Shown here piece after piece: positions 1-64,000 of a DNA stretch of 64,000 bases (positions are counted from its first letter, which is position 1; each line of letters opens with the position of its first letter). The stretch comes from Chiloscyllium plagiosum (lineage: Eukaryota), in the NCBI RefSeq assembly GCF_004010195.1, contig NC_057718.1, positions 93,398,561 through 93,462,560 of the forward strand. Reading direction: 5' to 3'. The notes under the pieces were generated by a model. The model was not told the origin of the DNA, made no database searches, and was given only the letters and a program-made list of their open reading frames with translations. A program made the position numbers and the translations under genes.

Positions 1-299
1 CCAAAACCTCAATCTGAGCTACAAATCTCAAAACCCGCTAAGCATGAGCAATGAAAACATTCTTCTTATGGTTGTTTCAGATCGCCTGATGATATAGAAC
101 ACCTTCTCCAGGCCACCAGCACTTTGCATCACTACCTTTCGAATCCACTTCAAATGTATTGATGATTTTGTGATGGTATTATGTGAACGTCTGCAATTTT
201 CTCTACTGACGAAAATGCCCTGCGTCAGATTTCCTTGGTATATCAAGGGAGAAATGATTGATTCGCTCTCTCCATTATGGATGGAATTATCCTTGACTG

Positions 300-2139
300 A
301 GGACCTTTGGGAATGTTCATAGTTATGGAGGAGGAGAGGGTTAGGCAAAATGGGAGGATATTTAATTGGGGAAGAGGAAACTATGATGCGATTAGACATG
401 AGTTAGGAAGCATGGATTGGGAGCAATTGTTCCATGGTAAAGACACTATAGACATGTGGAGACTGTTTAAGGAACAGTTGTTGCAAGTGATGCATAAATA
501 TGTCCCTCTGAGACAAGCAAGAAGTGGTAAGATAAAGGAACCTTGGATGACGAGAGCGGTGGAGCTTCTCGTCAAAAGAAAGAAGGCAGCTTACATAAGG
601 TGGAGGAAGCTAGGATCAAGCTCAGCTCNNNNNNNNNNNNNNNNNNNNNNNNNNNNNNNNNNTCGCCACTTGCGAAGATCTTTGCATCCTCGCTCTCCAC
701 TGGAGGCGTACCTGAGGACTGGAGAGAGGCAAATGTAATTCCTTTCTTCAAGAAAGGAAATAGGGAATCCCCGGCAATTACAGACCAGTAAGTCTCACGT
801 CTGTCGTCTGCAAGGTGTTAGAAAGGATTCTGAGAGATAGGATTTATGACCATGTGGAAGAGCATGGCTTGATTAAATGCAGTCAACACGGCTTTGTGAG
901 GAGCAGGTCATGCCTCACAAACCTTATCGAGTTCTTTGAGGATGTGACTAGAAAGGTTGATGAGGGTTGAGCTGTGGATGTGGTGTATATGGACTTCAGC
1001 AAGGCATTTGATAAGGTTCCCCATGGTAGGCTCATTCAGAAGGTCAGTAGGAATGGGATTCAGGGGAACATAGTTGTCTGGATACAGAATTGGCTGGCCA
1101 ACAGAAGACAGCGAGTGGTAGTAGAAGGAAAATATTCTGCCTGGAAGTCTGTGGCCAGTGGTGTTCCACAGGGCTCTATCCTTGGGCCTCTACTATTTGT
1201 AATTTTTATTAATGACTTGGATGAGGGGATTGAAGGATGGGTCAGCACGTTTGCAGATGACACAAAGGTTGGAGGTGTCGTTGACATTATATAGGGCTGT
1301 TGTAGGCTGCAGTGGGACATTGACAGGATGCAGAGATGGGCTGAGAGGTGGCAGATGGAGTTCAACCTGGATAAATGCGAAGTGATACATTTTGGAAGGT
1401 CAAATTTGAAAGCTGAGTACAGGATTAAGGATAGGATTCTTGACAGTGTGAAGGAACAGAGGGATCTTGGGGTGCAGGTACATAGATCCCTTAAAATGGC
1501 CACCCAAGTGGACAGGGTTGTTAAGAAAGCATATGGTGTTTTGGCTTTCATTAACAGGGGGATTGAGTTTAAGAGTTGTGAGATCTTGTTGCAGCTCTAT
1601 AAAACTTTGGTTAGACCGCACTTGAAATACTGCGTCCAGTTCTGGTCACCCTATCATAGGAAAGGTTGGATGCTTTGGAGAGGGTTCAGAGGAGGTATAC
1701 CAGGATGCTGCCTGGACTGGAGGGCTTATCTTATGAAGAGAGGTCGACTGAGCTCGGACTTTTTTCATTGGAGAAAAGGAGGAGGAGAGGGGACCTAATT
1801 GAGATATACAAGATAACGAGAGGCATAGATAGAGTCGATAGCCAGAGACTGTTTCCCAGGGCAGAAATGACTAACACAAGGGGCCATAGTTTTAAGCTGG
1901 TTGGAGGAAAGTATAGAGGGGATGTCAGAGGCAGGTTCTTTACACAGAGAGTTGTGAGAGCATGGAATGTGTCGCCAGCAGCAGATGTGGAAGCAAGGTC
2001 ATTGGGGACATTTAAGAGACTACTGGACATGCATATGGTCACAGAAATTTGAGGGTGCATACATGAGTATCAGTGGTCGGTACAACATCGTGGGCTGAAG
2101 GGCCTGTTCTGTGCTGTACTGTTCTATGTTCTATGTTCT
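300..2139 (+). mobile_element. CR1-clade LINE, 5'-truncated, young-looking (ORF2 RT fragments)
   Basis: ORFs 974-1294 ([36 protein letters not shown]), 1328-1798 and 1666-2052 are CR1 ORF2 pieces with frameshifts/stops; ends in (TTCTATG)n tail. Confidence 0.95.
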
Positions 2140-3939
2140 TTGATTTCATCCCAGTGGCAGGAAAGTTTAAATCGCATGCTCTTCTTCCCAACAGGCTCTG
2201 GATGCATGGATAATTTGAGTGTTCAAGACTGAGGTCAATATATCAGCATTACGGCTGTCAAGGAACATGGACTAAATGGAGTTGAGCTGCAGTTCAGCCA
2301 TGACCAACCTGAATTGGCTTAAAGGGTGTTAAAGAATGGTCTTTTCCTCCACGTGGAAGCTCTTGGTTATTGTTTAAGATCAATGAACCTATCATGGAAA
2401 ATTAAAAATGGAGACAGCTGAAGTTCCTAAAATCGACCATACCGAAACATTAGCTTGTTTCTTCCTTTCTGATGCCGATTGCTTTACTTGTCATTTCCAG
2501 TGTCTTCTGGGATTGTGGAATATTGTTCTCTGTGGAGGTGGTCCCATTAAGTATATAGTATACCCTAACTTCATACAAATGGGTAATTTATAATGGTATT
2601 TACAGGATCTAATTAGACGTAGTCCTCAACATAACTTTCATAAGGATTAGCTTGATGTTCGCAATTGGAAGTTTACTTTTTGTTACAGTTAATCAAGTTA
2701 AGTCTTAAAGAAAGGTGTGCTGGGTTTAAATAGCACCAGAGAAATAATTGAAAAAGGAAACTGGAATTGTTCAGTCTTCTATCGTGCTGTAATGCAATTG
2801 AACATCTGAAAAATGGCTAATAAAGGAACAAAAACATTTTTTAATGATTTAAAAAAAATGTAATCTTACATTTGCTCCCATAAAATAGTGCTACAGTTAA
2901 GATATAACAGTTTAATTACCTTGAAACATGCATTGTTGATTTTCCATTTTTCTTTTATCGGACTGTGTGATCAACTCTGTTGTTTGTAGCAACTTGTGTT
3001 GCTTAACCTTGTTTTCATTTTAACACACAATATCTAAACATCACAATTATTATTATAGATGAAAGCAAAGTGGCCAAATGTCAAAGTATTTCAATTACAG
3101 CAATTACATACATTTCATTGGATGATAATATCTTTTCTCAAATAAGCAAGAGACCATTCCAGAATACAATGGTATTATCAAACCAGATCACTAATTATAT
3201 AAACCCTGAGTCTGGCACAAAAGTTTAGAATAATACAGTGTACAATAGGAAGGTGAATAACACAACCAAATGTGACCATCTCTTAATCTAATGAATTATG
3301 GATGGCTACAAGACAGTTGATTGAGATGTTTATATTATTGATGCTGTGATTTTTGTTTAAGTATTCAGACAAGAAATATTTTTGTCAAAAGTACTTCTTT
3401 TGAATGATCACAGAAAAAGTAATCAGGAGCTTTGTTAAATGTCTAACTGAAAGAATTGAATCTTACCACAAAAAAGACTGACAAAATCTGTGAAAGTTCT
3501 GTCTGGTTGTATTGATAATTTAGTCAAAATGAAATGACGAGTTAGAGAGTAAAATGGATGGTTCACCAATCTAATGCCCACTGTTGGATGCTGGGTACTG
3601 ACTTTTCTGAGTGAGCTCGGTCCGTGAGAAGTTGTGACCTACTTACAGTGCTGGGCTACCAATCACAATGTCCACACACAGGAAGCCAGGCAGAATTTGG
3701 CTCCCTCTGTCTCGTATGCAACCGTGAGCCAATGCTACCACTACAACTGCTTCTCCAGCACTGCTATGTAATACACCTCCAGCCTCCCTCAGTAACAACA
3801 TTGGAACTTCACTATTGCAATGAACCAGAAATGCTAAGTATACCTGTCATATACACAGGACAACATACAGACAGGGGCATTTTTCAAGGCATTACCACAC
3901 TGGTGGTTGTGGACAACATTAGGAACATCTAAAGAAGAA

Positions 3940-4790
3940 AGGACATGCGTTCATATTGCATCCTTCACAACCTCAGGACATCCTAAAGCACTCAGAGGCT
4001 CTCTAAGGCTCTCGTCAGACCAGGAGTATTTCAGGAAGGATGTACTGGCCCTGGAGCATGTTCAGAGGAGGTTCATGAGAATAGTCCAAGGAATGAAAAG
4101 TTTAACATGAGGAATGTTTGAGGACTCGGGATCTATTCTTGATAGAGTTTAGAAGGATGAGGGAGAATCTAATTGAAACTTATAGAATAATGAATGGCCT
4201 GGACACAGTGGATGTTGGGAAGATGTTTCCATTGGTAGGACCTGAGGGCACAGCTTTAAAGTAAAGGGAAGATGCTTTAAAATGGAGATAAGGAGAAGCT
4301 TCTTCATCCAGAAAGTGGTGAATCTATGGAATTCACTGCCACAGAAGGCTGTGGAGGCCAGGTCATTGAGTATATTTAAGACGGAGATAAATATGTTCTT
4401 GATTGTGATGGGGATCAAGAGTTGTGGAGAGAAAGCAGGAGAATGGGTTTGAGAAACTTATCAGCCGTGATTGAATTATGGAGCCGACTCAATGGGCTGA
4501 AAGGCCTAATTTCTGCTCCTCTGTCTTATGGTCGGTCTTAAGTTCTTTTAAAGTGTAGTTATGGTTATAATGTAGAAGCCATGGTAGTCAAATGCTGCTC
4601 TTCATGGTCTTGCCAACACCAATGAGCAAAGAACACATAATTTGTCCTGTAGTGGTGTTTGTTGAGGGATAAAAAATGCTGGGACACCAAGGAGAAGGCT
4701 CCTGCTCATCTTTGAAATAGTGCTCTGGATCTTTAATGACCATTTGAGAAGGCAGACAGAACCTTGGTTTTATACCTTATTTGAAGATAA
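3940..4790 (-). mobile_element. Old Deu-domain SINE (SacSINE1/AmnSINE-like), interrupted by a CR1 3' fragment
   Basis: Recognised reverse Deu-domain-like sequence (gaaatagtgctctggatctttaatgaccatttgagaaggcagacag) at ~4713-4760 and a tail-like segment at 3940-3995. Confidence 0.6.
4020..4540 (+). mobile_element. CR1 LINE 3' fragment
   Basis: RKDVLALEHVQRRFMR..., FFIQKVVNLWNSLP-type coding remnant and CR1 3' UTR/tail. Confidence 0.9.
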
Positions 4791-5325
4791 ATGTGCCATA
4801 GCTTATGCATTGGGAAATCCAGAATATGATTTCAGGGTTGGCCACGAATTAGGACCGGCAGGACAATGGGAACAAGATCCAGCTAGTGAAAGGCAAATAA
4901 GCAAGATCAGGAAAGCCAGTTACATTACAGCACAATAGTAGACTGAAGAATTCTAGGTGAGGTGAATATTTCCATAAGATCAGATTTGGGCACATGGACA
5001 GCCCAAAGATCATGAAGCGAGGATTCTTCATTCTGCTAGTATCAGATCATCAGAAACATGAGGGAGATTTAAGGTTGAATATGGAAGACGCAGTACACTG
5101 AATCTGTGGTTCATGTCTGTTTGAGGAAATCCTTTAAGTGTCTGATCCTTCTCTCCACAAGAGATTCTGTTTCTAAAGACACCCTTCCCTCTATTGAGAG
5201 TCCATTTGACTGTTCCAAGCTGCTGAAGGTCCTGGAAATATCTACTCAAGCTGCCCTTCCTCACTGTCACCATCTGCAGATTGAGGTTATATTACACATG
5301 GAACGGATAGTAAATGCAACCTTGG

Positions 5326-5667
5326 AATCATAGAATGCCTACAGTGTAGAAGCAGGCCACTCAGCCCAACAAGTCCACACCGAGTCTCTGAAGAGCATCC
5401 TACCCATACTCTTCCTGCACCCCCCCCAAGAACCCTGCATTTCCCCATGGCTAATCCACCTAACTTATACATCCCTGGATACTATGGTGCAATGTAGAAT
5501 CCACCTAAACTGCACATCGTTGGACTGTGGGAAGAAACCAGAGCACCCAGAGGAAACCCACACAGACACAGGAAGAACGTGCAAACTCCACACAGTCACC
5601 CGGGGAAGCGGGAATTGAACCTGGGTCCCTTGAGCTGTGAGGCAGGAGTGCTAACCACTGAGCCAGC
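5326..5667 (-). mobile_element. HE1-like tRNA-derived V-SINE
   Basis: Reverse complement has tRNA-like A/B boxes (ggctcagtggttagc; ggttcaattccc), V-domain (gtggagtttgcac...gggtttcctc) and a CR1-like tail. Confidence 0.9.
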
Positions 5668-5761
5668 AATGTTTTTATGCTGTGATGAGGGAGACTCTGT
5701 TGCCTCTCTACTGGTTGGAGACAGCCACCAGTACCCAAACAGCAGGTCCACTGAGCAAATA

Positions 5762-6102
5762 GGGTGGCATAGTGGCTCAGTGGTTAGTACTGCTGCCTCA
5801 CAGCACTAGGGACCCAGGTTCAATTCCCACCTCAGGTGACTGTCTGTGTGGAGTTTGCCTATTCTTCCCGTGTCTGTGTCTGTGTGGGTTTCCTCTGGGT
5901 GCTCTGGTTTCCTCCCACAATTCAAAGATGTGCAGGTTATGTGAATTGGCCATGCTAAATTGCCCATAGTATTAGGTGCATTAGTCAGGGGAAAATATAG
6001 GGTAGGGGAATGGGTCTAGGTGGATTACTCTTCGGAGGGTTGGTGTGGACTTGTTGAGCTGAAGGGTCTGTTTACATATTGTCGGGAATCTAATTTAATC
6101 TA
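5762..6102 (+). mobile_element. HE1-like V-SINE
   Basis: A/B boxes, V-domain, CR1-like tail; head-to-head with the previous copy. Confidence 0.9.
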
Positions 6103-6389
6103 ACTCAATACAGTCATCAGGATGTGAAAGATGAGGACAATGTGCAGATGCCAGATAACACAGCACAAGAAGAAAAGAAAGAGTCAAAGAGTGATATGGC
6201 AGAAAAGACATTAGTTGTTTGTTGAATATTTGCCCTGACCATCTATGTTTCCACTACAATAATTTTGATAAATGTGCATTTGTAAACCAGCACAAGGAAA
6301 GGAAGAATTTATTGGAACAGGAAAGGAGGCTAATTTGTAAGCAAAAGGCAATGAATTTCTAGTTTCTATTCATCTTTAGTTTTTATTTA

Positions 6390-7810
6390 CAGAACAACCT
6401 CAGTTATCCGAACACCAGTTATCTGAATTTTGGATTATCTGAAAAAGATCTCAAGGTCCCATAAATATTTTATTAAATTTCAATGAAAGCACAGCGCGAT
6501 CAAGCAGCCTGGGTTTGCTGCAGGAGCAGGAATAGGGTCGCCATGGGAACCCTGTTCCTGCTATTGCTGTCGCCATGGGAACCCTGTTCCTGCTATTGCT
6601 GTCACCACGAGACCCAGTTCCTGTTATTGTCATCACCATGGGAACCCTGTTTCAGGGCTATTGCTGCCACCATGAGACCCTGTAGTTACTATTGCCACCG
6701 TCACGGAAACCCTGTTCCTGCTATTGCTGTCGCCATGGGAACCCTGTTCCTGCTATTGCTGTCGCCATAGGAACCCTGTTTCTGCTATTGCTGTCTCCAT
6801 GGGAACCCTGTTCCTTCTATTGCCGCCGCCACGGAAACCCTGTTCCTGCTATCGCTGTCACCATGGGAACCCTGTTCCTGCTATTGCTGTCGCCACGGAA
6901 ATCCTGTTCCTACTATTGCTGTCACCATGGGAACCCTGTTCCTGCTATTGCTGTCGCCATGGGAACCCTGTTCCTTCTATTGCCGCCGCCATGGAAATCC
7001 TGTTCCTGCTATTGCCGTCGCCATGGGAACCCTGTTTCTGCTATTGCTGTCACCATGGGAACCCTGTTCCTGCTATTGCTGTCTCCATGGGAACCCTGTT
7101 CCTTCTATTGCCGCCGCCACGGAAACCCTGTTCCTGCTATCGCTGTCACCATGGGAACCCTGTTCCTTCTATTGCCGCCGCCACGGAAATCCTGTTCCTG
7201 CTATTGCTGTCGCCATGGGAACTCTGTTCCTGCTATTGCTGTCGCCATGGGAACCCTGTTCCTGCTATTGCTGTCACCACGAAACCCAGTTCCAGGTATT
7301 ATCATCACCATGGGAACCCTGTTCCCGCTATTGCTGTCGCCATGGGAACCCTCTTCCAGGGCAAATTGCTGCCACCATGAGACCCTGTTCCTGCTATTGC
7401 CGCCGCCACAGAAACTCTGTTCCTGCTATTGCCATTGCCATGGGAACCCTGTTCCTGCTCCCACCACTACAAAACTCTGTTCCTGCTATTGCCACCACCA
7501 CGGAAACCCTGTCCCTGCTATTGCCGTTGCCATGGGAACCCTGTTCCTACTGATGCTGCCGCCATGGGAACCCTGTTCCCGCTATTGCCCTCACCATGGG
7601 ACCCTGTTCCTGCTATTGCCGTCACCACGGGAACCCTGTGCCCACTATTGCCATTACCATGGGAACCCTGTTCATACTATTACCATCACCACAGGAACCC
7701 TGTTCCTGCTATTGCCATTCCCATGGGAACCCTGATAAGTTATCCGAACAATCAGTTATCTGAACAAAATAGTCCCCGCCCGTCTTGTTTAGGTAATCAA
7801 GGTTGTTCTG
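6390..7810. mobile_element. Tigger/pogo-like MITE containing a minisatellite
   Basis: TIRs cagaacaacctcagttatccgaac (6390) / gtttaggtaatcaaggttgttctg (ends 7810), left TA flank, subterminal ttatc(c/t)gaa repeats; same ends as 46804-47119. Confidence 0.75.
6541..7733. repeat. 32-bp minisatellite, about 37 units (ccatgggaaccctgttcctgctattgctgtcg)
   Basis: Direct 32-nt periodicity with no spacers; explains the overlapping Cys/Pro/Leu-rich ORFs in all frames. Confidence 0.95.
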
Positions 7811-7844
7811 AAATAGGACAAGAGTTAAGATAAGTTAAAATTAT

Positions 7845-8210
7845 TTTTTTTAGGATGAGGATGAAGCATCACTGGCTGAATCAGCATTTATTGCCCATCC
7901 CTAATTGCCCAGAGAGTAGTTAAGAGTCAACCACATTGCCATGGATCTGGAGTCACATGTAGGTCAGACCAGGTAAGGATGGCAGTTTCCTTTCATCACT
8001 GGATGAGTTAATGAATAAGGTGGGTTTTTCCAAGAGTCAACAATGGATTCAAGGTCATCTTTGGCCCTTTATTCCAGGTTTATTTTTTGTTTTATTGAAC
8101 CCAAATGCCACCATCTGCCAACGTGGGATTTGAGCCTATGTTGCTGGAACATTAACTGAGTCTCTGGATTAACTGCCCAGCAACGATACCACTAAGTTGT
8201 CACCTCCCCC
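7845..8210 (-). mobile_element. tRNA-derived SINE, second family (tail shared with the LINE at 59665-61270)
   Basis: Matches 59258-59590 and the reverse of 43764-44240; tail cagcatttattgccc is shared with the LINE 3' end. Confidence 0.75.
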
Positions 8211-8399
8211 ATTAAAGTTACAGTAAGTACAGTCACTTAAAAGTATAAGAGAGAGTGTGCCAAGGCAGCTCAGCCAAGCAAAATGTCCATACTGTGGCAA
8301 AAGGGGGGGAGACGTGGACACATCTCATGAGCCAGGTGAGTCCATAGGTAACACATGTCACTGCCTTCACAGGTTTGAGCCCCAGATTTCACAGCTTAT

Positions 8400-9240
8400 G
8401 GAGAGCAATGTAGAACTTCAAAAAGACATTCACAGGTTAGTGGAATAGGTGGTAGCTCAATTAAAATGCAGAGAAGTGTGAGATGTTACAATTTACTGCA
8501 AAGAACATAGAGAGGCAGTGCACAATAAAGGGAACTATTCTACGGGGTGGCATGATATATATATATGTATATCTCAGCTCAAATTATTGAAGGTGGCAGG
8601 ACACATACACTGAGCTGTTAAGAAAGTGCGTAGTGTTCTTCATCAATAGGGGCAAAAAGTGTGGCACTGATAAAGCACAGCTGTTCAGGCAGCATCTGAG
8701 GAGCAGAAGAGTTGATGTTTCAAGCACAAACTCAGGGATCATGATGAAGAGCTTATGCTCGAAATGTTGACTCTCCTGTTCCTTGGATGCTGCCTGACCG
8801 GCTGTGCTTTATCAGTGCCAAAGTTTTGGCTCTGCTCTCCAGCATCTGCAGTCCTCACTTTCTCCTTCATTAACAGGGGCAAAAAGTACAAGAACACAGG
8901 GAGGTTTTGATAAGCTTGCCTATGATGTTAGACCTCAGCTGGAGTATTATATACAGTTCTAGGCACCACACTTTAGGAAGGATGTGAATGCATTGGAGAC
9001 ACTGCAGCAGAGGTTTACAAGATGAAGCCCCAAGGATGAGAAAGATCAGTTCTGATCAATTGGAGAAGCCAGGACTGGAGACCTTGGAGAGCTGGAGTCT
9101 GAGGCAACTTTTGAATCTGAAATCATTTCGGGCTTGAACAGAGTAGATAGGGAGAAACCATTCCCAAACATTGACAGGAATGAGAACCAGAGGACACGGT
9201 AATAAAGTGTTTTAAAAAAAAAGCAAACTTCTGCAAAGTT
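8400..9240 (+). mobile_element. Degenerate CR1 fragment, host of a PLE insertion
   Basis: gttagacctcagctggagtattatatacagttctaggcaccacactttaggaaggatgtg (RPQLEY..QF*APHFRKDV). Confidence 0.75.
8655..8865. mobile_element. Fold-back Penelope-derived insertion (family A) with degenerate hammerhead
   Basis: Inverted arms homologous to the PLE end at 51998-52125; tgatgaagagcttatgctcgaaatgtt; flanking duplication cttcat(c/t)aa(t/c)aggggcaaaaagt. Confidence 0.8.
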
Positions 9241-9258
9241 TAACTGACACATTCTGGA

Positions 9259-9585
9259 ATGGCACGGTGGCTCAGTGGTTAGCACTGCTGCCTCACAGAG
9301 CCAGGGACCCAGATTTGATTCCAACCTCAGGTGATTGTGTGCACATTTTCCCTGTGTCTGTGCGGGTTTCCTCCGGGTTCTCCGGTTTCCTCCCACTGTC
9401 CACAAAGATCTGCAGGTTAGATGCATTGGCCATGCTACATTGCCCATGATGTGCAGGCTAGATTAGCCATGGGAAATGCAGGGTTACAGGGATAGCATAG
9501 GGGATGTGTCTGGGTAGGATGCTATTCAGAGGAGCGGTGTGGACTCGATGGGCTGAATGGTCTGCTTCCACCTTGTATGGATTGA
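9259..9585 (+). mobile_element. HE1-like V-SINE
   Basis: A/B boxes, V-domain, tail. Confidence 0.9.
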
Positions 9586-10339
9586 AAGGAGCATTGGAGG
9601 ATTATATTTTAACAGAAGCAGAGTGCAGGGTTAAGGGGGATTGGCAATAAATCCATATGCTCAGAGGGCTAGTGTAGACACGATGGGCTGAATAGCCTCC
9701 ATCTGCACTGGAGCAATTCTGTAAAATGAGTTTACCAACTCATTGAACCTCAAAGCATCCTCCATCCTAGAACTATTACTTCCAATAAAAGCTATAGTGT
9801 CTACACTCTAATTTTGATGGGTGATTCAAGCCGACACCAGGGTTGTGATGAATAATGGCAAGCAGATGGTTGTTCAAACTAAATCACACAATTTGGATCC
9901 ATTTCGTATTATACCTTCTAACTTGATCCTTCAGATTTCATTTCACAATGTTTTACACGATAATATGTCACGGATGATGGATAAGAGACTGTGAGGGGGG
10001 TCTCGGCATTGTTTCTGTTCTAACTTATTTAGATCTCCTACATATCCTTCTAACTCATAAAAGAACCATGATAATTTAGTCCCAATGGTGAGCTGTTCTC
10101 AGTTCATCTAACTTTCCTTTAGTTTTTATCCAACTTTCAATTACTGTCATGGACCGTATCTCTTTTTATACCCAATTTTGCCATAACAAAGCATGCAATC
10201 TTAGTAGATCAGCAGAAAATGGATTAAGCTTTTTAATGAGAACAAAGGAAAGTTGGAATTTTCATGGAATTGTAATGATTCATCATGCCTCTTACAGTCA
10301 ACAATCTGGGTCTTGACAGCATTCGACTAAACAAAGGCA

Positions 10340-10530
10340 AGTTAGTACTCTTTCCCCTGAGTCAGAAAGTCTGGGTGTAACACCAGTCCAAGTCTTGAAC
10401 TTGTGCTGCAGGCTGACACTCCAGTGTCGTACTGCAATGCACCATCAAAGATGTTATCATTCGAAGGGAAACAAATCACCTATTCAGGTGGACATTAAAA
10501 ATCCCATGGCAATGTTTGATGACGAGCGTG
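10340..10530 (+). mobile_element. Degenerate Deu-domain SINE fragment
   Basis: cctgagtcagaaag...ggctgacactccagtg...tcaggtggacattaaaaatcccatggca. Confidence 0.55.
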
Positions 10531-11264
10531 ACAAACATTCCTGTTGCAGCCGGTACATTGCCAGTTGCAACTTGCTGTGGTTTATGGAGATCGAGCCCTG
10601 TAGGAAGTGTGGTCCCAACTGTGGCTAAGCACTTTCGAAGGACTAATGTTTGATGTTTAGCTATATTTCTTTACTCTTCTACTTAATGCTGAGAATTGCT
10701 GTCGTGTTTAACTTCTAACATTGTTCTTTCTACCTTGTTGTTACGATTCTGTACCTAAGTACTTTGTGCCTAAGATGATGCTTTATGTGGTGCCATTGTA
10801 CTCCTGTACTTGAGTGCACGAGGCTATAAAAATCTAAATTTTCATGGCACCTCTTAAGGCTGCCTATTTCCACCTCTTCAGCTTTGCCACTGTATGAGCT
10901 AATCTGTTGCTGAAATCCTCAGTGGTCCAGAGAAACAAAAGTGCAAGAGAGGACATTGCACAGCCCATATTAAATGACAAGGTAGTCCCCACAGTCCCCA
11001 TTACAAATGCGACAGTGATGGAAGAAGCCTTACTTTTGCTGGACCCACTGGAGAACAAAGAGATCCTGGACCAGTCTGTGTACTGCGTAAATTGACATTC
11101 ATAGTTTAGTAGATGTTGTGTTGGGGTCGGTCTCTACCAGAAGCCAGGCAAAAACCAGGTCAGTTTATTGTACCTGGTATATTTGACAACACTCTACTAA
11201 ACAACATTAATACTCCTGCCCTGAGTCACTGTTCTTGCTAGACAAGTTACTGTAGAAGACATTT

Positions 11265-11445
11265 CAGTCAAAAAGTGTGGCACTGGAAAAGCACAGCCTG
11301 TCAGGCAGCATCCGAGGAGCAGGAGAGTCGATGTCTCGAGCATAAACTCTTCATCATACCCGCTCCTCAGATGCAGCCTGACCGGCTGTGCTTTTCAAGT
11401 GCTTTTTGACTCTGATCTCCAGCATCTGCACTCCTCACTTTCTCA
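11265..11445. mobile_element. Fold-back PLE family A insertion
   Basis: Inverted arms, degenerate hammerhead on the minus strand, tail ctccagcatctgcactcctcactttctc. Confidence 0.8.
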
Positions 11446-11751
11446 GAGAGGAAATTGCAGCCTTCAACAATGTCATTAAAACATTCAATTCCCATTTGAG
11501 TTTAAGAAGAAACCCTGATTCGGTCCACCAAAATTTAATGGGTGGAAACAAGGATTACAGTAAACCAAGGACTCTTCCATAAATGATTCATATCACCATA
11601 CCTATGGCACTTTGTGTGGCAACATCATATTTTTTTCACCGCACTCCTGTACTTTTGTACTTGAGGTCACGCGACAATAAAATCAAAACCAAGCTGAATT
11701 AATAGATGACATTTTGCAGATAATGGTCAATATGGAAGTTTGAAAGACAAT

Positions 11752-12063
11752 TAGAATTAGAATCCCTACAGTGTGGAAACAGGCCCTTTGGCCCAACAAG
11801 TCCACACCGATCCTCCGAAGTGTAACCCACCCAAACCCCTACCCTGTATTTACCCCTAACTAACAACCTACACTATGGGCAATTTAGCTGGCCCATTCAC
11901 CTAACCTGCACATCTTTGGATTATGGGAGGAAACAGGAGCACCTGGAGGAAGCCCACACAGACACAGGGAGAATGTACAAACTCCACACAGACTGTTGCC
12001 CGAGTCAGGAATCAATCTAGCACTGTTAGGCAGTAGTGCAAACCACTGAGCCACTGTGCTCCC
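11752..12063 (-). mobile_element. HE1-like V-SINE
   Basis: Reverse copy with (attaga)n tail. Confidence 0.9.
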
Positions 12064-13499
12064 CCATCTGGGGCTACATTGTTCTACAGGATGAAGCATC
12101 ATCTGTATTTTTTTTTACAGTCTAAAGAAGAACTTAATTGACCAGAAGAAGTGTTTTATGCCAGAAGTTCACAAGCAACACAAGCATTTTATCTGGGATG
12201 GCAGAGAATGCTCATGGAGTCAGCCTGCTGACTATTGAATCCGGTTTGTTAATGAGAAACTTGCTAATGGGCAGGCAAAAAAACAATGGGCACAGTTTCC
12301 ACAGTGAATTCTTGTCTATGTTGTCATGGGCAAAGCCTGGATCAATGAGATCCCAGCCCAGCCATTGATGCCACACATGCAACAGGATAAGCCATTTCCA
12401 GTTACTTTTCTGACACAGCAGGGGGCATTTTGAATCAGTGGTTTGGGCATTTAAAACCAAACCACCTCAATCTGTGCCAATACAAGAAGTAATTCTACTG
12501 AGGACCAAAATGTAATCTTCTTGGGTTAAGTGATAGATCAGCAGAATGGATTCTGACATGCAGACATTATAGTATATGGTAGAAAAAGGAATTTGAAATT
12601 CAATAAGGGTAGACTTACGGATTGGGCATGCCAAGGCATGTCCGGGCGGTGGATGAGGGAGAAGAGGTGGACAGTGTGCAGCAGCAGTCAGTACAGGGCC
12701 CACTGTTATATGTCCCTAAAAGGGGCAAAACCAAAACTCCGGAGGTGGCTCAGGTTGTAGGGTCAACATACCTTTTACTCACTTCTGTAATGTGACTCTC
12801 TTTTATAGTGTTCAGGTTACAGTTCCTGAAAATTCTACTGTCTCTTCGGACGATCATCAATCTTCTCTTCAAGGAGGTGAGGAAAAGCAAAAGCTGTCCA
12901 CTCATTGTACAGAATGTGCCAAGAAGATTCAGCGACAGCAATTACTGCAGCAGTCTGATGAAAAGTTTCCTCCCAAGTTGGAAAGCTAGACTACTGCTGA
13001 GAAATAAATAGATGACCTTGTATAAGCTCGATCACAAATGAAAGCAACTGAAGATTTTAACATTTCTACAGTCAGTAAAGAGACTTTGGAACCTGAGTTA
13101 TCAAGAATTATGCAGCTTGCAAGAGATCTTCAGTCAGGCAGGCAAGCGATCTCAAAGTTCGAAACAAGTCCGAGATCACTGAACCATCAGTCAGGGTGGA
13201 CAGAGCCACTCCTTTACTGCTGAAGTAAATTCTATGCAATGCATCCTTGCACAGAGAATGAGGTTAACAGGTTTAGAAGAAAACTTCCTTCAGCAAATTC
13301 CCTGAAACAAGCCCAGAAAGTGCTGGGGAAACTCACATGCCAGGCAGCATCTGTTGAGAGTAAAACAGAGTTAACATTTTGAATCCAGTGACCTTCATCA
13401 GAGCTGAAAACAACTAGGAACGGGTGGTATTTATGCTGATGACAGGGTTAAGAGGGAATGCCTAGAATACATGGAGATGGTGCCCAGAGAGAGATAGAG

Positions 13500-13800
13500 A
13501 TTAGATTTTGATTTTGATGTTATTGTCACATATACTGAATTACTAGAGTACAGTGAAAAATGTCCAATGTCACCATACACAGCACTATCTTAGGTACAAA
13601 GGTTTCTAGCTACAAAGAACTTAGGTAGAGAGAAGTAGAAGAGAGAAACAATTTTTTTTTTAAGCAGTACAGACCATCATAGTATAAGTTGAAAAATAAA
13701 AGAATAAGGCAAAGTAAGAAGGAATAGTCAAACAAAGAGATCTTTTCTTTTTTGCTTTTATGTAATGGCTCCTCCAGGGATTTGGTCAGCAGGTTTGTCG
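13500..13800 (-). mobile_element. Non-autonomous element with Rex1-like 3' tail
   Basis: ttagattttgattttgatgttattgtcacat...tacagtgaaaaa matches the Rex1 tail at 54476-54530; similar tails at ~10740-10840, 11595-11690, 41240-41370 and 45750-45832. Confidence 0.5.
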
Positions 13801-13817
13801 ACCCTATCAATGGTGCT

Positions 13818-13895
13818 GAAATATCTCCACAGAGGCCATTATCCTATCACCAAGTCACCCTTTATTTACATGTGGAGAGTCCTTGAGACTGATCC
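13818..13895 (-). mobile_element. LTR 3'-end fragment
   Basis: tgaaatatctccacagaggcc...tcaccaagtcaccctttatttac is the reverse complement of the LTR end at ~63545-63598. Confidence 0.7.
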
Positions 13896-14566
13896 AAACA
13901 AAGCGATAGCTGATGGTAGGTGGAGTGGGAAATAAATAGGGTGCTAATGAGAAGTGTAAGTTTTAAAAAGGGTTGGCTGTGATGGGAGCAACCCACACAA
14001 AAAAGAATTCGAAGAGTGTGAGGGGAGGGTAACCAACATGAAAGGAGTGTTCACCTTTTGAAAACGTTGAATGCAACACTGAGGAGTTGGAGATGCTGTC
14101 AGACCTGCTGAGTTTCCCAAAAACATTATATTTTGGCTTCAGACTTTCAGCATTCATAAGACCATAGGAAATAGAAACAGGAGAAGGCCATTTAGCCCAT
14201 CAAGCCGGCTCTGCCAGTCAATATGCTCATGGTCGATCCTAAGACAGTTCTTCATTTTTAGTCCCTGAGCAGGAAGCCATCAAGAGGATTAAAGTTACTT
14301 CAGCTTGGTTATAAGGATCTTTCTGGTCAGCTTCTCAAGTCCAGGTGGGTCAAGTTGATATTGAACATGTAGAAATCATTGATCTGCATTGATGGCAATT
14401 CGTTACTGCAAGACAAACCCGTCAGTAAGCTATGGAAACACTAGAGAGTCTTTCAGCTATCAACAGAGCTGCCCTTCGACTCTATAAATATATTAGCCTT
14501 CCATGGAAATGGTGAGAATGCGCATTCATCCTGTACAATAAAGACGTGGACAGAGAGTGCTGTTGA

Positions 14567-14883
14567 GTCATGTAATCCTCACAATATGGAAACAGGCCAT
14601 TCACCAACCCTCCAAATTGCATCCAACCTGGACAACCCTCCATTTCTGATGGTGAAACTGCCTATCCTGCTCATCCCTGAACACTAAGGGCAATTTAGCA
14701 TGGCCAATCCACCCTAGCATGCACATCTTTGGACTGTGGGAGGAAACCAGACCATCAGAGGAAACCCACACAGACATGGGGAGAATGTGCAAACTCCACA
14801 CGGACAGTCATCCGAGGGTAGAATCAAACCCAAGCCCCTGGTGCTGTGAGGCAACAGTGCTAACCAGTTACCCACTGTGCCAC
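14567..14883 (-). mobile_element. HE1-like V-SINE
   Basis: Reverse copy. Confidence 0.85.
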
Positions 14884-14975
14884 TCCAAAGGGTTTGTCCT
14901 TCAAACGAACACAAGAGACTTGTGGTTGGGGATGGGTTCAGAAGTGGAGTAAATGTGTAAATATCCATGGTTAAA

Positions 14976-15200
14976 TAGACAATAGACAATAGACAATAGG
15001 TGCAGGAGTAGGCCATTCTGCCCTTCGAGCCTGCACCACCATTCAATATGATCATGGCTGATCATTCCTGATCAGTATCCTCTTCCTGCCTTATCTCCAT
15101 AACCCTTGATTCCACTATCTTTGAGAGCTCTATCCAACTCTTTCTTAAATGAATCCAGAGGCTGGGCCTCCACTGCCCTCTGGGGCAGGGCATTTCACAC
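14976..15200 (-). mobile_element. CR1 3' end
   Basis: (agacaat)n tail, CR1 3' UTR. Confidence 0.85.
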
Positions 15201-15514
15201 AATGTTAATGTTAAAAAGAGGTATCACAAAATAACTTGGGGAGAAAGGTGGAACCAAGGGAATTAATGCCTTTGTGCTTATTGTAGCTGCCGAACATGTG
15301 TTAAAAGAACCACATCATAGTGACGGCAGGTTACGTGAAACTGAAGGCAGGGTCTGTAGGACTCCAACCATGTTGTCCTCTTTTAGCATCCTCTGTGTAT
15401 AGTTATGTTTAATAACGCTTAATGTCATTCACTCACAAGAGTGTAGATCTCACATGGCTCCATACTGCACTTCAATCCTAGGGACATTGCAGCCAATATC
15501 TCTCTGAGCAAAAA

Positions 15515-15685
15515 AGCCACCGCATTTAAAAGGCATCTGGATGGGTATATGAATAGGAAAGGATTAGAGGGATATGGGCCAAGTGCTGGCAAATGGGACC
15601 AGATTAATTTAGGATGTCTAGTCGGCATGGATAAGTTAGGCCGAAAGGTCTGTTTCTGTGTTGTACATCTCGATGACTCTGTGAC
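15515..15685 (+). mobile_element. CR1 3' end
   Basis: FKRHLDGYMNRKGLEGYG plus 3' UTR matching other copies. Confidence 0.9.
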
Positions 15686-16099
15686 TGGGTCCTGATCCTG
15701 TGAAAGGTTGGCCAGTGATGTCTCCACTGGTTTGTGATATGGTGGACTGACCCAAGAGGGGCTTCTGGTCATCTCACCATCCTGTCACTGAGACTGTCCC
15801 CCCAGCTCCCATCTCCAGGACTGTAATCTCCTCTCTCAACTGTTACTGCTGTGAGTGTTACAATCTGGCAGGCGTTGTGTGAGTCGGCAATGGATCCAGA
15901 TTAACTGGTGACTTTCAAAAGAGGCTTGAATATATACTTGTAAAGGAAAAGAAATTGCAGGGTCATAGGAAAAAGAAGGGAAACGGAACTAATCAGCAGT
16001 CATTTCAAAATGCCAACACAGACTTAATGGACTGAATTACTTCCTTTTGCACTGGCTATTTTACATATTTACAGTCACTGTAGATTAGAATGATCAGCT

Positions 16100-16315
16100 A
16101 TCTCATGTGCCTGAGGCCTAAACTCTGAAATTCTCTCCCTCCACCTCTCTGCCTTACTGTCTTCCTTTAAGACACACTCATCTCATTGACCGTGCTAAAT
16201 GTTTACTTGACCCAACATCTCCCTCTGTCACACAGCATCATATGTTGTGTTACAATACTCCCACCAACTTTGATTGGCTTAAAGGTACGATATAAACATA
16301 ATTTTTATATTGTTG
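16100..16315 (+). mobile_element. L2-like LINE 3' remnant
   Basis: ggcctaaactctgaaattctctccct...cctttaagacac; L2-like tail. Confidence 0.45.
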
Positions 16316-16459
16316 TCTGAATCGATATTTCTACGTTGAAAAGTAACTTCAGAATTGCTTTCAGTATCAGGTCAACTCACTGCCTATCATCAATCTGCTA
16401 GTCATTGTGAGCATTTTTTTTCATTGAACAGTGGCAACAGTTGCCAATGACATTGCATT

Positions 16460-16545
16460 TCAGAGTCGAGAGTGTGGTGCTGGAAAAGCACAGCAGATCA
16501 GGCAGCATCCGAGGAGCAGGATAATTGACGTGTTGGGCATAAGCA
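16460..16545 (-). mobile_element. PLE family A terminal fragment
   Basis: gtgctggaaaagcacagcagatcaggcagcatccgaggagcagga. Confidence 0.75.
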
Positions 16546-17375
16546 TACTGTGCTTAATACATACTGTGGGGATCTCAGTGAGAGCCAGTGAGGACCCTGT
16601 ATTGGCTTCTTTAGTGAGGACAAGTAAGTGCCTTTCAGGCATTTAAGTGACTAATGGTGGGTCTGTCCTAGGTTAAAGACCGTGATGGTGGAAATTCTGC
16701 CCCTGCCCCTGGAGACACATCAGCCAATTACAGAAAGTAGGGATAACACGAGCAACACACCCACGAGATTCCAAAATCAATGAGGGACCTAGGTCACAAT
16801 TGAAGGAGGATGGAATTGGAGTCCAGGGGAAGGCAGCTTTAGCTCAGCAGGTTAAGAGGGTTGTCAGAGGCAAGGGCAGAACAGCAGTTCTCAGCCCAAA
16901 CCCCCATCAGCTTGCCAATGCTGGATGCGTGCATCAGGAACAATGAGGGTGATCCTATCATCCTCCAAAAGGAGTCTGCAAGCAAACCTAACAGGTTCTG
17001 CGTTTTTGGGTTCCATCTATGCTGACTGACCTGTCTGACAGTGATAGGGGAATGGGGCTTTAGGTGTACAGTAATTGCTCAAACATTTTTGTTTATTCAC
17101 TGATGGATATGATTGACTGGGCCAATGTTTATTGCCTATCCCTAGTTGCCCTTGAGAGGTTGGTGGTGACCTGCCTTCCTGAACCGCTGCTGTCCATGTG
17201 TGGTAGGTTAATCCACAATGCTCTTAGGGAGGGAATTCCAGGATTTTGACGCAGTGACACTGATGGAACAGTGACATATTTCCAAGTCAGGATGGTGTGT
17301 GATTGGAGGGGAACGTGCGGGAGGTGGTATTCCTATATAACAGTTGCTCTGGTCTTGCTAGATTGAAGTGGTCAT

Positions 17376-18450
17376 GAGGAGAAAGTGAGGACTGCAGATA
17401 CTGGAGATCAGAGCTGAAAATGTGTTGCTGGAAAAGCGCAGCAGGTCAGGCAGCATCCAAGGAGCAGGAGAATCGACGTTTCGTGCATAAGCCCTTCTTC
17501 AGGAATGAGGAAAGTGTGTCCAGCAGGCTATGATAAAAGGTAGGGAGGAGGGACTTGGGGGAGGGGCGTTGGAAATGCGATAGATGGAAGGAGGTCAAGG
17601 TGAGGGTGATAGGCCGGAGTGGGGNNNNNNNNNNNNNNNNNNNNNNNNNNNNNNNNNNNNNNNNNNNNNNNNNNNNNNNNNNNNNNNNNNNNNNNNNNNN
17701 NNNNNNNNNNNNNNNNNNNNNNNNNNNNNNNNNNNNNNNNNNNNNNNNNNNNNNNNNNNNNNNNNNNNNNNNNNNNNNNNNNNNNNNNNNNNNNNNNNNN
17801 NNNNNNNNNNNNNNNNNNNNNNNNNNNNNNNNNNNNNNNNNNNNNNNNNNNNNNNNNNNNNNNNNNNNNNNNNNNNNNNNNNNNNNNNNNNNNNNNNNNN
17901 NNNNNNNNNNNNNNNNNNNNNNNNNNNNNNNNNNNNNNNNNNNNNNNNNNNNNNNNNNNNNNNNNNNNNNNNNNNNNNNNNNNNNNNNNNNNNNNNNNNN
18001 NNNNNNNNNNNNNNNNNNNNNNNNNNNNNNNNNNNNNNNNNNNNNNNNNNNNNNNNNNNNNNNNNNNNNNNNNNNNNNNNNNNNNNNNNNNNNNNNNNNN
18101 NNNNNNNNNNNNNNNNNNNNNNNNNNNNNNNNNNNNNNNNNNNNNNNNNNNNNNNNNNNNNNNNNNNNNNNNNNNNNNNNNNNNNNNNNNNNNNNNNNNN
18201 NNNNNNNNNNNNNNATGTGGTGGAGGGCAGCGTCGACCACGTCTGGGGGGAAATTGCGGTCTTTGAAGAAGGAGGTCATCTGGGTTGTTCGATATTGGAA
18301 CTGGTCCTCCTGGGAGCAGATGCGGCGGAGACGAAGGAATTGGGAATATGGGATGGCATTTTTACAGGGGGCAGGGTGGGAGGAGGTGTAGTCTAGGTAG
18401 CTGTGGGAGTCGGTCGGTTTATAGTAAATGTTCGTGTTGATTCGGTCACG
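17376..18450 (-). mobile_element. Penelope-like retroelement, 5'-truncated, with assembly gap
   Basis: Minus-strand translation INTNIYYKPTDSHSYLDYTSSHP..KNAIPYSQFLRLRRICS (PLE RT thumb region); 3' end nearly identical to 51998-52240. Confidence 0.9.
17471..17506 (-). ncRNA. Minimal hammerhead ribozyme motif (family A), 2 stem mismatches
   Basis: attc CUGAAGA A GGGC UUAU GCAC GAAA CG UC gauu. Confidence 0.65.
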
Positions 18451-18960
18451 AACTTGGAAGAAGCTGTCTAATGATCTTTGGTGAACTGCTGTAGTGTGTC
18501 TTGTAGATGGTACAACACTGTAGCTACTGAGAGTCAGTGGTGGAGGGAGTGGATGTGGTGCCAATCAAGTGGGATGCTTTGTTCCTGGATGGTGTCAAGC
18601 TTCTTGTTTTTGGAATTTCACTTGTCCAAGCAAGTATAGAGTAACAGTTATAGTTTGAGTCTTCATAGAGTTTCCTTTAAATTTCATACAAATTAACAGC
18701 ATTAATCAGTCCTTTCAATCTGCTCCACTGTTCAAACCAGACTAAAATATTCAATGATCTGTTCTCCTGAGGCTGAGTTTCCCAAAGCGACAAAAACCTC
18801 TGACAGAAATAATTTCTCCTCATCTCTGTCCCAAAAGGACAACTGATACATATTAAATAGTGTGCCCTGGAACTGGCTCACTACCCCCCCGCTACCCCCC
18901 ACTCCCACCAAGGGAAAACATCATTTGCACATTCACCTTATAAAGACTGGACAAAATCTT

Positions 18961-19060
18961 GATCTGAGGAAGGGTCAGTTGACTGAAAATGTTAACTCTG
19001 ATTTCTGTCCCGGATGCTGCCAGACCTGATGAGCTTTTCCAGCAATTTCTGATTTTGTTC
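18961..19060 (+). mobile_element. PLE family D end with degenerate hammerhead
   Basis: gat CTGAGGA A GGGTC AGTT GACT GAAAA TG TT aac followed by gatgctgccagacctg. Confidence 0.6.
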
Positions 19061-19324
19061 TAGTCTGTCTAACCTGTCCTCATGAGACAATCTGCCCATT
19101 TCTCAGATCAATCTTGTAAACCTACACTGAACCGCTTCCAACACATAAACATCCTTCCTTAAGTAAGGAAACCTAACTGAACATAGTAATCGAGATATAG
19201 GTTGTATCAATGCTCGATATAACTCAATCGTAACAGTTTTACTTTTATGTTCAATTCCCACTTATTAAGAATAACATTCTATTAGCCTTCTTTAAGTACT
19301 TGCTGTACCTGCATACGAACTTAG

Positions 19325-20222
19325 AGTTATAGGGTCATAGAGATGTACAGCACGGAAACAAACCCTTCGGTCCAACCCGTCCATGCTGACCAGATGTCCC
19401 GACCCAATCTAGTCCCACCTGCCAGCACCCACACCATATCCCTCTAAACCCTTCCTATTCATATACCCATCCAGATGCCTTTTAAATGTTGCAATTGTAC
19501 CAGCCTGCACCACCTCTTCTGGCAGCTCATTCCATACACATACTAGTTTCTGCGTGAAACAGTTGCCCCTTAGGTCTCTTTTATGTCTTTCCCCTCTGAC
19601 CCAAAACCTATGCCTTCTAGTTCTAGACTCCCCGACCCCAGGGAAAAGATTTTGTCTATTTATCCTATTCATGCCCCTCATAATTTCATAAACCTCTGTA
19701 AGGTCTCCCCTCAGCCTCCGTTACTCCAGGGAAAACAGCCCCAGCCTGTTAAGCCTCTCCCTGCAGCTCAAATCCTCCAACCCTGGCAACATCCTTGTAA
19801 ATCTTTTCTGAACCCTTTCACAACATCTTTCCGATAGGAAGGAGAGCAGAATTGCATGCAATATTCCAACAGTGGCCAAACCAATGTCCTGGAGAGCCGC
19901 AACATGACCTCCTAACTCCTGTACTCAATACTCTGACCAATAAAGGAGAGCATACCAAACGCCTTCTTCACTATCCTATCTACCTGCGACTCCACTTTCA
20001 AGGAGCTATGAACCTGCACTCCAAGTCTCTTTGTTCAGCAACATTCCCTAGTACATTACCATTAAGTGTATAAGTCCTGCTAAGATTTGCTTTCCCAAAA
20101 TGCAGCACTTCGCATTTATCTAAATTAAACTCCATCTGCCACTTCTCTGCCCATTGGCCCATCTGGTCAAGATCCTGTTATAATCTGACGTAACCCTCTT
20201 CGCTAACTTCTTGATACTGCCA
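19325..20222 (-). mobile_element. CR1 LINE 3' portion
   Basis: ORF 19409-19681 (LFPGVGESRTR..WNELPEEVV..FKRHLDGYMN) and CR1 tail. Confidence 0.93.
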
Positions 20223-21184
20223 GAAAGTACCAGAATACTTAGATTCTTCTGCTCTTTGGAATTCTGAAGTTTTTCTCCATTTAAGCATTGCTCTGTTATT
20301 TTTGCCACTTCCTGCCAAAGTAAACATATTCGCACTTCCACACATTATCCTCCATCTGTCCGATATTTGTCCATTCACTCACTGAATCCATATTCTTCTG
20401 CCTTCTTCTTCTATCGTCTTCACAACAAGCTTGCAGACCTACCTTTGCGCCATCTGCAAATTTAACTCCGATGCTTTAAAGAGGAAAACGTTTCAAAGCA
20501 CTTCACAAATGGAAATGGAGACGTTAATACTGCACCATAACATACGTTCTACTGTCTGCTTGGGGAGTAAAGTTGCAATTTGCATTTTCTTTGACATGTT
20601 GTAGGCTGGGGCTATGGGTAATGATGGGAGAGGCACCAACCTACTTTCTGTTATGTGGCTGACCCAAAATCTCACCTGGATTTACAGCCTGCCATTGGGC
20701 ATTTGCTAAGAATACTTACAGGTTTCTACACAGCCTATTTAGCCACATTAAATACACCTTGGCTGTGAAACCTGGGGTGAGACTCAAACACAAAATGTCA
20801 AGCTTAGAGATAGGGTACTCTCCACTGTACTGGAAGACCTCCCTATTGAACTGTTAGTTGTGCTGGTCCAACGCGTGATCCAAAAAAAATGGATTTGAAA
20901 AGGAATTAGAAGGAAGAGAGAGAAACAGAGATGGGACAGGATCTAGGCAGAATATGCAAGACCAGGGAAGCTCAAAGCTCATTATATATTGTCAATAGAG
21001 AAGAAAATGCACAACAATCTGGAGGGATGTGAAAGCGAGAAGATGGCATTCTGTGGGAAAATGTAAATTAGCATTAAAATGTCCCCACACCTGATCTTCT
21101 AATGGAAAGAAGGTCATTGGTAAAGCAGCTGAAGATGGATAGGGCTAGGACACTACCTCATGGAAGTCCTGCCGAGATGTTCTT

Positions 21185-21670
21185 GCATTGGAGGCATGGC
21201 AGAGAAGGTTCATTACATTAATCCCAGGCAAAGAAGGATTGCTTTATGAAGCGAAGTTGAGTAGTTTGGGCTTGTACTCATTGGAGTTCAGAAAATGAAA
21301 GGAGTCCTTATTGAAACTCACAAGATTCTTCAGGGACATGACAGGGTGGATGCAGAGAGGATGTTTCCCCTTGTGGGAGAGTCTAGGGCCAGAAGGAATG
21401 ATCTCAGAGTATGCGGTCATCCAGTTAGGGCAAAGATAAGGAGGATTTTTTTTTTCTCAGACGGGACTGAATCCATAGAATTCTTTACTGCAAGGGCTCT
21501 CAAGGCTGGGATGTTGAGGCTTAGATAGACAGATTTTTCAGTCACTGAAGGAGAAAAGGCAGGAAAGTAAAGTTTAGGATTATCAGATCTACCATGATCT
21601 CATAGAATGGTGGAGCAGGCTTAGCGGGCTGAATGGCCGACTGCTACTTATTTGGCTTGCAGCCTTATGA
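21185..21670 (+). mobile_element. CR1 3' fragment
   Basis: ORF 21295 LIETHKILQGHDRVDAERMFPLVGESRAR. Confidence 0.85.
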
Positions 21671-21807
21671 CTTCGATTGGATTGAGAAGACTTGGCACCT
21701 GAATTACAGTGCATTGACTTAGAGCAAAGACATTTAGCATCAACTGTGTAATTGAACTATCACACAACTTTGGAGCATAATTGTGAATTAAAACCTCACC
21801 AATTTTG

Positions 21808-23420
21808 AAGTTAAAAATCACACAACACCAGGTTATAGTCCAACAGGTTTAATTGGAAGCACTAGCTTTCAAAGCTCTGCTTCTTCATCACGTGGTTGTG
21901 GAGTACACAATTGTAAGACACAGAATTTATAGCAAAAGTTTACAGTGTGATGTAACTGAAATTATCCATTGAAACATACCTTGACTGTTTGTTAAGTCTC
22001 TCATCTGTTAGAATGACCATGTTAGTTTCACTTCTTTCACATGTAAATTGCAAAACGTTTTTTTGAAGTTACATTCTTAGGTGAACTTTAACAATTGGTG
22101 TCAGCCCAGATAATGTATTGAAGGTGATAGCCCCCTGTGTGCTGCTGTCTGTGCCATAATGTTTAGACTGATTCTAATCTAAACATGAATTGACAGAATC
22201 TTAAATATATTCATGCAGTTTTTGAGCAAAGTACAATGTAACTCTGCAAGTACAGATTCATTCTACAAACGTATGTGTGCATGTGGGTTTGTGTGTGTGT
22301 GTGGTGAGGGTGTTGTGAGTGTCTGAGAGAGAGTGTATATGTGTGTGTGAGTGTAAAGGGGTCTAAGTCTGTGAGAGGATGCATGCATGAGTGTGTGTGT
22401 GTATAGGAGTGTCTGTGTATGTGTGTGTGGGTCTGTAAAGGAGTGTCTGTGTGTGTGTTTGTGTGTGTAGTGCACCTGTAGTGTGACATGAACCCAAGGT
22501 CCCGGTTGAGGCCCTCCCTATGGGTATGGAACTTAGCTATCAGCCTCTCCTCGGCCACTTTTCACTGCTGCCTGTCCCAAAGTCCGCCTTGGAGAATGGT
22601 TACCCGAAGATCTGAGAAAGGGGTCTAAGTCTGTGAGAGGATGCATGCATGAGTGTGTGTGTGTATAGGAGTGTCTGTGTGTATGTGTGTGTGGGTCTGT
22701 AAAGGAGTGTCTGTGTTTGTGTGTGTAGTGCACCTGTAGTGCCGGTTGAGGCCCTCCCCCCGGTTGAGGCCCTCCCTATGGGTATGGAACTTAGCTATCA
22801 GCTTCTCCTCGGCCACTTTTCACTGCTGCCTGTCCCAAAGTCCGCCTTGGAGAATGGTTACCCGAAGATCCGAGCTCGAATGTTCTGGACCACTGTAGTG
22901 TTCCCCAACTGGGTGGGAAAACTCCTGTCTGTTGGTTGTTGTGCGGTGCCCATTCATCTTTGTAATTTGCTCAAAAGCTGAATAAATCCATGTAAGACTC
23001 TGTTAATTCATTTTTAGATTAGAATCTAAACATTATGGCACAGACAGCAGCACACAGGGGGCTAACACCTTCAACACATTATCTGGGCTGACACCAATTG
23101 TTAAAGTTCACCTGAGAACTTGAGAATGTAACTTTTTAAAAAAAAATTGTGATTTGCATGTGAAATAAGTGAAACTAACACAGTCATTCTAACAGATGAG
23201 AGACTTAACAAACAGTCAAGGTATGTTTCAATGTATAATTTCAGTTACATCACACTGTAAACTTTTGCTGTAAATTCTGTGTCTTACAANNNNNNNNNNN
23301 NNNNNNNNNNNNNNNNNNNNNNNNNNNNTGCTTCCAATTAAACCTGTTGGACTATAACCTGGTGTTGTGTGATTTTTAACTTTGTACATTCCTGTCCAAC
23401 ACCGGTATTTCCAAATCAAG
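21808..23420. mobile_element. Penelope-like insertion (family B) with long inverted arms and duplicated GIY-YIG C-terminus
   Basis: ~21808-22270 is inverted relative to ~22960-23385; minus-strand AEERLIAKFHTHREGLNRDLGFMSHY occurs twice; flanks accaattttgaag (21798) / accatttttgaag (23424). Confidence 0.85.
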
Positions 23421-23464
23421 ACTACCATTTTTGAAGCCTCGTTTTGTTAAGTAACAGCCTATAT

Positions 23465-23895
23465 ACTGTGTGTGTCAATCAGTGTGTGTCTGGGTGTGTG
23501 TCGGTCAGTGTGTCTATCAGTGTGTCTGTGTTAGTTGATCGGTGTGTGTGTGTGTATGTGTGTACGTGTGTCTGTGTATATATGTGTGTGGTCTGTATAT
23601 GTGTCCGTGTATGTGTATGTGTGTCTGTGTGTGTGCGTAAGTCTGTGTTTATGTGTGTCTGTGNNNNNNNNNNNNNNNNNNNNNNNNNNNNNNNNNNNNN
23701 NNNNNNNNNNNNNNNNNNNNNNNNNNNNNNNNNNNNNNNNNNNNNNNNNNNNNNNNNNNNNNNNNNNNNNNNNNNNNNNNNGAGTGTGTCTGTAAGTGTG
23801 TGTCTGTGTTTGTGTGTGTGTCTGTGTGTGTCTGTGCGTGTGTCTGTGAGTGTGTGTGTGTGTCTATGTGTGTCTGTCTGTGTGTGTGTGCGCGT
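23465..23895. repeat. Imperfect (TG)n microsatellite with gap
   Basis: Direct inspection. Confidence 0.95.
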
Positions 23896-24707
23896 GCTTA
23901 TTGAGGCTTAGAGCTGAGCGTGTGTTAAGGTTGCCTATCAGCCACATCCCGTATTGATTGATGTCAATGAGGCAACGCAATGATGAAACCCTTAATTTTC
24001 TAGTCAACGGGCCGCATCGAGCAATAGATTTAGATTGTCCCATGTAATGTTTTTTTTTCCCTTGTTTCCTCAGGAACAGCAGAGAAAGTGGCTGCTCAGA
24101 CCAAAAGGCAGACAAACATACCATTATCAAACAAGGTTAAAGGCAGGCGAAAAAGGCAAATAGGCTTTGAAACACTCTGAGTTCTTTGATGCATGACAAA
24201 TGGAATACACCCTGATTGCTCTGAGTAAGCATTGCTGATATTTCTTCAGTTGGTAGAAATTAGAGAAGCAAATAAACAAGGCAATAATTTCCCAGTCTTA
24301 TATCAACAATATACAGAGGTCAACCTACTTGGCAATTTCTCTTAATTCCAATTATCATTAACATTATGGGCAGCTGCAGGAAATGATACTGCGGGGTAAC
24401 TGGTACGAGTCTGATGTAGATATCCAAACTGTTTGATCCTGAAACAAAAGTAAATTATAATTTTCTTTTCCTCTAAACTTGATGCAGCATACCAAATACC
24501 ACAAAAGGCTTTAATCCTCGCTGCTGCTTTCGGTTAATCTGTTAACCCGTTGTGTTTTCAGATCTGAAATTTACTGCTAGGGCTGGCCAAGTGTCAAACT
24601 ATTTGGGGCGTAACATTGCTTTCTGCGTGACACCATTGTTGCAAACATACAAAGGTCTGGATGAGGAGTAGAGGAAGAAGTGCTTTGAGCCTTTCCAACT
24701 TTCAATA

Positions 24708-25071
24708 AGATCATAGAATCCCTACAGTGTGGAAGCAGGCCATTCAGCCCGTCGGGTCCACACCAATCCTCCAAAGTGCACCCCACCCAGACCCACTGCA
24801 TTTCCAATGGCCAACCCACCTAGCCTCCATATCCCTGGACACCATGAACAATTTAGCATGGTCAACCCACCTTACCTACACATCCATGGATACCATGAGC
24901 AATTTATCATGGCCAATCCACCTAATCTGCACATCTTTGGACAGTGGGAGGAAACTGGAGCACCCAGAGAGAATGTGCAAACTCCACACAGGCAGACACC
25001 CACAGGTGGAATTGAACCCAGGTTCCTGGCGCTGTGAGGCAGTAGTGCTAGCCACTCAGTATTGTGCCATC
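24708..25071 (-). mobile_element. HE1-like V-SINE with internal ~50-bp triplication
   Basis: tggccaacccacct...ggacaccatgaacaatttagca repeated three times. Confidence 0.85.
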
Positions 25072-25610
25072 CTTATCATGGCTGGTTTGTTTGTGTTTCA
25101 AATTCACATCCACTTCCTACAACCTTTGCCTTTCTTGCCTAACAAGCATTTACCCACCCTCACCTTCAATGACCCCTGACTTCTGAGGCAGAGAGTTCAA
25201 ACGTCACACAACCCTCCAGGAGCAAATGAACTCTTCTCAAAAGGACAACTGGCCCATGGTTTGGAAATCACCAGAAGGAAAATACAACCTTTCCCTATCC
25301 AGCTTGTGAATATCTTTCCCTTCTACACTGCAATGGAAGCAAACCCAGTCTGTCTGACCTTCTTCAGAAGATAAATAAAAGACTTGGTTGTACAGTTGTT
25401 AAAATGGTGCTCAACAGAACTTTATATGGGTGCATTAGTAAGGAACCGTCCTAGGATACTAAATTGGGTGGATTGTGGCAAAGTTAGTGGGCTAGCAATC
25501 CAGATGGACCAGGCTAATATGCTGGGGAAACTGATTCGAATCCTCCTCATTACAATTTATGGAATTTAAATTCAATTCATATAGAAACCTTACGCTCAAT
25601 ATTGGCCATT

Positions 25611-25886
25611 GTGGACGTAGGTTTGCACGCTGAGCTGGAAGGTTCATTTCCAGATGTTTCGTCACCCTACTAGGTAACATCTTCAGTTTCTTATACATAT
25701 TCATTATAAATGTTTCTTATAAACATATAAATAGAAAGCAGGAATCATGTACATTGCTTCGCCTGGAGGCCCACTGAAGATGTTACCTAGTAGGGTGACG
25801 AAACGTCTGGAAATTAACCTTCCAGCTCAGCGAGCAAACCTGAATCCAGTATCTCAACCTGAGCTACAAATCTTCTCAAAACTCAC
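25611..25886. mobile_element. Fold-back PLE-derived insertion (family C)
   Basis: ~70-bp inverted arms (25618-25687 / 25773-25841), one-sided tail also seen at window positions 1-35, flanks attggccatt / attggtcatt. Confidence 0.8.
25771..25810 (+). ncRNA. Minimal hammerhead ribozyme motif (family C)
   Basis: cca CUGAAGA U GUUACC UAGUAG GGUGAC GAAA CG UC ugg: full core, stem I cca/ugg, 6-bp stem II. Confidence 0.8.
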
Positions 25887-27352
25887 ATTGGTCATTATAA
25901 ACACCCACCTTCTGTGAGTGAAGAAAATCAATGTCCGGCCTACAAATTACTTCTGATCTACAGGATCTGAAATAGCATTGCAAGCCACTTCGACAATTAG
26001 GAACAGGCTACAAATGTCACCCTTGCTACTGACAGGAGGGGGATTCACAACGCTGCATTACAAGCCTTTGAAACATTATTTCCTTTCTTTGCATTTGCCA
26101 GTGAACCTTTCTGTTGAACCCCAGGCCTGGTTCAGAAACGTGGTTGACAGACCAGGAATACTCCTCCACGTTGACAGAGCAAATTGACCTTAGCTAGAAC
26201 TCAGCTAGTAACTTGGATGGTAACATTAGCCTCAATACTATTAGGTAAAGGAAAAGGAAGATCAGCCCACTGTCCCACTCCGGCTATAGCTTCTCCAGCT
26301 GTTAACCTGAGATCAACAGCAACAAGCTTGCATCTAAGTCAGAGGGGTATTTTCTAAGTACACTCCTTGTACTTATGACATTTGTCTCTTCTCCCAGGAT
26401 GTGTTATTGGGTGAGGGTTGTTTGATGTAGTTCATTGTCACCAATCCTTCTATACCTTTGCTTTATCTTGGGCCTACCTGGTGATGAGTAGTAGTGGATA
26501 CACAGTTGTAGAATATATAACGAAGAGGCACTGTTCGGAGGTAACAAGGAGTTTGCATTCTCTTTTGTGTCTTGTCTGTTAATAGCATCCTCTGCCACCA
26601 GACCTACTGTATATAGTATTGTTTTAATGTGTCCAGCTTCAGTCTTCGGGCTGAATCTTATCAGGGTCTGAGCACATGGGCTATGGGGAGATTTGTGGCA
26701 GAATTGGACAAGAAGTCAAGAGCATCTTATTGCATCCTCTATGTTATTGCCGAGCGGCAAGGTGAGTTTCTCATAAGGCAGTGAAGAGTTGCCAATGAAG
26801 TGGGATTAAAGCTCATTATGGCTTATTAACAGCCCAACTCGCCTCATTAACATTCAGCTTTCTATCTCGTAAAGAGCATCAAATGAGCGAGATGTCGAGA
26901 ATTCTCAATATAGAAGTCCGAGTGGGTGCCTGCTGATTTCAGCTCATCAAAGGTTGCCAACATCTTTGATGTTGTTCAGGATCGAACAACCCTTGTGTCT
27001 CGTGGGCTCAGCCATTTCTCTCTGGTGGGTGTTGATATCCTGTTTTACAAGACAGAAGAGAGAAACATTGATGTGGCCGGTGGTTGGAAGAGGTGTGCAA
27101 TGTATGGCATTGACAGTGGGCTCACTATGAGTCTTGCAGTGATAGGAAGAATGGCACCTACTTGGTTGGCAGTTCTTGGATGTCTCAGGAGCCCACAGGA
27201 GTGGTCCTGACCATCTCCTGCAAGGGCCAGGATTCCCTCCTCCTGAATAAGCTTTGATTGGAAATAAACCAATAATTTTACTCTACTAAAGAAACCATGC
27301 TGATAGAGCCTTTTATTTTAAATGTCCTCTAATGCGCATTTGTTAAATGCAA

Positions 27353-27652
27353 AGTTAAAAATCACACAACACCAAGTTATAGTCCATCAGGTTTAATTGG
27401 AAGCACTAGCTTTCGGAGCACCGCTCCTTCATCAGGTGGTTGTTGGTGTTATGCTGAAGACTGGAGGAGTGTATTGCTGCTCTAATCCCATTATTGCATG
27501 AGTCAAAAAACACAGTAAAAATATTTTTACCACCAGATGAAGGAGTAGCGCTCTGAAAGCTAGTCCTTCCAATTAAACCTGTTGGACTATAACCTGGTGT
27601 TGTGTGATTTTTAACTTTGTACACCCCAGTCCAACACCGGCATCTCCAAATC
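27353..27652. mobile_element. Fold-back PLE family B insertion
   Basis: ~86-bp inverted arms, one-sided tail gtacaccccagtccaacaccggcatctccaaatc, flanks ttaaatgcaa (27343 and 27657). Confidence 0.85.
27404..27438 (-). ncRNA. Minimal hammerhead ribozyme motif (family B)
   Basis: cac CUGAUGA A GGAGC GGU GCUCC GAAA GC UA gug: full core, perfect stems. Confidence 0.82.
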
Positions 27653-28794
27653 ATTATTAAATGCAATTTGGTTGTAACGTGATTTGTGAATTGCGGACCT
27701 TTTTAATAAAGAGAACTCCCGTTTGCTGTTACGCAACTCCATCCCCGGTACTTACCTGAACAGCAAAACTCAGCCTTAAGATTCTCTGTCTGCAAAATGC
27801 AAATTCAGTGTGTTCAGCAAAAACAGGAATGCAATCAGCTCTACAAGCCTTGAAACTTAGCTTGAAACTGGGAATTGTAGTCTACATTTAGAAGGAACTT
27901 TATTTCAAACCAGGGGAGGAGAATCTCAAGGAGAACTGGAATTCCACGTCAGGATCACATGGTCAGTCAGCTCTGGTGAAGAGCTTCATGAAAGGTAATC
28001 AGTGATTTTAGTATTAAAGTGTTAAATTTACCATATTATTTCATTAAAGTATACGATTTAAAGATTACCTTGGGTTGTGCTATCATTTGTGTTAGGCTAA
28101 CTGCTATTTTTGTGTCGATATTTACTGATATTTTTGATGGTTCACCCCAACCCGTTTTTTTTCCCATAGGTCTCATTATTTATATAGCGTGATTTTCTAT
28201 AACATGATGTTCCCCCCACCAGTGGGAATACAACCACCGCATTATAGGAGAACTATATGTAATGTATTTAATAGGCCATCTTGGCAATTGGGAAAAATAT
28301 TTTTACTGTGTATTCTGACCCATGCAGTCATGGGATTAGAGCAACAATACACTCCTCCAGTCTTGAGCATAACACCAACAACATTTAAATTTAGAGATGG
28401 GCCAAATAGAAATTTGACATCTCGAAGAAAACTATCATTAAGATGCGGAATTGCTTCCAAACTAGACACTAAATCATAAACTCAACAAGTAAATACGTGA
28501 TTGTGTTCAATAAAACTGATCAAAGCATATAGAAGGGCACAGATAATGACTTTCACCTAGTTTTTAACAATGGATCTAATTTGAGAAGAAATCAAATTCT
28601 TGAAAAAGAGCAAAATTTAACAAAACAGTTCACCATCCAGGCGAATCTGTAAATAATTTCATGAACGCTTTGTATAGAATAGTGGAAAATTCTCAAGAAA
28701 CAGAATAACTGTTGGAAGTTTTCATGAGTAGTTGTCAGATTTATTACAATCCAAGGAAGATTTGACTTTGAAGAAAGCTATTCAGATTGTGCTG

Positions 28795-29103
28795 GGCAGC
28801 ACGGTGGCACAGTGGTTAGCACTGCTGCCTCACAGCGCCAGAGACCCGGGTTCAATTCCCACCTCAGGCGACTGACTGTGTGGAGTTGGCACATTCTCCC
28901 CGTGTCTGCGTGGGTTTCCTCCGGGTGCTCCGGTTTCCTCCCACAGTCCAAAAAAAATGTGCAGGTCAGGTGAATTGGCCATGCTAAATTGCCCGTAGTG
29001 TTAGGTAAGGGGTAAATGTAGGGGTATGCGTGGGTTACGCTTCGATGGGTCGGTGTGGACTTGTTGGGCCAAAGGGCCTGTTTCCACATTGTAATGTAAT
29101 GTA
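28795..29103 (+). mobile_element. HE1-like V-SINE, well preserved (CpGs retained)
   Basis: ggcagcacggtggcacagtggttagcactgctgcctcacagcgccagagacccgggttcaattcc; (aatgt)n tail. Confidence 0.93.
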
Positions 29104-29377
29104 AAAGGAAGCATGGTAAATCACAGAGAAATCCTGAAAGGAGGACAACCTTATCACAGGGCAGCTGTAGAGTCCAGTCAGTTTATAAGGTACAAAAAAG
29201 TCCAAACACAGACATGACAAGCCAACATGAAGAGTAGGCCAGCAACTAGGTACTAAGAGTCAGGCACAATGCTGTAGGACAAGGAACTCTCACAGACACA
29301 AACAGTGCTCAACACTACAAAAAATAAAGCCACAAATCAGTTCCAGAAGACATGTAGAAGTAGGACACAGTTTTTTT

Positions 29378-29658
29378 TAGATTAGATTTCTTACCGTCTG
29401 GAAATAGCCCCTTCGGCCCAACAATCCACACTGACCCTCCAAAGAGTAACCCATCCAGACTCATTTCCCCCTGACTAATGCACCTAACACTATGGGCAAT
29501 TTAGCGTGACCAATTCACCTGACCTGCACATCTTTTGGCATGTGGGAGGAAACCCATGCAGATATGGGGGGAATGTACAAACTCCACACACACAGTCACC
29601 CAAGGTGGAAATCGAACCTGGGTCCCTAGCACTGTAACCACTGAGCCACTATGCTGCC
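29378..29658 (-). mobile_element. HE1-like V-SINE
   Basis: Reverse copy. Confidence 0.85.
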
Positions 29659-31505
29659 CTATTACCAAGGTTCAAGAGTCAACCGGATTAGTCTTACTCC
29701 TGTGCATTAGTAAAGATAACCAATGCATTAGAAATTGGTGATTCAACCGACCTATGTTTGAAGGAACTTGTCAAAGTCAATGGATGCCTCATTTATTTTA
29801 AACTCGATACAGGAGCGAGGGCCAATGTCTTATTAGTTCACATACATGGGTGAACTTGCAGCCTATAGAGATGAAACTACATTATTCAGGTGGAACAATT
29901 CTCATGATTAAAGATATTCCTTAAGCAAAAGTGAAAGACAGAAGGTGTAAGATGGTTGAGAACGTATATGTCCATCATAATCGAGAGATCTCACTCTTGA
30001 GCATGTTCAACTAGTTGCAATGGACAATGAACATGTTAAGAGGGTTGAAATTATGATAAACCTATACTAAGGCAAGCCAGTCAGAGAACAATTGATCCAG
30101 AAACAAACAATTCTGAACAACTGGTCAAGGAGCAACAAAGAGAAGATTTCAAAAACAGAAGCTGCTGGAAAGGTCTGGCAGCATCTGTGGAGAGAAATCA
30201 GAGTTAACATTTCAGGTGCAGTGACTAGTCCTCAGAAGATTGTAATGGATTTCCCAAACTCATTGCAGAACCCAAGAAATAAGACAGAATCTGTTGAGGT
30301 TATCTATGTTGTCAGAAGAGGATTGTTTCATACTATTAACAGAATGGAAGTCTGTGACTACACTAGGCTGGCAGAAATGATTTCTATTGAAGAAAACTGA
30401 AGAAAACCCAGGTGACAAGAACAGTGTGGTTTGCCAGAAAATACTGACGAGTAAAGGAATAAATAGTTCTACTGTCTTGAGCTTCTTGATCAATCCTCAG
30501 CAGCAATTATTCAAGCACCAACGCAGCCTGTTGAATAAATTGTATTAGCAGATTCAAAATTGATTTCAGATGATGAAATTACACCGGTTCACTTTTACTT
30601 CTTTGCCTTCTAAGGAAGAATAATCATTGCCAGTGACAGAACTAAGACAACCACAAATCCTCAACTGAGGATGTGAAACATGCAGAGTTCACTGTAAGAC
30701 AACAACAGAAAGATATTCAACCCAATCCACAGTTGAAGTAAGCAGTTTACATATTTCACTTTACATGCTTCAACAAAGATGTCTCAAACAATTGAGAATA
30801 AGGATTTTCTTACACAGATTGAAGGTGGACCGCACACAAATTCCTAGGAATCAGCATTGGGTTAGAGGCCACTAATGTCCACAGATTCAGGATATAGTCA
30901 CAAAGAAATTGTCTGTCTCAAAGGTCCAAAAAACAAACAAAAAGAAAACACCTATTTCAACAATTTGGCTGTCTTTCATGCAGGGAATTCATGGCATAAA
31001 AAGTTCCCTGACAATGTTACAGGGCAATTATCTGACTCAGCAGGGAAGAATTCCAATGCAAAAGTATCTCAGGGGATTAAGAGTGCTCCAGATAAAATAA
31101 TGGATTGACTACTGGCTTAGCAGAAACAGCATTCTCAGTGTAGAACAGCCAAGACAGAAAAGGTACTCCTGTGTAGAAAGACTATTCAGAGACTACATTG
31201 TGTCAAAAACAGAATAAACGTCAACAGTTCTCAAGCCAAAGGCCTACCAACATTCCACGTCTGAAAATAAAACATCCAAGAAGAATTGTGAAACTTGCAG
31301 ACCATCTGATTTTGTGAAATCAAAGACTTGGGGGAATATGAGGTGTGTGGTCAATATAATTACACATACAATATTAACAATGGGAAAATACTTGGGAGGA
31401 GACGTTGTGTCTGAATACTGGAGACTCGATCCAATCTGATAATATCAGACTGACATATAGGCAGCACAATTTAGGATCTTGGAGAGTGTTATTCTTAATA
31501 ACAAT

Positions 31506-32877
31506 GGGCTGAATTTTACCAGAAATTGGCTTTGTGTCAAATCTGGCAAGTTTCGTAGAGAGAGCTTCTCTCCCTGAGTGAGAGTGGGCTTTTTTCTCAC
31601 TCAATCTTCCCAAACTCACTTCATTACAATAACCCTATGATGTCCATGATCACAGAATCACAGATGTATACAGCTTGGGGACAGACCCTTCACTCCAACT
31701 CATCCATGCTGACCAGGTTGCTTAAACTGAACGAGTGCCATTTGCCATTTGCCTGCCTTTAGCACATATCCATCCAAACCTTTCCTTTCCATATACGTGT
31801 CCAAATGTTTTTTAAATGTTGTATTTGTACTCCCCTCTACCACTTCCTGTGGCAGCTCATTCAATTTGTGCATCACCGTCTGTCTGAGAATTTGCCCCTT
31901 AGGCCCCTTTTAAATCGTTCTCCTCTCACCTTAAACCCATGCCCTCTAGTTTTGGACATCCCCACCCCAGGGAAGAGATCTTGTCTATTTACCCTATCCG
32001 TGTCCCTCATGATTTTATAAACCTCTATAAGGTCACCCCTCAGCCTCTGACGCTCCAGGGAAAATAGCCCTAGCCTATTCAGCCTCTCCTTATAACTCAA
32101 AGTCCTGGCAACATTCTTGCAACTTTTTCTGTACCCTTTCCAGTTTAATCAAATCCTTCCTATCACAGGGTGACAGAATTGTACGCAGTCATCTAAAAGT
32201 GACCTGACTAGTGTTGTGTACAGCCGCAACACGAGGTCCCGACTCCTATACTCAATGATCTGACCAATGAAGGCAAGTATGCCAAACGCCTTCTTCATTC
32301 ACCACAGGCAGAAGTACTGGCTGTTCCTGGGATTCTTGGTGATGGTGCCATCTTTGAGTCCAGCTATTCACCTGGTCAAGTACTGGCAGTCTGCTTCTGC
32401 CCTGCGTGGTTCCTGTCAATTGACCCAGACAAGTTGCACAGAGGAAATGGGGGTTCAGGTGGATGATGTGGGTGGGGAGGCTGGGAGAGGTGAAGTTTGC
32501 AGTCATTGCCAATGAAACGCGCCATAAAATATCGGTACCCCCTGTGCAAGATGGAGGGCTGCTGGAGCCAGTGGCAAGCTCAAGTCGCTAGATAGTTGAT
32601 CTTACTTTCACATCAGGAACTGTCACCATCAAGACTGTCTTCAGCAGGCGGGAGAATGGGAAGCTGCACATGAATGAGATAAGATTCCATAATATCGAGA
32701 TGTCAATGCCTGCTAGCATATGCAAGTAGGCCTCTCACCTCTTATTGCAAGAATCTCACCTTGTTGTTCATCACTTCATTGGAAAACAGGACCTTAAAAC
32801 CAGGAATCTCATCACAGCCCATCTCACGCAATTCTCGTCAATGCTCATAATGTTTGGTGCCTTGGAAATTTCAGCCC
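31506..32877. mobile_element. Possible old PIF/Harbinger-like non-autonomous DNA transposon, interrupted by CR1
   Basis: Putative short TIRs gggctgaatttt / aaatttcagccc; no transposase recognised. Confidence 0.35.
31645..32300 (-). mobile_element. CR1 3' portion
   Basis: ORF 31873-32100 SYKERLNRLGLFSLERQRLRGDLIEVYKIM. Confidence 0.92.
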
Positions 32878-33685
32878 AGCATCAATTTTATTATTCCCTT
32901 GGTAAACTGCAATTTGTTTCAGGCAAGAGCTTCTGGCTTAGACTCACTTTGTGGTTGCAAACTATCCCGACCTTAGGCTGGTAGTCACTGGCATTGAAAG
33001 CCATGAAACATTCTCCTGCCATCAATTCAGCCGAGAGCAATATGTCTGGCAGCTGAGCTTCACCACCTCTTGGAACTAGACCTGCCCCTTCTGAATGGGG
33101 CTCGAATGACACTGACAAAAACAATGAAATTAATATTGGCACCCAATTTCTTCACATCTGTCTGCTTTCAGGCTGTAACAAACAACACAGCTACCATCTC
33201 GCAGTTCAGTGTCCATTGCGCATCAGAGAGACAGCAGTGGTTCTGAGTTCTTGGAGATCTGGGGATTTCAGTGTCTTATCTTTCAACTGTGAAGGACCCA
33301 CTCGAGAATAGCCTGAGCTATCATCAGGGCCACATCCCTGTATCTGTATACTTTAAGCCAGTCTCCTTCTGTGCCTCACTGGGACTTGCAGATTGAAAAA
33401 CTCACTCACTTTCTCCCCTGACATGGCTAGTCAAAGAACTGCATAAACCTGGAGGGTGCCACATTTCGTCGCTGATCTGTCGTAAATTCAAAGCTCTCAG
33501 GTGAGTGCGAGGTAGCAAGATCCCCAGGATTCCTGGGCTGGGAATGGATATTCAGCTCAGGTATCTCTTCATCACTACTGATTAGTAAACCTGAAAGGGA
33601 CACAAAGGCTGCTTACCAGGTCAGAACAATTCACTGGATCAGCTCTGATGATCTCCATGTGCTAATTGGCTTTCTCGTTGACTCT

Positions 33686-34180
33686 TGATGTGGAGGTGCC
33701 GGTGTTGGACTGGGCTGGACAAAGTTAAAAATCAGACTATATCAGGTTATAGTCCAACACATTTATTTGGAAGCATAGCTTTCAGAGCACTGCAGCTTTA
33801 CCAGGTATCTAATGGGGAGGGATCATAGACCACCGAATTTATAGTAAAAGATCAAAGTGTCATACAACTGATGCAATGTATTGACAATCCTAGATTGCAG
33901 TTAAGTCTTCAATCACTTAGAATGTGGTTGCAAGTTTCGATTCATTAATATGTAAATGCCAGAACATCTTTCAAGCCACATTCTAAGTGATTAAAGGCTT
34001 AAGAGCAATGTAGGTTTGTTCAATACGTTGCATCAGTTGTATGACACTTTAACCTTTACTATAAATTCCGTGTCCTATGATCCTGCCCCACTATCTGCCT
34101 GAGGAAGAAGCAGCACTCCAAAAGCTAATCCTCCCAAATAAACCTGTTGGCCTATAACTTGGTGTTGTGGGATTTTTATC
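33686..34180. mobile_element. Older fold-back PLE family B-like insertion
   Basis: Long inverted arms sharing ttatagtccaac..tttatttggaagc; degenerate hammerheads (ctgaggaagaagcagcactccaaaagcta). Confidence 0.75.
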
Positions 34181-35694
34181 ATTGGCTCTTGGCAGCCACG
34201 TAACTGGAAACAACTATTAACATTGATCTATCAGGAAAGCACAGTCAAGTCAGCGATGTAAACTGGAAGGGAGAGAGCACAGGCAGACTATCATTTGTTC
34301 AGCTGACACAGGGTGGAATTTGGATTCTGATTCGGTTTGCTGGAGTTGAAACGTTAACTCTGTATCTCTCTACGGATGCTGCCCTGGCTTGCTAAGATTC
34401 TCTAGCACTTTGTAAGGTTTTTGTGAAACTTTCTGTTTTTGTTTGAGATTTTCAGCCTCTGCAATTCCTTGTTTTACTTAAGAATAGAAATCTGTTCAGT
34501 TCACAAATAAAACAACTTTTTTTTTAGATTGATTGAATTTGATTGTTGGCTCTGGTGATATTGTATGGGTTACAGTAAAGATTTGCTGTAGATATTCTAC
34601 ATGCGGCTGTACTCTGAGATCAAATAAATTTAGTCATCCCCGTTGCAGACAGTGATGGAATTTAGTCTGTTTACTTGCTCTCTTCAGGGCCTATGGTTTA
34701 TAATTTAGTTGCTTTAAAAGCATTGTTTATTTTTATTGAAATCCCATCAATTGCTTCAAGAGTGCCTGTGATAGCACTCACAGACCATTACACTTTTTAA
34801 AGCATTATATCCTAATTGCACTGGAATCACACACACACTGTGGCTGAAGATATGGTTTCATTACAATGCCGTTTTCAGACAGCGTGATAATTGACACAGC
34901 CTCATTAAGGCTGACTCCAGAATCTTGGGAAAATAGGCTCTGAGAACGAGGATTTGTATTAGCGCTGTGCCAACAGTGCAGCTGAGAACTCAACATGTCT
35001 GATTCTGTTAGCTCAGCTCATTTACACCATTGCAATATGCATAGTGCTACAGCCACATGGGTGTTATACTGTGTGCACCAGCTCCTTATGGGCTACTGAT
35101 TGAATTTTGACTTACTGGTTGACCTCAAAATGGACCCTTCGCAGCTCTATATTCTGGGTGTTTGCTGGGAAAGGAAATGAATAGTTCCTCAGGCTTCAGA
35201 ATTGACCCTTCAATGACAGACAAGATACCTTGATGGAGGGAGTGCAGCAAAAGGGCATGTTTTGAGGGCAGAGGAGCTTGGAAATAAAATGGGCAACAAA
35301 CACAGCAGGAAGTCACACATGAAAGCGCACACTATCAGTCCTGGACAGAGTAGGTCTCTAGCCTGAGACAGAGTGCCAAGATATGGTTGATTTGAATTTG
35401 TCAACTGTGATGATACCAATCCTGGTATGATGGAGACCTCCTGCTACAGTGGACTGGACAAAGCACTGGGACAAATTCTTCTGTCTCATTCTGCAAACAA
35501 TAATGGCCTGTGTTTTCCAATGATCAGATAATTATTTCTGCAGTCTGGGTGGGAATTACACATGGGAACCTGGGGGTTACTTGATGAAACAGACTCCAAG
35601 GGACTCGCTAAGGAAATTGAAGATGCAGATGAGCAATTCCCTTTCGTCTGGAACCCTCCAAACCTGTCGATTTCAATTGTTAATTTCAGATAGT

Positions 35695-37550
35695 TCAGCT
35701 CCAGTTAAGTAATCACTTCCCGAGCTTCCCACAGAGTTCTAGGGTACACCTGATCAGGTCCTGGAGATTTATCCACCGTTTTGCATTTCAAGACATCCAG
35801 CACTTCCTCCTCTGTAATATGGACATTTTTCAAGATGTCACCATCTGTTTCCCTTCTTTCTATATCTTCCAAGTCCTCCACATGAAATAATGATACAAAT
35901 TATTCATTTAGTATCTCACTCATCTCCCGCAGTTCCACATAAAGGCCACCTTGCTGATCTTTGAGGGGCCCTATTCTCTCCCCAGTTACCCTTTTGTCCT
36001 TAATGTATTTGTAAAAATCCTTTGGATTCTGCTTAACCTTATTTGCCAAAGCTATTTCATGTCCCCTTTTGCCCTCCTGATTTCCCTCTTAAGTATACTC
36101 CTACTGCCTTTATACTCTTCTAAGGATTCACTCGATCTATCCTGTCTATACTGATTAGGGATAGTCAACATGGCTTTATGCATGGGAAATCATGTCTCAC
36201 GAACTTTATTGAGTTTTTGAAGAAGTAACAAAAGGATTGATGAGAGCAGAGTGGTAGATGTGATCTATATGGACTTCAGCAAGGCATTCGACATGGTTCC
36301 CCATGGGAGACTGGTTAGCAAGGTTAGATCTCATGAAATTCATGGAGAACTAGCCATTTGGATACACAACTGGCTTGAAGGTAGAAGACAGAGGGTGTTG
36401 GGGAGGGTCATCCCTGGACTGCCGCAGGGATTTGTGCTGCGTCCACTACTTTTTGTCATTTATATAAATGATTTAGATGTGAGCATAAGAGGTGTAATTA
36501 GTAAATTTGCAGATTATACCAAAATTGGAGGTGTAGTGAACAGCGAAGAAGGTTACCTCAGAATACAACAGGATCTTGATCAGATGGGCCAATTGGCTGA
36601 AGAGTGGCAGATGGAGATTAAGCTAGATTAATGCGAGATGCTGCATTTTGGGCAGGCAAATCTTAGCAGTACTTATACACTTGATGGTAAGGTCCTAGGG
36701 AGTGTTGCTGAACAAGATGTCCTTAGAGTGCAGATTTATAGTTCCTTGAAAGTGGATTCTCAGGTAGATAGGATAGTGTAGAGGGCATTTGGCATGCTTT
36801 TCTTGATTGGTCAGAGTATTGAGTACAGGAGTTTGGAGACATGCTGCGTCTGTACAGGACGTTGGTTAGGCCATTTTTGGAATATTGCATGCATTTCTGG
36901 TGTCCTTCCTATCGGAAGAATGTTGTGAAACTTGCAAGGGTTCAGAAAAGATTTACAAGGATTTTGCCAGGTTTGGATGGTTTGAGCTATCGGGAGAGGC
37001 TGAACAGGCTGGGGCTGTTTTCCCTGGTGCGTCAGAGGCTGAGGGATGACCTGATAGAGGTTTATAAAATTATGAGCAGCATGGATGGGGTAAATAGACA
37101 AGGTCTTTTCCCAGGGGTGGGGGAGTCCAGAACTAGAGGGCATAGGTTTAAGGTGAGAGGGGAAAGACATAAAATGGACCTAAGGCACAACTTTTTTTCA
37201 CGCAGAGGGTGGTACATGTATGGAATGAGGTGCCAGAGGAAGTGGTGGAGGCTGATATATTTACAGCATTTAAAAGGCATCTGGATGGGTATATGAATAA
37301 GAAGGGTTTAGAGGGATATGGGCCGAATGTTGGTAAATGGGAGAAGATTGGGTTAGGATATCTGTTTGGCTGGTATGATTACAGCATTTAAAAGGCATCT
37401 GGATGGGTATATGAATAGGAAGTGTTTAGAGGGATATGGGCCAAATGCTGGCAAATGGGAGAAGATTGTGTTAGGATATCTGTTTGGCATAGATAAGTTG
37501 GACCGAAGAGTCTGTTTCCATGCTGTACATCTCTATGACTCTATGACTCT
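35695..37550 (+). mobile_element. CR1 LINE with inverted 5' segment (35695-36150 on minus) and duplicated 3' segment
   Basis: Plus-strand RT ([15 protein letters not shown]; ORFs 36251, 36841); minus segment encodes upstream ORF2 (REIRRAKRGHEIALANKVKQNPK..DKSPGPDQVYPR); (ctctatga)n tail. Confidence 0.92.
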
Positions 37551-38177
37551 AAATAGTTACTCAGGAATAATTTGTCTATGAAGAATCTAGTCTACCTCTT
37601 GAGTGAATATGAAACTGACACCCCTATTCCCCCCAACCAAACCCTACCTCAGATGCATTCCCCACCCTGCCAACTACACTTCTCCCAAACCCCTTAGGGC
37701 CATGAGACCCTCACCCAAAATGCTCCCTCAAACCCCGGGATCTTACAATACTTTCTACCCTCAGGATGCTACATACCCTGCCACTTGTCCTGACCCCTCA
37801 CAAACTGCCTCAGGATCACCCTACTTCAGAAACCCCCTGCCATTGGACCTGACACCCCGAGCTAATACACTTGCCCCTGTCATGACAACAGACACTATCC
37901 ACCTTGAAGCCAACACACCCTCCACTCCCAACCTGGTACTTCCTAGCCAGACCAAGCTGAGCTCCTCTAAACACTCCATCACTTAGCTGTCTCTGGGGGG
38001 CACCTTGTGCCTTGGCACCCTATCCATCTGGCATCCTACGCCTCCTATTTTTCATCTTGTGTTGCCCTTTGAAGACCTTATCCAAAAGCTCAGCTTTATT
38101 TCCTATACCCAGGTGGATCTCCCATACCCACTCTCTTATCTCCTCTGTTGTTGATAAATGATCAGACTGCTTATAAA

Positions 38178-38530
38178 ACCATAAGACCAGAAGACATAGG
38201 ACCAGAAATTATGCCATTCAGCCCATCGAATCCACTCCGCCATGCAATCATGGCTGATAGGTTTCTCAAGTTGAAGAGTGTGGTGCTGGAATTGCACAGC
38301 TAGTCAGGCAGCATCAAAGGAGGAGAATCAACGTTTCAAGCCCCAGTCTCCCACTTTCTCCCCATCACTCCTGATCTGCTTGACAATCTTTCTATCTCCG
38401 TCTTAAATATACTCAATGACCTGACCTCATTGAGTATATGGCAATAAATTCCATAAATTCACCACTCTCTGGCTGAAGAAGTTTCTCCTTATCTCCATCC
38501 TAAATGATCTTCTCTTTACTCTAAGATCTA
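38178..38530 (-). mobile_element. CR1 3' end with a PLE family A fragment inserted (~38270-38340)
   Basis: (cataagac) tail, CR1 UTR; gtgctggaattgcacagctagtcaggcagcatc. Confidence 0.75.
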
Positions 38531-38559
38531 ACATCCAATATTAACTGATGTGAAACTTC

Positions 38560-39110
38560 CTCTGATTAAATACTGATAAAATGGAAACCAGTGTCTTTTG
38601 TTTCTGCTCTACACATCTATCCATAGCGACTGACTTTATCCATCTCCCTGGTAACCGTCTGAAGCTGAACTAGACTGTTCATTGCAGTCAAACTTGGTAA
38701 CTCAGAAATGTGTTTCCGACTATATGTCTCTGCCATTGTGGAAGTGGTGGATTTTCATCTCCACAACACTATCTGTTTCACACTTACCTCGGTTCATCTG
38801 CAACCAACCTCCTCGTCTGCATCTTTGGTGCCTCGAGACTTGGTTCTTCCAAGAGTCTGCTCCCTGTGTCCTTCAAATCTCCACACCTTGCTTCCTATTG
38901 TCCCAGTGAGCTGCCTTGGTAAATTCTTGTCTTTGGTTTCAAATCCATACATGTCCTCCCTCACCCTATCTCTGTTTACTCCTCTGGCCCAACAACCTTT
39001 GGGAAAGTTTGAACTCATTTAAATCTGGATTCTTGAGCACCCCTGATTTTATTGCTCCACCGTTAGCACATCCTAAACTCTGGAATATCCTCCTCATATC
39101 TCTCAAAATT
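38560..39110 (+). mobile_element. Degenerate L2-like LINE fragment
   Basis: Resembles L2 ORF2 3' region (atccatctccctggtaaccgtctgaagctgaac; cctaaactctggaat). Confidence 0.45.
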
Positions 39111-40129
39111 CAGAAATATTTGGGCATGGAGATGAAGACCATTCAGCCCATTGTGTCAATGCAAGCTGAAGAAACCCATTCAAATTGGACTTTCCAGTAC
39201 TGATCCATAACCTTGCAGGTTAGAATTCTTCTACTGCAGATATAGGCATCTTTAAATGAATTGGGGATTCCTTCTTTCACCACCAAACTGCGCAGCAAAT
39301 TCCAGACTCCCAACTTCTTTAGTTCTTTATCTCTCTAAGATATTCGTCACAAACTACTTGTTTTGTAAAGACCATATTGTTTTATTTTCCTTCATTTTTG
39401 ATTGTAGACTAAAGTAGGGAAAAATAAACAACTGTTGCAAAAACAAGTCACGGGAACCCATTGTGAACTGTGGCTGTTTTGCAAGTGGTGTAGGAGGAGA
39501 GAGAAGATGCAAAAGCATTGTGCAGTGATTCTACAAGAAGGTGTGTGCAGATGAGAGATTCAGTCAGATACAGGTAGCTAACTGGTCTGTGCAACAATGA
39601 TCAGTTATGGATGACGGAATTCATCAGCTCGATGACAACTCTCTGATTGGCTCCTGAGTAGGTGTACAGCTTGGGGGTTGCCAATAAAGAGAGAGAAGTC
39701 AACTGCTGAAGGAATAGATTCTGTGTCACTGTCCCTCAGCAGTCAAAGTAACTGAAGTGTGAATACAGTCGGTTATTTTATCACGTCTGTCGCTGTGAGC
39801 TGTTGTCTTTAATTAGCAATGAAGAGATTTGATAATTAGCGTACCAATCCTGGGTCATCTGTGAAGTGAAAGAATCTGAAGTAGGAGCTTTGAGAATAGA
39901 AGGTCTTGGAAAGCAATCAGCTGTCAGCAGTAATGTGGCATTGGGGCAGACACTTTGCGAGTGGCGGTGAAGCTGATTTGCCCGGGTGAGTCTTAGGCCA
40001 GTGCGGGTCAAAGCGTGCCCAGAGCAATGTAGAGTGAGCCCTCCCCGGGAAAGCCCAGCTTGGAGCACCTGTAGGCCTGTGGTTTAAGAAAGGACTTTCA
40101 TGTTTGACATTTTAACTTCCTTTCTTTAA

Positions 40130-41172
40130 TCTTATACACTTAATGGTAAGGTCATGGGGAGTGTTGCTGAACAAAGAGACCTCTTGAGTGCAGGTTCATA
40201 ACTCCTTGAAAGTAGAGTCGCAGGTAGATAGATTAGATTAGGTTCCCTACAGTGTGGAAACAGGCCCTTCAGCCCAACAAGTCCACACCAACCCTCCAAA
40301 GAGTAACCCACCCAGTCTTATTTCCCTCTGATTATTGCACCTAACACTACGGGCAATTTAGCATGGTCAATTCACCTGGCATGCACATCTTTCGATTGTG
40401 GGAGGAAACTGGAGCACCCGGAGGAAACCCACACAGACACGGGGAGAATGTGCAAACTCCACACAGACAGTTGCCCAAGGCTGGAATCAAACCTGAGACC
40501 TTGGTGCAGTGCTAACCACTGAGCCACCATGCTGCTGTGAAGATGGTGTTTGATATGCTTTCCTTTATGGGTCAGCGTATTAAGTATCGGAGTTGAGAGG
40601 TCATGTTGTAGCTGTACAGGATATTGGTTAGGCCAACTCTGGTCTCCTTCTTATCAGAAAGATGTTGTGAAACTTGAAAGAATTCAGAAAAGATTTACAA
40701 GGATGTTGCCAAGTTTGGATGATTGAGCTATTGGGAGAGGTTGAATAGGCTGGGGCTGTTTTCGCTGGAGCATCAGAAGCTGAGGGGTGACCTTATGGAG
40801 GTTTATAAAATCATGAGGGTCATGGATAGGGTAAATAGACAAAACCTTTTCCCTGAGGTGGGGGTGCCCAGAACTAGAGGATGAAGAGGTGGAAGTGAAA
40901 GGGAAAGATATGAAAGGGACCTAAGGGGCAACTTTTTCACGCAAAAGGTGGTGCATGTATGAAATGAGCTGCCAGAGGAAGAGGTGGAAGCTAGTGCAAT
41001 TACAACATTTAAAAAGCATCTGGTTGGGTATATGAATAGGAAGGGTTTGGAGGGTTATGGACCCAGTGCTAGCAAATGGGACTAGATTAGGTTGGGATAT
41101 CTGGTTGGCCTGGACCGGTTGGAACGAAGAGTCTGGCTCCGTGCTGTATATCTCTATGATTCTATGACTCTA
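40130..41172 (+). mobile_element. CR1 3' portion interrupted by an HE1-like SINE
   Basis: Collinear with 36670-37550 on both sides of the SINE. Confidence 0.9.
40231..40535 (-). mobile_element. HE1-like V-SINE
   Basis: Reverse copy nested in CR1. Confidence 0.9.
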
Positions 41173-41600
41173 ATTTTCTACTTTTATGCTAAAAAGATTG
41201 TTGTGCTGAACTTTTTAACTTATTTCTTTTTTTTTTATTTCTGTAACTAAGACTTTGTGCTGAGTTTCTTCATACCTAAGATGATGCCATGTGTGGTGAC
41301 ATTGCATGTTTTATTGTATCTTATATCCTATACTTGAGTACATGTGACAATAAGACCTAAATCTAAAATCATCAATTCTGTGGACTGGCGCTATTGAACT
41401 GTGCTTCCTTACTGCTTTTCTCCTCCATCAATAACACCTTTCTTAAAATAACTGTGTGTGTGTGTGCGTGTGCACATTTAGAAGTTTTAAAAAGGGAGTT
41501 AGAGTTTCAATTAACTGCAAACTTTAATCCAACAGCATTATATGTAGATAGTTCCTATGCCTGTGATAGATCTAATTTATTTGGAATAACGATTAGTTCA

Positions 41601-41943
41601 GGCAGCAGAGTGGCACAGTGGTTAGCACTGCTACCCCATAGCACCAGGGACCTGAGTTTGATTCCAGCCTCAGGCGACTGTCTGTGTGGAGTTTACACAT
41701 TCTCCCTGTGTCTACGTGGGTTTCCTCTGGGTGCTCTGGTTTCCTCCCACAATCCAAACGATGTGCAGTTTAGGTGAATTAGCCATGCTAAATTGCCCAG
41801 AGTGTCCAGAGATGTGTGGGTTAGGTGTATTAGTCTGGGGTAGATATAGGATAATAGGGGAATGATTTGGGTGGGTTACTCTTCGGAAGGTCGGTGTGGA
41901 CTTGTTGGGCCAAATGACCTGTTTCCACACTATAGGGATTCTA
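41601..41943 (+). mobile_element. HE1-like V-SINE
   Basis: A/B boxes, V-domain, tail. Confidence 0.9.
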
Positions 41944-42194
41944 TATAAAAACAATACGTTAAGTACAGTGACCTAGCCATTATTTTCTATCAACGTGATT
42001 CCATCAGGCAGGTAAATTGTGTTCTTCAATTAAGTCACTAATGTTTGTGACAAGGAGTCATGGGTTTCAAGCATCAATGCACTTTCCCAAGTGGGTCATC
42101 ATATTTTGACTGATCTGTTGGCCATGTTCCCTATTAGTGCCTCATGTAGTTGCTTTATTATGCTGCTGTGATGTGCATTCAGACATTCTGTTAT

Positions 42195-42611
42195 GTTCAA
42201 GATTTACAAGATTTACTGTTTTCCCTGGAACGTCTGAGGCTGAGGGGTGACCTTATAGAGGTTTATAAAATCATGAGGGGCATGGATTTTCCCTGGGGTG
42301 GGGGCATCCAGAACTAGAGGCCATAGTTTAAGGGTGAAAGGGGAAAGATTTAAAAGGGACCTAAGGGGCAACATTTTCACACAGAGCGTGGCATATATAT
42401 GAAATGAATTGCCAGAGGAAGTGGTGGAAACTGGTACAATTACAACTTTTAAAAGGCATCTGGATGGGTCTATGAATAGAAAGGGTTGAGAGGAATGTGG
42501 GCCGGGTGCTGGTAAATGGGACTAGATTGCGTTATGTTATTTGGTCGGCATGGACGAGTTGGATCGAAGGGCCTGTTTTTCTGTGCTGTACATCTTTATA
42601 ACTCTATGATT
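42195..42611 (+). mobile_element. CR1 3' fragment
   Basis: LRGDLIEVYKIMRG...FKRHLDG; tail. Confidence 0.9.
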
Positions 42612-42720
42612 TTAGCAGTGCTCCAAAAGCTAGTGCTTCCAAATAAACCTGTTGGACTATAACCTGGTGTTGTGTGATTTTAACTTTGTACACCCCAGTC
42701 CACCACCGGCATCTCCAAAT
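42612..42720 (+). mobile_element. PLE family B terminal fragment inserted in the CR1 tail
   Basis: Matches ~27545-27650; flanked by ctatgatt on both sides. Confidence 0.8.
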
Positions 42721-43763
42721 CTATGATTCTCAGATCCAGTGTAAACACAAGACGATATTGTTGCTGTTTATTTTACTCTAACCTCACCTCAATCACTTAT
42801 TTAACAATTCTAATCATGAAAAATAACCAAATCACCCATTTTCTGTTAAAATGACTGAAAACAAAAAGTGCAGGAGATCACAGCGGGTCAGACAGCATCC
42901 AGGGAAGGAGAGCAAACTAATGTTACAAGTCAAGATGACTCTTCATCAGAACTGTTACAATGTAATGCTGACTTCAGTAATGACTGACAATGGATTGAAA
43001 ATGAACAGGGAGTTACTTTACAGGATTTTACAGGGAACCAAAATCTAACCAATACTTGCAACCCAAACCACCCAGCGCAGGAACAAAGGAAAGCTTGAAT
43101 TCTCCAATAAGCATTCAGTTATCATCTTGACCCTTAGTGGAAAGTGGCTCTCCTGTGCAATTTATTTTCCCCCCTAGTGGTAAGGATTGGATCTGCTGCA
43201 ATTTCCAGGAGATAACCAAACCTGAATATTCTCAAACTGTAGGCTCTGCACGCATGATAACTTAATGGGATTCCAATAAACTTGTTGCACCCAGTGAATC
43301 AGAAGTTATGGATTTGGTGAAGACAACCAGAGGAAGTGGTTGAAGAGAACATTGGGAATCAAGAGGAAAAATGACCCATTATTTCTCCAAAGGTTTTTTT
43401 TAAACCAGATTCAACTGAAGTTGTTGCAGGAGACAAGGAAGACTATAGATCTCTACCTCTTGATAATGGCCACCTCCTGTCAGTAGTATTCTGGAAGCAT
43501 TTGTAAGCATATGATTTAAAATGATAAAGGTGGACTTTCCTTTCAGCTTTTGCCTTCACTCCTCTGAAGAAATCGCTGATCTTGACTCCACACCTCCCCA
43601 TGAGAGTGTGGACATGTAGAGTCAATGTTTGTTGGCAGGAACCAACCCAATGACCTGCAATGATGTTGGACCTTTTCATTTTGCCATGAGTTGTTCATAT
43701 TTGATCACAATTTGCAATCCAAATGTTTTGAGCTGCCATCTGATTTTAGCTGATCATATACAG

Positions 43764-44240
43764 GGGAGGCAATGGCCTAATGGTATTATCATTAACCCCA
43801 GAGACCCATGTAATGGTCTGGGGACCCAAGTTCAAGACCTGACATAGCAGATGGTGAAATTTAAGTTCAATACAATCTAGAATTAAGAGTGTAATGAAGA
43901 CCACAAAATCATTGTTGATTGTCAGGAAAAAACTCCATCTGGTTCACTAATGTCCTTTGGGGAAGGAAACTGCCATTGTTCCCGATGAAGTGCTCTTGAT
44001 CCAGACGTCGAGTCTCCTGCTCCTCGGATACTGCCTGACCTGCTGTGCTTTTCCAATACCACACTCTTGACTCTGATCCCCAGCATCTGCAGTCCTCACT
44101 TTCTCCTCGCTGCCAGCGTTACCTAGACTAGCTTACATGTGACTCCAGACCCACAGTAATGTGGTTGTCTCTTCAGTGTCAGCTGGGCAACAAATTCTGA
44201 CTCAGCCAGTGATGCCCTCATCCTGTGACTCAATTTAAGA
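43764..44240 (+). mobile_element. tRNA-derived SINE (second family) with a PLE family A fragment inserted at ~43978-44108
   Basis: A box tggcctaatgg, B box gttcaagacc; body is the reverse of 59258-59590. Confidence 0.75.
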
Positions 44241-44764
44241 AAAAGTGGGAAGTGAGTCTTGTACATCTTTGGATAATTTAGCTCGTAGTTCCATTTACCA
44301 TCCTTCTGCCTGTTATTACAGACCAGCCACAATCTCACTGACAAGCTAAATAAATGCCTGAAACAGCTGTTCCTATCTTCCTGTGGTGAGATGGAAGGAC
44401 AAATCTGTTCATACAAAGGACATCCTTATTTGGGAAGAAAATGTTGAAATGCTTTTGGATTAAAGTTCAATGCATTTTGGTTTTTTTGTTCCTTAATGAA
44501 CTATAGCAATCAAAATTAACTTGGGAAAATTGTCATGTTTACATAAATAATTCTGAAACCCGTTATGGGCCTCTGTTCTGAAAAGTTGGGATAATAGTAT
44601 TTCACATCGTTATTTTCCAACTGCTGATACAATGGGAGGAATGTGAAATCCTTGCTTCTGAAGAAGTGCTAATTTCTTAAGATCAAGGTAGAAACAATCA
44701 ATCCTGATGCACTTACAAAATTAATCTTTTGACCAACCTGAAGGAAAGTCACAATGTTTATGAG

Positions 44765-44949
44765 GAGAAAGTGAGGCCTGCAGATGCTGGAGATCAGAGT
44801 CAAAAAATGTGGTGCTGGAAAACACAGCCCGGTCAGGCAGCATCTGAGGAGCATTCCTGATGAAGAGCTTATGCTTGAAACATCGACTCTCCTGCTCGTC
44901 AGATGCTGCCTGACCTTCTGTGCTTTTCTAGCGCCACATTTTTTGACCC
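44765..44949. mobile_element. Fold-back PLE family A insertion with hammerhead-like core (44853-44888, +)
   Basis: attc CTGATGA A GAGC TTAT GCTT GAAA CA TC gact; perfect 15-bp flanking duplication cacaatgtttatgag. Confidence 0.85.
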
Positions 44950-45159
44950 CACAATGTTTATGAGTCCAACGAAATCGCAAGCTCATTGTGTTAATGGCTG
45001 AAGACAGATTGCATGCAAATTAAATCAGATATGATTCTTTTTAATAGCTCCTTCAATATTTCTGCACGGATTTGCACTTGGGTAGAGTCATCTGCTTCTT
45101 ATCACTAGGCCTGCTGCTTCCTTCTTTTTTTTTCTCTGACATCAAGTTCGTTTCACCTT

Positions 45160-45832
45160 GTTTTGGCAGCTTCAGGTGAGGAAGGAAGTTACGAGAGGCC
45201 GCTGCAACGGAGAATGCCATGTGAATCTGAGCATTCCTTGTGGCTGCGTCCTGGTGGCTGCTTTGGCTGGGCTACTTCGGCAGCGGCTAAAGACAAGGCC
45301 TACATTTCCTTGAGGCCTCTGGTGCGTCTTTGCAGTGGCATGGTTGGTCTGGTCCGGTCTAGGCTTCCTTTAGGCGGCAGCCTGGGAACTCCTTTGGCGG
45401 CTTCAGTGGCTATTTTCGCTGGCGTCGGTCTGGGTCTCCTTGTGACATCATCATTTTCCTCATCGTCGGGGCGGGTTCAGCCTGGGATTACAAGGTGGGT
45501 GGCGCTATTTGGGTCCTCAAGCCCAGAGCCGTCAAATGGTCTCAGTGGATTCTGTCTTAAATTCTCTTCTTTTTAATTTCGTTTTCTTTCCTTTTTCTAT
45601 TATATTACCGTGGAAGGCCTGTTATTCTGAACTTTTTATTTCTTTATTTTTCTAATTTATTGCAATGAATTTGTAATTTTGAAGATCTGAAATGCTGGAC
45701 TTTTTATTTCTTTATTTTTGTATTCTTTTCCCGAAGAATTTGTACTCACCAATCTGTACCTAGGTAAGTGGTGACTTATAAATGTTTCACTGTACTCATG
45801 TGAGGACTTGTGATAGTAAAAGCTAATTCAAA
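45160..45832 (+). mobile_element. Unclassified non-autonomous element: GC-rich 5' part, T-rich spacer, Rex1-like tail
   Basis: Same layout as ~39930-41370 (split by CR1); tail ctgtacctag...tttcactgtactc...gtgatagtaaaagctaattcaaa. Confidence 0.4.
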
Positions 45833-46803
45833 TACACTTCTCGTTCCCTCCTCATTGTTGCCCATATTTGGTTTCCTTCCTGTCTCCAAGCAAATTCAAT
45901 AATAAATGTTCAACCAACTCCAGAGTCTGAGTTTCACTTGTTTGCCAACAAATTCTGCAATCATGTACTGATCAAGCGCTGAAGATATTTTTTAAACAAC
46001 CTGTCCACCAATATTAAGGCACACCTCTGGAGCTAGTGGGACTTGAACTAGGTCCCCTGGCTTGGAGGTAGGAACACTACCATTGCATCACATGAGCTCT
46101 TGTGACAGTGCTGCATTGTTCTGTGTTTGATTATGTGAGCCTGGTAACTAATCTATACTCAACGTGCTTGATTGATTAAGCCTTGGTGTGGTCATAGCAA
46201 AGCAAATAGTTCAGAAGTTATTAGTTGAGTAATAAGCAGAATGCAGACAACGTGTGATTGCAAAGATATTTTAAACCTTGTAAATAAATTTCTTGTATAT
46301 CTAGAGATAAATGTTATTCCTGAATTGAAATAAGAAATATAAAATATGCAACACTATGCGCAACCCCAAAATTGACAGCACAGTTTGGAATTACTTTGCC
46401 CAAAGCCTGGCAATTTTGCTTGAACAAGCTTCAAGAAATAATGAGGTAAATGACTGTTTAAACTCTGCTTTTTGTGAAGACAACAGTTGAGGAGGTGATA
46501 TTTGTCGTGCTACAAGGTGAATGCCTTGCCATCATGAAGTTGCACTTTTAAAAAACTTTTAATAACCGCCTGAACCATTACAAGAGGTGAGAAGGATTCT
46601 TGTTTGAACCTGTTTTTAAAAATACAGCTCTCCCTCAGTCCTGCAGGAAAGTGTCCCAAAGAGCCTGCTCCCTCTTTTCTCCCAGCACTCTGCTGTGTTT
46701 GACATAACGGACTCACGTGACCCACTAAAACTCCCCTTCCCCTGGTTACTGATTTCCATTATCCACTACACTCTGTATTGCTTTTTTATTTTTAAACAGC
46801 ATG

Positions 46804-47119
46804 CAGAACAACCTCGGTTATCCGAACATCGATTATCCGAATTTTGGATTATCTGAACAAGGTCTCAAGGTCCCGATGCTTGGTAAAAACAATGACTGCA
46901 GATACTGGAAACCAGAGTCTAGATTAGAGTGGTGCTGGAAAAGCACAGCAGGTCAGGCAGCATCCGAGGAGCAGGAAAATCGACGTTTTGGGCAAAAGCC
47001 CTTCACCAGGAATACAGGCTGGGTAAACTGTGTTATCTGAACATTCGATTATCCAAACATTTGATGACCCGAACAAAATACTCACTGTCTATGTCCTTCG
47101 GATATTTGAGGTTACCCTG
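46804..47119. mobile_element. Tigger/pogo-like MITE (same family as 6390-7810) with a PLE family A fragment inserted at ~46885-47020
   Basis: cagaacaacctcggttatccgaac ... ttcggatatttgaggttaccctg followed by TA. Confidence 0.75.
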
Positions 47120-47596
47120 TACTATGCCCTAACCTGTCGGTTGGATGCGCAAAGTGTCACTGTCACCTCCAGGAACAGCAGAATGGTTCATGCATCCTTG
47201 TCAGATTGTCTGCTCTTTTGTTTCATTGAAGGATGTGGGAACTTGCTGTGCACACATTGTCATCCCATTTCTTTACATTACAACAGATCAAAAGCAAGCG
47301 ACTAGCCATGAAGGTTTTGGAGATGTCCTGAGGTCAGAAAAGATATTATAGAAATGCCAGTCCATTTGTTTGCAATATATTTCCGATTAGTAAGACCAGA
47401 GCAATATGACATTGGATTTTGGACGTTTGGAAAAGAGACATTCACTGCTCACTGCCCTGGCGGAAGATTGCATCGTTCCAGTAATAGACACCTGAGGCAC
47501 TGATCTACATTTTCTGCATCCACCTCTTTGTCAGGCCTCTCAGAAAGGATTGTTGGATGCTGCCAAGATTATGGTAATAGGATGGGGCGACAAAAT

Positions 47597-47904
47597 GCCT
47601 CAGCGGTTAACACTGCTGCCAGGGATCTGGGTGAGATTCCCGCCTCAGGCGACTGTCTGTGTGGAGTTTGCACATTCTCCCCGTGTCAGCGTGGGTTTCC
47701 TCCGGGTGCTCTGGTTTTCTCCCACAGTCCAAAGATGTGCAGGTCAGGGGAATTAGCCATGCTAAATTGCCCGTAGTGTTAGTTGCATCAGTCATGGGGT
47801 AAATATAGGGTAGGGTAATGGATCTGGGTGGGGTACTTTTCGGAGGGCCGGTGTGAATTTGTTGGGCCAAATGGCCTGTTTCCACACTGCAGGGAATCTA
47901 ATCA
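47597..47904 (+). mobile_element. HE1-like V-SINE
   Basis: V-domain and tail. Confidence 0.88.
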
Positions 47905-48496
47905 AGGACCAACTCTAACAAATGATGGCGGTGATCAACTTCTTTCAAAGTCAAAGCAGAAGAAATTGCCACCAAAACACATTTTCCTGTAATAATATCT
48001 GGCACAGCAACCAATTTGTGTCACTGCTGCTGATTTCAATCTCTTGCCTTGAGTCCAGCTGTGACTTAAGTACGATTCATTCACTGCTTATGCTAGTGAA
48101 GGAGATTACATTAGACCTTTTACTTCAGTGATCAAATGGATTGAGGTCTGTCAAAATAACAGGACTGGACACTTCTTCACAAAAGTGTAGCTAAATATGA
48201 AAGCAAGTGGCTCCTAAGTGCCTTAATTCCACTTGGCTAATGAGCTGACACTGGTTTACTTATTGAATCACACATCTTGTTGTGTGGTCATGCCAACTCA
48301 CTGTACTGTTTAAGCTGCAATTCATGATGAGGGTCACTGTTACCGTCCTTTTTAAGGGTTGAATCTACAGAGTCTGCTTGGTCTAGTGTAATAGACGATA
48401 ATGCTTTCCTGGTCTAACTAGATGAGGATTTGTATTGAACACAGCACACGTTAGCCACCACTTACAACTTATATTCGACAAGTATGCCTAACGATC

Positions 48497-49085
48497 CCGG
48501 GGATTGTTGCTGAACAAAGAGACATTGGAGTGCAGGTTCATAGCTCCGTGAAAGCGGAGTTGCAGGTAAACAGGACAGTGAAGGTGTTTAGTAGGCATGC
48601 CTTTATTGGTCAGTGCAATTAAGTTTAGGAGGTCATGTTGCAGCTATCCAGGACATTGTTTAGACCAGTTTTGAAATACTGCATTCAAATCTGGTCAAAT
48701 TCTCACCCTGAGAAGATGCTGGTAAGTCATTTCCTTGAACCACTGCAGTCTACATGATGTAGGTACACTGACAGTGGGGTTGCTAAAGGATCTGGATCCA
48801 GTTACCATGAAGGATTGAGTGGCGATCAATCAGGATGGTGAGTGTCTTGGAGGAGAACCTCAAGGTCATGCTGCTCCAAACATCTATTGCCCTTATCCTT
48901 CTAAATGTTAAAGGTCCTAAGTTTGGGAGGTATTGTACAGGGAGCCTTCCTGAGTTGCTGCAGTGCCTATTGTGGGTGGTACATACCATGGCTTCTGTGC
49001 TATCAGGAATAATGTTTAAGGTGATGAATGAGATAGCAGTCAGGTGGGTTGCTTGTTCAAGATGGTGTAGAGCTTCTGCAGAGTT
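48497..49085. mobile_element. Adjacent CR1 fragment (+, to ~48700) and old L2/CR1-group LINE fragment (-)
   Basis: Homology to 36690-36900 and to 59725-60070 respectively. Confidence 0.65.
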
Positions 49086-50885
49086 GTAGGAGTCATATGA
49101 TTCAGTTTGTTCGGTTCTTTTATACTGCAAAAAAAAAATGAAGTGTCATGGATTTCCACCTCCTTCCTCTCTGTTTCCAATCAAGACTTATTGCCCTGGT
49201 TCCTACTCTAACTCATCTCCACCAATGATCTTCTCAAACCTCAAAGATTTACCTTCCTTGCAAAAGCCAAGGTGCCTGCTTCCTGCTTGCCTGGGTCTCT
49301 GATCAGCATTCAGATCTGGGTTAGGTGAAGAACACTCTCCCTCATTTACCTTTCAGGACCAGACTAATTTCACTTTTCAAATGCTGCTGCTGGGGATATT
49401 TTTAGCTAGGAACAGTACACAGAGAGTGCTAAATAAGCAGGAGCCAGCAAATAAAGATTGGATGGGCTAAGCCATCCATATCAATTTTGGGGAAAGGGCT
49501 TTTAGGACAGTCTCATTGAGACAAAGGGGCTGAAGTGTGAGTTGATAGAGTCATCCATGCAGAGCCTGGAGAAGTTTGCTCTTCTATTCCACATCACCAA
49601 AGAATAACTCTCCAGATCTTTTCTGTCTTCAGGCCTGAACTTGCCTAACAGTGTGGTCATTGCAGTGTTCCAACTCCCAATTAAACTGCATCCTGTCAGC
49701 ATTATACAACACTGACTTTCCTAACAGTATGGTCATTCCCACTCAAATCCCTATTAAACTGCATTGTATTGTATTGGCATTATACAACTCCAACTTCCCG
49801 AACTATGTGAGGCTCTGTTTTCCTTTTGGCTTCTCATCCGCCTACAAGTTTCTGCAGGTTAAAATGGGCAGAAAAAAAAACCCCTCAAATTCCTTTTCAG
49901 CTGCCCTCACACCCAGTTTACTACCAGACTTAACACCAGCTCAATAGTCCTATCACTGCCCACTCTGAACAATCTGCATGCTACCATTATGCGCCCTCGG
50001 TCCTAACCTTTCAACCAAGGTTCCTCAGAAAACATAAAACGGTTTGTGTTTTTTAAACAGACCTTTCCACGAAGAAAAGGGACAGAAACATGTCACAGCT
50101 GTTCACAGGTAAAACTGAAAATGCACTTCAACTCTTCATTAGTTTTCCAGTGGTTTTGTTGGCCCACATTGTCACACAGTTACAGAATTTTTAATTTATA
50201 GCCGAAGAAACTACAAGCAAAAGAAATGTTTTTTTATTCTGTTTGTTTTTTTCTACTCTACAGTGTCCGAACCCAGGAAGTTCTTAGTAAATCATTTTTG
50301 CAGGAAATATTTGTCAAATATTATTAAAGCTGCAAAGGAAATTTGAGAGTTATTTACTTTAGCGCTTAAGTCACCTTATAAGACTAAGTTACATTTTAAG
50401 CATACCACATTTGTTAAATAAAGAGCTATTATACATTGATAAGGATTATTTTCTCGTTCATATTTCTCTGCTCCTTGTGTTTGACCTTCACCAACAAGTT
50501 GTGTGCTACATATTTTGAGAACAGTCTTCAGTGTTATGACAAGTATGTTGAGGAGGGACCACTGTGTAGGTCTGTTTTAATGTCATTTATTATTTTAATG
50601 TTTGGAATTCAGTTGGTGCACACAGTCAATTATCCGCTTGCAGTATTTTCTTCTCTGAAGGGAATGCTGAATGTTGCCTTTTGCTCTCACCTGTATGTTT
50701 TTTTTTCTGAAGGGTACCTGCATACATTCCACAGCTGATGCGATTCTTAAGATAAGCAGCAAAGAATAAGCTATAACCGCAGAACACAGTACATATTTAG
50801 CCAGATGGATCAGATTTCTGCTCAGTAGATGCACGTAGACAGAACAAGCCTCTCTGTGTTTTAAGATATGCAGATGTTTTAAAAT

Positions 50886-51210
50886 GGGGTGGCTCAGTGG
50901 TTAGCAGTGCTGCCTCACAATGCCAGGGACCCAGGTTCGATTCCAGCATTGGCTAACTGTTTGTGAGGAGTTTGCACATTCTCCCCATGTCTGTGTGGGT
51001 TTTCTCTGGGTGCTCCTGTTTCCTCCCACAGTCCAAAGATGTGCAGGTTTGGTGGATTGGCCATGCTAAATTGCCCATAATGTTCAGGTTAGGTGCATTA
51101 GTCAGGGGTAAATATAGGGTAGGGGAATGGGTCTGGGTGGGTTACTCTTCGGAGGTTCAGTGTGGACTTGTTGGGCCGAATGGCCTGTTTCCACCCTGTA
51201 GCGATTCTAT
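50886..51210 (+). mobile_element. HE1-like V-SINE
   Basis: A/B boxes, V-domain, tail. Confidence 0.9.
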
Positions 51211-51604
51211 TGATAATTCTATGAAACTGTTGCTCAGTTAGCATTCAAGTAATTGCCATCTAAGTGCCAGTGACCATGATCTCCCGAAGTTTCCAAAATT
51301 GGAAGAATGGATTTCAGTGAGGCATGGCACATTTCTGTTCCTAGTTTTATTGTTGTCCATCAGGATGTAAATCCTTCATCTCTTGCTACTTATCCCCATT
51401 CCACTCAATCTCAAATTACAAATCAACAAGCTGCATGCACTCCCAAGACTTTGCCAACTCTATGCTGCCTATGTGCCAACTCTGGGTGATTTTTGCTCTC
51501 CACACTTACACAGATACGGTTGGGGGCGTCTGACAGACTCTACCTATTCCCGACAGTTAAATGCCAGCTTTTCACGAGTCCATGCGCAACAGGGGCCTAC
51601 TCCT

Positions 51605-51985
51605 GTGGTTGCTTTATCGTTCCTGAGTCAGACTGACGTGCAGTTCAAGTCTCCACTTCAGGGACTCGAGTACAGAAGTCTAACATGACATTCTTGCTCA
51701 AGTGCTATGCTGCCTTTCGAATGAGAATTGAAGCAGAACCTCTGTCAGCTTTTGGCTGGTTGTAAAACATCCCAAAGTACTATTTCAAAGGTGAAGTTTT
51801 ATTGTCCAATCCTTGTCCTTCAATTAACCTCACAATAAAACTTAATCTAGTCATTACCACAGTGTTGTATGTGATACCTCTTGAATTAATAGATGTGCTT
51901 CCTACATTACAGCTGTGGCAATATTTCAAAAGTACTCCTTTGGATATGAGGTCAGGATAGGTGCTATATAAATGCTAGCCTTGCT
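51605..51985 (+). mobile_element. Degenerate near-full-length Deu-domain SINE
   Basis: cctgagtcag..gttcaagtc head, tgcctttcgaatgaga, taaaacatccc..tactatttcaaag, tail ggtgctatataaatgc. Confidence 0.55.
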
Positions 51986-52089
51986 TCTCCTATCCTGGAG
52001 AAAGTGAGGTCTGCAGATGCTGGAGATCAAAGTTGAAACTTTATTGATGGAACAGCACAGCAGGTCAGGCAGCATCCAGGGAACAGGAG

Positions 52090-52125
52090 ATTCGACGTTT
52101 CGGGCACAGGCCCTTCTTCAGGAAT
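52090..52125 (-). ncRNA. Minimal hammerhead ribozyme motif (family A), intact
   Basis: auuc CUGAAGA A GGGC CUGU GCCC GAAA CG UC gaau: full core, perfect stems I and II. Confidence 0.85.
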
Positions 52126-52276
52126 GAGCAGAGAGTGTTCAGCAGGAGAAGATAAAAGGTAGGGAGGAGGGACTTGGAGGAGGGGAGTTGGAAATGTGAT
52201 AGGTGGAAAGAGGTCAAGGTGAGGGTGATAGGTCGGAGTAGGGTGGAGGCGGAGAGGTCAAGAAGAAGACTGCAGG

Positions 52277-53044
52277 TCAGGAGGGCGGTGCCGGGCTGGA
52301 GGGATTCGGCTGAGACAAGTTGGGGGGAGGGGGGATGAAGAAACTGGTGAAGTCCAAGTTCATCCCCTGTGGTTGGAGGGTTCCCAGTCGGAAGATAAGA
52401 TGCTCCTCCTCCGACCGTCGGGTTGTTGTGGTTTGGCGGTGGATGAGTCCAATGACCTGCATATCCTCGGTGGAGTGGGAGGGGGAGTTGAAATGCTGTG
52501 CTACAGGTTGGTTGGGTTGGTTCGTCCGGGTGGCCCAGAGGTGCTCTCTGAATCGCTCCGCAAGTAGGCGGCCTGTCTCCCCAATATAGAGGAGGCCACA
52601 CCGGCTGCAGCGGATGCAGTAGATGATGTGGGTGGAGGTGCAGGTGAATCTGTGGCGGATATGGAAGTTTCCTTTGGGGCCTTGGAGAGAAGTGAGGGGG
52701 GAGGTGTGGGCGCAAGTGTTGCACCTCCTGCGGTTGCAAGGGAAGGTGCCGGGAGTGGTGGTTGGGTCGGTGGGGGGTGTGGATCTGACAAGGGAGTCGC
52801 GGAGGGAGTGGTCTCTACGGACAGCTGATAGGGGAGGGGAGGGAAATATATCCTTGGTGCTGGGGTCTGTTTGGAGGTGGCGGAAGTGACGGCGGATGAT
52901 GCGCTGTACATGGAGATTGGTGGGGTGGTAGGTGAGGACCAGTGGGGTTCTGTCCTGGTGGCGGTTGGAGGGGCGGGGCTCAAGGGCGGAGGAGCGGGAA
53001 GTGGAGGAGATGCGGTGGAGGGCACCGTCGACCACGTCGACCAC
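52277..53044 (-). CDS. C-terminal part of the PLE polyprotein: linker, Cys motif and GIY-YIG endonuclease (no true start)
   Basis: PLVLTYHP, PCNRRRCNTC, IIYCIRCSRCGLLYIGETGRLLAERFREH, EEEHLIFRLGTLQPQGMN. Confidence 0.9.
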   Translation of the reverse strand: MVDVVDGALHRISSTSRSSALEPRPSNRHQDRTPLVLTYHPTNLHVQRIIRRHFRHLQTDPSTKDIFPSPPLSAVRRDHSLRDSLVRSTPPTDPTTTPGTFPCNRRRCNTCAHTSPLTSLQGPKGNFHIRHRFTCTSTHIIYCIRCSRCGLLYIGETGRLLAERFREHLWATRTNQPNQPVAQHFNSPSHSTEDMQVIGLIHRQTTTTRRSEEEHLIFRLGTLQPQGMNLDFTSFFIPPPPNLSQPNPSSPAPPS

Positions 53045-53131
53045 GGTGCCCTCCTATCCTGCCATCATGCTTGAATGTGAATTACAACTGGCTCCAGGTG
53101 AAAGAATTTGAAAGTAGTACGCTTGCTGGTA

Positions 53132-53682
53132 CAGGTAGGTAGTTCTGGGATAATGCACGTTTCACCAGTGCGATTTGGCTATAATGTCGCTTAAGAAGTA
53201 GGAAACGGGATTTTCAATAACGTTTACCTCTGTTGGTAATAGAGCGATTCCAGCGGGGATCAGCTCGCGTGCTGCGTTCTGCGGATGCGCCGATGTCGGT
53301 GCTTGTCTTCGCGCTGTTCTGCGCATGCGCCAATTCCTGTGCCGAAGTTTCTGCGTTGACCTGCGCATACGCCAATGTCAGCTGCCAACAGAGCAGCTTT
53401 CTGTAACAGGTACTGTACAAAGAGCAGTTTTTTTTACATCTTTTTAATTCACTATGTTAAACTTACTTTTGTTTCATTAATAAATGTGATTTAAACCTTC
53501 ATTCAGGCTGTGCTATACTTTGCATTAGACTTTTAGGCGAATTTTCAGTGATCGTGCGTGATATTTTTTACGGGTCTGCTCAAAACCACTTTTCCAATAG
53601 GCCCCATCATTCCTATTACGCGATTTTCTATTAAATGAGGTTTCGCTGGAATGCGACTGTGGCGTGAAAGGAGAACTATCTG
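53132..53682. mobile_element. Probable Tigger-like MITE (right half also at ~28030-28261)
   Basis: Ends tacaggtaggtagttct / agaactatctg; shared cgattttctat..ggagaacta end with 28190-28261. Confidence 0.55.
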
Positions 53683-54475
53683 CATTTTTTTTTCCGGCTG
53701 TGTTGTCAAATCAGACTGCTGAATAATATTTCCCTGATAGGCTAATTAGAAACTTGCATGGAAACAATTGCCTGGGCAGTTTGAACAAAAGAAAAAGGCA
53801 AAGCCACATCAGATTTCTTCCTGCAATCACAGTTCCATTTTGCCGAAAGCTTGCAATGAGCAAACAGAGTATCCTGCGGTAAGGTGCCCAGTAAGTGCAC
53901 AAAAGGTAACTGTATTTTTTGAGTAAGCAATTCCAGAAAACTGGTGGTAAATGGACCTTAGCAAAAATGCAAATAGACGACTTGCAGCTGTGAGAATCAG
54001 CCATCTTTGACATTGACAATATGGAGTACAGATGAAGGCTTTTGTCTCAGTACAATGGCGTGGTTCTGCGAGGTCTGTGAGTGATCTGCACTTGTGGAAG
54101 TGTTCTGGAAAATGAATTATCTTCACATTTGAAACCGCCCCTGTTCAGCAGCAGAAGAATGCTGCGGCATTTTATTTTTGTTCTTTTATGGGATATGGAT
54201 TTCCCTGGCCAGGTCACTTACTTGGCCTATAACTGTACAGTTTATTGGCCAAGAGTCAACCAACTGCTGGATCACTGGTCACCCTGAATGGATAACATGG
54301 GATAATTTGTTCTTACAGCAAATTATATAATTTTCTTTTGCAATAATCAATGAGAGCTCATGGCCTCATTGCTGAGACTAGCTATTAATTCCAGATTGTA
54401 ATTAACTAAACATATTAGACTCTGTGAGCTGGTGGCATTTGAACCTGTGCCCACAACCAAGCAGCCTGGACCTTT

Positions 54476-55215
54476 GATTTGATTTAGTTTGGTTTATTAT
54501 TGTCACATGTACCTGGGTACAGTGAAAAGTTTTGATTTGTGTGCGGTACAGTGCAGACCGTACTATACAAAGTGCTTTAGAGTACTGGAACAGTGGTACA
54601 GTGGTTAGTACTGCAGCCTCATAGTGCCAGCGACTTGGGTTTGATTCCAGCCTCGGGTGACTGTCTGTGTGGAGTTTGCACCTTCTCCCCGTGTCTGCAT
54701 GAGTTTCCTCCCACAATCCAAAAGATGTGCAGGTCAGGTGAATTGGCCATGCTAAATTGCCCATAATATTAGGTGCATTAGTCAGGGGTAAATATAGGGT
54801 GGGGGAATGGGTCTGGGTGGGTTATTCTTTGGAAGGTCAGTGTGGACTTGTTGGGCTGAAAGGCCTGTTTCCATACTGTAGGGCTTCTAATCTAAATACA
54901 ATGCTGCAGCTGCAGCAAAGGTGCACAGAGAGTGAGATCAACATTACATTTAAATTTGGAGCATTCCATTCAGAAGTCTAATAAAAGCTGGGAAAAAAAA
55001 TTGATTCATATATGTATACAAATCTCTATATCGTCTGCCTGATGGAAGAGGTTGGAAGAGATTATAACTGGGGTGGGAGGAGTCTTTGATTTTGTTGGTT
55101 GCTTTCCCAAGGCAGTGGGAAGTATAGATAGAGTAAATGGTTGGAAGGTTGGTTTGTGTGATAGACTGGGCTATGTTCACAACATTCTGTAGTTGCTTAC
55201 CATCTTGGGAAGAGT
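54476..55215 (-). mobile_element. Rex1/Babar LINE 3' end, interrupted by an HE1-like SINE
   Basis: ORF 54950-55180 AQSITQTNLPTI..KDSSHPSYNLFQPLPSGRRYR; (tttga)n tail. Confidence 0.85.
54590..54895 (+). mobile_element. HE1-like V-SINE
   Basis: A/B boxes, V-domain, tail. Confidence 0.9.
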
Positions 55216-55611
55216 TTGGTTGATGATTCCAATTGCAGTCTTACTGTACCGCAATTTCCCCCAAAAATAAACAGTTGCTCAACAATGAATGGAGCTGAGT
55301 TTTGTGGAGAATCTTTCCTCTTGTCTGCCACAGCTCGAGGGTTGCAAATAGCGAGAGAGACCAACGCAGTGGAGTTGCTGAAACGAAACCAGAAAGCGGA
55401 GAAATGTGGCAGGTCCGGAAGCATCTGCAAAGAGAGAAACGGAGCTAACGTTTCGAGTCCAGTGATCCGTTGTTGGAATTGAAACCGTGAAATAGTGGTG
55501 TTTATGCTGATGATGAGGTGGGAAGGGGGAAGGAGTGAGACAGATAGTTGCAGACAGTGACCAGAGAGAGAGAGAGAGAGAGTAAAGATTGAAAAGTCAT
55601 GTAATGTTCCA

Positions 55612-55965
55612 TCTACATTTCCCGTAGCCAAAGAAAGTCAGACAACATCATTAAAGACCCTTCCCACCCCAGTAATACTCTCTTCTAACCTCTTCTGTCA
55701 GGCAGAAGAAATAGAAGCTTAAACACATGTACCAAAAGGTTCAGGAACAGCTTCTTCCCCGCTGTTATTAGACTGCTGAGCAGACCTCTCTAAATTCAAA
55801 TTGAATGTTGATCTCATTTTTGTGCACCTCCTGGGTGCCCCGCTCATCAAAATATCCTCTGACCCTGTTTGCTATGATCAACCTGTACTGCATGCAAAAC
55901 ATAACTTTTCACTGCACTTAGGTACAGGTGACAACAATAAATCCCATCAAATCAAATCAAAATTT
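55612..55965 (+). mobile_element. Rex1/Babar LINE 3' end
   Basis: IIKDPSHP...SGRRNRSLNTCTKRFRNSFFPAVIRLL; (atcaa)n tail. Confidence 0.85.
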
Positions 55966-56051
55966 ACATCAGAGGGATTTTGCTGATGGTAAGCTGCGGG
56001 AAGAAATGAAGGCTAATTGGTGATAAAGAGATCTGTGAATAGTTAAAGACA

Positions 56052-56338
56052 GGGGTGGCACAGTGGTTAGCACTGCTACCTCACAGCACCAGGGTCCCAG
56101 GTTCAATTCCAGCCTTGGGTGACTGTCTGTGTGTAGTTTGCATATTCTCCCTGTGTCTGCGTGGGTTTCCTCCCACAGTCCAAAGTTGTGTGGGTCAGGT
56201 GAATTGGCCATGCTAAATTGCCCATAGTGTTAGGTGCATTAGTCAGAGGGAAATGGTTCTGGGTGGGTTACTCTTCAGAGGGTCGGTATGGACTGGTTGG
56301 GACGAAGGGCCTGTTTCCACACTGTAGGTAATCTAATC
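56052..56338 (+). mobile_element. HE1-like V-SINE
   Basis: A/B boxes, V-domain, tail. Confidence 0.9.
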
Positions 56339-56684
56339 ATGTATTGGCTGTGCTGGGATCAGCCCTTACAGAATAAGACCTGGGGAGGTAGGTATGGAAA
56401 ATGAACATGTAGGAGAGTTTTTGCGCCCTCCACTGTCAAACTCAGTGTTATGTCCCGAGGATTGTAAAGTGCCTCAGCAGAAGATGAGTCACCGTTCTTC
56501 CAGCTTGCATTGAGTATTGCTAGAACACTGCAGCAAGCCTGAGACAGAAATATTGGTGAGGAAACAGGAGTGTGCTCTGAAGATGCAGACAACTGGAAGC
56601 TCTGGGTCATTGCTACTCCGAGAGTGAAGGTGTTCAGCAAAGCAGTCACCCAGTCTGCTGCACCCACTGGATTACTGCATTACT

Positions 56685-58378
56685 AGAACATAGAACAATA
56701 CAGCACAGAACAGGCCCTTCGGCCCACGATGTTGTGCCGAACATTTGTCCTAGCTTAAGCACCCATCCATGTACCTATCCAATTGCCACTTAAAGTTCGC
56801 CAAAGATTCTGACTCAACCACTCCCACAGGCAGCGCATTCCATGCCCCCACCACTCTCTAGGTAAAGAACCCACCCCTGACATCTCCCCAAACCCTTCCA
56901 CCCTTCACCTTAAATTTATGTCCCCTTGTAACACTCTGTTGCACCCAGGGAAAAAGTTTCTGACTGTCTACTCTATCTATTCCTCTGATCATCTTAGAAA
57001 CCTTTATCAAGTCACCCCTCATCCTTCGCCGTTCCAACGAGAAAAAGTCTAGCACTCTCAACCTATCCTCGTACGACCTATTCTCCATTCCAGGCAACAT
57101 CCTGGTAAATCTTCTCTGCACCCCCTCCAAAGCTTCCACATCTTTCCTAAAGTGAGGCGACCAGAACTGCACACAGTACTCCAAATGTGGCCTAAACAAA
57201 GTCCTGTACAGTTGCAACATCACTTCAATCCCTCTGCTAATGAACGATAATACTCCAGAGGCCTTCTTACAAACTCTATCCACCTGAGTGGCAACCTTCA
57301 AAGACCTATGNNNNNNNNNNNNNNNNNNNNNNNNNNNNNNNNNNNNNNNNNNNNNNNNNNNNNNNNNNNNNNNNNNNNNNNNNNNNNNNNNNNNNNNNNN
57401 NNNNNNNNNNNNNNNNNNNNNNNNNNNNNNNNNNNNNNNNNNNNNNNNNNNNNNNNNNNNNNNNNNNNNNNNNNNNNNNNNNNNNNNNNNNNNNNNNNNN
57501 NNNNNNNNNNNNNNNNNNNNNNNNNNNNNNNNNNNNNNNNNNNNNNNNNNNNNNNNNNNNNNNNNNNNNNNNNNNNNNNNNNNNNNNNNNNNNNNNNNNN
57601 NNNNNNNNNNNNNNNNNNNNNNNNNNNNNNNNNNNNNNNNNNNNNNNNNNNNNNNNNNNNNNNNNNNNNNNNNNNNNNNNNNNNNNNNNNNNNNNNNNNN
57701 NNNNNNNNNNNNNNNNNNNNNNNNNNNNNNNNNNNNNNNNNNNNNNNNNNNNNNNNNNNNNNNNNNNNNNNNNNNNNNNNNNNNNNNNNNNNNNNNNNNN
57801 NNNNNNNNNNNNNNNNNNNNNNNNNNNNNNNNNNNNNNNNNNNNNNNNNNNNNNNNNNNNNNNNNNNNNNNNNNNNNNNNNNNNNNNNNNNNNNNNNNNN
57901 NNNNNNNNNNNNNNNNNNNNNNNNNNNNNNNNNNNNNNNNNNNNNNNNNNNNNNNNNNNNNNNNNNNNNNNNNNNNNNNNNNNNNNNNNNNNNNNNNNNN
58001 NNNNNNNNNNNNNNNNNNNNNNNNNNNNNNNNNNNNNNNNNNNNNNNNNNNNNNNNNNNNNNNNNNNNNNNNNNNNNNNNNNNNNNNNNNNNNNNNNNNN
58101 NNNNNNNNNNNNNNNNNNNNNNNNNNNNNNNNNNNNNNNNNNNNNNNNNNNNNNNNNNNNNNNNNNNNNNNNNNNNNNNNNNNNNNNNNNNNNNNNNNNN
58201 NNNNNNNNNNNNNNNNNNNNNNNNNNNNNNNNNNNTAGCTCTCCTAATCCCTTTCTTCAGCTCCCTTCTGGCAATCCTATATCCTTCCAATGCTCTGTCT
58301 GAACCTTATTTCCTCAACCTTATGTAAGCCCCCTGCTTCCTCTTTACAAGACATTCAACCTCCCTCGTCAACCAAGGA
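56685..58378 (-). mobile_element. CR1 LINE with assembly gap, related to 300-2139
   Basis: ORF 56858-57301 CR1 C-terminus; EGYRIARRELKKGIRRA upstream of the gap; (catagaa)n tail. Confidence 0.93.
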
Positions 58379-59257
58379 GGTTGACACTCAATATGTAACT
58401 ATACCTTTAACAAACATTCCCATGATATTATCACTGCATCACAGCGCATGACCTGAGGGCATAATGTTCTCACACTCCACTTTACTCTGGGATCACTTGA
58501 AGCATGGCACTCTGTAATCGGCAATCTCACATCTTAATGCTCAAGCATACTCTTTTTGTATCTGAAGAAATTAATGTTTATTCACAGTAGTGAACTGTAA
58601 TAAATATCTGGTGGATTTTTCAACACCATGTTATCCACATCCAGTTACTTATATTACAAGGGCTAACATAAGCATTGTTGCAACATATCTTGCTCAAGTC
58701 ATAAGCAAGAGAACCCCTGTGGAAAAATCACTTTCCATATGTGTAGCATGTCTATACCTTGTTGCAAGACATTCTGCCTTATATGGAACAAGCAGAGAGA
58801 AACTACAGCAAAGGACTGCCCAAGACAGCAATTTGTCCAAAACTCAGTCAGCTACAGCATCCTGTCTTATTTGTAGCAGCACATTTCACGTACAATCCAG
58901 CCTTAACAATCACCTACATATCCTCCAAAAAACATAGAGAATGAATTTGGTTATCCTCATCTCAAGGAATAACGAAAAAGAAAACTTGGAATCATCATGT
59001 TTTAACCTATCTCAGTGAGGCATTTACTTAGATCAGCTAATACTAACAATAACTTATGTATAAAGCATTTTGAGCAGAATTAAACAAACCTAGGAACTTC
59101 ACAGGAGTATTAGAAAATAAATTATAACACTGAGCCACATAAGGTGATATCAGTGTAACGTAAGGTTTTGAATATACAGACAGTCCAAAGATCATGGGCA
59201 AGGATTCTTTTTTTCACTGGCATCAGCTCATTATAAATAGGAAGGAAATTTCTTGTT

Positions 59258-59590
59258 TTATTCATTCACGAGATGAAGGCATCGCTGGCCAGGGTGGTAT
59301 TTATTGCTAATTGCTAAGAGTCAATCACATTCCTGTGGGTCTGGAGTCACATTTAGACCAGAACTAGAAAGGTTAACAGTTTTCTTCCCTAAAGGATGTT
59401 AATGAACCAGATGGGTTTATCCTGACAATTGACAATGGATTCATGGTCATCATTAAACTCTTAATTCCAGATATTTATTGAATTCAAATTCCACCATCTG
59501 CCTTGGCAGGATTCAAACCCAGCTCCCCAGAACATTATCTGGGTCTCTGATTTAACAGCCCAGCAATAGCACCACTAGGCCAATGGCTCC
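59258..59590 (-). mobile_element. tRNA-derived SINE (second family)
   Basis: Matches 7845-8210; partial copy also at ~54172-54475. Confidence 0.75.
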
Positions 59591-59664
59591 CACTGTTAAA
59601 TTAAATATTAGCAATGAATTATTGATAGCATGTTCATGGAACAAAGCCTGTAGTTTTTTTCAAA

Positions 59665-61270
59665 ATGTTTTTGTGGGATGTGGGTGTCGCTGGCTGGGTC
59701 AGCATTTATTGCCCGTCCCCGGTTGCCCTTGAGAAGGTGGTGGTGAGCTGCCTTCTTGAACCTTCTGTGGATTGACCCACAATGCCTTAAGGAAGGAATT
59801 CCAGAATTTTGACTCAGTGATAGTGAAGGAACGGCGATATATCGCCAAGTCAGTTTGCTGAGTGGCTAAGAAGGGAAGTTGCAGATAGGCGGTCTTCTTC
59901 TGGATTGATTGCCCTTGTCCTTCTTGAAGGAAATGGCCATGAGTTTGAAAGGTGCTGTCTGAGGATCTTTGGTGAATTAACGCTGCTATTGAGCATCAGT
60001 GGTGGAGGGAATGGACATGGTGTGATGACAATCAAGTGGGCTGCTTTGGCCTGGATGGTGTTGAGCTTCTTGAGTGTTATTGGAATTGCACCCATCCAGG
60101 CAAGTGGGGAGTATTCCATCACACCCTGATGTGTGCCTTGTAAATGGTGGACAGGCATTTAGAAGTCAGAAGTTGAGTTACTCGCCAAGGTATTCCTAGC
60201 CTCTGATCTGCTTTTGTAGCCACAGTGTTTATGTGATGGGTCCAGTTGAGTTTTTTGTCAATGGTAACCTCCAGGATACTGATAGTGAGAAACTCAGTGA
60301 TGGCAACAGTCAAGAGACAGTGGTTAGATTGTCTCTTATTGGAGATCATCATTGTCTCGCATTTGTTGTGGCATGAACTTTGCTTGTCACTTGTCAGCCC
60401 AAGCCTGGATACTGTCTGGATCTTGTTGTATTTGAACATTGACTACTTCAACGTCTGAGGAATAACGAGTGGTGCTGAACATTGTGCAATCATTGGCAAA
60501 CATCCCCACTTCTGATGGAGGGAAGGCCATTGATGAAGCAGCTGAAGTTGGTTGGGCCTAGGACACTACCCGGAGGAACATCTGCAGAGATGTCCTGGAA
60601 TTGAGATGACTGACCTCCAACAACCACGACCATCTTCCAATGTGTCAGGAGAGTTGCCCCCGATACCCATTGCTCCCAGTTTTGCTATGGCTCCTTGATG
60701 CCACACTCGGTCCAAAGCAGTCTTGATGCCAAGGGCTGTCACTCTCACCTCCCCTCTGGAATTCAGCTTGTTTGTCCATGTTTGAATCAACTCTGTAATG
60801 AGGTCAGGAACTGAGTGGCCCTGGCAGAATCTAAATTGGGCGTCACTGAGCAGGTTATTACTGAGCAGGTGCTGCCTGATAGTACTATTATACACACCTT
60901 CCATCATTTTACTGATGATCAAGAGTAGACTGACGTGGCAGTAATTGGCTGGGTTAGAATTGTCCTTCATTTTATATATAGGACCTAACTAGTCAATTTC
61001 CACATTGTTGGGTAGATGCATGGTTGTAATGTACTGGACGAATTTGGCTAGTTCAGGAGCACAAGTCTTCATTGCTGTCACTGGAATGTTGTCAGGGCCT
61101 ATAGCATTTGTAGTATCCAGTGTTTCCATGTTGGAGAGTTTCATGTGGAGTGAACTGAATTGGCAGAAGGCTGATCTCTGTAATGCTGAAGACCACTGGA
61201 AGAGATTGTAATGGATCATCCACTTGGCCCTTCTGCCTGAAAATTGTGTAAATGTTTCAGCCTTATCAGT
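59665..61270 (-). mobile_element. Degenerate non-LTR retrotransposon RT region (CR1/L2 group, distinct from the main CR1)
   Basis: ORFs 60566-60970 (NPANYCHVSLL..NNLLSDAQFRF..ALDRVWHQG), 60119-60439, 59850-60158 (MEYSPLAW), GPDNIP at 60989-61219. Confidence 0.88.
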
Positions 61271-61851
61271 GAACTAAGGAATCCTTGGTCTATCTGCTTC
61301 CTCATTCTCATCAGCCTTTATTCCACCAAAAGCACCTTTTCTTTCCCACTGGTAGTCCATTAGACTGCACTAGCTGCACTCCCTCACTGTCACCACCTGC
61401 TGGAAGAGGTCCTACTGAACAGGTGAGCTTCTTTGCTTAGAGGCTTCCATCAGTGTTGCCATCTGCTGGGGAAAGAGAGTCAGAATGGATGCAAATTGAT
61501 AACTTTGTCTCTCTCTCTCTCTGTCTTCACAGATGTGGCCAGACCTGCTGAGTTTCTCCAGCACTTTCTGCTTTTACCTCAGACCTTCAACATCTGCCAT
61601 ATATTGATTTTATTTGAGAAATTAGGTTAGATGACCAAAACCTTGGTGTAAGATGTAGATCTTAAAGTTTATTTTAAAGCAAGGTAGAGAGGCAAGAAAT
61701 TTTAGGGAGGATATTCCAGTGTTTCGTCCTTGGCAACTGGAAGTATAGATGCCAATGATGGAGCAATCAAAGTTGGGAATGCTCTACAAGACAGAATTAC
61801 AGGACTACTGATACAGTCAGGTTGGGGGAGATTGCAGAGATAGGGTGGTGT

Positions 61852-63598
61852 TGTGATTGGGACCAACTGGATCTTGTTGACTATGAGATCCTTGATTGGG
61901 GTTGTTAACCTCGGCCTATCAGGAAAGCCCTGGCTGACCAACAAAACCAGGAGATAGGATCTCCTCAGTTGAGGAGATTTAGAATCTCAAAAAAAAAATA
62001 TAAAACCAGGAGAGAGGTGGGCACCAGGGGGCATGGAGTGTTTTATTTCCCCCTCAGACTCTATTTTGATTTAATTCCTGCCCTCCCCTTTCACTTTTTG
62101 ATCACGTAGCATTGCTCTTTGTTGAGAAGGGCACTGCTTGTCACTGGCCACTTGGGTGTTTCCTTTCTTCCTGGTGGTGAAATATAAATAACAATTTATA
62201 CACTTATTGTTTTTCACTGTGACCGACACCAGCACACACTCAACATGGTTGCTGGGGAGAAAATAAGCGCTACTGCTGATAGGCGGCTGTGTGGGGAAGA
62301 AGAATCCCCTCAATCTTGGGGGACTGACTCTGAGCTGGCTGGCCACAGAGCCAGTGTGTTACTGCTGCTGTTGATTTCTGCTGAGGAGGAAAGTTTTCCT
62401 TTCTTTCCCCTTTTGATTTTTGGTTTTTCCTTGTTTTTTTGGTGTTTGTTTTTCTGGTTTCGTTCCTTGTCTCCTTTAATTTAGAAAAAAATACAACCAG
62501 GAGAGAGAACCTCCACAGTTGAGAAAGGAAATAAAAATAGCCAGGAGATTTAGAATCTTAAAAAAAGAAAAAAAATGTTTAACCAGGAGAGAAGCGAGCA
62601 CCAGAGGGCATGGAGTGTTTTATTTCCCCCTCGGATTCTATTTTGATTAAACCCCTGCCCTCCCCTTTCACTTTTTCGATCACGTAGACATTACCCCTAA
62701 GGGCACTGCTCGTCACTGGCCATTTTTGTTCTTCCTGGTGATGGGAATGAATAAAGTTTTCTGCACCCATTGTTTCTTCACTGTGTCCTACACCTACATG
62801 TACATGACATGGATGCTGGGGGTCGGATATATGCACTGCTTGGCGGTAGTTTGGGGGATTATAAAAGACAAACCAGGAGATGAAAATCTCCTCAGTTCAG
62901 GAAAAAAATTAAAAATATAAGCAGGAGATTTTTAGAATGTCCTCAGTTGTGAAAGAAAAAAAATAACCAGGAGATTTAGTATCTCAAAAAAAATGTATAA
63001 CCAGGAGAGAAGTGGGCATCGGGGGCATGGAGTGCTTTGTTTCTCCTGCTGACTCTATTTTGATTTAAGTCCTGCCCTCCTCTTCAATTTTTCATTCACA
63101 CAGGCTTTGTCCTTAAGAAAAGGGGCACTGCTTGTCACTGGCCATTTTGATGTTTTGGTGGAATGCGAATAACGTTTTCTGCATGCGATGTTTCTTCACT
63201 GTGTCCTACACCTACACGCACAACATGGATGCTGGGGAGAAAAAAAGGAAAAAAATAAAGAAAATATATAACTTGGGGAATTAGAATCTCCGCCAAAAAA
63301 TAAGAAAATATAACCAGGGGATTTAGAATCTCGTAGAGAAAAAAATATATAATCAGGAGATTAGAATCTCCACAAAATAAAAGCGAGAAAATATAACTAG
63401 GCGATTCAGAATCTCCTCGATTCAGGGACTGACTCTGAGCTAGCTGGCCACAGCCAAAAAAAGCTATTACCAGGAGATTTAGAATCTCCTCAGTGGAGGG
63501 GGTTGACTCTGAACTGGCTGGTCATAGCCAGTGTACTGTGCACAAGTAAATACAGGATGACTTGGTGATGGGATACCGGCCGCTGTGCAGTTATTTCA
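61852..63598 (+). mobile_element. Solo LTR, internally expanded
   Basis: TG...CA ends, 5-bp TSD ggtgt (61847-61851, 63599-63603), 3' end homologous to 13818-13895. Confidence 0.7.
61944..63495 (+). repeat. About 15 copies of ataaccaggagatttagaatctc, mostly A-tract-preceded, plus three copies of a ~230-290-nt module
   Basis: Direct inspection; modules at ~62011-62296, 62588-62857, 63006-63237. Confidence 0.85.
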
Positions 63599-64000
63599 GG
63601 TGTTAATGTGTGTGATTTGTAAAAAAAATTGAGAATTTTAAAGTCAAGATATTTCTTGAAGTTGAGGCACTATTCATCATTGAGCACAACACTGCTTGAT
63701 GCAAGTTAAGACATGGGCCACAGAGTTTTGAAATGGCCTTAAGTTTAAGGAAAGTGGAATGTGGGAGATCAACCACATTAGTGTTATAACAAAAACATCA
63801 AGTAGGTTTCCAAAAGCAAATGAACTGAGGTAAGGCTAGAGGTGGGTGGTGGTGTTATTTATGCAGAATTAGACAGGGAAATTAGCTCTGCATGTGTTCT
63901 TTCCATAATAATCTTTAACCAACTATTGTAAACTGGATAATATCTGACAGTGATGGATTCAAATTGTTCTAATCCATTGCCCAGAATTAGACCCAGTGTT

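Follow-up and report, generated by a model that had tools for sequence, protein, structure and literature searches.

PLE remnants in the window

The stretch analysed here (the window) comprises 64,000 nucleotides of Chiloscyllium plagiosum contig NC_057718.1 and holds remnants of Penelope-like retroelements (PLEs) with hammerhead motifs (Table 1). A search with family profiles, built from copies within the window, recovered 29 arms in 22 insertions (12 arms in family A, 7 in B, 2 in C and 8 in D). The motif-bearing pieces are PLE end-pieces, made up of pseudo-LTR and tail. For families A and B, an ORF with RT and, at its C terminus, a GIY-YIG domain is seen upstream of the motif repeat, whereas the link for D is indirect.

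Table 1. Features of the window, in window coordinates.
Feature	Position	Strand	Remarks
Family A head-to-head pair	8652..8866	short arm -, long-tailed arm +	23-bp duplication, 2 mismatches; both motifs decayed
Family A head-to-head pair	11266..11445	both	decayed motif 11357 (-); weak duplication (11/14)
Family A head-to-head pair	44765..44949	both	motif 44857 (+) CpG-decayed; perfect 15-bp duplication
Family A short arm (motif 3′ half) and opposite-orientation 18-bp long-tail stub	38268..38360	both	
Family A stub, start inside helix II	16460..16545	-	
Family A single stub	43978..44106	+	motif decayed
Family A single stub	46891..47013	-	two changes in core
Second long family A PLE copy	17378..18450	-	assembly gap 17625-18214; RT-thumb fragment 18220-18447
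5′-truncated family A PLE	51998..53050	-	RT end, zinc-finger-like linker and GIY-YIG domain, 3′ UTR, hammerhead, long tail
258-aa open frame, CX4CxxC linker and GIY-YIG endonuclease	52277..53053	-	shark proteins 60-70% identical
Intact minimal hammerhead A	52090..52125	-	helix I 4 bp, helix II GGGC/GCCC, palindrome ACGU
Family B head-to-head pair	21808..23418	both	13-bp duplication
Family B head-to-head pair	27350..27653	both	13-bp duplication; inverted copy of nearby DNA in centre
Intact minimal hammerhead B	27404..27438	-	helix I 3 bp, helix II GGAGC/GCTCC, palindrome AGCU
Local source DNA	28289..28382	+	copied inverted (92% over 90 bp) to 27439-27532, centre of 27350 pair
Family B head-to-head pair	33686..34184	both	both motifs decayed; 17-bp duplication, 3 mismatches
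Family B single stub, start inside helix II	42614..42720	+	12-bp duplication
Family C head-to-head pair	25612..25888	both	10-bp duplication, 1 mismatch
Intact minimal hammerhead C	25771..25810	+	helix I 3 bp, helix II 7 bp, palindrome ACGU
Family D copy with upstream pseudo-LTR (TATA-like box)	13302..13500	-	decayed motif at 13401
Family D copy with upstream pseudo-LTR	55378..55577	-	very decayed motif at 55476
Family D stub, decayed	18963..19059	+	
Family D stub	30150..30236	-	motif 30235 (-), both core halves; 8-bp duplication
Family D stub, motif 3′ half alone	34340..34413	+	
Family D stub, decayed	42857..42953	-	
D-like piece, tail alone	14091..14153	+	
Old D-like stub, motif hardly readable	61475..61597	+	
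Degenerate PLE endonuclease remnant	56378..56656	-	tblastn E=1.5e-9 and 9e-12

Family A motifs lie ∼150 bp behind a GIY-YIG ORF that has shark PLE homologues. The 5′-truncated copy at 51998 is flanked by a perfect 11-bp target-site duplication and has a 38-bp palindrome at its 5′ junction; its open frame matches Pfam PF01541 (E=1.7e-4) with 22.2 bits, slightly below the cut-off of 22.6, and its hammerhead is predicted to be cut between 52094 and 52093. For family B, the minus arm of the pair at 21808 carries a C-terminal PLE endonuclease remnant (22763-22957; 78–84% identity to carpet-shark proteins), UTR and a decayed motif at 21891, and in the plus arm an assembly gap covers the motif. A longer relative of this remnant is just 26% identical to the family A protein. 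A CX4CxxC linker occurs in the open frame at 52277 and in the B relatives P0025, P0030 and P0035; the Neptune/Nematis clade is defined by a CX2-5CxxC linker before GIY-YIG (PMC8557442). Judged by sequence, A and the relatives of B carry a zinc-finger linker of Neptune/Nematis type, with the clade reading based on the linker and the RT core lying outside the window.

No ORF is attached to family C within the window. The degenerate endonuclease remnant at 56378 could have belonged to the D copy at 55378 as its upstream part before later insertions split it off. Among 154 open frames of at least 62 aa outside self-repeats, 150 gave just two sub-threshold Pfam matches and no host gene, a search that short exons would escape; the remaining four overlap known retroelement ORFs. 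The 94 bp upstream of 27435 were considered as a B subfamily repeat and rejected, as they are an inverted copy of the local DNA at 28289.

Hammerhead motifs exceed chance expectation

A sequence-only pattern gave 8 matches, compared to 0.60 ± 0.75 expected, and none of 100 shuffles reached 8; the families account for seven of these matches. A structure-aware descriptor gave 7 matches (null mean 0.06, maximum 1 among 200 shuffles). A motif complete in core, helix II and palindrome, and with at least 3 bp in helix I, was found in three copies and in 0 of 200 shuffles. These three are the copies scored as intact by a strict minimal-hammerhead descriptor, at 52121 and 27435 on the minus strand and 25774 on the plus strand. 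The motif excess is real, not chance. Two of the structure-aware matches (33327 and 10881, both minus) lie outside all families; these, together with a match at 12955 (plus), were rejected, as they belong to no family and lack helix I. A search of the window against Rfam found no hammerhead family at E up to 1, with three miRNA-like hairpin matches instead.

Both halves of the core are kept in 18 of the 29 arms. The core (CUGANGA, GAAA and UH), with an extra base after A9, is complete in six family copies from the structure-aware or pattern scans and in 30235, and is decayed in the rest; copies 16552, 42605, 18964, 13401, 42949 and 55476 were read from alignments rather than in a fixed register. 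The helix II opening G10.1-C11.1 is intact in 52121, 27435 and 25774. Helix III is a palindrome (ACGU in A and C, AGCU in B), and helix I comprises 4 bp in 52121 and 3 bp in the intact B and C copies, where 4–5 bp are expected of a PLE minimal hammerhead. Helix II is 4–5 bp long in A, B and D, and in D a U apparently occupies the cut position. Per Mb, on a basis of 62.3 kb, these counts correspond to 289 recognisable cores (95% range 171–457) and 48 intact motifs (range 10–141).

An earlier, sequence-only reading of this DNA is partly borne out. The motifs it listed are present at the positions given, which for several minus-strand motifs are those of the cut-site end; its estimate of ∼15–20 motifs in 64 kb agrees with the 18 arms that keep both core halves, and the high density it described holds. 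Its assignment to PLE-type minimal type I hammerheads with palindromic stem III likewise holds. The minimal-descriptor search it proposed finds the three complete copies; the Rfam search does not recover the motif. Several individual stems need correction. In family A, GGGC/GCCC at 52090 is intact, but the hammerhead of the second long copy (17471-17506) reads GGGC/GCAC, with one helix II pair broken, and 44853 is GAGC/GCTT and has lost its palindrome. For family C, 25771 is intact, but 25650 no longer has a palindrome, nor the 5′ strand of its helix I. The family D stems at 18961, 13370 and 42919 were listed with no mention of decay, yet D has no intact copies. That reading did not include the D copy at 30235 (minus) with both core halves, nor did it note that arms are paired head to head, that there are target-site duplications or that PLE ORFs are attached.

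Three lineages and weak covariation

Families A and D have a common tail, and each profile also matches copies of the other family; hence we regard them as related subfamilies. It follows that the ‘at least four distinct families’ of the sequence-only reading stand as profile families but represent three independent lineages (A+D, B and C).

Because across-family MAFFT alignments were out of register, base pairs were counted in family A alone; B, C and D have too few or too decayed copies for such a count. Among the seven A copies, covariation, which had been proposed as a check family by family, was not above column shuffles (score, 162/500; compensatory pairs, 307/500). Helix II contains a single compensatory pair, G-C in two copies versus A-U in three, and 89% of its cells are paired, compared to 19–40% for slid whole structures. 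A family A pattern search of metagenome and viral contigs gave no matches, and hence no outside loci for covariation. Between families, stems differ yet are paired; within family A, the self-compensation described earlier is not significant.

Architecture of the insertions

Eight insertions are head-to-head pairs, and all eight consist of one long-tailed and one short arm. The centres of these pairs are unlike one another. Duplication scores for the pairs were 17, 15, 10, 10, 8, 7, 5 and 2, compared to a null 95th percentile of 5 and 99th percentile of 8.2 (273 random pairs). Target-site duplications therefore exceed the null 95th percentile in six of the eight pairs; the other two pairs and 7 of 12 single insertions showed no duplication above the null, and at 38268..38360 none was found. 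No same-strand tandem array or dimer of motif units, the arrangement of non-LTR retrozymes, is present in the window. Of the three intact motifs, two pair with their own antisense arm when folded (39/42 and 33/37 nt). Among ten tails, just two (z −3.3 and −2.5) have a stem-loop that is clearly better than shuffles.

Arm starts and promoter-like sequence

None of the 29 arms starts at the cut site. Of the core-bearing arms, with boundaries placed by eye, 11/18 start at −8 to +1 of the core, six start further upstream and one is indeterminate. The depth of family A RNA reads falls from ∼880 to ∼180 across the 5′ edge of the motif, and 158 reads diverge at 52125, the first base of helix I. In both long A copies, a YYANWYY initiator match has this base as its A. 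A TATA-like hexamer lies 26–32 bases before an initiator-like A (−4 to −9) in five of the seven copies with readable upstream sequence (three B and two D, one D initiator being mismatched), against a background of 1.5% for such a pair; neither of the two family A copies has a TATA box. These initiator-like and TATA-like motifs at the arm starts suggest that the element RNA begins there. One caveat is that this suggestion is post hoc and draws its TATA support from two families. Drosophila Penelope, moreover, has a TATA-less promoter starting 46 bases before an intron (PMC2377424), and hence the TATA/initiator geometry is not universal.

Origin of the stubs

As a whole, the observations are in all likelihood best explained by PLE-end minimal type I hammerheads, mostly decayed and likely inactive stubs of three lineages, made by downstream-primed reverse transcription of uncut RNA. 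Reverse transcription would likely start 80–100 bases downstream of the motif, on uncut RNA, and often run off at the predicted start of the element RNA just before the motif. The element protein would nick both target strands 10–20 bases apart, and one copy would be primed at each of two start sites ∼33–36 bases apart. Such two-site, both-strand priming would yield pairs in which a long and a short arm meet head to head, flanked by target-site duplications. In source elements the motif would be active solely when dimeric or when assisted by the element protein; in the dispersed copies it is probably a passenger. With 18 motifs recognisable and three intact, what we see is a dense, likely mostly inactive instance of a retroelement feature already known, not a load of working ribozymes. 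The very large ribozyme load inferred earlier does not follow, as the intact motifs have no same-strand tandem partner and two of them fold onto an antisense arm.

Tentatively, we extend this to a specific model: shark PLE RNA may start, via a TATA/initiator pseudo-LTR promoter, at the first base of the hammerhead, with the repeat's 5′ copy primed internally to give run-off cDNAs of 100–130 bases that are inserted from both strands at two start sites, a process that could mass-produce stubs and hairpins headed by a hammerhead, with ∼10^6 recognisable and ∼10^5 intact motifs per genome. It is also conceivable, though we find it rather unlikely, that stubs of the same PLE origin have their ends at the motif owing to stalling or template switching of reverse transcriptase at the folded hammerhead, rather than to a start of the RNA at that point. 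A stall predicts almost the same boundary as an RNA start; the boundary falls on the 5′ strand of helix I, and several arms (16545, 8733, 38346 and 42614) do start inside helix II. However, folding of the motif is weak (−7.7 to −11 kcal/mol) and does not exceed that of shuffles, and the main boundary lies beyond the last helix, on initiator-like bases, with the TATA-like boxes of B and D at the expected distance. Unconstrained co-folding of two motif copies gave no active dimer fold, a result that is uninformative for such weak helices.

We consider it improbable that the stubs propagate themselves as non-autonomous elements akin to retrozymes or SINEs, with active, selected ribozymes and a large functional load. 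Non-LTR retrozymes have been reported in one chondrichthyan genome, the sole one sampled in that study (10.64898/2026.07.22.740005), family A RNA reads are many, and the family A DNA contig depth of 4.6 million over the motif (8–26 in the flank), while not a copy number, is a sign of great abundance. Among the 40 of 75 rows listed, moreover, motif variants fall at N7, loop II and position 1.3, with none in the core or helix II. Against this, tandem arrays are lacking, pair centres are dissimilar, upstream promoter-like sequence is missing from the stubs, and 15 of the 18 cores are disrupted, frequently through changes of CpG type. The RNA data point the same way: ∼74% of family A reads (830/1120 at 52091) have a U·U mismatch in helix I, the reads derive from both strands, and no RNA-end pile-up was seen at the cut site, albeit in a weak test (one poly(A) single-cell run, ∼2% read). 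That ordinary repeats resemble the short core pattern by chance is hardly credible. The Rfam result, the non-significant covariation within family A and the two descriptor matches outside the families would fit with chance, but the core, the extra base after A9, G10.1-C11.1 and a palindrome are retained in three unrelated lineages, with stems that differ yet pair, at the known PLE hammerhead site, and none of 200 shuffles yields a complete motif.

Relation to known elements

The motifs resemble the minimal hammerheads of metazoan PLEs (Cervera and De la Pena 2014, PMC4209133) in their type I core, extra base after A9, G10.1-C11.1, palindromic 15.2-16.2 and short helix I. As in that work, there are several sequence families per genome, mostly single motifs of truncated PLEs, and some opposite-strand pairs 100–700 bp apart; the helix II length in A, B and D and the apparent U at the cut position in D are different. 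The insertions are similar to those of endonuclease-bearing PLEs (Arkhipova et al. 2013, PMC3846280; Craig et al. 2021, PMC8557442) in having an inverted 5′-truncated copy, a 30–40-bp one-ended tail, duplications (8–10 bp in theirs), junction palindromes and captured host DNA. Here, by contrast, most insertions are just 90–300 bp, duplications extend to 15–23 bp, and the source of one captured spacer is 750 bp away. Like non-LTR retrozymes (Li, Clavereau, Pollet 2026, 10.64898/2026.07.22.740005), the stubs have a type I hammerhead derived from a PLE pseudo-LTR; retrozymes form same-strand tandem repeats, whereas the copies here are single or head-to-head. Given that the association of minimal hammerheads with PLE ends and the inverted-arm and tail architecture are already published, the finding is an ordinary one, and the high density and the start-site model are modest additions to a known PLE feature.

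In vitro, the anole Poseidon element PAc (Frangieh et al. 2024, PMC11167929) primes internally at two sites, cuts both strands and uses an uncut RNA substrate. Its reverse transcription starts 85–92 bases downstream of the cut site, at two adjacent sites, and no RNA ends were found at the cut site. PAc belongs to the Penelope/Poseidon clade, whereas A and the relatives of B, judged by sequence, have the Neptune/Nematis-type linker. The stubs, coming from three lineages, lend genomic support to what was shown for this lizard element: uncut RNA copied from two start sites, with priming on both strands. They also point to a candidate RNA start at the edge of the ribozyme, which bears on the role of the PLE hammerhead.

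Published counts of minimal hammerheads per genome are ∼4,000 for the coelacanth and ∼9,000 for Xenopus tropicalis (PMC4209133); the 48 intact motifs per Mb found here differ from such per-genome counts in coming from one window. No shark appears in the passages of that paper covered here or in two of its supplements, and we found no paper in the open-licence literature on the abundance of such motifs in sharks. Shark genomes may far exceed the motif counts of coelacanth or frog. If RNA does start at the hammerhead and the stubs are run-off cDNAs, counts would lie far above these published vertebrate counts, and shark genomes would constitute a natural record of the PLE integration reaction.

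Hammerhead motifs on PLE end-pieces

A sequence-pattern scan of the window gave eight hammerhead matches, compared to 0.60 expected. Seven matches were obtained with a descriptor also requiring helix II (null, 0.06), and three (52121-, 27435- and 25774+) when the palindrome and helix I were added (0 of 200 shuffles). These data confirm that hammerhead motifs are present. Of the copies listed as typical in the sequence-only reading, these three are intact, whereas 17471, 44853, 25650 and all of family D are damaged. Two core-like matches lying elsewhere (see table) exceed the shuffle expectation (0.06); they are probably due to chance.

Family profiles, which were derived from window copies and hence are circular for those copies, identified 29 arms (2,982 bp, 4.8% of called bases) in 22 insertions. 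Both core halves are retained in 18 arms (A, 7; B, 5; C, 2; D, 4). The motifs are real and are accounted for as end-pieces of Penelope-like retroelements (PLEs). Family C has no ORF in the window and is built like the other families; a longer relative of the B-lineage endonuclease is 26% identical to A. PLE-derived stretches also occur inside annotated shark/ray proteins (P0004, P0026-P0029, P0039 and P0040; kinase-domain, GPCR, PPP1R12A-like, XRCC5, septin), reflecting either mis-annotation or exonised PLE pieces.

At least four distinct families had been proposed. Families A and D share a tail and their profiles cross-match, and thus there are three lineages. Self-compensating stems were claimed in the same reading. 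Between lineages, stems differ in sequence yet stay paired (G10.1-C11.1 is retained). Within family A, by contrast, covariation is not above shuffles; 86% of cells are paired, versus 19-40% for slid structures.

The window as a whole is vertebrate-like DNA (G+C 42%; 1,706 N), with ~36% self-repeat and RT fragments that we take to be CR1-type. Nearest homologues of its retroelement proteins are carpet-shark proteins (60-70% and 78-84%), which marks the DNA as shark-like. No host gene was recognised in the window by Pfam on 150 of 154 open frames of at least 62 aa outside self-repeats.

Features of the window
Position	Feature	Details
8-34	Family C tail	Additional to the 22 insertions
6537-7734	Minisatellite	32-bp unit, ~38 copies; three frames open
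10830-10881, 33280-33327 (minus)	Core-like matches	Long loops, no helix I; outside every repeat family
11282-11400, 33906-33998	PLE inverted pairs	miRNA-like hairpin matches in Rfam, under gathering scores
17378	Family A copy	Extends as far as RT thumb
21891	B motif	Preceded by endonuclease remnant from second PLE lineage
25688-25767	80-bp AT-rich spacer	Between family C arms; no source found in window
27439-27532	Inverted copy	92% to 28289-28382, 750 bp away
45109-45576	Non-repeated, G+C-richer	Open frame of 155 codons, no Pfam match
51998-53050	5'-truncated PLE	258 open codons, CX4CxxC linker, GIY-YIG domain; ORF, ~150 bp UTR, hammerhead, 97-base tail; 11-bp duplication
53240-53400	CpG-rich	Recurring GCGCATGCGC-like words, presumably NRF1-like; likeness to housekeeping promoter; CpG o/e 0.87 in 53001-54000
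53455-53642	Similar stretch	67% alike to 28020-28211
61972-63453	42-bp repeat region	Loosely tandem, purine-rich

Arm starts and insertion

None of the 29 arms starts at the predicted cut site, indicating that the copied RNA was uncut there. The available text of PMC11167929 describes the same for an anole element in vitro. Core-bearing arms start mainly at -8..+1 of the core (11/18), with 6/18 further upstream and 1/18 not placed. The main rival explanation is that these starts result from a stall at the folded motif. In family A RNA reads labelled as the same species, depth is ~880 over the core and ~180 forty bases upstream; 158 reads diverge at 52125, where both long A copies have the A of an initiator match. 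This edge coincides with that of the arm starts. Three B and two D copies carry a TATA-like hexamer 26-32 bases ahead of an initiator-like A (-4 to -9; background 1.5%), using motif definitions that we assume, in a post hoc test of copies that are not independent within a family. Under transcription from such a start, priming within the transcript's first repeat would give run-off copies, and priming from both target strands at two start sites would give head-to-head pairs.

Eight insertions are head-to-head. In every pair, one arm reaches the full tail end (in one, as an 18-bp tail stub) and the other stops ~33-36 bases short, an architecture matching PLE insertions in the available portions of PMC3846280 and PMC8557442. 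With boundaries placed by eye, target-site duplications exceeded the null 95th percentile for 6/8 pairs (4/8 beyond the 99th) and 5/12 single insertions. The 27435 B arm has its start at precisely the position predicted for B (-8) and runs via a 5-base match into the inverted copy at the centre of its insertion, probably reflecting a template switch to adjacent DNA while integration took place. The spacer between family C arms is either element sequence or captured DNA.

Ribozyme activity

The motifs probably do not work as ribozymes in place. For published minimal hammerheads, monomers gave no cleavage and dimers gave weak cleavage (PMC4209133), the anole motif requires the element protein (PMC11167929), and 1/9 frog dimers cut (preprint), as far as the accessible parts of these sources go. 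No intact motif in the window has a same-strand tandem partner. In predicted folds, the B motif pairs with its own antisense arm over 33/37 nt and the C motif over 39/42 nt. The inverted pairs that score as miRNA-like hairpins in Rfam (see table) would form double-stranded arms, which could enter editing or small-RNA pathways. In ~74% of family A reads, helix I contains a U.U mismatch, and thus the perfect helix I of 52121 is a minority state. RNA reads showed no pile-up of ends, a weak test on one poly(A) run. Among the variants listed for family A reads (40 of 75 rows), the changes fall at N7, loop II and 1.3, outside the core and helix II, which speaks for selection in the source elements.

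Genomic load

A very large ribozyme load had been suggested. In this one window, recognisable cores are dense (289 per Mb; 171-457), but intact motifs, none with a same-strand tandem partner, number 48 per Mb (10-141), and a large load of working ribozyme does not follow. Extrapolated from one window to a genome presumed to be a few Gb, these densities would give ~10^6 recognisable and ~10^5 intact motifs. By comparison, the available text of PMC4209133 gives 4,000 motifs for coelacanth and 9,000 for Xenopus, using a different descriptor. The part of 10.1101/443036 at hand describes an expansion of PLEs within the introns of whale shark. In the open-licence literature (supplements may cover them), we found nothing on shark PLE hammerheads except retrozymes in one chondrichthyan, per the accessible part of 10.64898/2026.07.22.740005. 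Tentatively, and at slightly below an even chance, we propose that the PLE transcript starts at the hammerhead's first base and that internal priming with run-off insertion on both strands may have left motifs in such numbers per genome.

Follow-up and report, generated by a model that had tools for sequence, protein, structure and literature searches.

LINE-like tails at one site of a solo LTR: a probable history of aimed insertion and block re-copying

Here, we describe a solo LTR that carries an array of repeated target copies, A-tracts, and LINE-like tails, all arranged around one site. The LTR lies in a 64,000-nucleotide stretch of DNA, the whole of which was analyzed and is referred to below as the window. 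Comparison with other copies of the LTR, viewed through public contigs, supports the conclusion that a LINE-like element inserts at one site of this LTR family. We propose that the array has a history in two layers: LINE insertions aimed at the target took place serially, and one block of units was then re-copied within the array. We give this reading a probability of about 0.7. The first-pass annotation of this DNA had envisaged serial, site-specific insertion with about 15 separate events. An aimed LINE at one site stands, but 15 separate events do not, because nine of the units are three copies of a single block. Judged from the sequence, the array may be accounted for by about 7-9 primary insertions and 2-4 re-copyings.

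The LTR and its surroundings

The LTR is 1747 bp long, opens with TGTGA, closes with TTTCA, and is flanked on both sides by the 5-bp duplication GGTGT (Table 1). Its ends were defined by pairing TG at 61835-61879 with CA at 63585-63611 and requiring a duplication of 4-6 bp; among the positions tried, 61852 and 63598 are the sole pair with such a duplication. The TG..CA LTR with a target duplication that had been annotated at first pass is therefore confirmed. With one target copy only, the length of the LTR would be ~224 bp. We class the LTR as solo because it is without an internal region, and the family may be Gypsy-type.

Other copies of the LTR were viewed via contigs from four public runs, two from the organism of the window (different studies) and one each from two related organisms. 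Contigs were mapped on 61500-63900 at 80% likeness, and contig depth was not taken as copy number. In the four runs, contig matching ends at 63598 with 666, 453, 562, and 453 loose ends, and the agreement among the loose ends behind this position is 0.33-0.35. The flanks beyond 63598 are unrelated to one another, and so a dispersed repeat ends at this position. Its 5′ boundary is more diffuse, with loose ends accumulating at 61868 in two runs; these are LTR relatives with a different 5′ tip, meaning that the family has subfamilies. A second copy of the LTR 3′ end, 65 bp long and 83% alike, is found at 13816-13880 on the minus strand of the window. It ends in the same CA, and neither a 5′ part nor a target was found adjoining it.

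The window is repeat-rich animal DNA. A very common repeat (61500-61576) ends just left of the LTR, with >1000 contigs per run ceasing to match at 61575. Elsewhere there is a 32-bp minisatellite (6537-7734, 37.6 copies, 79% matches) with long stop-free frames on the plus strand. Two Penelope-like fragments lie on the minus strand, one at 52280-53053 with a GIY-YIG match (E = 1.7e-4, just below the curated cut-off) and one at 17446-18564 that is interrupted by an N gap. Fragments of LINE-type reverse transcriptase (RVT_1) are present at 971-1291 (+), 36221-36628 (+), and 60569-60988 (-), and two-copy tandem duplications at 22355-22874 (258 bp, 91%) and 37250-37488 (118 bp, 92%).

Table 1. Features of the LTR and its array, in window coordinates
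Feature	Position	Strand	Basis or remark
Left target-site duplication GGTGT, 5 bp	61847..61851	+	End-pair check
Entire solo LTR, TG..CA	61852..63598	+	End-pair check; sharp repeat end in four runs
LTR upstream of target, putatively U3-like	61852..61944	+	Many contigs of other copies, four runs
Block H1: target cut 29, partial target cut 21, A-tract, target cut 10, tail B1	61941..62297	+	
Tail B1: last 20 codons and 3′ untranslated part of LINE-like element	62012..62297	+	
Long target copy, downstream-LTR offsets 14-67	62301..62357	+	
Segment C: 126-bp T-rich insert and A-tract	62358..62491	+	
Block H2: target cut 29, A-tract, cut 21, A-tract, cut 10, tail B2	62492..62860	+	
Tail B2, reaching the element's 3′ end	62589..62860	+	
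Short A-rich remnant, target copy cut ~32, A-tract	62861..62915	+	
Block H3: same three units as H1/H2 and tail B3	62916..63239	+	
Tail B3	63007..63239	+	Ends ~40 bases before the element's 3′ end, at an A-rich spot
Three short units (A-tract and target cut 22-25), period ~42 bp	63240..63391	+	
Long target copy cut ~63 and A-tract	63392..63464	+	
Terminal complete target: TATA-like edge, hairpin, TCAGT, AGTAAA, LTR end	63465..63598	+	
Right target-site duplication GGTGT, 5 bp	63599..63603	+	End-pair check

The target motif and its copies

The LTR contains 16 copies of the target motif, of which 14 are anchored on a AACCAGGAGA-like 10-mer and two are without the left part. This agrees with the count of about 15 made at first pass and is far above what is seen in shuffled sequence: a 9-mer of the motif, allowing one mismatch, occurs 12 times versus a shuffle mean of 0.16 (maximum 3 in 2000 shuffles). 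A 25-mer, allowing three mismatches, occurs five times, always inside the array, and 0 times in 100 shuffles of the window.

As had also been annotated, the copies have a common left edge and variable right ends, with right edges ranging from 10 to 67 bases. In order, the right edges are at 29, 21, 10, 67, 29, 21, 10, 32, 29, 21, and 10, where ends of one to three bases were set by eye. After the third block there are three copies cut at 22-25, one cut at 63, and then a complete copy. This final copy continues into normal LTR sequence to the LTR end, again as the first-pass annotation had it.

Two further properties ascribed to the motif hold in part. The 13 spacers chosen by eye before motif copies are indeed A-rich (64-100% A), but by a strict A-tract rule (9 A in 12) just 6 of 14 pass, compared with 399 of 62169 window positions. 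The A-tracts in the array are impure and old. The hairpin exists, with an 8-bp stem and a 3-base loop, but it is weak: the best copy has a z score of -2.2, equaled by 5 of 200 shuffles, and the signal is absent in two shortened copies (z scores of 0.19 and -0.46). We considered the hairpin as a functional signal and dropped the idea because of the weak score and its loss from the short copies.

The left edge of the target is a TATA-like ATATAA, with an initiator-like TCAGT 25 bases further on. By likeness to consensus sequences, this pair is probably the core promoter of the LTR. On the same footing, AGTAAA at 63545-63550 is presumably the poly(A) signal.

A LINE-like element probably aimed at the LTR

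Every target copy cut at 10 (n = 3) is followed by a sequence of 230-290 bp that we refer to as “B”. The three copies, B1, B2, and B3, are mutually 76-77% alike (BLAST). B1 has 20 codons and then a stop codon (62072-62074), and its A-tail is gone; B2 has no stop, and terminates in a short A-rich remnant followed by a target copy; B3 has a frameshift, and terminates in a 26-bp A-tract, again followed by a target copy. Together with segment C, the three tails occupy over half of the array; neither the tails nor segment C had been described at first pass. In the contigs, other copies of B continue upstream: 70 loose ends in one run (X4) precede 62012, in frame and stop-free over 10 codons (by eye), 89-117 loose ends precede 62034 in each of the four runs, and several contig pieces extend 100 or more letters upstream of B. 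Since its frame extends upstream in other copies, B is the 5′-truncated tail of a longer coding element, and the B family is a high-copy element. The features of non-LTR insertion found here are 5′ truncation, an A-rich 3′ end, and target duplication. The end of the B frame may be that of a Tx1-type ORF2, and B likely belongs to the Tx1 clade.

An alternative identity for the tail, in which its ..ACA-TGG.. would be an LTR end and primer-binding site, was considered and set aside: a LINE tail is consistent with the frame that ends in B and continues upstream in other copies, and with the A-rich 3′ end. Searches for relatives used short protein queries of 22-33 residues. The 22-residue tail peptide had no match in Pfam, PDB, or Atlas, and against cluster representatives it matched only three repetitive, unrelated proteins. 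When the 145 longest of the 160 window frames that are stop-free over at least 75 residues were compared with Pfam, along with the tail peptide, no domain was found in the array, and no reverse transcriptase or endonuclease was found at the locus. There is no Rfam family in the window, meaning that B is not a known structured RNA, and neither the tail nor the LTR end was found by exact-pattern scans of viral and metagenome contigs.

Contigs from other loci link B to the same LTR site. In 3 of the 12 junction rows listed (of 800), all three from run X4, the 5′ part of the LTR runs into the TATA-like target and then into B, with B starting at ~62115, ~62125, and ~62157, all unlike the 62012 start seen here. 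Counting the 62012 junction, there are four truncation points at a single LTR site. All of the LTR-to-B rows come from X4, and they are short contigs matched at 80% likeness, among which false joints are possible. In two more of the same 12 rows, the target is followed by other letters and then by an AT-rich stretch, after which the target recurs. Lastly, four joints among the best 15 of 1606 rows, for which the intervening letters are not given, link the 5′ part of the LTR to a downstream part (61897-63466, 61911-63403, 61911-63504, and 61923-62320); these would fit array-free LTR copies. The first-pass annotation had looked to empty copies and to copies with independent inserts for support. 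The three other truncation points in X4 provide the latter, and the four joints would be in keeping with the former. Because different truncation points occur at the same LTR site at other loci, aimed insertion of the LINE is supported.

The array also holds a second, unrelated insert, segment C, at the same site. No further copy of segment C was found within the window, nor was its source sequence found; it may come from another element, as its tail, or from the end of an RNA that was retrocopied. The case that had been set against serial insertion at first pass, unequal crossing-over without outside inserts, does not describe this array, in which outside inserts are present.

On these grounds, we propose the following for the first layer of the history. 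A sequence-choosing, Tx1-like LINE endonuclease would nick the bottom strand just left of the TATA-like box, priming would occur on poly(A), and the top strand would be cut 10 to ~67 bases further on. Each event would generate a left target copy with a variable right edge, an insert, and a renewed complete target. This insert could consist of a tail that has been truncated, of foreign T-rich sequence, or of an A-tract alone. As the renewed target would be the rightmost one, the array would grow at its right end.

One block, three copies

A block of three units (target cut at 29, target cut at 21, and target cut at 10 with a tail) occurs three times in the same order, and 9 of the 15 duplicated units belong to these blocks. 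When unit labels were shuffled, with classes that had been defined after data inspection, this order arose 57 times in 1,000,000, or 228 times if a fourth unit was placed in the middle class. The boundaries coincide in all three blocks, down to a non-target G that follows CAGTT, and all three tails begin at the same base; in block H1, the unit cut at 21 has had its own A-tract and left part deleted. Relative to the genome majority, the tails share deviating letters at 62057, in the alignment column that holds 63087, and in the head; in this shared-letter check 2 columns were positive, with 22 table rows tested, some of them repeating one column. The same cut points, order, tail start, and shared letters indicate that the block was made once and then re-copied. 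It follows that arrays of this type overstate the number of insertion events.

If every unit were instead an independent target-primed insertion, microhomology would have to fix the base at which the tail is truncated. With CAGGAGA at the end of the target and CAGGGAGA in the element at the junction, a preferred truncation point is plausible, and the tails are as far apart (20-22%) and as star-like as old independent insertions would be. Nevertheless, microhomology leaves the same two preceding A-tract units, their edges, and the non-target G unexplained, and the truncation points at other loci are different ones. We regard this alternative as very unlikely.

Local copying is not confined to the three blocks. 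The three short units after block H3 form a 42-bp tandem (3.9 copies, 70% matches), and their A-tracts have similar interruptions; they may be a local duplication. This raises an alternative in which a LINE landed by chance at an AT-rich, TATA-like site, and slippage or unequal exchange then amplified the region in tandem, with deletions, such that all A-tracts would descend from a single tail. Local copying is evident in the triple block and in the 42-bp array, the common interruptions in the A-tracts of the short units are as this alternative predicts, and deletions in the unit cut at 67 could have given those cut at 32 and 63. By contrast, a chance landing does not account for other copies in which B sits at this LTR site but is truncated at three different points, for target repeats with other spacers in other copies, or for segment C as a second unrelated insert at this site. 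Its deletion version also requires the loss of segment C twice. We consider it unlikely overall.

For the second layer of the history we retain one compound block, which would have arisen a single time and then been added to the same array in two further copies. A complete target is needed for the units cut at 32, 63, and 67, which lie between or after the blocks, and this fits growth at the right end. Plain unequal crossing-over is less fitting as the route, since it would copy segment C and then have to lose it twice. Two other routes would fit better: break repair in which the terminal target is repaired from a mis-paired target copy, and re-insertion of the block as RNA. In favor of the RNA route, the left boundary of the block falls at the initiator, and the tails differ in their 3′ ends. 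The DNA route is favored by a 2-base loss upstream of the initiator that is common to blocks 1 and 2; the T-run that holds this loss varies in length across several copies.

A more specific version of the RNA route is that the block is a mobile composite that borrows a promoter. Its RNA would extend from the LTR initiator to the LINE tail and poly(A), with two A-tract/target units inside, and the LINE would re-insert it at the same target, where the target duplication would give every new copy of the composite a fresh promoter. The left boundary of the block, CAGTTG, is conserved and lies at the initiator-like site 25 bases past the TATA-like box. This boundary, the star-like tails, the complete-target units between blocks, and the differing 3′ ends back the composite; the 2-base loss in blocks 1 and 2, and the lack of a copy elsewhere among the contigs examined, oppose it. 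We consider the composite doubtful.

Age of the array

The pairwise differences between the tails are 20.5, 22.4, and 19.8%, in a star pattern with 20, 19, and 21 private sites. The LTR differs by 17% from its second copy in the window, over 65 bp. We also tried to root the tails by majority letters, finding 4 sites shared by B1 and B3 versus 1 shared by B1 and B2 (13 B1 sites); this was dropped, because the sites are too few and conflict with the raw distances. Contigs of one related organism span both LTR-flank junctions, and those of the other span the right one. Over inner unit junctions, contigs from the relatives show 1.8-4.4% difference (8 pieces). The array is not covered from end to end by any single piece, and 12-21 gap letters occur in some of them, such that small differences in unit number between organisms are possible. 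With the tails 20-22% apart and the array in relatives 2-4% different, the array is ancient, being much older than the splits between these organisms. It appears to be inert, a dead repeat without sign of function.

These ages bear on a further alternative, that the array was built in an active master LTR and arrived ready-made, with the block copied through template switches of the reverse transcriptase that belongs to the LTR element itself. The tail divergence of 20-22% is close to the 17% between the LTR and its second copy, which would make the array as old as the spread of the LTR. On the other hand, the array is not reproduced in the contigs listed from other loci, the pieces over inner junctions are only 2-4% different and look orthologous, and a master element would presumably be impaired by an array in its core promoter. 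We consider this alternative very unlikely.

Comparison with known systems

Aimed insertion into repeats is already known, and the locus is a clear example of it rather than a new principle. What the locus adds is a clear case in which a LINE lands in another mobile element, here an LTR, at the sequence that is probably the LTR's core promoter. Such a landing would shelter the LINE, and would either disable the LTR promoter or lend it to the LINE. No title or abstract on such a system in cartilaginous fish was found; most subscription journals and Repbase Reports were outside the coverage of that search.

The nearest precedents by target are the crocodilian Tx1-clade LINEs Tx1-8_Crp and Tx1-4_AMi, which prefer LTR retrotransposons (PMC4494074). 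The same report calls a family target-specific when >20% of its copies are flanked by the target repeat (PMC4494074). For Tx1-8_Crp and Tx1-4_AMi, its main text gives neither a site within the LTR nor arrays (PMC4494074). At the locus described here, tails are all that is seen of the element. In Xenopus laevis, the endonuclease of Tx1L nicks one sequence within Tx1D, and this, too, is a LINE landing inside another mobile element (PMC1950540). However, the Tx1L target is a DNA transposon, and the specificity of Tx1L was demonstrated biochemically (PMC1950540), whereas at the LTR we infer it. The A-tract-only inserts have a counterpart in the human NF1 gene, where inserts of pure poly(T) have been interpreted as retrocopies with severe truncation (PMC3219598). 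Those L1-endonuclease inserts are likewise homopolymer-only and reuse a site, but they follow a loose T/A consensus and, as described there, are separate alleles in separate people with no stacked array (PMC3219598).

A further likeness is to SINEU-3/Tx1-Mar in Mariner-N4_AMi, where insertion into another repeat is also sequential and tandem copies surround one duplication (PMC4494074). Tandem SINEU-3 copies sandwich a target duplication, and truncated copies are taken in that report as proof of independent insertion (PMC4494074). Transcription from the flanking target has been proposed for SINEU (PMC4494074). Movement of the block described here as RNA, if it occurs, would illustrate a way for a non-autonomous retroposon to originate with no internal promoter, a question left open for SINEU, and the composite, if true, would directly exemplify transcription driven by the flank, as proposed there. 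The systems nonetheless differ: SINEU-3/Tx1-Mar has a DNA-transposon target, a U2-derived passenger head, and a fixed 16-mer duplication (PMC4494074), whereas the array described here has an LTR TATA-like target, right edges from 10 to 67, and many inserts that consist of an A-tract alone.
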